Assembly: GCF_049075655.1 (NCBI RefSeq) | Contig: NZ_CP157522.1 | Location: 1,472,001-1,536,000, forward strand | Reading direction: 5' to 3' | Source of the DNA: Methanothermococcus sp. Ax23 | Lineage (GTDB): Archaea > AGJL01 > Methanococci > Methanococcales > Methanococcaceae | DNA length: 64,000 nt | Shown: piece after piece, positions 1-64,000 of the stretch | Layout: the number at the start of each line of letters is the position of its first letter | How positions within the stretch are numbered: the stretch's first letter is position 1 | Position numbers and translations under genes: made by a program | Notes under the pieces: generated by a model | Told to the model about the DNA's origin: nothing | The model's database searches: none | Seen by the model: the letters and a program-made list of their open reading frames with translations, nothing else

Positions 1-110
1 TAAACACCTCAGAGCTCATACGGTTCATCATATGTTATATATTATATATCAGCAAAATTTATTCATCACAGGTGTTTAATGATTATTATTATAATTATAA
101 ATTGTTCCCC

Positions 111-265
111 TTTTGAACAATATAAGGTGATATGATGAAATTCTTAATACTCGATGGATGGTCGAACCAAACCTTTAAAAAAGGTTTGGACGAAAATTCA
201 AAACTCACTTCGTTCGTTTTGAACAATATAAGGTGATATGATGAAATTCTTAATACTCGACGGAT
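111..265 (+). repeat. 49-bp direct duplication (111-159 / 217-265, 1 mismatch) of the RBS, start and first codons of the radical SAM gene, flanking a two-hairpin insert
   Basis: TTTTGAACAATATAAGGTGATATGATGAAATTCTTAATACTCGAYGGAT occurs twice, 106 bp apart; hairpins at 167-189 and 197-223. Confidence 0.9.
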
Positions 266-1815
266 ACACCGATGAACCTGCTGGACTTGGAGTTCCACCA
301 TATATAGGAACATATCCAAGATATGCCGCAGGTGTCATTTATAAATATAACTATGATGTGCATTATATAACTATCGATAGGTTAAGGGAAGAGATTAAAA
401 AAGGATTTGATTTTAACAAATTTGATGTAGTCATAGTAATTTGTGGATTTCACACTCCTGGAAAATACCTGAATGCAAATCCCGCAACATTGAGGGAAAT
501 TGTATCAATTTTATATGATTTTAAAGGATTAAAAATATTAGGGGGTCCTGTTGCAACAAAATTTGGTTCATCGATGGAAGGGGGAAAAATAAAAGACGAA
601 GAAAAGCTCAAATACTTCTTTGATGTCGTGGCTAGTGGAGACCTTGAAATAGTTTTATCTGATTTAATTGAGAATAATTTCAATATTGAAAAAATAAATC
701 CTGAAAAATTAAGAAATTACAATCAAATAAAGGAATTTGCAATTAGAGGAGCAAAAATTGTAAAGCAACATCCTGACTATCCTTACATCATTGCAGAAAT
801 TGAAACATACAGAGGATGTTCAAGAAATACAAGTGGAGGATGTAGCTTTTGCACAGAGCCGAGAAGGTTTGGAAGTCCAAAATACAGAGATGAGAGAGAC
901 ATAATTGAAGAGGTTAAAGAATTGTATTTAAACGGGATAAAATATTATAGAATAGGGCGACAACCATGTATTTTTTCATACAAGGCGAAAGATAGTGAAA
1001 AGGAGGAGCTCCCAAAACCAAATGTTGATGCAGTTGAAAGATTGTTTAAAGGTATATGTAATAATATTAAACCTGAGGTTTTACATATAGACAATGCAAA
1101 TCCTGCTATAATAGCAAGGCATGAAGATGAGAGTAGGGAAATTGCAAAAATACTTGTAAAATACTGCACAGGAGGAAATGTTGCGGCTTTTGGTGTTGAA
1201 AGTTTTGATGAGAAGGTAATTAAAAAGAATAATTTATTAACCACTCCTGATGATGTTTTAAAAGCTGTAAAAATATTAAATGAAATTGGAGGTAGTAGGA
1301 GCTCAACAGGTCTTCCCTATTTACTTCCCGGCATAAACTTATTATTTGGATTAAGGGGGGAAACAAAGGAAACATTCAATATAAATTATGATTATTTAAA
1401 ACAAATATATGATAGCGGATATATGATAAGGAGAATAAATATAAGGCAAGTTGTCCCATTTTTCGGCACAGATATAAGTATAAACGACATTAAAAAAGCA
1501 AAGAAAAGAAAAAAATTGTTTTTAAGCTTTAAGGAAAAAATCAGAAAGGAAATTGACAATCCAATGCTAAAAAGAGTAGTTCCAGAAGGAACTGTATTAA
1601 AAGATGTATTTGTTGAAGTTATGCAAATCAAAGATTTGCAAAATCCTTCGCTATCGCTCAGGATAAAGGAAAAGGAAACTCTTTATTTTGGGCGACAGTT
1701 TGGGAGCTATCCTATATTGGTTGGTATAATAGATAATGAATTAAAACTTAAAAGTTTCGTTGATGTTGAGATAACAGGATATGGTAGAAGGTCTATAACT
1801 GGAAAACCAATTTAA
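238..1815 (+). CDS. Radical SAM protein with B12-binding-like N-terminus and C-terminal TRAM-like domain
   Basis: EIETYRGCSRNTSGGCSFC cysteine motif; C-terminal VDVEITGYGRRSITG; AGGTGA RBS. Confidence 0.8.
   Translation: MMKFLILDGYTDEPAGLGVPPYIGTYPRYAAGVIYKYNYDVHYITIDRLREEIKKGFDFNKFDVVIVICGFHTPGKYLNANPATLREIVSILYDFKGLKILGGPVATKFGSSMEGGKIKDEEKLKYFFDVVASGDLEIVLSDLIENNFNIEKINPEKLRNYNQIKEFAIRGAKIVKQHPDYPYIIAEIETYRGCSRNTSGGCSFCTEPRRFGSPKYRDERDIIEEVKELYLNGIKYYRIGRQPCIFSYKAKDSEKEELPKPNVDAVERLFKGICNNIKPEVLHIDNANPAIIARHEDESREIAKILVKYCTGGNVAAFGVESFDEKVIKKNNLLTTPDDVLKAVKILNEIGGSRSSTGLPYLLPGINLLFGLRGETKETFNINYDYLKQIYDSGYMIRRINIRQVVPFFGTDISINDIKKAKKRKKLFLSFKEKIRKEIDNPMLKRVVPEGTVLKDVFVEVMQIKDLQNPSLSLRIKEKETLYFGRQFGSYPILVGIIDNELKLKSFVDVEITGYGRRSITGKPI
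1621..1665. repeat. Palindromic mini-element in frame in the radical SAM gene
   Basis: TGCAAATC-AAA-GATTTGCA followed by ATCCT-N12-AGGAT; encodes MQIKDLQNPSLSLRI. Confidence 0.65.
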
Positions 1816-2058
1816 TCGGATATTTTAATATTTTTTTATTAATTTTTATTATTTCATTATTATATATTCTGTTTTCTTGTTATATATGATATATCCCTAA
1901 ATGTAGTAATTTAATATAGTTAATTTTTTATACAATTATTAATTAAATGTATTTACAAACATATTATTACCAAAAATTTTATATACCACAATTCAATACT
2001 ATTACTAAGAATATAATTTCCTTGTGTTATTGATTATAACGGAAGTATAATTCCTTCA

Positions 2059-2859
2059 ATGATAATAATCGATGGTGATGATATGAAAAAAAGTCTTCTT
2101 ATAATAGGCATGGGTTTGATAATACTGAGCCTAACAATATCAGGATGCACTGAAAAAGAAAATACTAATGCCTCAATCCATGCCTATGTTGGAGCGGGAA
2201 TGCAACAGCCTATGGATGAAATTGGAAAGGAATTTGAAAAAAAATATAATATAAAGGTTAATTATGACTACGCAGGTAGCGGACCTCTTTATTCAAAAAT
2301 CCTTGCCTCAAATAAGGGAGACATATATATGCCCGGTGCATACTTCTATGTCAGTGAATTGAGTAAAAAAGGGTATATTATTGAATATAGCAATATAACA
2401 AAACATATTCCAGTAATTGTTGTTGAAAAAGGAAATCCAAAAAATATTACTTCACTTGAAGATTTAGGAAAACCTGGGGTAAAATTATCACTTGGTGAAG
2501 AAAACATTGCAATAGGAAGAACATTTAATAAGATATTGACCAAGGCAGAAAAAGATTATCCTGGCATAACTCAAAAAATAAAAAATAACACTGTTGTTAG
2601 AGGAGCTACTGTAAAACAAACACTACTTTATGTAGAGCTCGGTCAAGCTGATGCCGCAGTGGTTTGGAGGGCTGATGCTCTAAGCAGTGATAAAGTGGAA
2701 ATAATACAAATAAATCCAAAATACAACATAATTAAAACTGTCCCAATAGCTATACTAAATACGACTGAAAATAAAGAAAACGCAAAATTATTTTATGATT
2801 TCGTAAATACCGAAGGAAAAGAGATATTCAAAAAATACGGGTTCGAAGTGATAGAATAA
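2059..2859 (+). CDS. modA: Molybdate/tungstate ABC transporter substrate-binding lipoprotein (start probably 2083)
   Basis: Lipobox ISGC; AGSG, GNPKNITSLEDL and GQADAAVVW motifs. Confidence 0.85.
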   Translation: MIIIDGDDMKKSLLIIGMGLIILSLTISGCTEKENTNASIHAYVGAGMQQPMDEIGKEFEKKYNIKVNYDYAGSGPLYSKILASNKGDIYMPGAYFYVSELSKKGYIIEYSNITKHIPVIVVEKGNPKNITSLEDLGKPGVKLSLGEENIAIGRTFNKILTKAEKDYPGITQKIKNNTVVRGATVKQTLLYVELGQADAAVVWRADALSSDKVEIIQINPKYNIIKTVPIAILNTTENKENAKLFYDFVNTEGKEIFKKYGFEVIE

Positions 2860-2918
2860 TAATTGTTAATGGCAACATAAGTGGTAATAATGTAATAATG
2901 TAAAAAATTAGGGATAAC

Positions 2919-3719
2919 ATGAGAACAAATCTATTAAAATTCTTTTCCTTATCTGCTTTATCCATTTTTATTGTGTTAATTCTTTTCATTGTGCTGGCGA
3001 TTGTTGGTAAAGTATCCATAGGAACACTTCAAGAAGCCATATTTTCAAAAGAAATCCAATTTGCCGTAAAACTTAGCTTAATGACTGCATCAATTGCTAC
3101 TTTACTTGGTGTCATAGTAGGAGCTCCTTCTGCCTATGCCCTTGCAAGATACAACTTTAAAGGAAAGGAATTAATCGACAGTTTGATAGACCTGCCGGTG
3201 ATACTTCCACCACTTATATCAGGTTTTGCCCTTCTTGTGTTTTTTGGAAATACATTGATTGGAAGAGTCATAACTGAAAACATAATAAATGTGGTATTTA
3301 GTCCCACAGGAATAATTGTTGCACAGTTCTTTGTTGCAACACCGTTTATTATTAAAACATCAAAGGCAGTATTTGAGGGCATTGATGAGAAATACGAGCA
3401 TATAGCACAGAGTTTAGGAATGACAAAACTTAAAACTTTCTTTAAGGTTGTTCTTCCAATGGCAAAAAATGGTATTCTTGCAGGTATGATTCTTGCATGG
3501 GCAAGGAGTATGGGGGAATTTGGAGCCACACTAATGCTTGCAGGAGCCACAAAGATGAAAACCGAGACACTGCCTATTGCAGTATTTTTAAATATATCCG
3601 TGGGTAAGTTAGAGCTCGCACTATCAGTAGCATTTATATTTCTTGTAGTTGCAGTATTAACTATATTCTCAATAAAAACGATAGTTAAAATAGGCGGTGA
3701 TGATTATGATAAATATTAA
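2919..3719 (+). CDS. modB: Molybdate ABC transporter permease
   Basis: DLPVILPP and WARSMGEFGAT motifs, TM helices. Confidence 0.9.
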   Translation: MRTNLLKFFSLSALSIFIVLILFIVLAIVGKVSIGTLQEAIFSKEIQFAVKLSLMTASIATLLGVIVGAPSAYALARYNFKGKELIDSLIDLPVILPPLISGFALLVFFGNTLIGRVITENIINVVFSPTGIIVAQFFVATPFIIKTSKAVFEGIDEKYEHIAQSLGMTKLKTFFKVVLPMAKNGILAGMILAWARSMGEFGATLMLAGATKMKTETLPIAVFLNISVGKLELALSVAFIFLVVAVLTIFSIKTIVKIGGDDYDKY

Positions 3720-4419
3720 AGAAGAACTTAAAAAGATTGCAGAAGAAAATAATCTGTTGGATGAACCAATTGAGGCACGACCTATAAATGTTCAGTTAGA
3801 TACTGCAAGAATAAGCGACTATCCGCTGTTAAATGGGAAAGAATTTTTATTAAGGGCATTTTTTAAGGGCTGTGTTGGAGATGCCTTTACAGGAGATTTA
3901 AGAGAATTTAAAGGAACTATTGCAGAGGTATTGGAATCAGATTATAATCCACTTGTTGTAGCAACATTAAATGCCGTTATGAAATACTTGGGACATATTG
4001 AAAAAACAGAGCACTGCACAAAAGATGAGCCTGAAATATGTGCAAAAAAACTTTCTGAATATCTATTGAATGAATATGGGAAAGATATAACCGTGGGCAT
4101 AATTGGATACCACCCTGCAATAATTAAGCAGATGGTGGAAACATTTGGAAAGGGCAATGTGATAATTACGGACTTAGATTTTAACAATATAGGAAGAATA
4201 AAATATGGTGCTGTGATATATCACGCAGATATGAACGAATATTTAATAAAAAATTCCGATGTTGTTCTTTCAACAGGAAGCACAACGGCAAATGGAACGA
4301 TATTTGATATTATTGAATTGGCTGAAAAATACAATAAAAGAGTAATATTTTATGGAACAACAGTTGCAGGTATTGCAAAAATGTTGAATCTTGAAAGATT
4401 CTGCGAATGCGGAAAATAA
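3697..4419 (+). CDS. DUF364 / Rossmann-like putative heavy-metal chelation protein
   Basis: SDVVLSTGSTTANGT and FYGTT motifs; lies within the mod operon. Confidence 0.6.
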   Translation: MMIMINIKEELKKIAEENNLLDEPIEARPINVQLDTARISDYPLLNGKEFLLRAFFKGCVGDAFTGDLREFKGTIAEVLESDYNPLVVATLNAVMKYLGHIEKTEHCTKDEPEICAKKLSEYLLNEYGKDITVGIIGYHPAIIKQMVETFGKGNVIITDLDFNNIGRIKYGAVIYHADMNEYLIKNSDVVLSTGSTTANGTIFDIIELAEKYNKRVIFYGTTVAGIAKMLNLERFCECGK

Positions 4420-4518
4420 TTTAAATATAATTTTATTAATTTCCCTTCATTTATTGTTCTATTCTTATTTTATTTATTTTTTCTTTTTCATTGGCTTTAA
4501 TCCAAATCGAGGGATATT

Positions 4519-5568
4519 ATGCTTGAAATTAAAAATTTAAAAAAGAAATTGAATAATTTTACATTGGAAATTAATAATCTTAAAATAGAAAATAATGATT
4601 ACTTTGTATTTCTTGGATTAAGTGGAAGTGGGAAAACTACACTTTTAGAAATAATAGCAGGATTTAGAAAGGCGGATGAGGGGAAATTAATTCTTAACGG
4701 TGAAGATATTACTAAAAAGCCCATCAATGAAAGGAAAATTGTAATGTGCAATGGAAGGTATCTTTTTCCCCATTTAACAGTAAAGGAAAATATAGGATTC
4801 GGCATAATAAAAGAAAAAAACAATAAAAAGATAGAAAAAATTAAAAACATCTGTAAAATATTAAAAATAGAGCATCTATTGAATAGATATCCAAAAAATC
4901 TCAGTATGGGGGAACAACAACGAGTCGCCTTAGCAATGGCACTTGTTCTAGAACCTGAAATAATTCTCCTTGATGAGCCCCTGAGCTCCCTTGATAGATT
5001 GATACATGAAAAATTATTATATGAGCTCCGGGAAATATACAATAATTCAAATATAACATTTATCCATGTCACTCATGATTTTAACGAGGCAATAGCCCTT
5101 GCAAAACACATGGCAATTATAAGAAATGGAAAAATTGAACAGATGGGGACTGTTGATGAAATACTGAAAAAACCGAAGAATAAATTTATAGCAGAATTCA
5201 CAGGGGTGAGGAATTTATTAAATGGAAGCATTAGGGAAGAAAATGGGAAATACATATTCAGCAATGGAAAAATAGATATTCATATAGATTATGAATGTCA
5301 ATGTGGCGGAGCTCTGATAGGAATAAGACCCGAAGACATAATGATAATAAGCCATTGTAAATGTAATTATAGAAACGAAAATATATACTCTGGAAAAATC
5401 GTTGAAATATTTCCTTCCAGTTTATGCACCTATCGAGTAATATTAAATGTTAATGGTTTAAATTTAAATTGTGAAGTGGTTAAGTGCAAAGCTGATAAAA
5501 TGCAACTCAAAAAAGACTCTGATGTAAATTTCTGCATAACTACTGCAATACCTATAAAGGAACTCTGA
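4519..5568 (+). CDS. modC: Molybdate ABC transporter ATPase with C-terminal TOBE domain
   Basis: GLSGSGKT, LSMGEQQRVALA, LLDEP, VTHD. Confidence 0.85.
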   Translation: MLEIKNLKKKLNNFTLEINNLKIENNDYFVFLGLSGSGKTTLLEIIAGFRKADEGKLILNGEDITKKPINERKIVMCNGRYLFPHLTVKENIGFGIIKEKNNKKIEKIKNICKILKIEHLLNRYPKNLSMGEQQRVALAMALVLEPEIILLDEPLSSLDRLIHEKLLYELREIYNNSNITFIHVTHDFNEAIALAKHMAIIRNGKIEQMGTVDEILKKPKNKFIAEFTGVRNLLNGSIREENGKYIFSNGKIDIHIDYECQCGGALIGIRPEDIMIISHCKCNYRNENIYSGKIVEIFPSSLCTYRVILNVNGLNLNCEVVKCKADKMQLKKDSDVNFCITTAIPIKEL

Positions 5569-5599
5569 TTTATTTTTTAGGTCATTAAGTTTGTCATTA

Positions 5600-5919
5600 T
5601 AAATCATTACAAATTTCAACAATCAGCCAAAACACAATGGCGGTAAAAACAGCAACACAACAATTAATTAATAATTAGATACTTACTTACATGGCAATTT
5701 TGGTATTATCCTAATTAACCAATAAGGCAATTCTTCCGTTTTTATATATTACATTATTTACAACAATATTGATGCTATTGTCAATATACCAACCACATAA
5801 GCAAGTATCTCTACTGTTTTGTCCCCCCTGTATGGTCTTTTCAAATCATTTGAGAACTCTTCAATTTCTTTCAATCTTTCATCATTTTTCACTGGGTGTA
5901 TGTTTAATTTTACGTTCAT
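5600..5919 (-). pseudogene. Small or decayed membrane protein ORF (53 codons to stop at 5758, hydrophobic remnants continue)
   Basis: AGGTGA RBS; MNVKLNIHPVKNDERLKEIEEF...VEILAYVVGILTIASILL*; further hydrophobic stretches interrupted by stops. Confidence 0.4.
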
Positions 5920-6114
5920 AATATCACCTTTTTTTAATTTATTTATTTCTCCTTGATTATAGTAGTGTAAAAACTAATATATATACTTTTTTGCTCATGA
6001 TAAATCATGACAATTGTTTTTAATGAAAAATAATGACAAATAGGGCTTTTTTAATATAATGATTAATCATGATAAATTGAAATAATATATAAATAATGTG
6101 AAAATAATAAATGG

Positions 6115-6837
6115 ATGAATGGTGATAATATGTTCAGCATAAAAATGAGGGCGTCAAAAAAGGGAAATCATATATCGGGAGCTGAAACCATTGTGGATGA
6201 TGAAAAATATATAGAGCTCACCACAAATGAATTTATAAAAAGGGCATTATCCCATGAAAACGGAGCTCCGGATTTTATAAATATAAAGATTGAAAGAATC
6301 AATAAAAACGAGATAACATATATCAACCATTTGCCGATAAAAACCATAAACTGCAAAAATAAAGAGGAAGCAAGGGAAATAGCAAAGGACATATTAAAAA
6401 ATGAAGGAATAAACGATGATTTAATAAAAAAGGCATTTAAAATAATTGATAAAGGAGGAATGAGGGGAGCTTCTATTTTAAATTTAAAGGGGGAAAGGTT
6501 AGAACCAGACAAAGAAAGGGGCGTAAGAGTTAAAAACATCTCCACAACAAAGGAATTAAAAGAAAAAATTTTAAAAAACAATATTGGAACAGATAGAACA
6601 GTTGATGCCATAGCAATTGCATCTAAGGTAATAAGTTTAGGTGTGATTGCTGAGCTCTGCACATCGGATAATAAATCATACACCACAGGATATATAGCCA
6701 CAAAGGACGGGTATTTTAGAATTACCAATTTAAAAAGGGGAAATGAAAAGGGCGGAAGGGTATTTTTTGTTAAAAATGATGTAAATATCGATGATTTGAT
6801 TTATAAATTGGAAAATAAACCATATATTGTTAAATAA
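6115..6837 (+). CDS. bioW: 6-carboxyhexanoate-CoA ligase (start probably 6130)
   Basis: MFSIKMRAS...HISGAE; [14 protein letters not shown]; GGRVFFV. Confidence 0.92.
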
Positions 6838-6849
6838 AAAGGGATTCTT

Positions 6850-7968
6850 ATGTTCAAAAGAGAGCTTCAAAAGGAAATTGAAAATATAAAAAATAACAAT
6901 TTATACAGATTTTTAAGAAAAAAAGACAATACCAATAATATTTTAGATTTCTCTTCAAATGATTATTTATGCCTTTCAAAGCATCCAGAAGTAATAGATG
7001 CCGTAAAGGATGGTTTAAAATACGGATTTGGTTCAACGGGCTCACGACTAACATCAGGAGATATAAATCATCAAATATTGGAGGAAAAGATAGCAGAGTT
7101 TAAGGGAACTGAGGGAGCTCTGGTATATTCCACAGGTTATGCTACAAATGTTGGGGTAATAAGTTCTTTATGTAAAAAGGGAGATTTGATTTTAAGCGAT
7201 AAATTGAACCATGCTTCAATAATAGATGGTTGTAGATTGAGTAAATCGGATGTTCTAATTTATAACCACTGCGATGTAAATCATTTAAGGGATTTGATTG
7301 AAGAAAATGGAAACAATTATAATAATTTATTTATTATTACGGATGGAGTTTTCTCTATGGATGGGGATATTGCCCCATTGGATAAATTAAAAAAGATTGC
7401 CGACGAATACAATGGAATATTAATAATAGATGATGCCCACGGCACAGGGGTTTTAGGGAATGGAAGGGGAACCTTAAAACATTTTAATTTAAAACCATCG
7501 GACAATATAATCCAAATAGGCACATTATCAAAGGCAGTTGGTGGATTGGGGGGTTTTGTATGTGGGATTGAGGAATTAATTGAATATCTTATAAACACAT
7601 CTCGGAGTTTTATATATTCCACATCACTTCCACCTTGTGTGGTGAGTGGATGTATTAAAAGTTTAGAGCTCATGGAAAGAGGGGACTTAACTAAAAAATT
7701 ACAAAAAAACATCAAAACAGCAAATAAGATTTTTAAGGAATACAACTTCATAAAAGAAGATAACCTAACACCCATTTATCCACTTATTTTTAAAGAAAAA
7801 ACTATGGAAATTTCTGAAAATTTGATAAAGAACAATATCTTTTGTGTTGGGATTAGATATCCAACTGTTCCAAAGGGCTTGGAGAGGTTGAGGGTAAGTA
7901 TAAATATAGGGCATAGTGAGGGGGATTTTGGGGTTTTATGCGAATGTATTAAAAAAGTTTTAAATTAA
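6850..7968 (+). CDS. bioF: 8-amino-7-oxononanoate synthase
   Basis: DFSSNDYL, DKLNHASIIDG, DDAHG and GTLSKA PLP motifs. Confidence 0.95.
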   Translation: MFKRELQKEIENIKNNNLYRFLRKKDNTNNILDFSSNDYLCLSKHPEVIDAVKDGLKYGFGSTGSRLTSGDINHQILEEKIAEFKGTEGALVYSTGYATNVGVISSLCKKGDLILSDKLNHASIIDGCRLSKSDVLIYNHCDVNHLRDLIEENGNNYNNLFIITDGVFSMDGDIAPLDKLKKIADEYNGILIIDDAHGTGVLGNGRGTLKHFNLKPSDNIIQIGTLSKAVGGLGGFVCGIEELIEYLINTSRSFIYSTSLPPCVVSGCIKSLELMERGDLTKKLQKNIKTANKIFKEYNFIKEDNLTPIYPLIFKEKTMEISENLIKNNIFCVGIRYPTVPKGLERLRVSINIGHSEGDFGVLCECIKKVLN

Positions 7969-8153
7969 AATTTTTTTCTTCTTTCCATGCTTCTTCCCTT
8001 GCTTTTTCAAAGTCCTTTAAATCATCTTTTGTTAAATCCAATTCTTTAACTAATTTTTCTAATAATATTTTTTTCAATAATCGTTCCCTTTTTTGTAATT
8101 GTTTTAATATCTTCAATTGAAAGATTTTTAATATTTTCAGTTTCAATTGGCAT
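7949..8153 (-). pseudogene. Frameshifted small antitoxin-like protein
   Basis: ATG at 8153 with GGTG RBS (MPIETENIKNLSIEDIK); needs a one-base shift to continue as QLQKRERLLKK...FEKAREEAWKE. Confidence 0.4.
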
Positions 8154-8344
8154 AATTCCACCGAAATTTTAATATAATTATTTTTTATTAAACATTGGTA
8201 TTAATGTAAATATATAAATATATGTTATAGCGAGGGGATTTTAGGTTTTGTGAGAAAATAAATTTAAATAATAATGTATAAAAAATAATATTTATTCTCA
8301 AAATTTGGGGTGGTAATATAGTATTTAATTTTATTAAAAGTATT

Positions 8345-11005
8345 TTGGAAAGATACGGGTTTTTTAGAATTTTTTTAGGACTATTGGGAGCATTATTTTT
8401 TATATTAACAATATATGGATTAGATGTATTGAATATAGTAAATCAATTGGTGGGAATTATATTGAAGTATTGGGATGAAATATCAAGATTATGCATTGGT
8501 TTTTTAACCATTGCAATTATACTCAATTATTTAAAATCAGTTAATACAATATTTAATAGTAGAGCTCATCTAAAGAATATGGATACAATAAAATCTTCTG
8601 AAGATGTGAGCGATAAATTAGATAAATTAGACTATAAATATAGATACTCAACATCAATTTACTGTTTTCTCAATGTTTTTTTATATGTATTATTTTATTC
8701 GATGAATTTACCAATTTCTAATTATATTATGTTATTCTTAATTAGTATATCGGTGATATTTCTAGTATTTCTACTACCGAGGTTTGGATTTTATAAATAT
8801 GTTAAAATCTCTAAACTTATTTCCTTTTTAGTTTTTATAGGGATTGCAGGAGTTTTAATAAAATATTCTCAATATTTATTCGCATCTGATATTTTACTAG
8901 CTTTTTGTTATCTTGGAGGTTTGGTTATAGCAATTGCATATTATTGGAATAATTTAATTTATGAGTCCGGTAAATTTCATTGTGTTATTCAATTCCTATT
9001 AAGAATGTTTAATAATATATATTATTTTAATCCATTTAAAGATTATGTTATTGAAAACTACAACCATTGTAAAGATGAAGATATAGAAGTAAATGATAAA
9101 ACGGATTGTTTTGGAACATTAAATAAAATAAATATGATTGAAGAAGGATTTAAAAATAAAATTCTACATAATCATAAAATTATAGCATTATATGGAAATT
9201 GGGGTAGTGGTAAAAGTAGTATAATTAGAACATTAATCGAAAAATTTGATGAATCTCGAAATTTTGATGAAAATGCTGAAATTAAAAGATTATGGGAATC
9301 GTTTAAAGATTTTATTCATATATTTAGACCTTCAATAGAAAAACATGAATCTATCTTGTGCATTAAATTTGACGCTTGGGAATATGAAAATGAAGAAAAT
9401 ATATCTTATGCCTTATTGTGCCATATCGTTAATGAATTGGAAAAAAATGCAGACGTTAAGTTTGGAATTAGAGCTATAAAAAATGAAGTTTTAAAATCGG
9501 GTGCAGTAGTTTTAAAATCTGTTGGTGTTAGTGTAGAACATTTTAATTTTAATTTTAATTTTGAATGCGATAGCGAAGAAAAATATAAGGAAGTAGAAAA
9601 TTTAAAAAATGGGCTTAATAAAATTTCTGAGATACTTAGCGAAAATAATAAACGGCTTATAGTTTTTATTGATGAGCTCGACAGATGCGAAAGGGAGAAT
9701 ATTTTAAAATTTTTATCATCTCTTAAATTATTTTTTACCAGTGGAGGTAATATAAATTACATTTGTGCAGTGGATAAAGAAGCAGTAGCAGAAGCACTTG
9801 AACATAAATACAACGATGGAAAAAAAGCGGAGGAATATTTGGAAAAAATTTTTAATTTTTCATTTAACATGCCTAAAAAATTTAATAATGTGGAGAAATT
9901 TATTAGACAATATGAATATTTTAATAATGATGAAATTGCTGAAAAACTTGCAAAATTCTTTGAAGCAATTAATTTTACAATCCCAAGGCATTTAAAGAAG
10001 GTTTTAAATAAATACAATTATTTAGTTAAAATCAAAACATCAAACAAAATAGATAAGGATTTAAAAAATTTAATTCCTGATATAATAAGATATCCTCACA
10101 TGATGCAAATATCTAAAATAACACTTTCAGAATATCATTATTATATTAAAAAAAATAAACAATTATATAATGAGTATATATTTGATACAATTTTTGTTTT
10201 ATATTTTATAATTATTTATGAATTTTATTATAAAAAATATTTGGAAATAAGTAATATTGATGATAAATTAAATAATTATGCACAATATTTTAAAAACATT
10301 GGATGGGATGAATTAAATAATAGCAATCTTCATAATAAACCACAAAAAGCAATTATAGAACAAATATTAAAAAAATATATAGATAGTAATGAATTTAATA
10401 AATCTTTTTACAATTTGTTTGAAAAATATGATGCATTTAAACCATATAATAATGAGGAATTTGTGTTTAATCTATACGATGAAAATAAAACATACAATGA
10501 ACTTGAAAAATTATGGTATAAAAATAAAGAACTACTAAAATTAATAAATATATTTACGCCAATGATTAATAATAAAAAAGGTGAATATGGTATTTATGAT
10601 ATATCATTAAAAAAAATAATTCCACCAATTGATAACTGGGAGTATGTGGATGATGAATTTTTAGAATCTCCTGATTATATAAGTAATTTTACTATTGATA
10701 GTAGTATGCAGTCATATCGTTATAAATGTATATCAGATTTCGATGCATATTCATATAATATGGATGATATGAAAGAAACAGAAATCAACAGTATGGTATA
10801 TGATATGAGCAAAGATGCAATAATTTCAAATCTAAATAAATATATTGAACAATTTGAATACAAAAACAATGAAATTCTTATAGATTTTTGTAAATATTTA
10901 ATATCTAATGAATTCTTTGAAATAATTGAAAAAGAAAAAAGAACATATAAAAACGATAATTATAACTTTAAAACATTATTTGAGATGGTGGAAACACTAC
11001 TTTAA
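8345..11005 (+). CDS. KAP-family P-loop NTPase with multi-TM N-terminus
   Basis: GNWGSGKS Walker A, KFDAW, VFIDELDRC Walker B, YLEKIF; about 6 hydrophobic segments; very AT-rich. Confidence 0.85.
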   Translation: MERYGFFRIFLGLLGALFFILTIYGLDVLNIVNQLVGIILKYWDEISRLCIGFLTIAIILNYLKSVNTIFNSRAHLKNMDTIKSSEDVSDKLDKLDYKYRYSTSIYCFLNVFLYVLFYSMNLPISNYIMLFLISISVIFLVFLLPRFGFYKYVKISKLISFLVFIGIAGVLIKYSQYLFASDILLAFCYLGGLVIAIAYYWNNLIYESGKFHCVIQFLLRMFNNIYYFNPFKDYVIENYNHCKDEDIEVNDKTDCFGTLNKINMIEEGFKNKILHNHKIIALYGNWGSGKSSIIRTLIEKFDESRNFDENAEIKRLWESFKDFIHIFRPSIEKHESILCIKFDAWEYENEENISYALLCHIVNELEKNADVKFGIRAIKNEVLKSGAVVLKSVGVSVEHFNFNFNFECDSEEKYKEVENLKNGLNKISEILSENNKRLIVFIDELDRCERENILKFLSSLKLFFTSGGNINYICAVDKEAVAEALEHKYNDGKKAEEYLEKIFNFSFNMPKKFNNVEKFIRQYEYFNNDEIAEKLAKFFEAINFTIPRHLKKVLNKYNYLVKIKTSNKIDKDLKNLIPDIIRYPHMMQISKITLSEYHYYIKKNKQLYNEYIFDTIFVLYFIIIYEFYYKKYLEISNIDDKLNNYAQYFKNIGWDELNNSNLHNKPQKAIIEQILKKYIDSNEFNKSFYNLFEKYDAFKPYNNEEFVFNLYDENKTYNELEKLWYKNKELLKLINIFTPMINNKKGEYGIYDISLKKIIPPIDNWEYVDDEFLESPDYISNFTIDSSMQSYRYKCISDFDAYSYNMDDMKETEINSMVYDMSKDAIISNLNKYIEQFEYKNNEILIDFCKYLISNEFFEIIEKEKRTYKNDNYNFKTLFEMVETLL

Positions 11006-11051
11006 TTTTTAAAAAATTACCATAAGGTAAATATAAATATTCGGCGATAGT

Positions 11052-11218
11052 ATGAGCTCACCAATATTAAAACGAATTTCAAAAATGCCCGAAGAGATTC
11101 CCGAAGACAGAGGATTTAATGAAATTACAAAAGAAGAGCTGGAAAATAATTATAAAAAACTTAAAAATAAAGATTTTTAGGGAACAGAAGAAGAATTATT
11201 TGAATTATTGGAAAACTA
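11052..11218 (+). pseudogene. Small acidic antitoxin-like ORF with internal stop
   Basis: MSSPILKRISKMPEEIPED...KDF*GTEEELFELLEN*. Confidence 0.35.
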
Positions 11219-11226
11219 AAAATTAA

Positions 11227-11880
<654 letters not shown>

Positions 11881-11883
11881 TAA

Positions 11884-12902
11884 TTAATTAATTGCCTTCA
11901 ATATACTTTCAGAAGATAAATCATCTATTTTGTAGTATTTAAATCCATATTTTTTAGCAATATTTTCCCCAATTCCTATTTTTACGAATGATTTTGGTTC
12001 AGTGTCTATCAGTATAACATTTATCTCATCCTCTGCGAGTTTTTCGCAAATCTCATAAACCTCAGTTATATAATCCTCCTTCATGGCAACATTTGGCTTG
12101 AAATCACTTATAAATACAACTACTGGAATAATATTTGGGTTTTTTCTCATGCTGTTTTTAATCACTTCATAAGATTTTAAAAATGCCTTTGAAAGTGGGG
12201 TTTTTCCACCAGTTGGGGTCTCCCTTAAACATTTCTCTGCGAGCTCGACAGAGGATGTGAATGGTAGGAGGAGCTCCGCACTATCCTTCCTAAATGTAAT
12301 CATAGATACTTTGTTTCTCTTTTGGTAGGCATCCATTAGGAGGGATAAAACCGCCCCTTTTGCAGCTTCCATTCTTTTCATAGCACCCATGGAACCGCTT
12401 GCATCCACACTGAAAAGTATATTTGTTGAAATTTTTTTCTCCCTTACCTTTTCCCTTAAATCCTCCTTTTTAAGATATAATGCTACATTCTCATTGTTGG
12501 ATTTTTCCCTTCTCTCTTTTTGATATAATGCACTTGCCCTTAGGGTAGCATCAAATGCTATATCATTTGGTTTTCCCCTTGGAATCCTGTATTTTATATA
12601 CCTCCCTTTTTTACTTATACTTTTCACATGCCTTCCGCTTGAATATCTGCTTATGCTGTCTTTGAGCTGTATTTTTACTATATTGGGATTTATATTTCCA
12701 TTGGCGTTAAACATCTGTTCTTGACTGTTGCCGTTGCCGTTATCGTCGTTATCGTCGTTATTATCGCCATTGGTGTTTTGGTCATTTTTATTGTTTTCAT
12801 TTTCTGGACTATCTTCTTTATCATCATGTTCATCTTTTTCTCCTTCCCGTTCCTCATGTCCTTCATTGTTATCATTGTCGTGTTCAGCGTCATTTCCATT
12901 TA
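11884..12902 (-). CDS. chlD: Chelatase medium subunit C-terminal part (acidic linker plus vWA), reached by -1 frameshift from chlI
   Basis: MIDAS DASGSM, GGKTPLS, ISD; the frame is open upstream of ATG 12714 through a D/E/N linker up to the A9 run. Confidence 0.8.
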
Positions 12903-14000
12903 GTTTTTTTTTAAATCATTGTTGTTGTTTTCTTTTTCATCCTTATTCTCATTTTGATTATCGTCATTATTACTGTTATTATTATTTTCTTCAAAATTGT
13001 TTATCATTTCCTCTATTTTCTCATTGTTTAATTGTGGTGGTTCAAATGGTTTTCTTCTCATCCTATGGGGCAATGCCAAATCACATGCTTCCTTGATATC
13101 ATCGCTATTAACATAATCCCTTCCATTAAATGAAGCTATGGTTTTTGCAGTCCTTGCCACAGTTATATCTGCCCTATTTGTGGGAATATTTAATTCTATA
13201 CAAATTCTTGAAATTAATTCTAATAAATCATCACTAATTTTTACATCATCTAAAATTTTCCTTGCATTTTCTATCTTTTCCCTTAATTTAATCTGTTCTT
13301 CTTCATACCGACTATAAACTTCATTTGGATTTTTGTTAAACTCCTCAACTCTCTTAATTACCTCAACTCTCTGTTTAACATCATTCAGTCCTTCCACATC
13401 AACCATTAAACCAAATCTATCCAATATCTGAGGTCGGAGCTCCCCCTCCTCTGGATTCATTGTTCCAACTAAAATAAATTTAGACGGATGTTTAACCTTT
13501 ATACCTTCTCTTTCAATGGTATTCCATCCCATAGCCGCCGCATCCAAAAGAATATCAACAATATGGTCATCCAATAAATTTACTTCATCGATATATAGTA
13601 TATTTCGGTTTGCATCCGCCAATATTCCCGGTTCCAGTGCCTTTACACCTTCTTTTATCGCCTTTTCTATATCCAGCGTTCCAATTACCCTATCCTCTGT
13701 GCTTCCTATTGGCAAATCAACAACCTTCATTTTTCTTTTAGTGGTTTTTAATGTTCCCTTCTCACTGTTTTCTTTACATATATCGCACATATCGCCCCTT
13801 GGATTGCAGTTAAAAGGACAGTTCTCCACAACTTCAATTTCTGGTAGGAGCTCCGCCAATGCCCTAACTGCTGTGGATTTCGCTGTTCCTTTTTCTCCTC
13901 TAATCAAAACACCGCCTATTTTTGGATTAATTGCGTTTAAAATCAATGCTTTTTTCATTTTTTCCTGCCCAACTATTGCCGTAAATGGAAATGCCGTCAT
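12900..14000 (-). CDS. chlI: Chelatase AAA+ subunit (ChlI/BchI-like; N-terminal part of fs-chlD)
   Basis: [30 protein letters not shown]. Confidence 0.92.
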
Positions 14001-14202
14001 GAAATTACCTCTTTTTAAATTTTAACTATTATTATTAAACTCAATTTAATTATATCACAATTATACTTTAATTGTATATATTTATATCTTTCTTTTTAAT
14101 TCTTCATTATTAATCATTATAATAATAACAACCTATATATAATATTAACCATTATTTTTTAATATTATTATAATAATTATATTAATATATTATGGTGAAA
14201 GT

Positions 14203-17200
14203 ATGAAAAGTAGTAAAAGAAGTATTACTAAATATAAAAAGCAGGATGTTTCAATGACTATAATAATGTGGGCATCATACTGCTCAATAATGAATAATGC
14301 CTATGAATCATTGAAAAAAGAACTTAAACATAAATACAATATCAACCTTAATTTAAATATTTACTCCACAAGGGACATATCTGATAAATTAGACGAGTTT
14401 TTAAATGATGCAAAAAAATCCGATATTGTTTTTATGTATAGGACTTCATCCGATGAGTTTTATGACAATATAGAATTGAATTTTAAAAATTTAGTAATTA
14501 CCGGTCAAGACCCAACATATTGGAATTCTAAATTATCCTCAAAAGCTTATTTATACACAGCTTATGGAGGCATTGAAAACTTTAAAAATTTAATACTATA
14601 TTTATTGGCGAATAGTAGTAATATTGGTAGTAATAGTAATAATAGTGGTAATTTTGGGGAAATAGATTACAATGAACCAGTAAAACTTCCATTTCAGGGA
14701 ATATATTTAAAAAATGAATCCTCCGATAAAGGAACAGTTTATGAAAAATTAGATGATTTCTTAAAAAACGGTAAGTTTGATAAGGAAAATACCATTGGTG
14801 TTTTATTTTCAAGGCACTATCTTGTAAATAATGATATGGAAGTTATAAATGAGTTAATAAATAAATTAAGCAGATATTTCAATGTCGTTCCAGTATTTAC
14901 CTATGGGGCAAAGGATGAAGATTTAGGTGCATTAGGGAGTGGAGAGAGTGTTTTAAAATATTTCTTTAAGGATAATGTCCCCATAATCGATGCACTGGTT
15001 AATTTATTATCATTTCCATTGGGGACAGTTAAGGATAAACACACATTGAAGAAAATAACAGGCATTGAAATATTAAAGAAATTAAATGTTCCAGTTTTCC
15101 ACCCAATAATGAGTTATTATAAATCCTACGATGAATGGAAAAATGATATTCAAGGGTTATCCTCTGAAATTGGATGGAACATTGCATTACCTGAATTTGA
15201 GGGAGTTATTGAACCAATAATCATAGGAACTACTGAAAAAAATAGGAGTTTGGAGAAAAAAAAGTCCATTGAAGATAGAATCGACAAGGTTGTTAATAGA
15301 ATAAAAAGATGGATTGATTTAAAAAATAAGCATAAGAAAGATAGAAAAGTAATATTTATACTACATAATGCCGCATGTGCTTCTGTTGAGGCAACAGTTG
15401 GAAGTGCCGCACATTTAGACACATTTCAGAGTTTAATAAACATTATGAACAGAATGAAGGAGGAAGGCTACTATATTGAAAATATTCCAAAAAATGGGGA
15501 CGAACTGGCAAAGATGATTTTAGATAAAAAGGCAATATCGGAATTTAGATGGACAACGGTAAATGAAATAGCTTCTAAGGGGGGAGCTCTACATCTAATG
15601 GATGAAACGGAATATATGGATTATTTCAATACCATTCCTGAAAGCGTTAAAAATAAGATATTGGATACATGGGGGGATTTGAATGGAAAGGACATTCCTG
15701 CATCTATGGTTTATAAGGATGAGAACAATAAAAATAAAATTGTAATCACTGGTTTGAAATTTGGAAATATATACATCTGCGTTCAACCAAAAAGAGGGTG
15801 TGCTGGTGCAAGATGCGATGGAAATGTATGTAAAATACTTCACGACCCCGAATGCCCACCAACTCATCAATATATTGCATCCTACAAATATTTTAATGAA
15901 ATTGGAGATGTAATTGTCCATGTGGGAACCCATGGAAGTTTGGAGTTTTTACCTGGAAAAAATGTCGGATTATCCAATGAATGCTATCCAGATATATGTA
16001 TAAACGATACTCCACATCTCTATATCTACAATTCAGATAATCCACCAGAGGGAACCACTGCAAAGAGAAGGAGCTATGCAACATTAATTGACCACATGCA
16101 AACAGTTATGGTTGATGCATTTTATAAAGAGTTGGAAACTCTGGATAATCATGTTAATGAATATTTAAAGGAAATGGATATATCAAGGAGACATCAATTG
16201 GAGCATTTAATCGTTGAGGAGGTTAAAAAAACCAATTTATTAAAAATTAAGGAAAAGATTGAAGATATTGAAAAGGACAGTAATAAATCCATTCATGGTA
16301 ATTTTGATGAAATATTTGATGATTTAAGAAATACCTTGGAAATGATAAAAACATCTAAATGCAACGATGGAATGCATATATTTGGTGAGCTCCCGCAGGG
16401 GGATAAAAGAATTGAGTTTATAAATGCAATCTTGGAGTTTGATTATAAAAACAAAAATCTAAAAGATATCTCACTTAGGGAGAGTATAAAAAAAGTGTTA
16501 AATAATGAAGATGAAAATATAAGGGATAAAAATTTAAAAGAAAGAATAATTGACCTAAATAAAAAAATAGATGATTCAAAAGAGATAGAAAGCCTTTTAA
16601 ATGGATTTGATGCAAAATATATTGAACCTGGACCATCTGGATTAATTACGAGAGGGAGGGACGATATTTTACCAACTGGAAGGAATTTTTATTCATTAGA
16701 CCCATACAAAGTTCCAACAAAGGCAAGTTATAGAATTGGAGTTTTACTTGCTGAGAAACTTATAAGTAAATATTTAGAAGAAGAAGGCAATTATCCAGAA
16801 AATGTAGCCATGTATTGGATGTGTTCTGATATTATGTGGGCAGATGGGGAGGGGATGGCTCAAATACTGCATCTATTGGGAACAAAACCAAAATGGAAAA
16901 ATGGTAAAGTTGTTGGAGTTGAAATAATCCCATTGAAAGAATTAAAAAGACCAAGAATTGATATAACATTAAGGGTAAGTGGAATTTTAAGGGATAATTT
17001 CCCAAACTGTATGGAAATTGTTGATGAGGCAGTTTCAAAGGTTGCAAAGCTTGATGAACCCAATGAAATGAATTTTGTTAAAAAGCATGTGATAGAAGGT
17101 TTAAATAATGGATTATCATTCAGGGAGGCGACATATAGAATATTCTCTTCAAAACCTGGAACCTATGGAAACGGTGTTAAATACGCAGTATATGCAAGTG

Positions 17201-17946
17201 CATGGGAAAATGAAGAGGATTTAAAAGATGCGTTCATGTTTTGGAATTCTTATGCCTACGGAAAGGGCGTTTATGGAGATAATGCAAAAAAATCATTTGA
17301 AAATATATTAAAAAGTGTAGATTTGACATTTAATAAAACTGTAAGCGATGAATACGATTTATTTGGATGTTGCTGTTATTTTGGAACACATGGTGGATTG
17401 ACAAATGCCGCAAGGGTTATTTCAAAAAAGGACGTTAAAGCATACTATGGAGACACAAGAAATCCAAATAATGTGGAAATGAGGACTTTAAATGAAGAGA
17501 TTGAAAGGGTCTCACTGTCAAAACTATTAAATCCTAAATGGATTGAAGGCATGAAAAAGCACGGCTATAAAGGAGCAGGGGATATATCAAAAAGAGTTGG
17601 AAGGATATTTGGTTGGAGTGCAACAACAAAAGAAGTTGATAACTGGATTTTTGATGAAATATACAATACATATGTGAAAAATGAAGAAAACAAAGAATTT
17701 TTTAGAAAAAATAATCCTTATGCTCTTGAAGAAATTGGAAGAAGATTGTTGGAGGCATATCAAAGAGGACTTTGGAAAACTGATGAAAATAATATCGAAG
17801 ATTTAAAAAGAATATATATGGAGATTGAAGGAGATATTGAAGATACTTATGGAGATATTGATATTGGAGAGTTTCAAGGAGGTAGCATCGATATCGATAT
17901 GATTTGGAAGGAAAAATTAAAGGCAAATTATTATGCACGATTTTAA
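14203..17946 (+). CDS. cobN: Cobaltochelatase large subunit
   Basis: HVGTHGSLEFLPGK, LPTGRNFY, RPRID, LLNPKWIEGM. Confidence 0.92.
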   Translation: MKSSKRSITKYKKQDVSMTIIMWASYCSIMNNAYESLKKELKHKYNINLNLNIYSTRDISDKLDEFLNDAKKSDIVFMYRTSSDEFYDNIELNFKNLVITGQDPTYWNSKLSSKAYLYTAYGGIENFKNLILYLLANSSNIGSNSNNSGNFGEIDYNEPVKLPFQGIYLKNESSDKGTVYEKLDDFLKNGKFDKENTIGVLFSRHYLVNNDMEVINELINKLSRYFNVVPVFTYGAKDEDLGALGSGESVLKYFFKDNVPIIDALVNLLSFPLGTVKDKHTLKKITGIEILKKLNVPVFHPIMSYYKSYDEWKNDIQGLSSEIGWNIALPEFEGVIEPIIIGTTEKNRSLEKKKSIEDRIDKVVNRIKRWIDLKNKHKKDRKVIFILHNAACASVEATVGSAAHLDTFQSLINIMNRMKEEGYYIENIPKNGDELAKMILDKKAISEFRWTTVNEIASKGGALHLMDETEYMDYFNTIPESVKNKILDTWGDLNGKDIPASMVYKDENNKNKIVITGLKFGNIYICVQPKRGCAGARCDGNVCKILHDPECPPTHQYIASYKYFNEIGDVIVHVGTHGSLEFLPGKNVGLSNECYPDICINDTPHLYIYNSDNPPEGTTAKRRSYATLIDHMQTVMVDAFYKELETLDNHVNEYLKEMDISRRHQLEHLIVEEVKKTNLLKIKEKIEDIEKDSNKSIHGNFDEIFDDLRNTLEMIKTSKCNDGMHIFGELPQGDKRIEFINAILEFDYKNKNLKDISLRESIKKVLNNEDENIRDKNLKERIIDLNKKIDDSKEIESLLNGFDAKYIEPGPSGLITRGRDDILPTGRNFYSLDPYKVPTKASYRIGVLLAEKLISKYLEEEGNYPENVAMYWMCSDIMWADGEGMAQILHLLGTKPKWKNGKVVGVEIIPLKELKRPRIDITLRVSGILRDNFPNCMEIVDEAVSKVAKLDEPNEMNFVKKHVIEGLNNGLSFREATYRIFSSKPGTYGNGVKYAVYASAWENEEDLKDAFMFWNSYAYGKGVYGDNAKKSFENILKSVDLTFNKTVSDEYDLFGCCCYFGTHGGLTNAARVISKKDVKAYYGDTRNPNNVEMRTLNEEIERVSLSKLLNPKWIEGMKKHGYKGAGDISKRVGRIFGWSATTKEVDNWIFDEIYNTYVKNEENKEFFRKNNPYALEEIGRRLLEAYQRGLWKTDENNIEDLKRIYMEIEGDIEDTYGDIDIGEFQGGSIDIDMIWKEKLKANYYARF

Positions 17947-18080
17947 ATCATTTTAAATCATTTTTTAATTATATATAAATATTAGTGGATATAAATTACA
18001 TAAATTAACTAAAATAAATAGTATTAATATTTAAGTTAGCAATCCTTAGAATTTGCTTAAATAATTAAAAGGGTAATATC

Positions 18081-18782
18081 ATGAAAGCAGTATGTGTTTT
18101 AAGCGGTGGTTTAGATTCCGTTGTATCTATGATGGTAGCAAAAAAAGAAACATCAGAATTATATGCCATAACATTTGACTACGGTCAAAGGGCAGTATTG
18201 AGAGAAATAAACGCTTCAAAAAAGATATCTGAAATATTAGGGGCTGAACACAAAGTTATCAAACTCCCATTCGTAAAAGAATTTAGTAAAAGTGCCTTAA
18301 CCATGGGTCAGGATGTTCCCACTATGAAAGAGGAGGAGCTCGACAACATAGAAAGGGCTACTGAGACAATGAAATCTGTATGGGTTCCAGCAAGAAATAT
18401 GATTTTATTTTCAATAGCATCAGGATTTGCGGAGTTCGTAGGGGCTGATGAAATATACGCGGGATTAAACAAAGAAGAAGGCGTGACCTTTCCAGATAAC
18501 ACCGTAGAGTTTATGGAAAGGTTCAACAGTGCGTTGGAATATGGAACCTTAAACAAGGTTAAAATGAGAGCTCCACTATATGAATTAACCAAAACCGAAA
18601 TTGTTAAACTTGGTAAGAAGCTTGAAGAGGAACTTGGTTTAGAGGTTTTAAAATACAGTTATTCATGCTACCACGATAACGGGGAAGATTTTTTGCACTG
18701 CGGAACATGTGAAAGTTGCATGAGGAGAAAGAGGGCATTTAAAGAAGCTGGTGTTGAAGACCCTACAAAATATATAGAATAA
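18081..18782 (+). CDS. queC: 7-cyano-7-deazaguanine synthase
   Basis: SGGLDS, VPARN, SCY...CGTCESC. Confidence 0.95.
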   Translation: MKAVCVLSGGLDSVVSMMVAKKETSELYAITFDYGQRAVLREINASKKISEILGAEHKVIKLPFVKEFSKSALTMGQDVPTMKEEELDNIERATETMKSVWVPARNMILFSIASGFAEFVGADEIYAGLNKEEGVTFPDNTVEFMERFNSALEYGTLNKVKMRAPLYELTKTEIVKLGKKLEEELGLEVLKYSYSCYHDNGEDFLHCGTCESCMRRKRAFKEAGVEDPTKYIE

Positions 18783-18826
18783 GAAAATAAATATTAGTAT
18801 AATACACAAATAAATTTGGTGATAAA

Positions 18827-19432
18827 ATGTATATCGGTAGATTCTTAGTAGTAGGAAAGACAGAAAATGGAAAACCTTTTGTATCATACAGAGTTTCAAG
18901 TAGAAGTTTTCCAAATAGAAAAGCAGTTTTAAAGGACAATACGGTATCAATTATACCTAATGATTTAAACGAAATATTTTCTAACCCATATATTACATAC
19001 AACTGTATAAAAGTCGTAGATAATACAATAATTGCAACAAACGGTTCCCAAACTGATGTAATAGCTGATAAAATTAAACTGGGGCTTCCAATAAGGGATG
19101 CATTAGCATATTCCTTAATCACGATGGATTATGAAAAGGATGACTACAACACACCAAGAATAGCAGTAGTTTTAAATGATAGCGAATGTTATATTGGATA
19201 TGTAAGACACGATGGCATGGGCGTTGAAAAGGTTGAATTGGAAAATGGAAAAGGATACTACATAGGAGTTTATAATTCATGTAAAATATCAAATAATCAA
19301 ATTATAGATGTTGTTGGAGAAGAGCCAGAAGAAATTTGTAAATATATAATGGAATATAATGAATTTGAACATCCAGTATGCTGTGCGGCAGCTGTTATTG
19401 ATGGTGGAAAAATAAAAATAGAAACATTATAG
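18827..19432 (+). CDS. purO: Archaeal IMP cyclohydrolase
   Basis: [28 protein letters not shown]. Confidence 0.95.
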
Positions 19433-19481
19433 TTTTTTAGAAATTCTTATTTTTTAGTTTATTTTATTGTATTTATTATCA

Positions 19482-20504
19482 TCATCTTTTCAAATATTCA
19501 CAAACCTTTTCAAACATTAAATCTGTTGGGTCTTCGAGCTCTATACTGTTGTTTCTTTTCCCGATATTATCTATGACATAATTAACTATTCTATCAACAG
19601 ATTTTGTATGAATCATCCTTCCCTTTTTTATTAGATACTTATCTACTCCAAGTATGTTCTCAGGATAGCACGAAACTGTTGGAACTCCAAGCACAGCAGC
19701 TTCTCTGTTCATTGTTCCTCCTGCTCCAACCATGGCGTCTGAATAATACAGCAATGAAATTGAATCAACAGTTTCTGGAACAACAACATTCATGGAGATA
19801 TACAATTTTTTCTGTTTTTCATCTCTCGGGAATGCCACAATATTGCAGTCCATCTTTTTATTTAATTTTTTAATTATTTCAGGCAATATGTCCCTTTTCC
19901 CATTACAATAGGATGAATTGGGACTTGACCTCATTACAATAATTGGCAGGTCGTTATTTAACCCTAATTCATCAACTATCTTCGTGTTTAATGGCAAAAT
20001 ATTGTTTAATCTTGAATTTACATTTGCAACCTCACAGGTGCCATCGAATGTTAAAAAAGTTCTTCCACCCTGTTTTCTTAAAATAGTTTTATTTATGCCA
20101 TCAGGGGTTATAATATTATTTACAATTGGCAGGGTTAATCTATTTTGAGCATCGGCATATTCGTTATCCACTATAAAAATAGATGGAATATTTAATCCAA
20201 ATGCTACCCTTGGGAGCTCCACGGAATGTTTTGTAATGGCAACTTTTGGTTTTTTATCTTTTACTATCTTTGTCAATTCAATTATTCTCTTTGCCGAGTT
20301 TATCAATTTTTCGTCAAGACTATCCCCATGAGCTCCGACTGAAATGGGATTGTTCATGTATGTGTAAAACTTAATAATATTTTCCAAACTTTGAAACTTT
20401 CTCAATGTTATGAGATAATCAATTCCTTCCTTTTCGAATTTTTTTATGAGTTGAGAAAAATAATGAACATGAGGTGAGTTTGTTAAATCAATCCATACAT
20501 CCAT
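19482..20504 (-). CDS. DUF354 family GT-B glycosyltransferase-like protein
   Basis: WIDLTNSPHVHYF, GAGGTMNREAAVLGVP. Confidence 0.85.
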   Translation of the reverse strand: MDVWIDLTNSPHVHYFSQLIKKFEKEGIDYLITLRKFQSLENIIKFYTYMNNPISVGAHGDSLDEKLINSAKRIIELTKIVKDKKPKVAITKHSVELPRVAFGLNIPSIFIVDNEYADAQNRLTLPIVNNIITPDGINKTILRKQGGRTFLTFDGTCEVANVNSRLNNILPLNTKIVDELGLNNDLPIIVMRSSPNSSYCNGKRDILPEIIKKLNKKMDCNIVAFPRDEKQKKLYISMNVVVPETVDSISLLYYSDAMVGAGGTMNREAAVLGVPTVSCYPENILGVDKYLIKKGRMIHTKSVDRIVNYVIDNIGKRNNSIELEDPTDLMFEKVCEYLKR

Positions 20505-21016
20505 GTAATCACCGAAAATGAGCAGTATATCTTTTTATATATCTAATCTTATATAATAACCTAATTTATGAAAATTTATCAATCCAATATATGCAAATTG
20601 GTATATAAATATTACATAAGTGAGATATAAATTCTATAACTAATTAAACAGTTCATACCACCTAACAAAATTTTTGAAGATATATAGTTTAAAAGACTAT
20701 ACAATATGGTTCGATTATTTTTTAAATTAACTCGATATTATTAAATAATAAAAATCCCTAAGGCAGCTTTTTTCCCCAATATCTATTCCTGGCAATTTAC
20801 AATTTTTCCCAGCCTCTTATGTTAAAATAAATATATGATATCAATCTTCATTTAAATATATGATTGTTATGTTTCAATTTTTCATTTGATTTAAATCGAA
20901 AACTTTATATATAAGATGGTTGTTTATAGTAGTGTATGTAGAATACATAACCATAAATAACTAACATTTAAATACTTTAAAAACAAAACTATATTTGTAA
21001 TTAATAGGGTGATACT

Positions 21017-21700
21017 ATGGAGATTAAAGAACTCGGTAAAAAGATGGAAGAATTAATGGGATTAGAATACCCAGCAGTTGCTGTAAAACTTGTAAAATCC
21101 AGCGAAGAAATACCAGAAGGATATAACGAACTTGAAGAACAGGCAAGACATTGTGAAATGATTCAAATTGCAAGAAAGGAGGGTAAAAAATTCTATGCTA
21201 CAATTGATAAGCACATGTGTAAAGGAGGGGCTTATGCAATAGGTGTTCTACACGATGCACCAGAACCATTGGCAACAGGTAAATTATACCACAAATTAGG
21301 AAACTTTGCAACCGAAGATGGGGCGGTAAAAACAGTTGGGGCAATTCCAAAAGTAAAAGAACAGATGTATGCAAGCGTCTATGCACCATTGAGTGATGCA
21401 GACTTTAATCCAGATTCAATAGTTGTAATTACCTCACCAAAGAAAGGGTTGAGATTGGCTCAGGCATTGTTATATAAAGAAGGTGGAAGATTCCAGGCAG
21501 ACTTTGCAGGTATCCAATCATTATGTGCTGATGCTGTTGCAGCTGTTAAAGTTAGAGGCGTAGCAAATGCAACACTTGGATGTAATGGTTCAAGAAAATA
21601 TGCTGAAATAGACGATGGTGAAATGATATTCGCATTCCCACCATCAGAATTGGAAAATATAATCGAAGCATTAGAGCACTTTAAGGAAATTTGGGGATAA
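21017..21700 (+). CDS. DUF169 family protein
   Basis: RHCE, CKGG, QSLCAD and LGCNGSR conserved Cys motifs. Confidence 0.85.
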   Translation: MEIKELGKKMEELMGLEYPAVAVKLVKSSEEIPEGYNELEEQARHCEMIQIARKEGKKFYATIDKHMCKGGAYAIGVLHDAPEPLATGKLYHKLGNFATEDGAVKTVGAIPKVKEQMYASVYAPLSDADFNPDSIVVITSPKKGLRLAQALLYKEGGRFQADFAGIQSLCADAVAAVKVRGVANATLGCNGSRKYAEIDDGEMIFAFPPSELENIIEALEHFKEIWG

Positions 21701-21765
21701 ATATATCCCCTAATATATTAATACCTGATAAATAAAATAAATACAAAAATAAAGGGTGATTATAA

Positions 21766-22014
21766 ATGGTAAAAATAGAGGTATTCACATCACCAATGTG
21801 CCCACACTGTCCAGCGGCAAAAAGAGTAGTTGAAGAAGTAGCATCAGGAATGGAAGGCGTAGAAATTGAACATGTAGATGTAATGAAAGAACCTGAAAGA
21901 GCCGCAAACTATGGAATAATGGCAGTGCCTACAATAGTAATTGATGGGGAGGTTAAATTTGTAGGAGCTCCTACAAAGGAAGCATTAAAGGATGAGCTCG
22001 CTAAATACTTGTAA
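21766..22014 (+). CDS. trx: Thioredoxin (MJ0307/MTH807 type)
   Basis: CPHC motif, MAVPTI. Confidence 0.92.
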   Translation: MVKIEVFTSPMCPHCPAAKRVVEEVASGMEGVEIEHVDVMKEPERAANYGIMAVPTIVIDGEVKFVGAPTKEALKDELAKYL

Positions 22015-22091
22015 TATAATAATTACAATGAATTATTATATTACATTATTATAAGCAGTTGTGCAAATATATGACATAACTTCAATAAATT

Positions 22092-22286
22092 GTGGAGATT
22101 ATGAAATTAGTCATTATTTGTAAAGACGATACTAAAAATAAAAAATCAGAAAATGAAAATTTAATTATAAAATGTGGTATATGCAGGGGAGAAGACACTA
22201 AAACCACAATTAAGATGATTATGGAAGATTATGGGGATGAAATAGACGAAATAGTTTATCCAAATTGTAATATTGTTAAAAAATAG
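22092..22286 (+). CDS. Small Cys-containing hypothetical protein (start perhaps 22101)
   Basis: ORF within the co-oriented cluster; C...CGIC...C. Confidence 0.5.
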   Translation: MEIMKLVIICKDDTKNKKSENENLIIKCGICRGEDTKTTIKMIMEDYGDEIDEIVYPNCNIVKK

Positions 22287-22311
22287 TATTATTTGTTAAG
22301 AGGGTGATTAT

Positions 22312-23130
22312 ATGATAAGAGAAATTTCTGTTAAATGTTTAAGAAGTCCAGAGTTGCTAGTGGATGCAGTATTAAGCAAAATGAATGAAGGATTATTAAT
22401 TGTCGAGACAGATGGGGAAGAACAGATAAAAGTTATAGAAAATCTTGTAAAAAAACTTGGATACAAGATGGAAGTTGATGGAAACAAAGTAAAAATACAT
22501 GTTGGTGAGATTGTGGCATCAAAAACATTAAATGTAGTTGGAGCAACCTGTCCTGGACCTATAATGATGGTTTCAGATATTCTTGAAAAGATGGAAGTTG
22601 GAGAATTGTTGGAAATAACCGCAAGTAAAAACGCACTTACGGATTTGACAGAAGGATTAAAAGGTATGGGTCATGAGGTTTTATCTGTTGAAGAGCTCGG
22701 TGATGGAAATTATAAAATATTAATCAAAAAAGGAGAGAAAAAAGAAGAAGGGGCAGCATCTGTAAATATTGATGAAGTATTTATAATAAACACCACAGGA
22801 ACGGGGAATGCAGAAAAGGCATACTCCACATTTATGATGGCAGATATTGCTCAAAAGATGAAATTAAAACCTACAATATTTTTAATGCTCGATGGTGCAA
22901 GTTTGGCACAGAAAGGAGAATGCGACAAAGTTAAGCATCCGGCATTTCCAAAATTAAGCGAATTGGTAAAAAATGCGCTTAACAGCGGTGTAAAAGTATA
23001 TGTCTGTGAATTAAGTGCAGAATTCAGAGGCATCAGTCAGAAAAATTTGGAAGATGGATTTGAAATTGCAGGAGCTCCTACATTCTTTAACTACCTGTCA
23101 AAGCCAAATGTCAGACCAGTATGGTTGTAA
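22312..23130 (+). CDS. TusA(SirA)-DsrE fusion sulfur-carrier protein
   Basis: GATCPGP TusA motif; IFLMLDG and VYVCE DsrE motifs. Confidence 0.8.
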   Translation: MIREISVKCLRSPELLVDAVLSKMNEGLLIVETDGEEQIKVIENLVKKLGYKMEVDGNKVKIHVGEIVASKTLNVVGATCPGPIMMVSDILEKMEVGELLEITASKNALTDLTEGLKGMGHEVLSVEELGDGNYKILIKKGEKKEEGAASVNIDEVFIINTTGTGNAEKAYSTFMMADIAQKMKLKPTIFLMLDGASLAQKGECDKVKHPAFPKLSELVKNALNSGVKVYVCELSAEFRGISQKNLEDGFEIAGAPTFFNYLSKPNVRPVWL

Positions 23131-23139
23131 GGTGATATT

Positions 23140-23472
23140 ATGAACGAAATTATCTCTTTAATATCCTTGTCGGTAATTTTCGGAAGCATGCTTTCGGGAT
23201 TTGCCACATTTAGGATGACAGGGATGAGGTTAATGCCCCATTTCGTAGTACTCATACTTGCATTTGTATTTACATTGGCCTCCCTGATAATTGATAATAA
23301 TATTGTATTCTATATTGCAATAGCATTACAAATAATTACACCATTCACCATATGTGGAACGATATGCAATATACTAAAAACCCAATTCCAAAATACAGGA
23401 ATTTATTCCGCACATTTAGGATTTATGGGAATTATGCTAGTTCTCGCAATTGGAAACCTATTAATTGGTTAA
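23140..23472 (+). CDS. Small membrane protein (Methanococcales-type)
   Basis: Four hydrophobic segments; RBS at the stop of the previous gene. Confidence 0.7.
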   Translation: MNEIISLISLSVIFGSMLSGFATFRMTGMRLMPHFVVLILAFVFTLASLIIDNNIVFYIAIALQIITPFTICGTICNILKTQFQNTGIYSAHLGFMGIMLVLAIGNLLIG

Positions 23473-23573
23473 ATTCTATTTTTTCTTTTAATTTTAAATT
23501 ATATTACAGATTATATGTTCATTAGTTTTTACGGGATTTAACTACCTCGACTAATCAAAAAACCTGGTTTTAC

Positions 23574-23625
23574 AACTCACAGTAGGCTTCGTTCATTACG
23601 GAGTTTGGCTCCTGCCTAGGGAGTC
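23574..23625. ncRNA. Candidate structured RNA (GC-rich intergenic hairpin)
   Basis: ACTC/GAGT, TAGGC/GCCTA and GGAG/CTCC nested stems in AT-rich intergenic DNA. Confidence 0.3.
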
Positions 23626-23682
23626 ATGAAGTAAAAGTTATATATTTTCAAAAGATAATATCTTTTAAAAAAAGGTAGTAAT

Positions 23683-24243
23683 ATGTTAGAACCAATTGTT
23701 AATTTAGATATTAACTTATTATATTATATAAATAGCATAAATTATCATTTACTAAATATTTTAATGGTTTTTATAACCAATACAACCTATTTGTTCATTC
23801 TTTTAGTAATGGCACTTTTATTCTTCAAAAACAGGGAAGTATTTTTAAATATATTCATCGTTATGGCATTAATTGCCATTACTGCCTATGCCTTAAAATA
23901 TGGTATAAATGAACCAAGACCTTATTTTGTATTAGATAATCTTCATGTGCTTGTGCCTATGGAAAACGAACCATCATTTCCAAGCGGACATACAACATTT
24001 GCATTTGGATTATGGTGTGCTATAACACTAAATTTAAAGAAAATGAATATTAAAAAAGAATTAAATATGACCGTTCCACTTGTTTTGTTAATATGGGCAT
24101 TTCTTGTAGCTTTCAGCAGAGTATATGTCGGAGCTCACTATCCACACGATGTTATTGGGGGAATGATATTGGGTGTTGTAGGAGCTCTCATATATACTAA
24201 AATTATTCCCGATAAAATCTTAAAAAATACTGTATTTTCCTAA
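23683..24243 (+). CDS. PAP2-family membrane phosphatase
   Basis: KYGINEPRP, SFPSGH, SRVYVGAHYPHDV. Confidence 0.92.
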   Translation: MLEPIVNLDINLLYYINSINYHLLNILMVFITNTTYLFILLVMALLFFKNREVFLNIFIVMALIAITAYALKYGINEPRPYFVLDNLHVLVPMENEPSFPSGHTTFAFGLWCAITLNLKKMNIKKELNMTVPLVLLIWAFLVAFSRVYVGAHYPHDVIGGMILGVVGALIYTKIIPDKILKNTVFS

Positions 24244-25122
24244 ATGCTTTATATATGAAACGTGATTTTTCAGAGCCCCCATGAGCTCATCTTCATCTTT
24301 TGGAGTTTCATAATCTATATAAAATATATAATTTCCAAGCTTTCTTTTTGAAGGTCTCGATTCTATTCTGGTTAAATTAATGCCGCGGTTATTAAACTCT
24401 TTTAAAACATCGTATAAAGCACCAGGTCTATTTTCTTTTAATTCAAGTATTATTGTGGATTTTTGTTTAAGTTTATTATCGGCATGATTCTGATTATTAT
24501 GATTATAATCATTGTTGGTTTCCTTATTTTCATTGGATTTAAGTTCGTTTATTTTTAATATGTTATCCAAAGATTTTGAATTCTCATTTCCAATTAAAAT
24601 AAATCGTGTGGTGTTATTTGGATAATCCTGAATATCTTCATCAAGCACTTTTAAATTATACAATTCAGCAGTTTCTTTTGAAGCTATTGCCCCAAATTCT
24701 TCGTTTTTCATTTCAAATACTTTTTTAACAGCTTTCGCAGTGCTTAAAACTGGTATTGTCTCCCATCCGTGTTTTTTTATATATTTCCTACACTGTGCCA
24801 ATGCCTGTGGATGGGATAATATTTTTTTTATTTTATTTTTATCATATCCAATTAAACAGTGGTTTATATTAATATCCACTTCTCCATATATTTTAACTGG
24901 AAACTCCAACAGTAAATCCTGTGTTAAGGACACCGAACCTTCTATGGAATTTTCAGAAGGAACCACGCCGTAAATATTATTATCTTCCTTTTCCATATCC
25001 ACGAGCTCGAAAACTTCATATATGGAATTGCAGTAAATAATATCTTTATCATTTATTAGTTTTGAAAATATTTCAGCCGCTTTTCCCGTATAACTTCCCG
25101 CAGGTCCCAAACAATAAATCAT
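24220..25122 (-). CDS. pheA: Prephenate dehydratase
   Basis: LGPAGSY, ENSIEGSV, SHPQAL, NTTRF, LTRIESRP (ACT domain). Confidence 0.95.
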   Translation of the reverse strand: MIYCLGPAGSYTGKAAEIFSKLINDKDIIYCNSIYEVFELVDMEKEDNNIYGVVPSENSIEGSVSLTQDLLLEFPVKIYGEVDININHCLIGYDKNKIKKILSHPQALAQCRKYIKKHGWETIPVLSTAKAVKKVFEMKNEEFGAIASKETAELYNLKVLDEDIQDYPNNTTRFILIGNENSKSLDNILKINELKSNENKETNNDYNHNNQNHADNKLKQKSTIILELKENRPGALYDVLKEFNNRGINLTRIESRPSKRKLGNYIFYIDYETPKDEDELMGALKNHVSYIKHLGKYSIF

Positions 25123-25204
25123 ATATTCACCATATTTCTTTTTTGTTTCTTTCTTTTAAATCCTTTTTTCTATTATTTTTCTATACTTTTTATCTTTTTC
25201 ATTT

Positions 25205-25933
25205 TTATTTTTCCTTTTTCAGAACGACATATAAAAATTGACCTTTTCTTTTAAATATTCTGCCTAATTTACTGTCCAATCCATTGTAAAATACATTTGA
25301 GATTTTTTCTAAAATCACCGTTGGAAATACTTTTAAAATGGGCGGAATGAAATAAAAAGTTTTGTAATCTTTTAAATAAAATCCCTCAGTATTGAAATCT
25401 TTTAAACATAATGGTTTATGATATATTGTGAAATCATTAAAAATTTCCTCATTTATAAAACTTTCACTATTCACAACAACAAATATTGCGATTCCATCAT
25501 TTTTTAAAACCCTTTTTATCTCATTTAGTGCATTTTTGTAATCTATTATATGCTCTAAAACATTTATACACAAAACTAAATCAAAAGAACCATTTTTAAA
25601 AGGAAGATTTGAAACATCTCCGCAGATTTTGTTTGTTTTTAAATTATGGATATTCTCAAATTTTTTTAATAAATTAAATGAAAAATCAAGATAAAGGGTA
25701 TTCAGATTTTTTGTTAAATTATAAAAGGAACCAAATCCACATCCGCAATCTAATATTACAGCATTTTTTTTCTTTTTAATATTGTTAAAATCCTCTAAAT
25801 TGGTTATTATATCTACAATTAGTTTTTCCTCCAATTCCATCAATATTTTAATATACTTTGGAAGGTTTTCCACCTCCCAATTTTCATAAAAATCTTTTAT
25901 TTTTTTATCCGCCCCATTATTCATAAATCTCAC
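25205..25933 (-). CDS. Class I SAM-dependent methyltransferase
   Basis: ILDCGCGFG, LPFKNGSFDLV, VLEHI. Confidence 0.85.
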   Translation of the reverse strand: MRFMNNGADKKIKDFYENWEVENLPKYIKILMELEEKLIVDIITNLEDFNNIKKKKNAVILDCGCGFGSFYNLTKNLNTLYLDFSFNLLKKFENIHNLKTNKICGDVSNLPFKNGSFDLVLCINVLEHIIDYKNALNEIKRVLKNDGIAIFVVVNSESFINEEIFNDFTIYHKPLCLKDFNTEGFYLKDYKTFYFIPPILKVFPTVILEKISNVFYNGLDSKLGRIFKRKGQFLYVVLKKEK

Positions 25934-26210
25934 AATTTAAGCTATAAACAATAGTATCCTCTGGAAAGAGATTCTTAATTTTTTCTTTAATTTCATCGAG
26001 CTCAGCACTACTTAACATCTCATCGATTTCTTTATCAAGTGTAAATCCACATCTGTAATAGTATGTATCTCCAACTACTGCCCCAATTTCTGGAAACTCC
26101 AATGACCTTGTGATAATATCTTCTCCAACTATTTCTATGATTCCCTTTAATATGTTTTCAAAATCTATTATTTCTTTATTGTAAAATACTCCATCAATCA
26201 TAATCTTCAT
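25917..26210 (-). CDS. Hypothetical protein (true start MKIMIDG at 26210; the track's N-terminal extension is IS sequence)
   Basis: GGTGA RBS before ATG 26210; overlaps the methyltransferase start. Confidence 0.65.
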   Translation of the reverse strand: MKIMIDGVFYNKEIIDFENILKGIIEIVGEDIITRSLEFPEIGAVVGDTYYYRCGFTLDKEIDEMLSSAELDEIKEKIKNLFPEDTIVYSLNCEIYE

Positions 26211-26245
26211 TTTTTCACCGAATTTATGTTTGTATTTTCTTTTCT

Positions 26246-27712
26246 CTGACCTACTCCCACGACTAAAGTCGTGGGGTTCTTTAGTAGGGTCTAACCCTAC
26301 ATGGGTGGCCAAACCCACTACCCCTATCTCCGTTTAGGAGATTCAGGGCTACGCTACATGAAAATACTTTTTTCAAAATATTCAAAGCACCATTAACATC
26401 AGCATTCAAAACCATACCACACTCACTACAAACATACAAACCCCTATACTTTCTATTGCTCTTTTTAACTACACCACAATTACTGCAAGTTTGAGAAGTA
26501 TAAGCTTCATTAACCTGTTCTACTGTTAATCCCTTTTCCTCTGCTTTATACTGTATCATACTTACTAACCTACCAAAAGGTATCTTGTGTATTTTCTCGT
26601 TGTTCTTTCTACCAATATCAATACTTGAAATGCCCTTGTTTAACTCACCGATTACAATCCTTGAAACTTTGTTATCCACTGCAAACTCAACAATCATTTT
26701 ACTAACCTTATGCAAATAATCCTTAGTATAATTCTTTTCTCTTACTGTTAAGCAGGATAATCGCTTATTATTCTTTAACTGTTTCCGTGTTAGTTTGGAC
26801 TGTAGTTCCCCCTTAGTTTTAGCAAACCATCGGAATTTAGAAATTAGTCTCCTTCCATCGTAGATTACTGCACTGCCCGTATTGGTTACTACTGTTGCTA
26901 AATTCTTAATTCCTAAATCAATACTTAATATATTACCTTCTTTGATAGGTTCTTGAATTACTGGTTTCTTATAGATTAAGTGAAGTATGTAGTAGGTTAT
27001 CCCGTAGATAGTCTGCGGAACTATCTCAACTTCTTTAACTTGCATGGTATCAAGCGGTAGAGTTTTCGATAACCCTACCCATAGATACCTGCACTTGATA
27101 CCATGCTTCTCTTTGAGATAGTTTTTAGTTTGTTTAGATAAGGATAATCTTAACTTATTGCCTATGATTTTGAAACCTTGCTTCTTCCATTTTACGGGAA
27201 AGTGTCCATCTTTTGGTTGGTATCGTGGTCTTTTAGTGTGTTGTTTGAAGTAGTTTTGCCATGCTATCGCTTGCGTAGCAAGCGAGCAACGAAAACCGAA
27301 GGTTTTCGTCTAATTGAGAGTTTTTGACATACTGCCTGTGCTGACTGTGAGTGCAGGTTTTTAAACCAGAAGTTATTCTTCATTTGAACATCTATCTTAC
27401 TAGGTTTAATGTTTCGTTGTATTACTTCGTAGTTAGATACATTCCAGAGTTTTGATGCTGAATAGGTTAAATGGTTTATGATTGTTAATTGTTCATTATT
27501 TAAACTTCTGGTTAGGTTTATTGTCAGCACTCTGGTTACTTGCATGGAATTCACCAAATTTATATATATGCTATTATTCTAATTACACTCATATATTATG
27601 TAGTGGAGTATATAAAAAAATGATGTCCGCCTATCATCCAATCTCATAAGAGATTTTACAAAACCTTGTTTTGTATAACGATTAAAATCGTTGGCTTTCT
27701 CGGCGGTTTATC
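26246..27712 (-). mobile_element. IS200/IS605-family tnpB-only (IS1341-like) element, copy 1
   Basis: Left end GATAAACCGCC preceded by TTAC; right-end hairpin CCCACGAC-TTTA-GTCGTGGG, terminus TCAG; homologous to 32254-33821. Confidence 0.92.
26281..27557 (-). pseudogene. tnpB: TnpB RNA-guided nuclease frameshifted by a 47-bp hairpin insert (27268-27314)
   Basis: SIDLG, NEAYTSQTCSNC, CSECG, NADVNG; removing 47 bp restores CQKLSIAWQNYF. Confidence 0.88.
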
Positions 27713-27795
27713 GTAAAATATTTATTAAAATACATTAAAAAATATAAAAATGAATATTAAAATAAAATATTAAGGAATAATTAAATTAATTAAAA

Positions 27796-28770
27796 TCAGC
27801 ACCCGCAAATATATTCCCTATCAAAATCAAATAAAACTTCCTTATCTTTTCCATCGGTTATTATCAATTGCTTATTTTCTATAACCTCACCACACACTTC
27901 GGCAGTTATATTTACAAATTCTAAAACTTCTTTTAACCTATCAATTTTATCCTCTGGTGCAGTGAATACAAACCCGCATCCAGGATATAGTTTTAACCAC
28001 TGAATCATTGGAACACTTTCATTTCTTGGAATTTTTGTAATATCAACATGAGCTCCTTTTTTCGAAACCTCCAAAAGCATACCCAATGTTCCCAGAGCTC
28101 CGGGGTTGCTTATATCTTTACAGGCAGTGGCAAGTTTTTCCTCACCAACTATTTCAAGGGCTTTTAACTGGTCTCTAACAAGTTTTTTTGATTTCATTGT
28201 TGTAGTGTCCCAATTCAAATTAAATTTTTCATGTATTTTTCCATCCAAATCATAGGCAAAAACTATTTTATCTCCAATTTGTGCAGTGTCGCTTCTTAAT
28301 ACATTATCCTTTTTAACCACTCCTGTGATTGAAACATCGAGAACATTGCAGGTAGCATCTGGATGTGTATGTCCCCCAACCATGGGAATTCCAAATTTTT
28401 CTACGCCGTCTTTTATGCCTCTTAAAACCTCTCTTCCAATATCGCAATCTTTTATTCCTATTATATTTGTCATGGCTATGGATTTACCACCCATTGCTGC
28501 TATGTCATTTGCATTTACTAAAACAGAGCAGTATCCTGCCCACCATGGGTCAGATTCCAATAGCTTTCCCCAAATACCATCTGCGGCCAATAATATGGCG
28601 TTTTCACCATCTATACCAATTATTGCAGCATCATCTCCAAAGTCGGAAATAATATTAAAATAATAATCGTTATCTTCAAATTTAAAATTGGATATGACAT
28701 TTTTTATTTCTTTTTTTCTTAAAACTCCTTCGAAATTTTTTAATTCATTTACTATCTCTTTTAAATTCAT
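27796..28770 (-). CDS. Methanogenesis marker protein 2 (AIR synthase/SelD-like)
   Basis: FGDDAA, NDIAAMGG, VGGHTHPD, KDISNPG. Confidence 0.88.
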   Translation of the reverse strand: MNLKEIVNELKNFEGVLRKKEIKNVISNFKFEDNDYYFNIISDFGDDAAIIGIDGENAILLAADGIWGKLLESDPWWAGYCSVLVNANDIAAMGGKSIAMTNIIGIKDCDIGREVLRGIKDGVEKFGIPMVGGHTHPDATCNVLDVSITGVVKKDNVLRSDTAQIGDKIVFAYDLDGKIHEKFNLNWDTTTMKSKKLVRDQLKALEIVGEEKLATACKDISNPGALGTLGMLLEVSKKGAHVDITKIPRNESVPMIQWLKLYPGCGFVFTAPEDKIDRLKEVLEFVNITAEVCGEVIENKQLIITDGKDKEVLFDFDREYICGC

Positions 28771-28948
28771 AAAATCCCCTATTTTATTTTAAATTATAAA
28801 AATGTTAATATATTATATAAAAATTTAATTATTAATTTAATTAAGTTTAATTATTAATCATTTCGTATTATATATGTTGAATAAAATAATATAAAATAAT
28901 ATAAATTAGCTATTGAATATTTATATCTTATTATTTTTTTATTTTGAA

Positions 28949-30193
28949 TTACTTTTTATATTTTTGATAAGATTCCTTTAAAAGTTCAATAACTGGAAGT
29001 TTTTTTCCAGCTAAAAACTCTATGCAGGCTCCACCCCCGGTGCTTATGTGGTCCAACTTATCTGAAACTCCCACAACACCTGCGGCAGCTGATAAATGAC
29101 CTCCGCCTATGACAGTAAATGCCTCCGACTTTGCCATGCTGTTTAAAAGCTCTTCTGTTCCTTTCAAGAAGTTTTTATTCTCAAAAACACCTGCTGGACC
29201 ATTTGCAACTATTGTTTTTGCATTGGATATAATTTCATCATATAATTTTATGGTTTCGCTTCCTATATCATGTATTGGATGAGTAATTTCTTCATTAAGG
29301 TTTAATTTTACTTCTTCTCTGTTTCCATTAACATTCAATGCTGCATCTATTGGCATCACTATCTTATCGCCGTGTTTATCCAACAATTCCCTTGCAATTT
29401 CTATCTGATTCAAATAACCCATATCTTCTATTACTTTTTTATTAGGTCCTATGTTGTAGCCCTTGGCAACTAAAAAGACATTTGCTACAATTCCTGTGAT
29501 TAATACCTTATCAGCGGAATTATTATTTAAAACATTTTTAATAACATCGATACTATCGTCAGCTTTTGCTCCGCCCAATACAAAAATAGATGGTCTTTCA
29601 GGGTTTTGTATAACCTTGCTAAGTATTTTTATCTCTTTTTCCATAATTCTTCCAGCAATTGCAGGCATGTAATAAGCAAGACCTACCAACGATGGCTGAG
29701 CTCGGTGTGCCGCAGCAAATGCATCATTTATAAAATAGTCAAATAGTGAGTAAATTCTTTTTAACATTATGGTTTTTGCCTGTTTTTTTGGAGTAATGTC
29801 TTCCCATTTTTTCCAGTCCTTCAATACTTCCTCAGAATAAAATCTAACATTTTCAAGTAATAGTATATCTCCATTATCCATCCTCTTTATCGAATTTATC
29901 GCATGGGAGCCAAACATATCATCAATATATTCAACTTCCTTTCCCAATACCTCAGATAATTTTACAGCGTGAGACTGTAATGTTGTGAAGTCCTTTTTTC
30001 CAGGTCTGCTCTGGTGTGCCAATATTACTACCTTGGCTCCTTTATTGGAGAGCTCCTTTATTGTATCGACACATGCCTTAATCCTCGTATCATCCAATAT
30101 GATTTCACTATTTACATCTATTGGACTGTTTATATCTACTCTCAATGCAACAGTTTTTCCATTAAAATCAAAATCATCTATGGTCAATAACAT
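28949..30193 (-). CDS. pgk: Phosphoglycerate kinase
   Basis: [31 protein letters not shown]. Confidence 0.97.
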
Positions 30194-30466
30194 TATATCC
30201 CTCCAATGCTAAAATAATAACACCTGATAACATAAGTTTAGAACATATTTATAATTTGTAGAATTTATCATGATTTTTATATTTTATGTATTTATAATTT
30301 ACACATAAATAATTATCACACACCACATATTGATAAAGCACCTGAAAGCCTTTTTGGATTAAATGAATTTTAAAATGTATATGCTAATTATAATCATGAA
30401 ACAAAATTTAAACTTTTTCTAATTTAATTTTATTATTTTTATTATGTTATAATACATGGTGATATT

Positions 30467-30892
30467 ATGAAAGGAGAATTTTTAGCCTTAATTGTGGCTA
30501 CACTATGGGGAATTACGCCCCTAATCGAGAAAAAGGCACTTGATTACATTGACCCATTAACAGCTGTTTTTATTATAATATGTATGAATTTTTTAATAAT
30601 ATCCTCAGTTTTCATCATGTTTGGCAAAATTAATATAGCTGATTTATCATCCATTCCAATAAAACCCATTATTTATTTGGCAATGGTTTCAATACTTGCT
30701 GGCGTTGCTGCACAATATCTATTTTATAGAGCTCTTGAAGCATCATCCCCTTCAAAAGTTGTAATAATTACAAGCATGTACCCATTAATTACCATACTTG
30801 CTACAAGCATAATTTCAAAGGAATTTCCATCCATTAAAATGGTATGTGGTGCTTTTTTAGTATTTATGGGCATTTTCCTGGTCATGGATTAA
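30467..30892 (+). CDS. EamA/DMT family transporter (single repeat)
   Basis: LWG...K, LFYRAL and YPL motifs; 5 TM segments. Confidence 0.85.
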   Translation: MKGEFLALIVATLWGITPLIEKKALDYIDPLTAVFIIICMNFLIISSVFIMFGKINIADLSSIPIKPIIYLAMVSILAGVAAQYLFYRALEASSPSKVVIITSMYPLITILATSIISKEFPSIKMVCGAFLVFMGIFLVMD

Positions 30893-31094
30893 ATTATCTG
30901 TATAATATTACATTATATTATCAATACATAATTTATATAAATATATAAAAATAAAATAATAATGATATAAATATCATAAAACATATGTAATATTAGGGAA
31001 AAATATTAATATTGATATAATTATAAGTTTATAAATAATCATTTTATAATATTATATAATTTATTATCAATATTACGGCATAGGAGGATGGCAT

Positions 31095-31586
31095 ATGTTA
31101 AAAAAAATAAAAAAAGCTATTTTTGGAAATGACGAACCCCCTGTCCAGGTTCCTGTTCAGGACGATGAATATATAGTAATTGGTGAGGAACCTTCAGCTT
31201 ATGAGATAAAAGAAAATAAAGAAATTCCGCTCCCAGAACCTAAGCCTGAGCCTAAAATAGAAGTGGAAAAATCAGAAGAAAAAATTGATGTTAAAAAACC
31301 AGAACCTGAGGTAAAAATAATTACCAAAAAAATCATGCCCAAAATACTAACAACTAGGATAAAATCCCCTGAGGATTTTAAAAACCTAAAAACGATTATA
31401 GAGCACGATATAATTATAATAAATCTTGAAGATGTGCCAGTTGAAGCTATTGAAAAAGAATTCTTAGATTTTAAGAAATACTTGGAAACATTGAATTACA
31501 ACCTTGGAAAAGTTGATGACAACGTAATTCTTGCAATTAAATCTGGAATAAATATTGACAAATATACTTCGAATGTAGCTGAATAA
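31095..31586 (+). CDS. Hypothetical protein, possibly SepF-like
   Basis: N-terminal amphipathic helix MLKKIKKAIFG, Pro/Glu linker, DIIIINL core. Confidence 0.5.
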   Translation: MLKKIKKAIFGNDEPPVQVPVQDDEYIVIGEEPSAYEIKENKEIPLPEPKPEPKIEVEKSEEKIDVKKPEPEVKIITKKIMPKILTTRIKSPEDFKNLKTIIEHDIIIINLEDVPVEAIEKEFLDFKKYLETLNYNLGKVDDNVILAIKSGINIDKYTSNVAE

Positions 31587-32171
31587 TTGGTGGTAAAAAT
31601 TAAAATAGCAATAACTGGAACTCCCGGAGTTGGAAAATCCACGGCATCTAAACTATTGGTCAAAAAATTGAATGAATCAGATGATGCTGAAAGATTATGG
31701 GGACGTCAAAATTTTGAATATATAAATATAACTGATGCTGTAAAAGAAAACAAATTATACAGCGAAAAAGATGAAGAAATGGATTCCTATGTGGTGGATT
31801 TCCAAAAACTTAACGATTACATAGATAACATAATTAAATCTAAATCCAAAAATCTCATAGTTGATGGACATATAAGTCATTTGCTCGATGTGAATTATAT
31901 TGTAGTATTAAGATGCAATCCTGAGATAATATTAAAGAGATTAGAAGAGCGAAATTATCATAAAAACAAAATTAAGGAAAATGTGGAAGCTGAAATATTG
32001 GATGTCTGTCTTGTGGGAGCTCTCGAAAATTCCGATAATGTATATGAGCTCGACACAACAAATAGAACTGTGGAATCCATAGTGGATGAGATAATTGATG
32101 CCATAAATCATAAAAAAACCAAATATGGAATAGTTAATTGGTTAGATGATTATTTTTACATGCTGGATTAA
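31587..32171 (+). CDS. Atypical adenylate kinase (AK6/Fap7 family)
   Basis: ITGTPGVGKS, IVDGH, VLRC, ENVEAEILD. Confidence 0.9.
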   Translation: MVVKIKIAITGTPGVGKSTASKLLVKKLNESDDAERLWGRQNFEYINITDAVKENKLYSEKDEEMDSYVVDFQKLNDYIDNIIKSKSKNLIVDGHISHLLDVNYIVVLRCNPEIILKRLEERNYHKNKIKENVEAEILDVCLVGALENSDNVYELDTTNRTVESIVDEIIDAINHKKTKYGIVNWLDDYFYMLD

Positions 32172-32410
32172 CAATATAAATATGAATAATCTTTAAATAC
32201 ATACAATTTTTAATCTATTTTTTAATATTATTTTTTAATTATTTTATTTTTACGATAAACCGCCGAGAAGGTTCCAACGATTTTAATCGTTATACAAAAC
32301 AAGGTTTTGTAAAATCTCTTACGAGATTGGATGAGAGGCGGACATCATTTTTTTATATGCTCCACTACATAATATATGAGTGTAATTAGAATAATAGCAT
32401 ATATATAAAT

Positions 32411-33735
32411 TTGGTGAATTCCATGCAAGTAACCAGAGTGCTGACAATAAACCTAACAAGAAAACTAACCAATGAACAATTAACAATCATAAACCATTTA
32501 ACCTACTCAGCATCAAAACTCTGGAATACATCCAATTATGAAGTAATACTACAAAACATTGAACCAAATAAAATAGATGTTCAAATGAAGGATAACTTCT
32601 GGTTTAAAAACCTACACTCACAATCAGCACAGGCAGTATGTCAAAAACTCTCAATTAGACGAAAACCTTCGGTTTTCGTTGCTCGCTTGCTACGCAAGCG
32701 ATAGCATGGCAAAACTACTTCAAACAGCACACTAAAAGACCACGATACCAACCAAAAGATGGACACTTTCCAGTAAAATGGAAGAAACAAGGTTTCAAAA
32801 TCATAGGCAATAAGTTAAGGTTATCCCTATCAAAACAAACTAAAAACTATCTCAAAGAAAAGCATGTTATCAAGTCCAAGTACTTATGGGTAGATTTATC
32901 GAAAACTCTACCGCTTGATACCACGCAGGTTAAAGAAGTTGAGATAGTTCCGCAGACCATCTATGGGATAACCTACCACATACTTCACTTAATCCATAAG
33001 AAACCAGTAATTCAAGAACCTATCAAAGAAGGTAATATACTAAGTATTGATTTAGGAATTAAGAATTTAGCAACCACAGTAACTAACACGGGCATCAGGC
33101 GAAAACCTTCGGTTTTCGCTACTCACCAACATCAGTTGGTGAAAGCAGTAATCTACGATGGAAGAAGGTTAATTTCTAAATTCCGATGGTTTGCTAAAAG
33201 TAAAGGAAAAATCCAATCTATCCTAACAAAGCAAGAGTTAAAATATAATAAACGATTATCCCGCTTAACAGTAAGAGAAAAGAATTATACTAAGGATTAT
33301 CTACATAAAATAAGTAAAATGATTATCGATTTTGCAGTAGATAATAAAGTTTCAAGGATTGTAATCGGCGAGTTAAACAAAGGCATTTCAAGTATTGACA
33401 TTGGAGATAGGGTTAATCAGCAATTGCATAGAATACCTTTTGGTAGGTTAGTAAGTATGATAATGTATAAAGCAGAAGAAAAGGGATTAACAGTAGAACA
33501 GGTTAATGAATCTTATACTTCTCAAACTTGTAGTAATTGTGGTGTAGTTAAAAAGAGTAATAGGAAGTACAGGGGTTTGTATGTGTGTAGTGAGTGTGGT
33601 ATGGTTTTGAATGCTGATGTGAATGCTGCTTTAAATATTTTGAAAAAAGTATTTTCATGTAGCGTAGCCCTAAATCTCCTAAACGGAGATAGGGGTAGTG
33701 GGCTTGGCAACCCATGTAGGGTTAGACCCTACTAA
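32411..33735 (+). pseudogene. tnpB: TnpB with a 47-bp frameshifting insert (32654-32700) and a 48-bp in-frame insert (about 33095-33142)
   Basis: Alignment with copy 1; frame open from 32701 to 33735. Confidence 0.88.
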
Positions 33736-33786
33736 AATTAGACGAAATCACTTCGTGATTTCGTTGCTCGCTTACTACCGTAAGCG
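33736..33786 (+). repeat. Double-hairpin mini-element in the right-end/omegaRNA region of IS copy 2
   Basis: ATTAGACGAAATCAC-TTC-GTGATTTCGTTGCTCGCTTAC-TACC-GTAAGCG; absent from copies 1 and 3. Confidence 0.85.
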
Positions 33787-33841
33787 AGAACCCCACGACT
33801 TCAGTCGTGGGAGTATGTCAGAAAAATTTAAAGTGGTTAGT

Positions 33842-34837
33842 ATGGATAAAACAAATCAAAACAGCAACAAATACATTCCAGAGGAAATTTACAATATTTT
33901 GAGAAAACAGCACTATCAAATAAAAGACCACAGTGCTGTTAAATTGTGCGGATGGGTGAGAAAATCACTTCTTGAAAACAAAAACTGCTATAAATCAAAG
34001 TTTTACGGAATAGCAACCCATAGATGCATCCAATGCACACCGTCAGCAATTTGGTGTCAGCAGAGCTGTATATTCTGTTGGAGGGTTCTCCCAGCTGATT
34101 TAAATAAATACGATAACACCAATAACCAAAATATTGGCTATAAACTGCCAGAATGGAAAGAACCTGAGGAGGTAATGAACGATATTTTTGAAATGCATAG
34201 AACCATTATAATGGGGTATAAAGGCATACTGGACAGGATAGGGGAAGAGAAATTTAGTGAAGCCATAAATCCAAAGCATGTGGCCATATCCCTATCAGGG
34301 GAGCCAACAGTTTATCCCTATTTAAAGGAATTAATTGAGTTATTCCATAAAAAAGGTTTATCAACATTTGTGGTGTCAAATGGAATATTAACCGATGTGA
34401 TAGCAGAAATAAACCCAACACAGTTATATGTTTCACTTGATGCCTATGATTTGGACAGCTATAAAAAAATATGCGGCGGAAAGGAAGCTCAGTGGGAAAA
34501 GATACTAAATACTCTCGATATACTCGAATCCAAAAAAAGAACCTGTTTAAGAACTACATTAATAAGAAACTACAACGATGACATAAAAAAATTCGTTCCA
34601 CTCTATGAAAGGGCAAATACAAACTTCATAGAATTAAAATCTTATATGAATGTTGGATATTCGAGAAAAAGATTGAATCTTGACGACATGCTCAAACATG
34701 ATGAAATAATCAATTTGAGTAAAACTCTTGAAGAAAACAGCTTCTACAAACTTGAAGATGATTCATTTGACAGTAGGGTATCCCTTCTTGTAAATGAAAA
34801 TAGGAGGATAAATCCAAAAATTAAATTTGATTATTAA
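33842..34837 (+). CDS. taw1: 4-demethylwyosine synthase (radical SAM); true start 33842
   Basis: HSAVKLCGW, CYKSKFYGI, CQQSCIFCWR, HVAISLSGEPT. Confidence 0.93.
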   Translation: MDKTNQNSNKYIPEEIYNILRKQHYQIKDHSAVKLCGWVRKSLLENKNCYKSKFYGIATHRCIQCTPSAIWCQQSCIFCWRVLPADLNKYDNTNNQNIGYKLPEWKEPEEVMNDIFEMHRTIIMGYKGILDRIGEEKFSEAINPKHVAISLSGEPTVYPYLKELIELFHKKGLSTFVVSNGILTDVIAEINPTQLYVSLDAYDLDSYKKICGGKEAQWEKILNTLDILESKKRTCLRTTLIRNYNDDIKKFVPLYERANTNFIELKSYMNVGYSRKRLNLDDMLKHDEIINLSKTLEENSFYKLEDDSFDSRVSLLVNENRRINPKIKFDY

Positions 34838-35626
<789 letters not shown>

Positions 35627-35638
35627 TTAATAATAATA

Positions 35639-35774
35639 TAAGTTTCTTACGAAACCTTGTAATCTGCAATAATCACTTCGTGATTATCGACCTACAAAGT
35701 CTCTTACGAGACTTTGTAATCCGTAAAATTCCTTCGGAATTTTAACCTACAAGGTTTCTTACGAAACCTTGTAG
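35639..35774. repeat. Array of five alternating hairpins between convergent pstK and mcm; the last overlaps the mcm stop codon
   Basis: CTTACG-loop stems alternate with CTTCG-loop stems; period about 55 bp. Confidence 0.9.
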
Positions 35775-37924
35775 TATCCAAACTTTGGGGAGTATATATC
35801 AGCACTCTTTTTTAATTTTTCAAGTATGTCTTCAACTTCTTTTTCTGATATGTTGTATTCTGATGCCTTTTCAACAATATCCTCTTCATAAGCTAATCCA
35901 TTATCTGATAATACAGATAATTCCCTTATTATATCCACTATTTTATCCATTTTATCGACTTTTGATTTAGGGAGCTGACCCATTGCCTTTCCTATGTCGT
36001 ATTTTCCAGTTTCTGGGTCGTAAGCAACCTGATTTAAACACTCTTCAATAATATCTATGGCAATTTTTGCATCCTTTTCTTCAACCTTTTTTGATAATCT
36101 TGCCTTTGCGTGCATCTCTGAAATTCTTATTGCCGCTTCCAGCTGTCTGGCAGTCACAGGTATTGGATTGTCCCCTTCCCCCAACCTCCTCATATTTACA
36201 TAATAATCTTTTATTAGTTTTTTTGCAGATTTTGTTAAATAAGGATTCTTTAACTTTGTTTCATCAACTTCCCCCATAAACAGCGAATGATTATCTTCAA
36301 AGTATGCACAGGTTCGAGAGTAGATTATATAATTCTTTATCAGGTTTTCATCTACCTTTATTCCATCTATATTAATAGAACCGAGTATTTTATAGTCTTT
36401 AACTGCTGTTTCTATGTGGGTGTTTAAAATATGTTCGGCTATTTCTTCATCCCTCTTTCTATCTGGAATGTCTTTTAGTGGAAATATTAAATCAAACCTA
36501 CTTAGAAGTGGAGATGGAACATTTATCTGTTCTATCACCCCTAAATTTGGGTCGAACCTTCCACGCTTTGGATTACATGCTGCAAGAACAGCACATTTTG
36601 CGGGAAGTTTTACATTTATGCCTCCCTTATTTACGTGAATTGTCTGGGACTCCATGGCTTCAAGGATAAACTTCATTACATTTTTATCCACAGTGAGCTC
36701 ATCTATACAGGCAGTCCCTTCATTAGCCCTAACAAAGACACCAGGCTTTACAACCCATCCATCCCCTATTTCTGTGCTTTCCCTTACAACATTTGCTGTA
36801 AGACCTCCACCTGTTGCAGTGGTAACGGATGCATAGGCATTCTGTGGAAACAATCTTGCTATCTTCCTTAACATTGTAGATTTACCAATCCCGGGGTCTG
36901 TGATTAAAAGTATGTGGCTGTCCTTTCTTAACTGTGAGCCGTCGGGAAGAAACTTTGTGCATCCCTTTATCTGCTGTAAAAATATTGCCTTCTTTACGAG
37001 CTCATATCCCTTAATTTGAGGTATAAGATACTGGGATAAAATATCCACTATATTTTTTTTCTTCCCTAATTCGTTCAATATTTCCATCAAATCGTAATTA
37101 TTTATAATGTCCCTTACTTCTATTTTTTGGAAGCTCTCATTTAATTTTATTCTGTTGCTTTTAACATATATTTCAAAAACAGGCATATTTGGTTTTGTGA
37201 ATTTTTTCATAACTGTTCCAACAACATCCACTCTTCCGGAGTATATTCCCTCAGAGTTCTCAAGAAACGCCCTAATACTCCTTGGTGGGTCGTCAGGGTT
37301 TTTCATAAGGTCTATGGGTTGTTGGATTTCCAACTCTTGTATATTTATATAGGTGGAACTATCTAAATCAAGAGACATTTCAGCTCCACAGTTTTTATTG
37401 TTGCAGAACATCTTTGGAAAGGTAAAATAATCGTGTATAGTTTTATACTGTATATTTCCGCAGTTTCTACATACAAAACATGCTTTTTTTAACAATGCAC
37501 AGACTTTTGCCGCTTTTATTATGTTTCCTTCAAATTTTACAAGTTTATTAATATCCGAGGAGTTTATCTCATCTATCTTTTTTTCGCATCCAAGGGGTCT
37601 TTTAAATGCTATTTGGATTTTTTCCAATTCCTTTCTTATTTTATTGTCATCTCCAAAGAGCTCCATGTATGCTTCTTTAAATATGTAAAAAATAGTTCCT
37701 TCAACCTTTGTAGGATTTTCTATGATTATATCGTTTATTTCGCAAATTTCAGGATAACTGCTTAAAAAATCTTCTATATCAAACTCAAAAATATTATTTT
37801 CAATAAAATTTGATGAAAGATTTGTTTTTATATGCTGTTTTATTTTATCGCCATATGTATTTAGAAAATGCTCTTCATCGAATTCTAAATAATCCAATTC
37901 TTTATTCATAATATCCCTTGGCAT
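35759..37924 (-). CDS. mcm: MCM helicase (McmD-like paralog)
   Basis: CRNC...CNNKNC Zn finger, TDPGIGKS, CIDE, LLSRFD, TARQLE. Confidence 0.92.
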   Translation of the reverse strand: MPRDIMNKELDYLEFDEEHFLNTYGDKIKQHIKTNLSSNFIENNIFEFDIEDFLSSYPEICEINDIIIENPTKVEGTIFYIFKEAYMELFGDDNKIRKELEKIQIAFKRPLGCEKKIDEINSSDINKLVKFEGNIIKAAKVCALLKKACFVCRNCGNIQYKTIHDYFTFPKMFCNNKNCGAEMSLDLDSSTYINIQELEIQQPIDLMKNPDDPPRSIRAFLENSEGIYSGRVDVVGTVMKKFTKPNMPVFEIYVKSNRIKLNESFQKIEVRDIINNYDLMEILNELGKKKNIVDILSQYLIPQIKGYELVKKAIFLQQIKGCTKFLPDGSQLRKDSHILLITDPGIGKSTMLRKIARLFPQNAYASVTTATGGGLTANVVRESTEIGDGWVVKPGVFVRANEGTACIDELTVDKNVMKFILEAMESQTIHVNKGGINVKLPAKCAVLAACNPKRGRFDPNLGVIEQINVPSPLLSRFDLIFPLKDIPDRKRDEEIAEHILNTHIETAVKDYKILGSINIDGIKVDENLIKNYIIYSRTCAYFEDNHSLFMGEVDETKLKNPYLTKSAKKLIKDYYVNMRRLGEGDNPIPVTARQLEAAIRISEMHAKARLSKKVEEKDAKIAIDIIEECLNQVAYDPETGKYDIGKAMGQLPKSKVDKMDKIVDIIRELSVLSDNGLAYEEDIVEKASEYNISEKEVEDILEKLKKSADIYSPKFGYYKVS

Positions 37925-37938
37925 TCTATATATTCCAT

Positions 37939-38445
37939 TTATGGATTTTTAAATTCTAAATTTTTAAGTTTAAAAACGAGCTCCTTTAAATCTTCAATAT
38001 TTTTAACCTTTATGTCCTTTTTTTGAGGGAATTTTAATATAACCTCATCAAATAAATTCGTGTTCATGGGTTTTTTAATGAGGTAGTAATATCTCGATAT
38101 GCAATTTATTCTCGCAGTTATGAGCTCACTTAGATAATTTAAACAGGTATTTATATTATTCATATCGTCGGTAATTAAATAGCCTGATTTTTTTGATTTT
38201 AAAAATGCAATCCCAACAAGTATTTCTTCAAGTGGATACTTTATGAGCTCCTTTGATTTCTGCTGTTCCTTCTTTAATTCATAAAGAGATATTGCCAAAT
38301 CTTGAAGGCTGTCCCACTGTAAATCAAAATCAACATTTCCATTGTCTATATCTTCCTTTTTAAGTTTCCATAGTGGAACTTCCTTACCATCAACTATTAC
38401 TTCGTATTCCAGACATTTTTGGAATAATACTTCATAAACATCCAT
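37939..38445 (-). CDS. Conserved hypothetical protein, likely co-transcribed with mcm
   Basis: 168-aa ORF ending 14 bp upstream of mcm. Confidence 0.75.
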   Translation of the reverse strand: MDVYEVLFQKCLEYEVIVDGKEVPLWKLKKEDIDNGNVDFDLQWDSLQDLAISLYELKKEQQKSKELIKYPLEEILVGIAFLKSKKSGYLITDDMNNINTCLNYLSELITARINCISRYYYLIKKPMNTNLFDEVILKFPQKKDIKVKNIEDLKELVFKLKNLEFKNP

Positions 38446-38597
38446 GTTTTCACTGTTAAATTGTTATTAATAAAATTCACTGTTTGTAAATAGTTATTAC
38501 TTAGTGCTATTATAGGATATTGCCTATATTTATTAATTATATGTCGTAATTATATATTCTGCCAAGGGGTCTTCCCAATGTGAGTATTGGTGAGTTT

Positions 38598-39905
38598 TTA
38601 TACTTGTAAAAGAGCTCTACCATTTAAATCTACAATATAACTCACATCGGGATTGGGTGGCATCAATCTCAACTCTCCTCTGGGTTCATCGGAGAGTAAA
38701 TCATCGACCTTCACCCCAGTCACGGGAACCCCAACTCCGCCTAATAATTTTTCAACTAATTTAATTCCTCTTTTAAATACATTAAAACAACCAACAAATT
38801 GCCTATTAAAATCCCCACAATTATTGCATTTAACAACCTCCCCCTCTTGGGACTCCATTCTACTCCCGCATACGGGACAGGTTTTTGAAGTGTAGTGGGG
38901 ATTAACATAAACAACAACACTCTTATACTCTAATTTCCCAGCTATTCTTCTCCAATTACTTCTATCTAAATCCCTATTGAATTTAGAGTTTTTACCATAC
39001 ATGTTAAACTTATCTAAATCTTCAAATACTAAAATTGCATTAGGAAAGAGTTTAGATAGTTGGGAAGTGAGTTTGTTAATAAAATCATTAACTCGATTTT
39101 TTCTCCTATTCCAGTATTTTCTAAGTAGTTTGCTAATCCTCTTAGGGGCTTTTTTATAGATTGATTTTAACCTATCGATTATTACATCATAAATCCCCTT
39201 AATCCTATGCAATTCAGACAAATCAACTCTAATCCAACCTTTTTCTGAGTGATATAAGTCCAATGACTTTAAATTACTATCAATTCCAATAATTACTTCC
39301 TTATCAGATAAATCCAACTGTCTTTTGAAGGTTATTAATGCCTCATTATCCTTTAAAATAACCTCTCCAACATTAAAGTTCTTAATTTTTTCGTAGAACC
39401 ACGCATCCTTAATATTTAAAACCAAATACTCCTTTCTCGGTTTTATGGTAATTCTTATATTTCCATTTTCTTTATCATGTCTTATTAGGGTGTTTTTAAC
39501 TCTAACAAAAGGTCTTTTGAATGTTGGTTTGTTTATTTCCCTGTTACCGTTTAAATAATTTGATTTCCAACTGTTTATTGTAGAGTAGGCGGTTTTAATA
39601 GCTCCATCGATATAATGAGATGCAAACTCCCAACCTTTTAATGAGTGATTTCTTAACTCTCTTTTGAAATCTTTATCCTTTGGAATTTCTGGGATTAGTC
39701 GAGTAGTTTTGTAGTATTTGTATTTCTTTCCTACTTTGTATCGATGTTTAATTGTCTTTTCTTTCCAATTTATATTTTTCCAAATAATATTAATGGCTTC
39801 ATTTAAGATTTTTAGAAATTCTTCTGGTAGGTTTTTTAAATCGTAATTGTGTTTAACTTTGTATGTTAGGATAATTTCGGTTGGGATTTTGTTTTTATTT
39901 GGCAT
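38598..39905 (-). CDS. tnpB: IS607-associated TnpB
   Basis: IGIDSN, VFEDL, YTSKTCPVCG, CNNC; RuvC-III reads NRQ. Confidence 0.88.
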   Translation of the reverse strand: MPNKNKIPTEIILTYKVKHNYDLKNLPEEFLKILNEAINIIWKNINWKEKTIKHRYKVGKKYKYYKTTRLIPEIPKDKDFKRELRNHSLKGWEFASHYIDGAIKTAYSTINSWKSNYLNGNREINKPTFKRPFVRVKNTLIRHDKENGNIRITIKPRKEYLVLNIKDAWFYEKIKNFNVGEVILKDNEALITFKRQLDLSDKEVIIGIDSNLKSLDLYHSEKGWIRVDLSELHRIKGIYDVIIDRLKSIYKKAPKRISKLLRKYWNRRKNRVNDFINKLTSQLSKLFPNAILVFEDLDKFNMYGKNSKFNRDLDRSNWRRIAGKLEYKSVVVYVNPHYTSKTCPVCGSRMESQEGEVVKCNNCGDFNRQFVGCFNVFKRGIKLVEKLLGGVGVPVTGVKVDDLLSDEPRGELRLMPPNPDVSYIVDLNGRALLQV

Positions 39906-40524
39906 TATCCACCCTTATGATTTCTTTAATTGTTTTGATAAGCTTTTTATACTTGTGAGAACGCATTCCCTAAAGCTTTCCTGCAAAGTGGGAAACAATT
40001 GTTATTAAATCTTCAACCAATTCTTCTTGTGGGGTCTTCTGTCGTTTGTTTATAATTACAATTTCAGTCCCATAAGATTTAAAAAACTCTTTTAACGTTT
40101 CAAAACCAAATCTCGTCAATCTATCTGAGTAAGTAATTATTACTTTCTCAACCTCTCGGTTTATAACCATTTTTAAAAGTTTTTTGTAGTTTTTCCTCTT
40201 TTCATTTAATCCACTACCAATATCTTTTAATATTTCCACATTCCAATTTAAATCTCTTGCGTATGATTTTATCATGTCTATTTGTCTTTCTAAATCATCC
40301 TTTTGTGTATTTGATGATACTCTTACATATCCGATAATTTTTCTTTGTTCTTTGTCTTTAATTCCTAAGATTCGTTTTATCTCACTCTCTGGAACTCTTC
40401 TCTTTCCTCCTATGGTTCTAACACATTTAATTTTTCCCTCCCTATCCCATTTTTGCAGTGTTTTTATATGAACTCCCAACAATTCACAAGCTTCCTTCAT
40501 CGTATATACTCTTTCTAAACTCAC
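39895..40524 (-). pseudogene. tnpA: IS607 TnpA (MerR-HTH serine recombinase) with a premature TAG at 39970
   Basis: YVRVSS, DIGSGL, DRLTRFG; GKL*GMRSHKYK where the family has LYG.RS. Confidence 0.85.
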
Positions 40525-40634
40525 ATTTACTCACCAATAATAACTAACACTCATCTAATATATAACAGTTTCGGAAGGTATATATGATTTTATTTTTATG
40601 TTATTCTGTGATATAACTTCAATCTGACTTATAA

Positions 40635-40967
40635 CTAATCTCGTATTATTTTAACTCCGTTCTTTTTAGCCAATTCCTGTGCAGGTTTTGTAAATTTAAC
40701 CCTTTTACTAACGTGGAACACAGGTTTTGCCCTAATTTTATTTGATTTTTTAATGTGTTTTTCTACATCCGCACTTGTTAATGTTTGTTTTCCGCTTTTA
40801 ACTTCAATAGAGTATTTTTTATTGCCCCTTTTTGTTATTATATCATATTCTGCTTTTTTATGTTGATTCAATCTTTTAACTGAATTTCGTTCTAATATTT
40901 TGTGCCCCGATTTTTTTAATTTGTTAGCTACAATACTTTCTTTTTTACTTCCTTTTCTTTTTGCCAT
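40635..40967 (-). CDS. Small basic PD-(D/E)XK nuclease (YraN/Mrr_cat/Hjc-like)
   Basis: E...ILERN...EYDII...IEVK; FT..A.ELAKKNGV. Confidence 0.65.
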   Translation of the reverse strand: MAKRKGSKKESIVANKLKKSGHKILERNSVKRLNQHKKAEYDIITKRGNKKYSIEVKSGKQTLTSADVEKHIKKSNKIRAKPVFHVSKRVKFTKPAQELAKKNGVKIIRD

Positions 40968-41079
40968 ATTATCACTTAAAAAATAAAAATAAATAAAAAT
41001 ACATAATTTTCCTTGGCTAAAACTAAAATAAATATAAGCAGTAATATGTTTTATATTTATTGCATATTATATTTGCATT

Positions 41080-41481
41080 TTATCCAAAAAATAGGTTTAT
41101 TTCCCTTTCCGCACTTTCTTTTGAATCCGATGCATGCACTAAATTATCCGGCGTGGAATATGCAAAGTCTCCCCTTATGGTTCCAGCATCTGCTTCCAAA
41201 GGATTTGTTTTTCCAATCATTTTTCTAACAACAGAAATGGCATTTTCCCCTTCAATTACCATTGTCACAACTCTTCCTGATGTCATAAAATTTACAAGTC
41301 TTTCATAATAATCCCTGCCTTTGTGTTCTTCGTAGTGTCTCTCTGCGAGCTCCCGCGAAATTGTCAGCATCTTCATATCTAATATATCAAATCCCTTGTC
41401 TTCAAATCTCTGGATAATTCTACCCACAAGCTTTCTCCTAACTGCATCAGGTTTTAACATGACAAAAGTTTTTTCTTTCAT
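41080..41481 (-). CDS. ndk: Nucleoside diphosphate kinase (start MKEKTF)
   Basis: KPDAV, GTIRGDF, NLVHASDS. Confidence 0.97.
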   Translation of the reverse strand: MKEKTFVMLKPDAVRRKLVGRIIQRFEDKGFDILDMKMLTISRELAERHYEEHKGRDYYERLVNFMTSGRVVTMVIEGENAISVVRKMIGKTNPLEADAGTIRGDFAYSTPDNLVHASDSKESAEREINLFFG

Positions 41482-41612
41482 AACGCCCCTCCATATAAAA
41501 CTATAACTATAAAATAGCAAAATTAAAAATACCAAAATACCATAAAATAATATAAAGTATGTATGATATATAAGAGTTGTCAAAAATATACAACAACATA
41601 TATGGTGAAATC

Positions 41613-42083
41613 ATGATATGTATAATCATGGGAAGTGAAAGTGATTTAAAAATTGCTGAAAAAGGAGTAAATATTTTAAAAGAATTTGGCGTAGATTTCG
41701 AAGTAAGAGTAGCCTCTGCTCATAGAACACCTGAGCTCGTAGAAGATATTATTAAAAACAGTGATGCAAAGGTATTCATAGCAATTGCAGGACTTGCGGC
41801 ACACCTTCCTGGTGTTGTGGCGGCATTAACAACAAAACCAGTAATTGCAGTTCCTGTTGAAAGCAAACTTGATGGAATGGATGCTCTTTTAAGCTGTGTT
41901 CAGATGCCTCCAGGAATACCTACTGCAACAGTTGGAATCGATAGAGGAGATAATGCGGCAATTTTAGCTGTTGAGATGCTCGCTATATCGGATGAAGAAC
42001 TATCAAAAAAATTAAAGGAATTCAGAGAAAAACAGAAAGAAAAGGTTATGAAATCAGATGAAAAAGTTAGAAACTTATTCTAA
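41613..42083 (+). CDS. purE: N5-CAIR mutase
   Basis: IMGSESD, SAHRTP, AAHLPG, QMPPGIP. Confidence 0.97.
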
Positions 42084-42229
42084 TTGGTTTTTTATAAGCT
42101 AATAATTTTTTAATTTTTAATATATTTGTTAATATAAATTTAATATTGCAATATAGCATATTTCCGATTATGGTAATTTCAATTATATTTCGAGTATATT
42201 ATGATTATATTACGATTATTACTGTTTAT

Positions 42230-42541
42230 GGGGTCTGTCCAATGTGAGCGTTGGTTAGTAAATGCTCACATTGGACTTGGGCGTCATCAACCTCATCTCC
42301 CTCTGGGTTCATTGGGAGCATGTCATCAGTCTCCTCCCCTGTCGTGGGGACCCCAGCTCCACCCATCAATTCGACAATTTGTTGGATGTTTTAACATGTT
42401 TAAAAGAGGTTTAGGAAAGTCTTGGGGTTGATTAGATTGACACTATAAACTATGCATGAAAACACTATATAAACATTTCGAAAACTAAATGCTCCCATAC
42501 ACTCACAAATACTCACAAAAAACTAAACAGTTTTAAACGGC
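42230..42541 (-). mobile_element. Miniature non-autonomous IS607 derivative carrying the tnpB 3'/omegaRNA region
   Basis: 42230-42362 is homologous to 38566-38740; ACTCAC repeats near 42500; short tnpB fragment RQFVGCFNMFKRG. Confidence 0.75.
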
Positions 42542-42586
42542 TTAATTTTAATCTAATTTATTATCTATAAACTATATGGTGGAATT

Positions 42587-43867
42587 ATGACTCAAATGAC
42601 TGATGCCAAAAATAATATAATTACAAAAGAAATTGAATTTGTGGCAAAAGAAGAAAGGATGAATCCAGAAAAGTTAAGAAAACTAATAGCAAAAGGATAT
42701 GTTGTGATACCTAAAAACATTCATAGGAACACAAAACCAGTAGGAATTGGAGATAGCCTAAGAACAAAAGTAAATGTGAATATTGGAACATCCACTGACT
42801 GTGTAGATATAGATATGGAGATAAGAAAAACAAAAATAGCAAATAAATACGGTGCAGATGCCATTATGGATTTAAGCACAGGAGGGGATTTGCCAGAAAT
42901 AAGAAAAGCAATAATGGAAAATACTGATTTGCCCATAGGGACTGTTCCAATGTATGAAATAGGGGTGGAATCAAGGAAAAAATACGGTAGAGTAATCGAC
43001 ATGGATGAAGATATAATATTCAATGTTATAGAGAGGCAGGCAAAGGAAGGCGTAGATTTCATGACACTGCACTGCGGAATTACAAAAAACAGCGTAGAAT
43101 CCTTAAAAAACGATAAAAGAATTATGGGAGTTGTTAGTCGAGGAGGTGCCTTTTTAACAGCATACATTATGCACCATAACAAAGAAAACCCACTTTATGA
43201 ACAGTTTGATTATCTCCTTGAAATATTGAAGGAACATGATGTAACGCTAAGTTTAGGAGATGGAATGAGACCGGGGTGTTTATGCGACAATACAGATAGA
43301 CCCCAAATACATGAGCTCATAATATTGGGTGAGCTCGTAGATAGATGTAGGGAAGCGGGAGTTCAGGTAATGGTTGAAGGTCCCGGACATGTTCCATTAA
43401 ACAATGTGGAAACGAATATGAGAATCCAAAAATCACTATGCAAAAATGCTCCATTCTATGTATTGGGGCCTATTGTAACTGATTTAGCACCGGGATATGA
43501 CCATATTACATCTGCCATTGGAGGAGCTCTGGCGGCATACTGTGGTGCAAATTTCCTATGCTATGTTACGCCAGCTGAACACCTTAGATTAATGGATGAA
43601 AACGATGTAAAAGAAGGGCTCATAGCTTCAAAAATAGCAGCTCAGGCGGCTGATGTTGCAAGAGGAAATCCAATGGCATGGGAAAAGGAGAAGGAAATGG
43701 CTATTGCAAGGAAAAATCATGACTGGGAAAAACAGTTTGAATTATCCATTGACAAAGAAAAACCTAGAAAAATGAGAGAAGAATTACCATCTGCTGATGA
43801 GAAGGCATGTAGTGTTTGCGGTGAATTCTGTGCATTGTTAATGGTGGAAGAAGCCGGAAAACGATAA
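42587..43867 (+). CDS. thiC: Phosphomethylpyrimidine synthase
   Basis: KVNVNIGTS, MDLSTGG, VEGPGH, YDHI, CSVCGEFC. Confidence 0.96.
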   Translation: MTQMTDAKNNIITKEIEFVAKEERMNPEKLRKLIAKGYVVIPKNIHRNTKPVGIGDSLRTKVNVNIGTSTDCVDIDMEIRKTKIANKYGADAIMDLSTGGDLPEIRKAIMENTDLPIGTVPMYEIGVESRKKYGRVIDMDEDIIFNVIERQAKEGVDFMTLHCGITKNSVESLKNDKRIMGVVSRGGAFLTAYIMHHNKENPLYEQFDYLLEILKEHDVTLSLGDGMRPGCLCDNTDRPQIHELIILGELVDRCREAGVQVMVEGPGHVPLNNVETNMRIQKSLCKNAPFYVLGPIVTDLAPGYDHITSAIGGALAAYCGANFLCYVTPAEHLRLMDENDVKEGLIASKIAAQAADVARGNPMAWEKEKEMAIARKNHDWEKQFELSIDKEKPRKMREELPSADEKACSVCGEFCALLMVEEAGKR

Positions 43868-44059
43868 TTAATATCAATTTTGATTTTTAATAATATATTT
43901 TTGCTATTTTTTATTATTTTTATAATTATGCACTTTCATCCTTATTTTCAAATTTTTAATATTATTAATGTAAAACCTAAAATATAAATATTAAATATTA
44001 CTTAGTTTAAAAATTATAATAATAAATAATATATAATGATAAAATAAGGTTATTTTAAA

Positions 44060-44530
44060 ATATATGCTATTCTTGGATTTAATCTAAGGGGACGGTCTGA
44101 GAGATATATTTGAACCTAAATCAGGGAGGTCTATTTATGAATAATCTTTTAACTGTTATTTGCATGTTGATTTTTTGCTTGGAGATATTAAAGTTAAAGC
44201 TGTTAATGGTGTAAATTTTGAAATAAAAGAAGGTGAAACACTCTGCCTTATCGGTGAAAGCGGAAGTGGAAAATCAGTTTTGGACTTATCGATATTGAAG
44301 GACTAAAATTCTAAAAAATGGAGGTAAGTTAATATCAATTGAAAGTGAAAAGAAGGAAGGAAATGTTGCCAACCACCACTATAACGAAGAAATTGCAAAG
44401 GAGCTCCCTTTTTCAACGGCATTGATTTGGAAAAATTCAAAAAGATAGCGAATGAATGCAATTTAACATTTAAAATAGAAACTCTGGAATGCGAGAAGAT
44501 AAATCTGATGATTATTTGTGAAAAAGTTTG
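44060..44530 (+). pseudogene. Remnants of an Opp/Nik ABC permease C-terminus, an ABC ATPase N-terminus and a methyltransferase-like gene
   Basis: GFNL.GDGLRDIFEP; [27 protein letters not shown]; LKNGGKLISIE fragments. Confidence 0.65.
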
Positions 44531-44643
44531 TTGATATTTTAATTTATATTAAATAATGAATAATAAATAATAAATAGTATGTAATAATTTATATTAAATT
44601 ACCTAAAAATATTAATAAATTAAAAATTCATTTTGGTGATTAA

Positions 44644-45850
44644 ATGGAACCTTTGCAGGGTTGTAGGATGATTGGTGCAATTAGGGCATTTAACGGAATA
44701 ATCGATGGATATTCAATTTTACACTCACCACCTGGATGTCATTCTGGTGTGATGATGTTGGAAGTTTTGCAGGATAACAGCGATTGGAGAATTGCAGTTT
44801 CTGGAATGCATCAAAGAGATTTGGTTTATGGTGCGGAGAATAAGTGTTTATTGGCAATAAAAAAGGTATATGACACATTTAAACCAAATTTTATTGTTGC
44901 AATGGATTGCTGTTCATCTGGTATTTTAGGAGAAGATTTAGAGAGTGTTGTTAATTTAGCAAAGGAAGAAATTGATAAAGATATAATCTATTTTAGCGGA
45001 GCAGGATACCACAGTTTGGCATATTCGGGTTATGATGAAGCATTAAAATCATTGATTCATTATGGAACAAAAAGAAACCATTCCGAACTCAATAAATTTG
45101 ATTGGTATAAAAATCGATGATTTTAAGGCTAGGGAAGATATTGAAGAGATAAGGAGGATTTGTAGTAATGCAGGAGTTAATATAAATTCTATTTTAACTT
45201 GCGATACATTTGATGCCATAAAGAATGCTCCAAATGCTGAATTAAATGTTGTTTTTGGAGATGGAATTAAATTGGCGGAAGTAATGAAAAAGAAATTTAA
45301 CATTCCTTATATCGTTGTTGATTATCCTTATGGCTTAAACGGGACATTGGAGTTTTTAAACTCGCTAAATGAGCATGTTAATGTTGATTTTGAATTTGTT
45401 GAAGAGGAGAAGAAGAGGATAATCAAAACTGTTGAAAAGGTTCAGTTTTATTTAAAGGGATTCTACGGCATGAGCTCAGCAGTAGTTGGGGACTATAAAG
45501 CATTTGGATTTGCCAAATTTTTGTCTGATGAGATTGGTTTTGATATTGATACCTTGGGCGTTTCAAAATTTTACAATATGGACAGCAAAATAAAGGAAAT
45601 TAATGATATTGTGGAAAATATTGTTATAGACGATAGAAAGGAATTAGAAGATAAAATTATGGAAAATAACATTGAAATACTATTTGGTTCCAGTTATGAA
45701 AAGAAAATAGCACAAAATAAAAACATATCATTAATAAGGTTTTCTTATCCTGTGGTTGATGAAATATCTTTAAGTAATACTCCGCTTGCTGGATTTAAGG
45801 GAGTTCCTACAATTATTGAAAGAATTATCAATGAAATCATAAAGGCGTAA
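44644..45850 (+). pseudogene. Nitrogenase component-1-like oxidoreductase subunit (NflD/K), frameshift near 45060
   Basis: PLQGC, HSPPGC, DCCSSGILGEDL; NAPNAELNVV, PYG; two overlapping ORFs. Confidence 0.8.
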
Positions 45851-45861
45851 TAGGTGGCAAT

Positions 45862-47264
45862 ATGCAATACAAAGAACAAAAAATAAGAATTTGCTCAAAC
45901 CTTCCACTTCATAGGCAAAGCGGTGTTCCTGGGAAGGTTTGTGGAGCTTTAAGGATTGCAAATCAAATAAAAGGGTGTATCCCAATACTCCATTCACCAG
46001 TAGGCTGTGCATTTCAAAGGAAGATAAACACCTTTGCACCTTATGAGATAACCTACAATCTACCTTGCACAAATTTAACAGAGGTTGATACCGTTTATGG
46101 CGGTCATGAGAAATTGGTAGAAAAGGTTTTGGAGGTTAATAAAAAATACCATCCAGAGCTCATATTAATTATATCGACATGTGCTCCAGATTTAATTGGA
46201 GAGGATTACGATATTACATTGGATGAAGTCAGGGATATGATAGATGCAAAGATTATATACGACACAGGGAATGCAAAGAGAGCTCCCGTTGGTATGCAGA
46301 GTGCATTATATTCATTAGCTACTCAGGTAATGGAAGAACAGGAAAAATTGAAAAGAGTTTAAATATTTGCAAACTTTCATACCATAGAACAGACTCAGTT
46401 GATGAATTTGTAGATATTTTAGAAGAAATGGGAGCTCATGTTAATGGAGTTTATTTCAATGACAATACTGTTGAAGATATAAAAAACATCACAAGAGCTG
46501 AGCTCAATTTGGTAGATTTTCCAGCAGATTGGGTTTTGTATGCGGAGAAGAAATTTGGAATGAAATACCTTATGCCACCAAGATTAAAAATAGAGGATTC
46601 ATTAACGACTTTAAATGGATTTGCCAAGTATTTGTATGCTATTGCAGAAGTTTTGGACTTAGATACGGATATAATTGAAAAAAGAAAAAAGGAAGCTGAT
46701 GAAAAACTTGAAAAATATAGGAATGAATTAAAAGGTAAAAAAATAGCAAGTGGATTTTCAGTTCATGGAGGGGCAATGCAAACATTAATTGAAGATGTAG
46801 GGATGGAATGCCCTGTTTTAATATTAAAAACTAGAAGAATGAATTTAATGATGAAAGATGATGCTGTTAAGCATATATCCAATTCAATGACAAGATTTAT
46901 TGAAAATCATCAGGGATATGCCCCAGAAGTATTGATAAATCCAACTACTGAGGAAGAAATAAAGGCAATGAAGGAGCACGGTATTGAATTGTGTGTAGGT
47001 GGAATGGAAAATAACATGTTTGAATATTTAAGAAATGGGATAAAATTATTCGATATGAGACGGATGATACAAATATCAAAAATGGGATTCAGCAATTCTG
47101 TAAATATAGCAAGAGAGACCTATAAAATCGTCTCCAAAGAACCAAAATCACACTTGCTATTGGGAAATATGGATTATTCAATGAAAAATCCAAGTTTATC
47201 AAACTACTGGGCAGATATTGTCGATATATTCCAAACATGCTGGTATTGTGAATGCAAGGACTAA
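45862..47264 (+). pseudogene. Second nitrogenase component-1-like subunit, frameshift near 46345
   Basis: HSPVGC, TNLTEVDTVYGG, STCAPDLIGED; continuation KIEKSLNIC...EMGAHVNG. Confidence 0.8.
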
Positions 47265-47322
47265 TTACTACATCCAATGAACTATATTTATGATTATATA
47301 ATAGCAATAATACGGTGATACT

Positions 47323-48194
47323 ATGAAACAAATAGCATTTTATGGAAAGGGAGGAATTGGAAAATCTACAACTGTATGTAATATAGCGGCGGCACTTGCT
47401 GATGAAGGAAAAAAGGTAATGGTAATAGGATGTGACCCAAAACATGACTGCACTTCAAATTTAAGAGGTGGGGAAGAGATACCTACGATATTGGATACAC
47501 TTAGAGAAAAAGGAATGGAAAAACTCAGTTTAGAGGATGCAATAGAGGGAAAAAAGATTGAAATGGACGAAATTATTCATGAGGGATATAATGGCATATA
47601 CTGCATTGAAGCAGGAGGGCCAAAGCCAGGATATGGATGTGCTGGAAGAGGAGTAATTGTAGCAATAGATTTGTTAAAGAAAATGGATATATATGAGGAA
47701 TTAGGCGTGGATATAGTCCTTTATGATGTTCTTGGGGATGTTGTTTGTGGAGGATTTGCCATGCCTTTAAGAATGGGATTGGCTAAGCAAATTTATGTTG
47801 TAACTTCCTCTGACTACATGGCAATGTATGCGGCAAATAATATATGCAGAGGTATGAAAGAATTTGCCAAAAAAGGAGGGAGTAGATTAGGAGGATTAAT
47901 TTACAATGTTAGGGGCTCATTAGATGCCTATGATTTAGTTGAAGAGATGGCCAATAAAATCGGAACTGAGATTCAGGCAAAATTCCAAATTCCATGCTGA
48001 TTGCTGAGGGTGAGATTGAAGGAAAAACTGTAATTGAATATGCCCCTGATAGTGAAATTTCTACAATATATAGAGAGCTCGCTAAGAAGATATACAACAA
48101 TGACACTGGCGTAATTCCAAATCCACTGGAAAATGAGGAAATAATGCAGATTGGGCAGGCAGTCAAGGAAAGGATTAAAAAAATGAGAAATTAA
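47323..48194 (+). pseudogene. nifH: NifH-like Fe protein (nifH2 type, group IV), frameshift near 47973
   Basis: [34 protein letters not shown]. Confidence 0.9.
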
Positions 48195-48230
48195 TATTTA
48201 TATTTATTTTATTTATTTTTTTATTATATT

Positions 48231-49521
48231 ATGGTTTATTTATATTTATTAAAAGGCATAAGGGCGATACCATTGGATATATTATCTTATTTAACCCAAA
48301 TAATTGTCTTATCATCAATTGGGATTATTATTGCAGGAATCATTGAGGAAACAAATCTATTGTCCATAATTAAAAAAATAACAAAACCATTATGTTTAGT
48401 CTCAAATTTACCTGAGGAGTGTGTAGTGGCACTATTGGGGAATTTCATAAATCCAACAGTTGGAAAATCCATGCTTGCCAAATTCTACAAAGAGAGTAAA
48501 ATAAACAGTAAAGAAACCATAGCTGCAACAATAATAAGTCCATTACCAATAATTTTAGGGGAGAGCATATTTAGGGTGCAACTACCACTTGCCATTGTCC
48601 TTCTTGGGTATAAATTAGGGACAATATATGTGCTTTTTAATATGTTTTCTGGATTTTTAATGGCTTCAATTGGAATTATATATTCGAATATCGCTTTTGA
48701 AAGAAAACCTTTAAACATCGATACTAACAACAACAATGAAAAAATTATATTCAATAGGGCAGTTATTACAAAAGGTGTTGGAAAATCTGTAGAGCTCCTA
48801 AAAAAAGTAATTCCTATGATTCTGACCTACTCCCACGATTAAAATCGTGGGGTTCATTAGTAGGGTTTAACCCTACATGGGTGGCCAAACCCACTACCCC
48901 TACCCATTAATGGGTTCAGGGCTACGCTATGCACTTTCAACCACCACCAGCGGTAGAGTTTTCACTAACCCTACCCATTAGAACTTGGACTGGTAGCGTT
49001 ACTTACTATTAATCTTCTCATATTTATATTTTACTACTAACTAATTATAATGTCCGCCTCTCATCCAATCTCGTAAGAGATTTTACAAAACCTTGTTTTG
49101 TATAACGATTAAAATCGTTGGCTTTCTCGGCGGTTTATCGTAATTTTTACATTACTAATATACTGCCTGATGACATTTGGTTTAACGGATATTATAAAAG
49201 AGATATTTACACCAATATTTGGCATATTGAATTTACCGGGAAGAAGCGGTAATGGTTTTAGTTGCAAATTTTGCCCATTTCTCCGCAGGATATGCCACTG
49301 TGGATATTTTGATAAAAAATGGGGTGCTAAATGAAAAACAAGCATTATTAACGCTGTTAATTGGAAATATAATTGGAGTAACTATGATATATTTAAAACA
49401 CTCCATAGGGACTTATGTGGCATTATTTGGTAGATTTGGTCTAAAATTAGCCATGATTAATTATACTATATCTATTATTATAAAAATTTTATTAATAAGT
49501 CTCATAATGTTAATATTCTAA
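48231..49521 (+). pseudogene. Nucleoside-recognition (gate) domain membrane protein, disrupted by a 318-bp IS derivative and a frameshift near 49240
   Basis: Removing 48822-49139 gives KKVIPMI-VIFTLLIY in frame; LPG/EAVMVLVANF requires loss of one base. Confidence 0.8.
48822..49139 (-). mobile_element. 318-bp non-autonomous IS200/IS605 derivative (copy 3)
   Basis: Same ends as copies 1 and 2; TTAC target at 49140-49143 (minus strand); no TSD. Confidence 0.92.
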
Positions 49522-49632
49522 AAATTAAAAATTAAAAAAGAATATAGCATATATAACCATATTTTACAGGGTATATGCATTTAAAAACTAAGAATAGAAT
49601 AAGGATAAATTAAAGTTAGATATAAAATATTT

Positions 49633-49860
49633 TTACATGCTAACTATTTTCTGTAAAATAGGGTCTGTGATTTCATCCTCAGATATTTCTTTAATTTCTT
49701 CAATTTTTACCATGGTTCTTTTTACATGGTGTTTGCTTCCAATGTCAGAATATATAAATTCCAAAGCATCCTCTTCTTTTAAAGCTTTGCATTCTTTTGT
49801 GAATACCATTGGTTCTTCTTTTCCCAATACTCTTCCTGTTATTCTGAATATTTTTGCCAT
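49633..49860 (-). CDS. rpl18a: 50S ribosomal protein L18Ae/LX
   Basis: FTKEC.A...YSDIGSKH.VKR. Confidence 0.93.
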   Translation of the reverse strand: MAKIFRITGRVLGKEEPMVFTKECKALKEEDALEFIYSDIGSKHHVKRTMVKIEEIKEISEDEITDPILQKIVSM

Positions 49861-49906
49861 TTTATCACCTTCTTGAATGTTATGTATATTATTTCTTCTC
49901 TCCTAT

Positions 49907-50599
49907 TTAATCTATTAAATCAAGACCTTCCTCTATTTTTAACATCTCAGGTCCCGTGGTATCTCCACCTATAACAGCACCTTTTGAGTTTGCTATAATG
50001 CAGGCACCTACTGATGTGATACCTTTGTTTGCAGTTCCTCTCTCTATGCAGTCTATTTTCAAGACATCTTTTATTAGTTCGATTTCATCATCTGTTGTAT
50101 TTGGATGAACTAAACAGCCTTTATTTGTGGCAACACCATTTGAACCTACTGTGGAAAGCCCTGCAATATCGCTAACTACGCTCTCAACATCGAGGATATC
50201 CTCAATAGTATTTCTAAATTTTTTTAGTTCTCTGGAAATTATACAGCCTTTATCGTTGGCCAATATTAAATTTCCAAATGCTGTGTTTTTGGCGCTTAAT
50301 TTTTTAACTATAATTTCTATGTCGTTTTCCTTTAAAAATTCGATGATTAATTCTCGTTCTTTATCCAACGTGAATGGTGGAAGAATAAGACCATTTGAGT
50401 TTGCTACACATAGCGAACCGATTAAAGAACTATTTCCAATGTTTAGATTTTTAACTGGAATATCCAATACATTACTACATCTGTCTAAGGATTTCTCCTC
50501 GATAAAATGAGGAAACAATCCAAACTTTTCTGTTGCAAGAGAAAGAACTCCAATCGTAGATATTCCAGAAAAGTATTCTTTTATTATCATAAATATCAC
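49907..50599 (-). CDS. eif6: Translation initiation factor 6 (aIF-6)
   Basis: [21 protein letters not shown]. Confidence 0.95.
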
Positions 50600-50663
50600 A
50601 AAATATATAATATAACCTAAAATTAAAATTTTTTATAATGAAATAATTAAGATTTAATTTTAA

Positions 50664-50915
50664 TTATTCCACTAATGTAGCTTTTGCCACGCCTTCTTCT
50701 TTAACAACTTTAACTCTGATTCTTGCAGGGATTTTGTTTAAACTTCTTTCCCATATTTTTTCGTTGATGGAGTTGTCTAATTTTACAACTTCTGACTTTG
50801 TATGTCTTTTTAAGAACTCTCTAACTTTTCTTATAGCTCTCGGAGCTCTCTTTGTTGCTTTTGATTTATTTGTAATGTCTCTCAATGGTATTGTATATAT
50901 TCTTTCGTCTTCCAT
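50664..50915 (-). CDS. rpl31e: 50S ribosomal protein L31e
   Basis: [22 protein letters not shown]. Confidence 0.96.
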
Positions 50916-50960
50916 AATTACACCTCAATAATATTAATCTCCAATATTAGTGTTTTAACC

Positions 50961-51010
50961 TTTCACCAACTTGTTGGTGAGTAATGAAACCATTTATGAT
51001 TTCATCTGAT
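50961..51010 (-). repeat. Double-hairpin mini-element (same subfamily as 33095-33142)
   Basis: Minus strand ATCAGATGAAATCATAAATGGTTTCATTACTCACCAACAAGTTGGTGAAA. Confidence 0.8.
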
Positions 51011-51194
51011 TTATAGTTTAACCTTATTTTAAATAAAATAACCATATAAAAAATAATATTTAAACATTATGGTTATAATATATTACAAATTATAGTTAAT
51101 TTAAAAGTATAGTTAATTTAAAAGAAATGTTATTATATTTTCTTATAGTTATGTATTCTTAATATATAAATTTAAGGAAAGTCATGGTGAAAAT

Positions 51195-52091
51195 ATGAAA
51201 ATGAACAGAACATTGAAAGCAGAAGTATTGATTGAAGCTCTACCCTATATATGTAAATTTCAAGACCAAAAAGTTGTAATTAAATATGGCGGTCATGCTA
51301 TGGTGAATGAAGATGCTAAAAATTGGATAGCAAAGGATGTAGTTCTTTTGAGATTTGTTGGTTTGAACCCTGTTGTAGTCCATGGCGGAGGTCCTGAAAT
51401 AAACAAAGCGATGGAAAAGATGGGAAAGGAACCAGAATTTATTCATGGTTTGAGAGTGACTGATGAGGAAACCCTCGATATTGTTAAGATGGTATTAGTC
51501 GGGAAAATAAACGGCGATATCGTATCAAAACTTGGAAAATATGGGGGAAAGGCGGTAGGTCTTTCTGGAAAATCTGGGCACTTAATTAAAGCGAGGAAAA
51601 AAATTCAGTATGTGGTAAAAGAGGATGAAAAAATAGAAGTTGATTTGGGTAGAGTTGGAGAAGTGGAAGAAATAAACACTGAATTAATTGATATATTACT
51701 TGAAAAAAGATATATTCCAGTAATATCTCCAATAGGTATCGACAATTACGGAAATGCATTTAATTTAAATGCAGATATTGCAGCAGGAGATATAGCTGGA
51801 GCAATTGATGCAAAAAAGTTAATAATGATTACCGATGTTGATGGTGTTATGGAGGATATAAACGACCCTTCCACACTGTATAAAAAACTTACAATTTCAG
51901 AAGTTGAGGAAATGATAGAAAAAGGAATAATTACAGGTGGTATGATACCAAAAATCGAAGCATGCATTAATGCACTAAATAAAGGAGTTGAAAGCGTTCA
52001 TATCATAAATGGAAAAATACCACATTCTGTGCTTTTAGAGGTATTTACCGAAGAAGGTATTGGAACTATGATTATTAAGGATGAAAAATAA
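51195..52091 (+). CDS. argB: Acetylglutamate kinase
   Basis: VIKYGG, VHGGGP, GLRVTD, NLNAD, GGMIPK. Confidence 0.96.
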
Positions 52092-52194
52092 AAGAAGAAA
52101 AAACTAAAATAATAAAAATAAAACAAATTAAAGCAAACCTTGGTTCTCATCAAACAGATAAATATATAATTGTGATTATAGATTATCATAAAAA

Positions 52195-52297
52195 ATTAGA
52201 TGGACGTGATAACTGACGAAATGTTTCACATTTCGTTGCTTGACAAAAATCAAATGTTTTTGTGAATTTCGACGAAAACCTTTGGTTTTCATCTAAT
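52195..52297. repeat. Composite three-hairpin element bounded by ATTAGATG/CATCTAAT
   Basis: ACGAAATG..CATTTCGTTGCT; ACAAAAA..TTTTTGT; GACGAAAACC-TTT-GGTTTTCATCTAAT. Confidence 0.75.
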
Positions 52298-52521
52298 ACT
52301 CTTCACAACTGCTTACGACATTAAAGTGTTTTAGATGAAGTCGATTAAATTAAGTAAATATTTAATTTATGATAGGAATTACGCTATATTATCTTTTTTC
52401 TTTTTTGATTCCCATGTCATAGTATATGTGAATTACAAATAATTAATATTTGGCAACCTCTCTATTATATATATTAAATAAATATGTAGCCAATTAAATA
52501 ATTCTAAGAATGTGACGTACT

Positions 52522-55500
52522 ATGTCTGAAAAAATAACACGCGCTGAACTTTCAAAGTTACTCAAATATGATGAATTAGATTGGAAAGAAAAAAATGAGA
52601 TAGCTTTAATATTGGGTAATGTCCATGATGCTCGTGAAATCAAAAAAATAGAGGGATATATCTTAAAACTTGCTCAGGAAAAAAACTTAGTTATACGAAC
52701 AAATTTAATAAAATCCATACGTGAGCTTTTGAACAATAACATTATTGACGAGAAAATATTTATTTTACTTTATTACATGGCCAATTCATCTTGCGACATA
52801 GTATCTAAATTTGCGAAGGAATACATACATTCCATAAACACAAAAATATTAAGCATGCATGTCGCACAGCTATCGAAAAAATTGTATTCGTCAAATCCTT
52901 ATGAAATGATGTATGCCTTAATCTCCATTGGATTAATTTCCACAATTACGCCTAAATATGTGGAAAATATCCTTCCAGAGATTGTATATATATCCACCCA
53001 TCATGAAAACAAGATGGTGCAAGGTATAGCCCTTGAAATCCTTAATGAATTTAACATGTTTGATAAAGAGTATATGCTGGAATTCTTTTCTTTAATATTA
53101 AATATATACATACATAATGCCAAAATAGATGGTTCCACCACTCCTTTACCAAGTGATAGAAAAAAAATTCAAGAATATGTAGTATATTTATATTTTAAAA
53201 AAGACTTGTGCAGAGAATCTATTTTGAATATATTGGCGTTATTATCGGACCATGAAGATTTACTTATAAAATCACTATGCAGTATTACATTATATGCCCA
53301 TAGTGAAGCATTATTTAATGTATTAGAAAATAACAGCGAGTTAAGTGAGTATTTATTGGATAAATTAATAGATTTTATTAAAAATAACAATTGGATGATT
53401 AGAGTTTCTACCATGTTCTTATTTACAAAATTAATGCTTTATGATAAAATAAATATTAAAAAGGAGTATTGTTCGATATTTTTTAGAGAAGTTTTGTTTA
53501 ATTTTAATAACGGAGAATATCTCACAAAAGGATTTACTCTTGAAATGCTATCCATGCTGTTAAGAAATAAAAAATATGTAGATGAGGTATCTAAAATCAT
53601 AGAAAAAGTTGGCTTAAATAATATAATGAAGGAATGTCATTTATGCTATTATAACGGATTATATGTTGCGTGTGAATTAAATAAACATGAATATTTTTCA
53701 GCAAAGTGTTCTCCACACTTTAGAGATGATTTCCTTGAGGAATTTAATTTATTAACCTATAATAAATATATTAGTCTAATCAATTCCATAATAGTTTCTG
53801 TAAAAAGAAAGGTATGGTTGGGAGGTTGGTTAGATAGATATTATGCTGGAAAATATTTGGGAAATCTCATATATGTAAAACCCCATCATGCCAATAAAAT
53901 GATTGATATAATATATCAACTATTGGACGATGACAATTACATTGTAAGAGGAACTGGAATATGGATTTTAAGGCTTATAACTGAGATGGGAATCCCCCTG
54001 CCAAAAGACATCATATCAAAATCTATTGATTCATGTTATGATTGGCATTGCGGCAATAGATTTGAATATGCCTTATTCTATTACACATTAATAAAAAAGT
54101 TTCCCGATATAATTGTCAAAGATAAATTACTCCTTCAAAAATTCATATCTGTAATAGTTACAAAATACATTACAGATGAAAACCCCTATGTTAGACACAT
54201 GTGTATTACATCACTAAAAATTATAAAATTGGATGAATCAAACGAATTATGGGACTTAATTAGGTTGTTTAAGAATTACCATAAATTATCCATCTATAAA
54301 AGAATTAACTTACTTGAAAACGCCTGGAAAATGCTTAATCAGAGAAAACCCATAGTCATGTTTATTAAATCTATATTAAAACATAATATCGAACATGAAG
54401 AATACGACACTATTGAATCGGTTTTACTTAGGTTTGTAAATATAACCGATGAAGAATTAATGTATATAATACCAGAACTTGTCTTATTAAGGGGGAAATC
54501 AGAAGCTGCTGAAAGAATACTACACAACCTTGAACAGAAATACCCGGAGCTCCCCCATGATTTAGAGAAGTCTGAATTTCAAAATATTAACGAGCATATA
54601 TCAACGATTAGAATGAAAAAATTAGAGGAATTGTTAATATATGTTAATGAAGGCTATCTAATAAGTCATGACTTGCTAGATAAACTTAAAGAAATAATAA
54701 TTTATGAAGATTGTAAAATTAATGTGGATGTTATAATAGAGATTTTGAAGAATATGGGAAACGAGCCTGAAAGTAATAAGATAATTGAAGAAACATCTGA
54801 ATTAATGGAGTATTTAAAGGAAAATCTTATACATTCTAATGTATTGAATATAAAAGATTTAAAATATAGAGATTGGAAAGAGATATATGCGAAGTTGTCA
54901 AATACGCTGATAGATGGACTTTCCAATGTATTTAAAAACGATAGTATTGAGGATATTATAGAATCATTTATGTATATGTTAAACAATAAAGATTGTGTAA
55001 TTTTAAAAATAAGAATTGTAGATATATTACTTGAAAGTATATATACTAATGATGAGCTCCTAAAAAAATTATCATGTCATAAAAATACATTCCCAACGTT
55101 ATTGAGTTTATATTTACGTAAGGGATACCATCTTTTGTCAAAAAAAGCTTTAATTCTTCTCGAAGAACTATCGCTAAGTAATAGTTATTGGATGAAAAAT
55201 AATCTAATAGAATACTTTAAAAATAACCCGTCAAATTTTGAAAAAATATTATTCATTATGTCTGAAAACATTTCTACAAATGTGATGATAGAGATATTGG
55301 GATTTATTGAATACGTATTTAAAAACGAAATGGCAGTATGTCGATTAGATGATGCTGTGTATATCGTGAAAATACTGGAAAAAATTAATAATAACTACCC
55401 GTGGTTTTTATTTAAAAAAACCGTCGATGTTATATTATCCTGCCAGAGTATAAAAACAAACAGGAAGCTGGTTAAAAAAGTCGCTAAAAAGCTAATAGAG

Positions 55501-55674
55501 TATGCAAAAAATTCAAAAGACGAAATAAATAAAGAGTATGTGTCAATATATATGAAAAAATTGTTAGGCGTCCAAAATATAAATATAGAGGAGCTCGACG
55601 AAGAAGCTATTGAGAATATTATTGACATTAGTATAAAGAATAAGACAGCCAACAACAACAATCAAACAACTTAG
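52522..55674 (+). CDS. Large alpha-solenoid (HEAT/ARM-repeat-like) protein
   Basis: Repeated LLDDDNYIVR, DENPYVR and NNNWMIR HEAT-like turns over 1050 aa. Confidence 0.7.
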   Translation: MSEKITRAELSKLLKYDELDWKEKNEIALILGNVHDAREIKKIEGYILKLAQEKNLVIRTNLIKSIRELLNNNIIDEKIFILLYYMANSSCDIVSKFAKEYIHSINTKILSMHVAQLSKKLYSSNPYEMMYALISIGLISTITPKYVENILPEIVYISTHHENKMVQGIALEILNEFNMFDKEYMLEFFSLILNIYIHNAKIDGSTTPLPSDRKKIQEYVVYLYFKKDLCRESILNILALLSDHEDLLIKSLCSITLYAHSEALFNVLENNSELSEYLLDKLIDFIKNNNWMIRVSTMFLFTKLMLYDKINIKKEYCSIFFREVLFNFNNGEYLTKGFTLEMLSMLLRNKKYVDEVSKIIEKVGLNNIMKECHLCYYNGLYVACELNKHEYFSAKCSPHFRDDFLEEFNLLTYNKYISLINSIIVSVKRKVWLGGWLDRYYAGKYLGNLIYVKPHHANKMIDIIYQLLDDDNYIVRGTGIWILRLITEMGIPLPKDIISKSIDSCYDWHCGNRFEYALFYYTLIKKFPDIIVKDKLLLQKFISVIVTKYITDENPYVRHMCITSLKIIKLDESNELWDLIRLFKNYHKLSIYKRINLLENAWKMLNQRKPIVMFIKSILKHNIEHEEYDTIESVLLRFVNITDEELMYIIPELVLLRGKSEAAERILHNLEQKYPELPHDLEKSEFQNINEHISTIRMKKLEELLIYVNEGYLISHDLLDKLKEIIIYEDCKINVDVIIEILKNMGNEPESNKIIEETSELMEYLKENLIHSNVLNIKDLKYRDWKEIYAKLSNTLIDGLSNVFKNDSIEDIIESFMYMLNNKDCVILKIRIVDILLESIYTNDELLKKLSCHKNTFPTLLSLYLRKGYHLLSKKALILLEELSLSNSYWMKNNLIEYFKNNPSNFEKILFIMSENISTNVMIEILGFIEYVFKNEMAVCRLDDAVYIVKILEKINNNYPWFLFKKTVDVILSCQSIKTNRKLVKKVAKKLIEYAKNSKDEINKEYVSIYMKKLLGVQNINIEELDEEAIENIIDISIKNKTANNNNQTT

Positions 55675-55724
55675 TGATTCATGGATTTATTAAAAGACCT
55701 TTCTATATTATACTGCAATTAATA

Positions 55725-57008
55725 TCAGAGCCCCGTAAATATTTTCTTCAAGTCAATATTTACATTTTCAACATATTCCTTTTGATTTTGCCCGTTGTGT
55801 TTTAAATTTATGGTTCTTATAAATAAATGTTCTTCCTCATTAAAGGCGTATTCTTTATTAAATTCTTTTTCGTATTTTGGATATAGTAATACTCCCTTTT
55901 TACAGTCGTATTTTTTTAAATAGGCAAACATTTGGTAGGCGTCGCTTTGATTTATATTGTAATTTTTAGTTTTATCGTCAATGAGATTTTTATATTTTGT
56001 ATCAATTATTAAAAATGGCTTGTTGGTGTTATTGGAGCTATAAACTACAATATCGGGCTTTAATCTAAAAGTGTTATTATTGTTTTCATCGGTCAATAGG
56101 TAGAGCTCACTATGTTGTAAGTGTATTACACATTCATTATTAAAAATTTCATCATAATGTTTTTTTAAAATAGTTCCGACAAATTCTTCAAATAAATAAT
56201 CCATGTTAAAAATTAAGGAAAAGGTTTTCAAATCCTTTGAATTTAAATTTGTTGATTCATTTAAAATAAACATTTTTGCCATTTCTATGTATGGCTTAAA
56301 CCTCTCGTTCATTCTGTTGAATTTTACTTTTTTAAAATCGTTAATAGTAATGGTTTTATAATCAATATCACTTAAAACAAAGCTTAAATCACTTAAAAGC
56401 TTCTTATTTTTTGGATTGTTTGTTATGTTTTTTAGGAGCTCTACGGCGTATTTAAAAATTTTATTTATTAAATTATTTTCTGAAAATTCCGCATATTTGC
56501 AGTATAATTTATGTTTATTTATATAATTATGTTTTATTTGCTTTGTGGTGTGTAGTTTTCCTTTTAAATATGTTAAATTTTCCTCTTTTTTGTTGTAGTT
56601 TTTGTAAATTCCGTTTTCAATCTCCTTTAATAAATTTTTAGCAAAAAGGTATATATAAATTTCAAATAAATCATTGTTCTTTGATAAATTTGCAAAATTT
56701 TCCTTAATTTTCAATTTCTTTGTGTATGAAAGCATATATAAAAGGTTGGTAAGTGCTTCTTTTTGTTTTTGTTCTTCGTTTCTTTCGTTTTTGTAAATTT
56801 TAGGTAGAATTTGAATTGTTGTGTTGTTTATTTTCAGAGCTCCTACAAATTGTTTTGCTTTTATTGTTTTATGCCCATCTTTAAAAATTTTTAATTTTCT
56901 GTTTAGTTTTATAAGTTTTAGGATGTCTTTTTTAGACATTCCGCAGTGTTTCAACTCCCCAAATGTTTTCCTTTCATGCTCAAAAAAAGTAATAGTTTTA
57001 TTTTTCAT
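55725..57008 (-). CDS. mcrC: McrC-family restriction nuclease subunit
   Basis: IQILPKI, FNMDYLFEEFV, LKPDIV, IIDTKYK, DAYQMFAY. Confidence 0.9.
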   Translation of the reverse strand: MKNKTITFFEHERKTFGELKHCGMSKKDILKLIKLNRKLKIFKDGHKTIKAKQFVGALKINNTTIQILPKIYKNERNEEQKQKEALTNLLYMLSYTKKLKIKENFANLSKNNDLFEIYIYLFAKNLLKEIENGIYKNYNKKEENLTYLKGKLHTTKQIKHNYINKHKLYCKYAEFSENNLINKIFKYAVELLKNITNNPKNKKLLSDLSFVLSDIDYKTITINDFKKVKFNRMNERFKPYIEMAKMFILNESTNLNSKDLKTFSLIFNMDYLFEEFVGTILKKHYDEIFNNECVIHLQHSELYLLTDENNNNTFRLKPDIVVYSSNNTNKPFLIIDTKYKNLIDDKTKNYNINQSDAYQMFAYLKKYDCKKGVLLYPKYEKEFNKEYAFNEEEHLFIRTINLKHNGQNQKEYVENVNIDLKKIFTGL

Positions 57009-57018
57009 TTTACTCCCC

Positions 57019-59046
57019 TTATGTAATTACTGAATTTAATGCTTTTATAAATTCCTTCCCTTCATATTCTTTAATTTCATATAATTTTAAATCATCATCA
57101 ATTAAATCGTAATTTATTTTTATATTTGGTTTTTTATCATCGATAAAGCCCTTTAAAATCTCCTTTAAGCATTCCCAATCGTTGTAAAAGTATTCCATTA
57201 ATAAAGGTATTATTTCGTTATACCAAACAAATCTTAAATCATCTATATCTTTAACATTTAAAAAGTATGAATGCCCTATTCTGTGGTCTCTATCTTTTAA
57301 AAGTGTTATTTTAGTGTTTATTGTCTCCAATAGTTTTTTAAGGAATTCATCATTTCCTAATCTTTTGAACATTTTTTCAATGTCTTTTTTAGTGTTATTA
57401 AATTCCTCATCGTCGCATTTATTTTTCCATATCTTAATTAAACTATCCTTTGTTATTAAATCATAGATTGGCTCTATTTCTAGAAATCCAAATCTTCGCC
57501 TTAATGCTGTATCTAATAAGGCAATGCTTTTATCCGCGGTGTTCATTGTTCCGATTATATATAAATTTGGTGGCACTGCAAAAGGTTCTTTTGAATAAGG
57601 TAATTCTACTATCATTCCACCATCTTCTCCCCCTAATCGTTTATCCTTTTCTAAAAGTGTTATCAATTCCCCTAAAATGTTTGATATGTTCCCTCTGTTT
57701 ATTTCGTCTATTATTAGGTAATATTTTGGTGCATCTTGGAAATCGTCTTTTGTTAGTTCTTTGTTTTTGATTGCGTTTATTACTTTTTGTTTTATTTGTT
57801 CATAGTCATTAATATTGTCAAATTTAATATTTCCTATTTTTATTGAATTTTGATGTTCTAATGAGTATTTATCTAAATATTCAATTTCAATTTTCTTTAA
57901 TTCTTCAAGTATGGGATAAATATAGGAACGGTTTGATGCTCTAATGTCTGATGGTCTATTGATGTTGTATCTATCTAGCCAAATGTCTCTTAGTGTGATA
58001 ATGTCGATAGTAATTATTTTGTTATGGTTTTTTTCTAAAATTATTTTTTCATTACTATACTCGTCTTCTTCTAAATAATCCTTAATTTTAAATGATATGC
58101 CTCTTACAGTATTAAATACGCTTTCAGGCGGATATTTTTCCTTAAAAATATTCATTAATGGAAAGAAGTGATTATTTTTTATAAAATATACAACAAATAA
58201 GTAATCCAATTTTTTATTAAATCTTTGTTCAAGTAAATATTTAAATTCTGCAAATTTATCCAACACTCGTTTATAATCCCCCCATTTCATGTCATCAGAA
58301 TATTCAAACTCAATATCTAAAAAGTTATAAGCGAAGTCTACAACATTTTCATCAATTAATATAAATTTGTCAGGATATATCTTACATAAAAATTCAGTTG
58401 CTGGCTCAATGTATTCAAAATATTTTAAAAATGAAGAAAATAATTTCTTATTGTTATTTTCAGTTAATGCTAACCTTAGTAACTCATTAATGCGGTCTTC
58501 TTCTGCAAACCACCAATGCCAATCTAAATGCCAAAAATTTAAACTATCTAAATATTCACCATCTATTTTTTCATCATTTTTAACTCTATTTAATATTTTA
58601 CTAAACTCTTTTTTAGTATTTTCATACTCCTTAATTAGTTCTTTACCTTTCTCCGTTTCTAAATAATCTTTAAATAAACAAATAAGAAAGTTTAACTCCT
58701 CACTTAATTTAGTATCATTTAAAAAGTATGTTAAAGTTGTCTGTATTTTATTGTATTTGTTCTTCAAAGCTTCCCAAATTGCCAAAATACACATTTTTTT
58801 AAATATTCCATCTTCAACTTCATAAATAATATTTTCCATTTCAGTTTTTGGTTTTAATCCTTCAATAAACTCTTCGTAGGCGAATGTCTGATGAAATGTA
58901 ATTATTTTACTATGATTTATTTGATTTTCAATAAATTTCTTCGCTAAATATGTCTTTCCAACCCCTGGAACTCCATATAAAATTATTTGCTTTTTTCTTT
59001 CTAAAATTTTATCCATTTTATCAAATATTTTATTTTCAAATTCCAT
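57019..59046 (-). CDS. mcrB: McrB-family AAA+ GTPase with large internal insertion
   Basis: GVPGVGKT, FHQTFAYEEFIEG, IIDEINRGN, MNTAD, ALRRRF, IGHSYF. Confidence 0.9.
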   Translation of the reverse strand: MEFENKIFDKMDKILERKKQIILYGVPGVGKTYLAKKFIENQINHSKIITFHQTFAYEEFIEGLKPKTEMENIIYEVEDGIFKKMCILAIWEALKNKYNKIQTTLTYFLNDTKLSEELNFLICLFKDYLETEKGKELIKEYENTKKEFSKILNRVKNDEKIDGEYLDSLNFWHLDWHWWFAEEDRINELLRLALTENNNKKLFSSFLKYFEYIEPATEFLCKIYPDKFILIDENVVDFAYNFLDIEFEYSDDMKWGDYKRVLDKFAEFKYLLEQRFNKKLDYLFVVYFIKNNHFFPLMNIFKEKYPPESVFNTVRGISFKIKDYLEEDEYSNEKIILEKNHNKIITIDIITLRDIWLDRYNINRPSDIRASNRSYIYPILEELKKIEIEYLDKYSLEHQNSIKIGNIKFDNINDYEQIKQKVINAIKNKELTKDDFQDAPKYYLIIDEINRGNISNILGELITLLEKDKRLGGEDGGMIVELPYSKEPFAVPPNLYIIGTMNTADKSIALLDTALRRRFGFLEIEPIYDLITKDSLIKIWKNKCDDEEFNNTKKDIEKMFKRLGNDEFLKKLLETINTKITLLKDRDHRIGHSYFLNVKDIDDLRFVWYNEIIPLLMEYFYNDWECLKEILKGFIDDKKPNIKINYDLIDDDLKLYEIKEYEGKEFIKALNSVIT

Positions 59047-59114
59047 ATTTTAACCCCTCTACATTTATAAAATGTTTATTTTTCATGCCTATTTGTTAAT
59101 TTCTATTTTATAAA

Positions 59115-59681
59115 TTATTTAACCTTATCAGAAATATCAGAATATGCCTTAACTTCCAAAAACTGAGCTATAAAAACCATTATTATACCAATACCAACAA
59201 TAGATAACAGAGCTCCGCAAAAATACAACTTACCAATTTTATTAAATACATCCATATTTACATATTTCGATAAATTTGTGTATGCTTTCTTTATAAAGTG
59301 AGCTCCTACTACAATAGACAAATATATTATTACACCAAAGATTAACAAATAAACCGCAGTATCAATGGTTAATAATTGCGGATTTGATAAATATTTCATA
59401 GCGGATGACCCAAACACAAATAAACTAAGAACAATACCGCTTACAAACAAAATATAAGCATATAGATAATTTTTAAAAATAGATTCATCGTTGTATTCTT
59501 TTGATAACTTTTTTAAAGTGATTAAAATCATAGAACACCCGATAATCGATAAAATTCCGCCAAAAGCATAGGATAATATATTTATAAAAGCCCCAAGATT
59601 TCCAAAATTGATTTTTTTCATATTCTCCCCCAATATTGTTAAAAAATAAAAAAATAAAATAAAAAAAATGATAGGTAGCAT
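59115..59681 (-). CDS. DUF996-like membrane protein (start probably MKKINF near 59621)
   Basis: LSKEYNDESIFKNYL; FNKIGKLYFCGALLSIVGIG. Confidence 0.7.
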   Translation of the reverse strand: MLPIIFFILFFYFLTILGENMKKINFGNLGAFINILSYAFGGILSIIGCSMILITLKKLSKEYNDESIFKNYLYAYILFVSGIVLSLFVFGSSAMKYLSNPQLLTIDTAVYLLIFGVIIYLSIVVGAHFIKKAYTNLSKYVNMDVFNKIGKLYFCGALLSIVGIGIIMVFIAQFLEVKAYSDISDKVK

Positions 59682-59694
59682 ATAATAGAATTAA

Positions 59695-61077
59695 TTAATA
59701 TGTTCTTGCAACTGCAATATACTCTTTTCCGTCGTATTCAGTAGTTCCAAGAACAGAAGCGTCTATTAAATCTTCAAACTCTTCGTTGTATATGCTTTCA
59801 TCATAAGGTATTAGGACCACTCCTTTTTTATCTGCAAGTGTTTCTTTTACCTTGTCTATGAGAGCTCCGCCATCATCTTCAATTATGGTGATGAATGAAT
59901 TTACTCTTTCACATGCTTTTTCTTTAATTGTTTCCATTATGGAGTTCATTATGTTGTTTATTTCATTTAGTAAATCGTCTTCATCTATTTGGAACTTTTC
60001 CCCAGAGTCTCTTCTATATAAAGTAATCTTTTTATTTTCTATATCCCTTGGACCCAATTCAATTCTAAGTGGAACTCCCCTTAATTCCCAGTCATTGAAC
60101 TTCCTACCCGGTCTTATGTCCCTATCGTCAAGTTTTACCCTGAATCCTTTTTCTTTTAATATTTTATAAATTTCTTTTGCCTTGTTCATTGCAATTTCTT
60201 CTTTTCCTTTAAACAATAGTGGAACAATTACTATTTGAATCGGTGCAACATTTGGCGGAAGTATGAGCCCTTTTTCATCTCCATGAAGTGCTATAATGGA
60301 GGCTATGACTCTATCGGATATACCGTAGCATGTTTGATAGGCATAGTCCTTTCCACCGTCTGCTGTTTCAAATTCCAATTCAAAGGTTTTTGCAAAATTC
60401 TGCCATAAATTATGGACTGTTCCTATTTGCATAGTTTTTCCATCTGGGAATATGGTATCAAATGCCATAGTGTATTCTGCACCTGGGAATTTATCCCATT
60501 CTGGTCTTTTTGATATGATTGTTGGAATGCCGAGCTCATCAAAGAAATTTTTATATATGCTTATTGCTTCCTTTACCTGATTTTCAGCATCTTCCTTTGT
60601 AGCATGGGCAGTATGTGCTTCCTTAAATGTCATGATTTCTCTTAATCTGATAAGAGGTCTTGTGTGCTTTGTTTCGTATCTAAATGTATTCACTATCTGA
60701 TAAACCTTTATTGGAAGGTCTGTATGCACTTTCATCCACAACTTCATCATATAGTATATTGATGTTTCAGAAGTAGGTCTTAAAGCAAGTTTAACATCAA
60801 GGGGCGTTGTTCCACCATGTGTCACCCAATAAACTTCATCTTCAAATCCTTTTATATGCTCCCCTTCCTTTGCAAGAAGGTCTTCTGGAATAAGCATTGG
60901 AAATAGTGCTTCGTCGTGCTCTGTTTCATCGAGCATGTTTCTTATTATTTCAAATGCGTATCTTCTTATTTTAAATCCATAAGGTAGATAAACACCGCAT
61001 CCTTTTATTGGATATCTTAAATCGTATATTTCCGCTCTTTCAAGTATATTTCCATACCATTCTGAGAAATTTTCCAC
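59695..61077 (-). CDS. proS: Proline-tRNA ligase (archaeal type)
   Basis: [31 protein letters not shown]-terminal ARTY. Confidence 0.97.
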
Positions 61078-61354
61078 TGTTTCACCTATGTTGATTAATA
61101 TAGATTAATAATGTATTTCTCCAAACTGTAAAAATACATAAAATACATAAAAATGAAATACTAAATGAAAATATAAATAAAATATTATTTAAATTATTTA
61201 TAAATATACCTTATAATATATTATGCATCATAACATAAACAACTATTTTACAATATGTATATTTATTATGGTATTTTATTATAACATTTATTATAATCAT
61301 TATTTTAATAAAAAGGAAGAAAAAAGGAAAGAAAAAAGAATGAGAGGTATAAAC

Positions 61355-64000
61355 ATGTCAGTTGATTTTGTTAAAATTGCGGAAAAATGGCAAAAAAGAT
61401 GGGAAGAAGATAAAATATTTGAAGCGGATGCTGGAAATCCAGAAGAACCAAATAAAAACGAAAATAAATTTTACATAACTGCGGCATTTCCATACTTAAA
61501 CGGAGTTCTACATGCTGGGCATTTAAGGACTTTTACAATACCTGAAACAATTGCAAGATACCATAGAATGAAAAATAAAAATGTTCTATGGACTTTTGGA
61601 TACCATGTAAGTGGAACACCTATATTGGGATTAGCGGAGCTCATAAAAAAACAGGATGAGCACACAATTTGGGCATACAATACATTACACAATATACCGA
61701 TGGATGACCTATTAACATTAAATACGCCAGAAAATATTGTAGAATATTTCTCAAAAAGAGCTACTGAAGCCTTTAAAAAAATGGGATTCTCATTAGATTG
61801 GAGAAGAAACTTTAAAACTGATGATGAAACATTTAAAAAGTTCATAGAATGGCAGTTTTTAAAGTTAAAGGAAAAAGGATACATTAAAAAAGGCTCTCAC
61901 CCTGTGAGATACTGCCCAAGATGTGATAACCCTGTGGAAGACCACGACTTACTAAGGGGGGAAGAAGCAACACTTATTGAGTATGTGCTCTTGAAATTCA
62001 AAACAAAATTAAAACTAAAATTAGATGATGAAAACGAAGAAAAAGAAATAGAATGCATCATGCCTATGGCTACGCTTAGACCTGAAACAATATTTGGTGT
62101 AGTAAATGCTTGGATTAACCCAAATGAAACATATTATATAATAAAAGTTTACGATGAGATTCAAAACAGCGACAGCGAGGATATAACGCTAAAATACAAT
62201 GGTATATGGATTGTCAGTAAAGAAGCTTCCGAGAAGCTTAAAAATCAAGATAAAAAAGTAGAATTAATAAAGGAAATAAAAGGAAGTGAATTAGTTGGAA
62301 AAACTGTAATAAATCCTATTACAAACAAGGAAGTGCCACTATATCCTGCAACCTTTGTTGAAACAGAGATTGGAACAGGGTGTGTAATGAGTGTTCCAGC
62401 ACATGCTCCTTATGATTATGTTGCTTTAAGGGATTACTACAACAGCATCGGCAAGGAATTAAATGACGATGAATTAATATCACTTATAAAAATAGATGGA
62501 TATGGAAAATTCCCTGCAAAGGAAATTGTAGAAAAAATGAGAATAAAAGACCAAAAGGATGAGGAGAATTTAGAAAAGGCTACAAATAAAATCTACAAGG
62601 ATGAATTCCACAAAGGTATATTAAATGAAAACTGCGGAGAGTATGAAGGCATCGCTGTAAGGGATATAAAAGATAAACTTACAAAGGATTTAATTAACAA
62701 AGGCATAGCGGAAATTCTTTATGAATTCTCAGAACCTGATGTAGTTTGTAGATGTGGAACAAAATGTGTTGTAAAAACAGTTAAAGGGCAATGGTTTATT
62801 ACATACTCAGATGAGGAATGGAAGAAAAAGGCACATGAATGCGTAGATAAAATGAACTTCATCCCTGAATCCGTAAGAGTGGATTTCCACAATAAAATTG
62901 ACTGGATGAAGGACAAGGCATGTGCAAGGAAAAAAGGATTAGGAACAAGGTTTCCATTTGATAAAAATTGGATGATTGAAAGTCTTTCAGACAGTACCAT
63001 ATATATGGCATACTACACAATAGCAAAGACAATAAACACAAACAATATAAAACCTGAACAGCTTCTTCCAGAATTATTTGACTATGTATTCTTTGGAAAA
63101 GGGGATATAACGGAAGTTTCAAAAAACACAAATATAGATGTCGAGCTCATAGAGGAAATGAGAAAAGAATTTTTATACTACTATCCGTTGGATTGGAGAT
63201 GTTCGGCAAAAGACCTTGTGCCTAACCACTTAACATTTATGATATTTAACCATGTGGCATTGTTTGATGAGGAATTTTGGCCAAGGGGTATCGTTGTAAA
63301 TGGATATGTGACAATAGAGGGCAAAAAACTTTCAAAATCAAAAGGTCCTGTTCTTCCAGTAATGGAAGTTGCTGAAAAATATGGTCCTGATGTTGGAAGA
63401 TTCTATATCACCACCTGTGCCGAGCTCCCACAGGATGCTGATGTTAAGTTTAAAGAGATGGAAAAAGCTAGGGATAATTTAATTAAATTCTATGAATTAG
63501 CAATGGATGTAAAGGATATTGACAATAATTTAAATGAATTGGATGAATTATCGACAATTGATAAATGGTTATTGCATAGAGCTCATAATGCCATAAAGAT
63601 AGCAGATGAATCTTATGATACATTCCACCTTAGAAAAGTGGGAATATTGTTCTATGGTCTTATGAATGATTTAAGATGGTATAAGAGAAGAGGCGGAGAT
63701 AACAAGAACATATTAAGGGAAGTAATCGAAATATGGACAAAGATACTTGCACCTATGACACCCCATTTATGTGAAGAGATATGGGAGCTCCTTGGTAAAG
63801 ATGGATATGTATCAAAGGAATCATTCCCAGTGGCTGATGAAAAATATATCGATGAATCCCTTGACTTAGGAGAGGAGTTCATAAAATCCACAATGGAAGA
63901 CATAAGGAACATTATGGAAGTTGCAAAAATAAAACCAGAAAAAATATACCTATACACATCGGACGATTGGAAGTATGAGATTTTAAAAATTATGAATGAA
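61355..64000 (+). CDS. leuS: Leucine-tRNA ligase, truncated by the window end (missing from the ORF track)
   Basis: AAFPYLNGVLHAGH (HIGH), MATLRPET, GTGCVMSVPAHAP, KLSKSKG (KMSKS). Confidence 0.96.
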   Translation, partial: MSVDFVKIAEKWQKRWEEDKIFEADAGNPEEPNKNENKFYITAAFPYLNGVLHAGHLRTFTIPETIARYHRMKNKNVLWTFGYHVSGTPILGLAELIKKQDEHTIWAYNTLHNIPMDDLLTLNTPENIVEYFSKRATEAFKKMGFSLDWRRNFKTDDETFKKFIEWQFLKLKEKGYIKKGSHPVRYCPRCDNPVEDHDLLRGEEATLIEYVLLKFKTKLKLKLDDENEEKEIECIMPMATLRPETIFGVVNAWINPNETYYIIKVYDEIQNSDSEDITLKYNGIWIVSKEASEKLKNQDKKVELIKEIKGSELVGKTVINPITNKEVPLYPATFVETEIGTGCVMSVPAHAPYDYVALRDYYNSIGKELNDDELISLIKIDGYGKFPAKEIVEKMRIKDQKDEENLEKATNKIYKDEFHKGILNENCGEYEGIAVRDIKDKLTKDLINKGIAEILYEFSEPDVVCRCGTKCVVKTVKGQWFITYSDEEWKKKAHECVDKMNFIPESVRVDFHNKIDWMKDKACARKKGLGTRFPFDKNWMIESLSDSTIYMAYYTIAKTINTNNIKPEQLLPELFDYVFFGKGDITEVSKNTNIDVELIEEMRKEFLYYYPLDWRCSAKDLVPNHLTFMIFNHVALFDEEFWPRGIVVNGYVTIEGKKLSKSKGPVLPVMEVAEKYGPDVGRFYITTCAELPQDADVKFKEMEKARDNLIKFYELAMDVKDIDNNLNELDELSTIDKWLLHRAHNAIKIADESYDTFHLRKVGILFYGLMNDLRWYKRRGGDNKNILREVIEIWTKILAPMTPHLCEEIWELLGKDGYVSKESFPVADEKYIDESLDLGEEFIKSTMEDIRNIMEVAKIKPEKIYLYTSDDWKYEILKIMNE

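Follow-up and report, generated by a model that had tools for sequence, protein, structure and literature searches.

HIP1 (GCGATCGC), the highly iterated palindrome of cyanobacteria, is reported with observed/expected (O/E) ratios of 15–300, densities of 300–2,700 copies per Mb and a periodicity of 10–90 kb (PMC4390886 and PMC5861425, both available in part). A role in nucleoid structure was suggested by Xu et al. 2018 (PMC5861425), according to whom, in the excerpt available, 20 years of study had left the function of HIP1 undecided. A second system of relevance is that of the Salmonella proteins DpdA/DpdB, which modify a G in CAGCTG, provided that a C follows it (Gedara et al. 2023, PMC10164549, in excerpt). 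Within the available portions of the literature, no link between Dpd systems and an over-represented target word was found. Similarly, the literature search returned no paper on over-representation of GAGCTC, the word described here, and all the highly iterated palindromes that it found described were cyanobacterial, in agreement with the sequence-only reading that preceded this analysis, to which no description in Methanococcales was known. Restriction-site avoidance occurs in prokaryotes, ordinary restriction-modification leading to fewer sites. The Dcm/Vsr excess of CCWGG in enterobacteria needs an m5C methylase, drains its T/G neighbour and is far smaller in effect. The uptake signals of Pasteurellaceae (USS) and Neisseriaceae (DUS) are asymmetric, 9–12 bp long and present about once per kb, with a demonstrated uptake bias.

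The window, as the whole 64-kb stretch of DNA under analysis is called here, was found to contain 83 exact copies of GAGCTC, compared with 3.73 ± 2.01 expected from 100 dinucleotide-preserving shuffles (largest value 9). Thirteen of the 83 sites were part of the octamer GGAGCTCC, and the reversed word CTCGAG had 0 copies. The whole genome (G000) contained 2,089 copies, with O/E values of 16.7 (order 0), 19.7 (Markov 1) and 13.1 (Markov 2), at a density of about 1.25 per kb (1,250 per Mb) that was even along the chromosome; the GC content was 30.5% for the window and 31.9% for the genome. GAGCTC was the top over-represented hexamer genome-wide, followed by GGAGCT/AGCTCC, both of which overlap it, and in a scan of all hexamers of the genome, palindromic or not, none approached its over-representation. 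Other words were depleted to 0.02–0.16 of the Markov-1 expectation, namely GATC-containing hexamers, CTGCAG, CTCGAG, and the GTNNAC and CTNNAG palindromes.

The signal was confined to the exact word. In G000 the information was limited to the 6-bp palindrome, the flanks contributing at most 0.21 bit, AGCT as such was not enriched, and the remaining NAGCTN words were near neutral (O/E 0.5–1.2). With the GAGCTC sites masked, the one-mismatch neighbours, excluding those with GATC or GCGC, also stayed near neutral (O/E 0.82–1.48), a pattern compatible with the perfect word alone being favoured. Almost uninformative flanks and one-off variants without enrichment gave no sign of a repeat element of the REP or MITE kind in G000, and such an origin was rejected, the sites lying within unrelated genes, in three frames and with no conserved flank. 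The spacing was Poisson-like, with variance/mean ratios of 0.88–1.21 and gaps close to exponential, and no periodicity was significant in this genome (strongest period 53.6 kb, p = 0.29 by permutation).

Coding constraints were assessed with a synonymous-codon shuffle that preserves the protein sequence and the codon usage of each gene. In the window, the 83 sites fell into 49 GAG-CTC, 27 xGA-GCT-Cxx and 4 xxG-AGC-TCx, with 3 outside ORFs, as judged by the ORF calls of this analysis. Genome-wide, 1,963 coding sites were observed vs 196 ± 12 after the synonymous shuffle and 115 after a whole-codon shuffle, and the three frames held 1106, 631 and 226 sites vs shuffle means of 86, 84 and 25, an excess of 7–13-fold. 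Glu-Leu pairs of G000 were written GAG-CTC in 1,106 of 4,009 cases vs 68 expected, GAG and CTC being minority codons there (9,405 of 36,925 Glu and 2,918 of 43,860 Leu, respectively). Additionally, the non-coding set carried 124 sites vs 3.8–6.7 expected (18–33-fold). The sequence-only reading, which had counted about 80 copies by eye in several frames (including those at positions 12, 1006, 1299, 12241 and 44401, all found here) and had estimated 3–4 expected copies and about 30% GC, was borne out by these values. The two outcomes that it had named as fatal to its idea, an O/E near 1 after control for codons and dipeptides and the same enrichment for non-palindromic hexamers of equal composition, were not encountered.

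The window comprised the following features.

12..63790, no strand: dispersed copies of GAGCTC, from the position listing compared with shuffles
26281..27045, minus strand: IS-like ORF of 254 aa, of a multi-copy family also matched in the relatives G010 and G012; 0 GAGCTC
33136..34837, plus strand: two overlapping IS-like ORFs of 199 and 379 aa, the first so called by family match and the 379-aa ORF from its position only; 0 GAGCTC
38598..39905, minus strand: IS605-family TnpB (OrfB_IS605 and Cas12f1-like TNB domain, Pfam); 1 GAGCTC near the 3' end
55725-57008, minus strand: McrC (PF10117 McrBC, 5.5e-82); 3 GAGCTC
57019-59046, minus strand: McrB-like AAA protein (AAA_5, Pfam); 0 GAGCTC
59695..61077, minus strand: prolyl-tRNA synthetase, used as phylogenetic marker and as synteny anchor for the Dpd-type cassette
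61223..64000, plus strand: 5' part of a gene for 1013 aa that extends past the window end; 5 GAGCTC over its full length

GAGCTC was thus absent from mcrB and from both IS-like stretches (26281-27045, 33136-34837) and present once in the TnpB ORF at 38598-39905; the sequence-only reading had noted none in mcrB or in two IS605 copies, and one in an IS607. Across G000, the site density was 1.46/kb in core-like genes, 0.97/kb in genes without a homologue in the sister-clade genome G005 and 0 in the 48 multi-copy IS-like genes (27.7 kb), in which GAG-CTC was used in 0 of 70 Glu-Leu pairs. GAGCTC is usable in these genomes as a marker of resident vs recently acquired DNA. The McrBC pair (55725..59046) is a modification-dependent restriction system, and provides context for any claim of methylated GAGCTC cytosines.

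Among 41 related genomes, five were rich in GAGCTC, and four of these formed one clade in a phylogeny based on prolyl-tRNA synthetase. The rich relatives G012, G010 and G013 presented O/E values of 25, 23 and 11.5, respectively, and in G010 the word took the form of an octamer dialect, GGAGCTCC accounting for 1,259 of 1,645 sites (a G...C extension). Genomes of the sister clade avoid GAGCTC (16 sites in G002, 14 in G005, 4 in G007 and 9 in G008), with an O/E of 0.14 for AGCT in G005, and the g3 genomes of the same family held just 66–103 copies. At orthologous positions, 316 of 392 sites of G000 were identical in G012 (81%) vs 43% for other hexamers. Likewise, at conserved Glu-Leu pairs compared between these two genomes GAGCTC was identical in 87% of cases vs 63% for GAATTA and no more than that for other synonymous spellings, and the co-occupancy odds ratios relative to G000 were 94 for G012, 5.8 for G010 and 3.0 for G013. 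Gains and losses were about equal at these pairs, with 27 sites found in G000 only and 26 in G012 only. GAGCTC is almost certainly a genuine, maintained, HIP-like word, and it is kept actively at about 1.25 copies/kb by bias or selection for the perfect hexamer only.

The only gene found to track GAGCTC richness was dpdA, which in G000 lies in a cassette close to the window.

G000:C1:1537329-1542521, 3.3 kb beyond the window end: cassette of DUF6884, UvrD helicase, PD-(D/E)XK nuclease and DpdA (Pfam, PADLOC)

The DpdA of G000 matched its PADLOC model with E = 1.2e-123, next to DUF6884/DpdC-like, UvrD and PD-(D/E)XK genes. Past the prolyl-tRNA synthetase, the gene order is the 1013-aa gene, one gene for 264 aa and then the cassette, which itself holds 18 GAGCTC in 5.2 kb and whose genes stay together at most of the 80 DpdA loci retrieved. 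In Methanococcales, DpdA was found in three of the five rich genomes vs one of 36 poor ones (raw Fisher p = 0.0036), the DpdA of the lone poor genome grouping on another branch in the DpdA tree. A search of nine sister-clade genomes did not recover the cassette. In G000 and G010 the cassette occupies the same syntenic position, and is therefore ancestral to the rich clade. DpdA was not found in the rich genome G003 (90% complete). In G012 (99% complete) the cassette was cleanly deleted, the flanking genes lying 150 bp apart, and no other DpdA-like TGT paralogue was found there. Since G012 retains an O/E of 25 and shows no decay (76 sites in G000 only vs 83 in G012 only; losses polarised with G010, 5 in G000 vs 2 in G012), the sites can be maintained without the cassette, unless its loss was very recent.

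A similar association was observed in the bacterial family Desulfurobacteriaceae (Aquificota), in which 15 of 17 GAGCTC-rich genomes carried DpdA vs 0 of 11 poor ones (raw Fisher p = 3.6e-6, a value that ignores kinship); the two rich genomes lacking it in this search were G049 and G066. The excess in this family was also at the level of the word, with 227 copies in total where 84 ± 8 were expected, and excesses of 7.3-fold and 5.3-fold in the two off-frames. In the DpdA tree, the archaeal and bacterial DpdAs of the rich lineages were not sister groups. A search of ten further Aquificota genomes with large raw numbers of GAGCTC, which may not represent word-level enrichment, detected DpdA in none. 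Of the cassette-bearing loci of at least 9 kb, 64 of 70 showed no GAGCTC excess, and an all-hexamer scan of 62 such loci of at least 12 kb revealed a hyper-abundant word in five, all from Desulfurobacteriaceae. Most cassette loci being without such a word, the cassette alone does not create one. The association with DpdA, the enrichment in Desulfurobacteriaceae and the octamer dialect of a relative had not figured in the sequence-only reading.

The explanation preferred here, tentatively, is that a sequence-specific DNA-modification system recognises GAGCTC, which forms a dense 'self' mark, with the Dpd-type cassette as the leading candidate. We infer that DpdA acts on GAGCTC, that the modification protects in cis and that the enrichment is the result. 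In this scheme, DpdA would exchange the G before the central C (the third letter of GAGCTC) for a 7-deazaguanine derivative, DNA with many modified sites would escape the helicase-nuclease of the cassette, and resident DNA would be selected for frequent GAGCTC, incoming DNA being without it. The cis-protective logic must be postulated because ordinary restriction-modification leads to site avoidance. The 6-bp palindrome, the 8-bp dialect of G010 and the avoidance in the sister clade fit a character like that of restriction-modification.

It is quite possible, if on balance improbable, that another agent creates and keeps GAGCTC, the Dpd cassette being a follower limited to target-rich genomes or a passenger by shared ancestry. 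The sites retained by G012 without the cassette speak for this, as do the ten further Aquificota with high raw counts and no DpdA. One possibility is an orphan methylase coupled to some further process, along the lines proposed for the HIPs of cyanobacteria, and the enzyme might differ between lineages; genomes with alternative HIPs carry methylases whose specificity matches the word and which may be non-orthologous (PMC4390886, available in part). Six DNA-methylase candidates were identified in G000, to which a scan for catalytic motifs added none; none of the six is assignable to GAGCTC, since specificity is not legible from sequence, and the four searched across the relatives (L001, L006, L007 and L011) did not track the rich genomes. 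L001 was found in G003 and in seven poor f2 genomes, L007 in G003 only and L006 in a patchy manner. In favour of a methylase, the L011 copies of G000 and G013 share 77% identity overall, by eye much more over the C-terminal half with its TaqI-like specificity domain, and have a conserved partner of 216 aa that is 89% identical. The copy in G012 has an unrelated C-terminus, and L011 was not found in G003 or in G010, the genome with the different, octamer dialect. In Desulfurobacteriaceae, L011 and L001 had distant, patchy homologues only, in five rich genomes. No methylase is common to all the rich genomes, and the analysis yielded no candidate agent.

The preferred explanation, a modification system marking GAGCTC, can be given a more specific and rather doubtful form, in which a compact Dpd-type system acts as an epigenetic analogue of Chi. 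DpdA would write 7-deazaguanine in GAGCTC, the UvrD-type helicase and PD-(D/E)XK nuclease would destroy sparsely marked DNA, and the hosts would be selected to fill with the word; such filling would have taken place at least twice in Methanococcales and separately in Desulfurobacteriaceae.

Maintenance by selection without any modification, as a site to which a chromosome-organising, nucleoid or Chi-like protein binds, is considered unlikely. This role would agree with the favouring of the perfect word alone over neutral neighbours, with the even density along the chromosome and with conservation of sites beyond background, which is the criterion for selection in Xu et al. 2018 (PMC5861425, in excerpt). 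However, the near-Poisson dispersion and the lack of a significant period (53.6 kb, p = 0.29) differ from HIP1, the orientation bias by which Chi and KOPS are defined is impossible for a palindrome, and no candidate protein was found in this analysis. The association with DpdA and the avoidance in sister lineages would also be left unexplained.

A distinctly unlikely role is that of a DNA-uptake or recombination signal spreading by molecular drive, in which fragments carrying the word would be preferentially taken up and recombined, as with USS and DUS. Natural competence occurs in Methanococcales, USS and DUS have a density near the 1.25/kb seen here, GAGCTC occurs in every frame as well as in non-coding DNA and is depleted in recent or mobile DNA, and a lineage dialect and balanced gains and losses are seen. 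Nevertheless, the known signals are asymmetric and of 9–12 bp, g3 genomes of the same family have only 66–103 sites, no uptake receptor candidate is known, and neither the DpdA association nor the avoidance in sister lineages is predicted.

Biased mismatch repair of the very-short-patch type, tied to cytosine methylation and turning near-sites into sites on the Dcm/Vsr model, is very improbable. It is the classical route by which a methylated palindrome gains frequency, and the transition neighbours AAGCTC/GAGCTT were slightly low (0.82, z = −4.6). However, G000 (98.9% complete) has no C5-cytosine methylase, PF00145 being absent from it in a search whose control was positive in 9 of 14 genomes, and the deamination neighbours were undrained (GAACTC/GAGTTC 1.15, GGGCTC/GAGCCC 1.48), by which this drive is largely refuted. 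Such repair yields modest enrichment only, not 17-fold. The sequence-only reading had proposed a methylase for AGCT or GAGCTC coupled to a repair drive, and this part of it was not supported: AGCT is not enriched, no C5 methylase was found, none of the four methylases searched across the relatives tracks the rich genomes, and no class of one-mismatch neighbours is drained as Vsr-type repair predicts.

Finally, a by-product of codon usage, of Glu-Leu and Gly/Arg-Ala dipeptides or of base composition, to which the preference of Desulfurobacteriaceae for the codons GAG and CTC (166 sites observed in frame 0 vs a baseline of 74) and the high counts of both GAGCTC and CTCGAG in some Aquificota might lend weight, is virtually out of the question and is refuted for G000 by the synonymous shuffle and the non-coding enrichment, congeners of like size moreover holding 4–115 sites.

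GAGCTC represents a second highly-iterated-palindrome system, independent and equally strong, in an archaeon and a thermophilic bacterial family, and widens the phenomenon beyond one phylum. Close relatives that hoard or avoid the word provide a natural contrast, and, even if the cassette is not causal, its clean natural loss from G012 limits where the true agent has to be sought. The lead is a 7-deazaguanine cassette whose bacterial homologue acts on the same class of word; if causal, it would represent a new self-recognition logic in defence, and its Chi-like version, if true, would offer a mechanism for the unsolved highly iterated palindromes.

Compared with restriction-site avoidance, the same word class is affected with the opposite sign, GAGCTC being enriched 17-fold and the sister lineages avoiding GAGCTC or AGCT. 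The CCWGG excess of Dcm/Vsr is likewise a palindrome raised by a process at the DNA level, but here there is neither an m5C methylase nor a drained neighbour. With USS and DUS, GAGCTC shares a density of about 1/kb, occurrence in coding and non-coding DNA, depletion in recent DNA, lineage dialects and a bias for the perfect word, although it is a 6-bp palindrome without an asymmetric 9–12 bp core. The comparison with HIP1 drawn in the sequence-only reading proved apt, since GAGCTC is an exact palindrome that occurs throughout the genome independently of frame, is conserved between close relatives and is confined to some lineages. As with HIP1 and the alternative cyanobacterial HIPs, it is short and GC-rich (O/E 13–25, 1,250 per Mb), lies within genes whatever the frame and between genes, is patchily distributed among relatives, some lineages having variant or extended forms, and is conserved across genomes beyond background. 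Unlike HIP1, an octamer of cyanobacteria, it is a hexamer hosted by an archaeon and by Aquificota bacteria, has no cognate methylase found and no C5 methylase, lacks common one-off variants (0.8–1.5 of expectation) and a 10–90 kb periodicity (p = 0.29), and shows a statistical association with a 7-deazaguanine (DpdA) cassette, of which the available parts of PMC4390886 and PMC5861425 make no mention for HIP1. The compact four-gene cassette, with no DpdB-like gene among its four annotated genes, differs from the larger dpd cluster described in the available part of PMC10164549. In common with that system, it has a full-length DpdA adjoined by DpdC-like/DUF6884, helicase and nuclease genes, and the site mapped there, CAGCTG, is like GAGCTC an N-AGCT-N palindrome (PMC10164549, in excerpt).

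The palindrome GAGCTC was found 83 times in the 64-kb window, compared with 3.73 ± 2.01 (largest value 9) in dinucleotide-preserving shuffles; the sequence-only reading had counted about 80 by eye with 3–4 expected, and all the positions it quoted were present. Genome-wide (G000; two contigs totalling 1,670,680 bp at 31.9% GC, with the window at G000:C1:1472001–1536000) the total was 2,089, with observed/expected (O/E) ratios of 16.7, 19.7 and 13.1 under base composition, first-order and second-order Markov models, respectively, and the second contig (7.7 kb) carried 4 sites. GAGCTC ranked first among all hexamers for over-representation and the next-ranked hexamers overlap it; the excess attaches to exactly this hexamer. 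The tetramer AGCT presented an O/E of 1.03, and AGCT was ruled out as the true target because the NAGCTN words other than GAGCTC reached only 0.5–1.2. Flank information around the sites was at most 0.21 bit, with G at position −1 in 38% of half-sites. Codon effects were evaluated on 1,661 ORF-based genes called with an in-house ORF heuristic (87% of G000 covered), using 30 shuffles in which codons were permuted within each gene, preserving protein sequence and the gene's own codon usage. Coding sites numbered 1,963, compared with 196 ± 12 (maximum 220) after shuffling, and all three frames exceeded expectation.

GAGCTC by reading frame in G000 (observed; mean of synonymous shuffles)
Frame GAG-CTC: 1,106; 86
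Frame xGA-GCT-Cxx: 631; 84
Frame xxG-AGC-TCx: 226; 25

Glu-Leu pairs were written GAG-CTC in 1,106 of 4,009 cases, with 68 predicted from codon usage, and GAG preceded 38% of all CTC codons. This figure and the gap between observed and shuffled counts show that neither codon nor dipeptide usage accounts for the excess, an artefact ruled out by the synonymous and whole-codon shuffles; the excess therefore persists under the control that the sequence-only reading had proposed. Site density was 1.35 per kb in coding DNA and 0.59 per kb in the non-coding set (24% GC), where 124 sites stood against 3.8–6.7 expected (18–33-fold); some RNA genes and ORFs shorter than 70 aa may be among this set.

GAGCTC was also counted in 41 genomes, namely G000 and 40 Methanococcales relatives (the phylum of G000 comprises the same genomes again, 38 of them at least 80% complete). 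Five were rich in the word, and the remaining 36, termed poor, carried 4–490 sites.

GAGCTC-rich genomes (sites)
G000: 2,089
G012: 2,070
G010: 1,645
G013: 1,515
G003: 1,321 (1.4 Mb, 90% complete)

The highest count among the poor genomes, that of G040, looks compositional, since the reversed control word CTCGAG occurs there in 340 copies. Four congeners carried just 4–16 sites, a range within which G002, G007 and G008 fall. In a ProRS tree (30 genomes, one gene) the four g1-genus genomes rich in the word formed a clade with support 100/98, its sister clade was entirely poor, and G013, from a different genus, lay outside the rich clade. GAGCTC was the top hexamer in 400-kb samples of G012, G010 and G013 (O/E of 25, 23 and 11.5, respectively). 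In the poor relative G005, O/E values were 0.07 for GAGCTC, 0.05 for AAGCTT, 0.20 for TAGCTA and 0.14 for AGCT overall, a pattern that looks like the signature of AGCT-directed (AluI-like) restriction; close relatives thus display opposite signs for the same word. A dialect was found in G010, where GGAGCTCC occupied 1,259 of the 1,645 sites, compared with 333/2,089 in G000, 335/2,070 in G012, 184/1,321 in G003 and 191/1,515 in G013. CTCGAG, the half-site swap of GAGCTC, was nearly absent from most rich genomes (6–21 copies in the archaeal clade). Other palindromes were avoided in G000 relative to the first-order Markov model, including all GATC-containing hexamers (0.02–0.07), the CTNNAG words CTGCAG (0.14), CTTAAG (0.04), CTATAG (0.08) and CTCGAG (0.14), and the GTNNAC words GTGCAC (0.08), GTTAAC (0.06), GTCGAC (0.10) and GTATAC (0.10), a pattern suggesting that restriction systems recognising degenerate 6-bp targets act, or once acted, in this genome.

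The maintenance of sites was studied in orthologues, resting on the 400-kb samples of G012, G010 and G013. In the alignment of G000 with G012 (249 orthologue pairs, median amino-acid identity 88%), 316 of 392 G000 sites (81%) were identical at the orthologous place, compared with 43% for other hexamers. Over all frames, 317 sites were shared, 76 were confined to G000 and 83 to G012, and polarisation by the outgroup G010 assigned 5 losses to G000 and 2 to G012. At 601 conserved Glu-Leu pairs, GAGCTC was present in both genomes at 178, in G000 only at 27, in G012 only at 26 and in neither at 370, and the G012 hexamer was identical for 87% of the pairs written GAGCTC in G000, 63% of those written GAATTA and 12–57% of those written with other codon pairs. 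Sites shared with G010 and G013 (76% identity) amounted to 28% and 22.5%, respectively; differences were bimodal, with 0 or 2–3 changes, typically to GAATTA or GAACTT, and co-occupancy exceeded independence with odds ratios of 5.8 (G010) and 3.0 (G013). The G000–G013 comparison gave no sign of unusual gene flow, its identity distribution resembling that for G010. G005 has Glu-Leu at 55% of the G000 GAG-CTC sites, and dipeptides of any kind are identical in 53% of cases; the great majority of the sites therefore represent synonymous choices, the point addressed by the orthologue check suggested in the sequence-only reading. Glu-Leu:Leu-Glu ratios in the orthologue sets were 1.35 in G000, 1.42 in G012, 1.44 in G010 and 1.16 in G013, compared with 0.87 in G005, the one poor genome in the comparison, which hints that the excess may have slightly reshaped protein sequences.

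Gaps between sites were near-exponential, averaging 797 bp with a median of 532 bp and a maximum of 11,098 bp, and counts were even across 20-kb bins of G000. A periodogram over 5–200 kb gave no significant period (best 53.6 kb, p = 0.29), variance-to-mean ratios were 0.88–1.21, and no short-range spacing preference was found among the G000 sites. With sites masked, the one-mismatch neighbours of GAGCTC occurred at 0.82–1.48 of the synonymous-shuffle expectation, those outside this range being the ones with GATC or GCGC, both avoided in G000 generally; neither a halo of decayed copies nor a drained transition class was found among them, and the advantage is confined to the perfect word. Genes with a G005 homologue held 1.46 sites/kb and had 30.4% of their Glu-Leu pairs occupied, compared with 0.97 sites/kb and 17.3% in genes without one, and IS-like multi-copy genes (each with at least two paralogues at ≥80% identity; n = 48, 27.7 kb) contained zero sites, with 0/70 Glu-Leu pairs occupied. 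Residence time thus matters for site density. The longest site-free stretches, both outside the window (G000:C1:113848–124946, 11.1 kb, and 1342927–1355393, two neighbouring gaps measuring 7.4 and 5.1 kb; GC 26–27%), are likely recently acquired islands; directly upstream of the first, two adjoining paralogues of 341 and 497 aa look secreted and are almost the same over their N-terminal halves. Within the window, a KAP-family P-loop NTPase of 886 aa (8345–11005, plus strand; 2 GAGCTC sites, no G005 homologue) sits in a low-GC setting (23.6% over 8001–12000); the NTPase may belong to a defence island.

The sequence-only reading had offered three possible causes, namely a methylase acting on AGCT or GAGCTC together with a repair drive, a DNA-uptake signal, or a nucleoid-protein binding signal. 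C5-cytosine methylases were absent from G000, in a search whose control was positive in 9 of 14 reference genomes, and six other DNA-methylase candidates were found.

DNA-methylase candidates of G000
L001: Beta-class with TSPPY motif; orthologues in G003 and in seven poor genomes of the other family
L002: Type III Mod; no GAGCTC sites, within a GAGCTC-free gap of 5.3 kb
L005: 501-aa N6_Mtase match, type I-like (subunit) by eye
L006: Type IIG; patchy among the 41 genomes
L007: Type II gamma; G003 only, among the 41 genomes
L011: Eco57I-type with TaqI-like specificity domain; full-length orthologue in G013 at 77%

L001, L006, L007 and L011 were each searched in the 41 genomes and none tracked GAGCTC richness, and a catalytic-motif scan of 1,657 G000 ORFs returned eight further matches, with no DNA methylase among them by eye. 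L011 forms a module with L062 (G000:C1:353653–357512), comprising the 1069-aa Eco57I-type methylase, whose N-terminal 300 aa are unannotated, and a 216-aa protein lacking Pfam or PADLOC matches. The module is common to G000 and G013 (L063, G013:C1:15926–19772), of different genera, with the 216-aa partner 89% identical and the C-terminal half of the methylase, by eye, far closer than the N-terminal half. A copy on the small contig C2 of G012 shares residues 1–724 only, its C-terminus being unrelated, and neither G003 nor G010 gave an L011 match; no single methylase therefore accounts for all rich genomes. The RE_SacI family (PF09566) was matched in 0 of 41 genomes, but the control genomes were equally without a match, so this blank carries no information. 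A restriction locus lies in the window:

55725–59046, minus strand: McrBC-type pair; 3 GAGCTC sites in McrC, 0 in the McrB-like AAA protein

The absence of the word from mcrB had been noticed by eye and is correct. The McrC has a homologue in G013 at 65% identity. E. coli McrBC cleaves at purine-methylcytosine, so the window pair would conflict with a methylated inner C of GAGCTC.

Among 1,657 G000 ORFs, 383 were without a homologue in G005 (the sole relative profiled in full) and 141 remained after filters. A four-gene cluster without G005 homologue and present in G010 was found 3.3 kb beyond the window end (G000:C1:1537329–1542521), encoding a DUF6884 protein (weakly DpdC-like), a UvrD-type helicase, a PD-(D/E)XK nuclease and a full-length DpdA, the guanine transglycosylase of 7-deazaguanine modification (PADLOC E = 1.2e-123), with 18 GAGCTC sites in 5.2 kb. 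A 1271-aa helicase-like protein elsewhere in G000 (C1:1294246–1298061, outside the window; 74%-identical copy in G010) scored as 'absent' from G005 under the coverage filter and appears by eye to contain a large insert of the intein/homing-endonuclease kind. DpdA was present in G000, G013 (81%), G010 (70%) and the poor G032 (60%), the last on a separate branch of the DpdA tree, and was not found in the other 37 of 41 genomes. The order ProRS, 1013-aa gene, 264-aa gene, cassette, 266-aa gene is common to G000 and G010, so the common ancestor of the rich clade already had the cassette. Only 150 bp separate the 264-aa gene from the 266-aa gene in G012, a clean deletion of the cassette; no further DpdA-like paralogue was found in G012 or G003. 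Gedara et al. 2023 (PMC10164549) describe Salmonella DpdA/DpdB as blocking PvuII at CAGCTG, with a C required after the target G and CxGCxG as a partial motif; CAGCTG and GAGCTC are alike in belonging to the N-AGCT-N class. In G032, CAGCTG occurred at 300 sites (47–190 in four other genomes), which is not HIP-like, and it was rejected as the word of that genome.

A single DpdA protein used as contig-search query gave no matches, and an alignment of 17 DpdA proteins was employed for the wider search, with 80 DpdA loci fetched from other genomes (L204–L283). The four-gene cassette was kept as a unit in most of these, its gene order recurring across dozens of archaea and bacteria that are not related, and DpdA is fused to DUF6884 (PF21818) in many proteins; the cassette has the look of a compact Dpd-type defence system of wide occurrence. 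GAGCTC was the top palindrome in six of the 70 loci of at least 9 kb (31–67 observed, 4–10 expected), all from Thermovibrio, Desulfurobacteriaceae or an unclassified bacterium on the same DpdA branch, and its excess was absent from the other 64. An all-hexamer scan of 62 loci of at least 12 kb revealed a hyper-abundant word in five Desulfurobacteriaceae loci only, and neither scan offered a different such word for the remaining cassettes. The whole genomes of five such bacteria carried 2,068–4,327 GAGCTC, with CTCGAG at 3–7 copies in four of the five. In 97 kb of DNA from these bacteria, GAGCTC was observed 227 times, compared with 84 ± 8 in synonymous shuffles, CTCGAG 0 times with 53 expected and GGAGCTCC 95 times with 12 expected; frame 0 was 2.2-fold over, with codon preference by itself predicting 74 sites there where 166 were observed, and the off-frames were 7.3- and 5.3-fold over. 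Among 28 Desulfurobacteriaceae genomes, 17 had 814–4,327 GAGCTC and 11 had 10–320, and DpdA was present in 15 of the 17 rich and 0 of the 11 poor (raw Fisher p = 3.6e-6, kinship ignored), the rich genomes without it being G049 and G066. Many of the rich genomes carried 1–9 copies of CTCGAG, a coupling that is imperfect (G046, 100; G066, 748). From the 178 genomes of the wider phylum, ten were picked before the DpdA test by high GAGCTC and low CTCGAG counts; DpdA was found in 0 of these ten, whose raw counts may reflect either word-level enrichment or GAG/CTC codon preference, and in 0 of five ordinary genomes. L011 and L001 had only distant, patchy matches and no consistent counterparts in five rich Desulfurobacteriaceae.

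GAGCTC is thus a palindrome favoured as an exact word at the level of DNA, restricted to certain lineages and actively maintained. We infer that its agent is a protein of the restriction-modification kind, because the word is palindromic over 6 bp, has an 8-bp dialect and is avoided in sister lineages. No gene other than DpdA was found to track the trait, the gain of DpdA falls on the same branch as the rise of GAGCTC, and the association, uncorrected for phylogeny, is seen again in a family of bacteria; for these reasons a tentative model is preferred, with a probability well short of even, in which GAGCTC would be the target of the Dpd-type modification system and would act as a dense self mark in genomes bearing it. 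Nearly as likely is that another agent causes the word and the cassette follows. The strongest point against a causal cassette is its deletion from G012 without decay of the sites; the rich G049 and G066 without DpdA, the lack of a hyper-abundant word in most cassette-bearing genomes and the ten count-rich genomes of the wider phylum without DpdA weigh on the same side. Binding-site selection keeping the word and uptake-signal drive spreading it are less probable. The methylase-driven excess was not supported, with no C5 methylase and four searched candidates failing to track the rich genomes. A repeat family or decayed burst was ruled out by the flank information and the neutral one-off neighbours, and the favouring of the perfect word over all its neighbours excludes these, codon artefacts and Vsr-type single-position repair alike; the repair drive proposed from sequence is not supported, no drained transition class having been found.

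Descriptions of GAGCTC over-representation in these organisms were not found in the open full-text literature (mostly abstracts; subscription journals and supplements, outside this scope, may bear on novelty and on the DpdA motif), in keeping with the sequence-only reading, which knew of none for Methanococcales. The nearest known system is the cyanobacterial highly iterated palindrome HIP1. GAGCTC differs from HIP1 in sequence and in the domains of life that carry it, displays no periodicity, had no cognate methylase that could be found, and comes with a candidate partner that is new.
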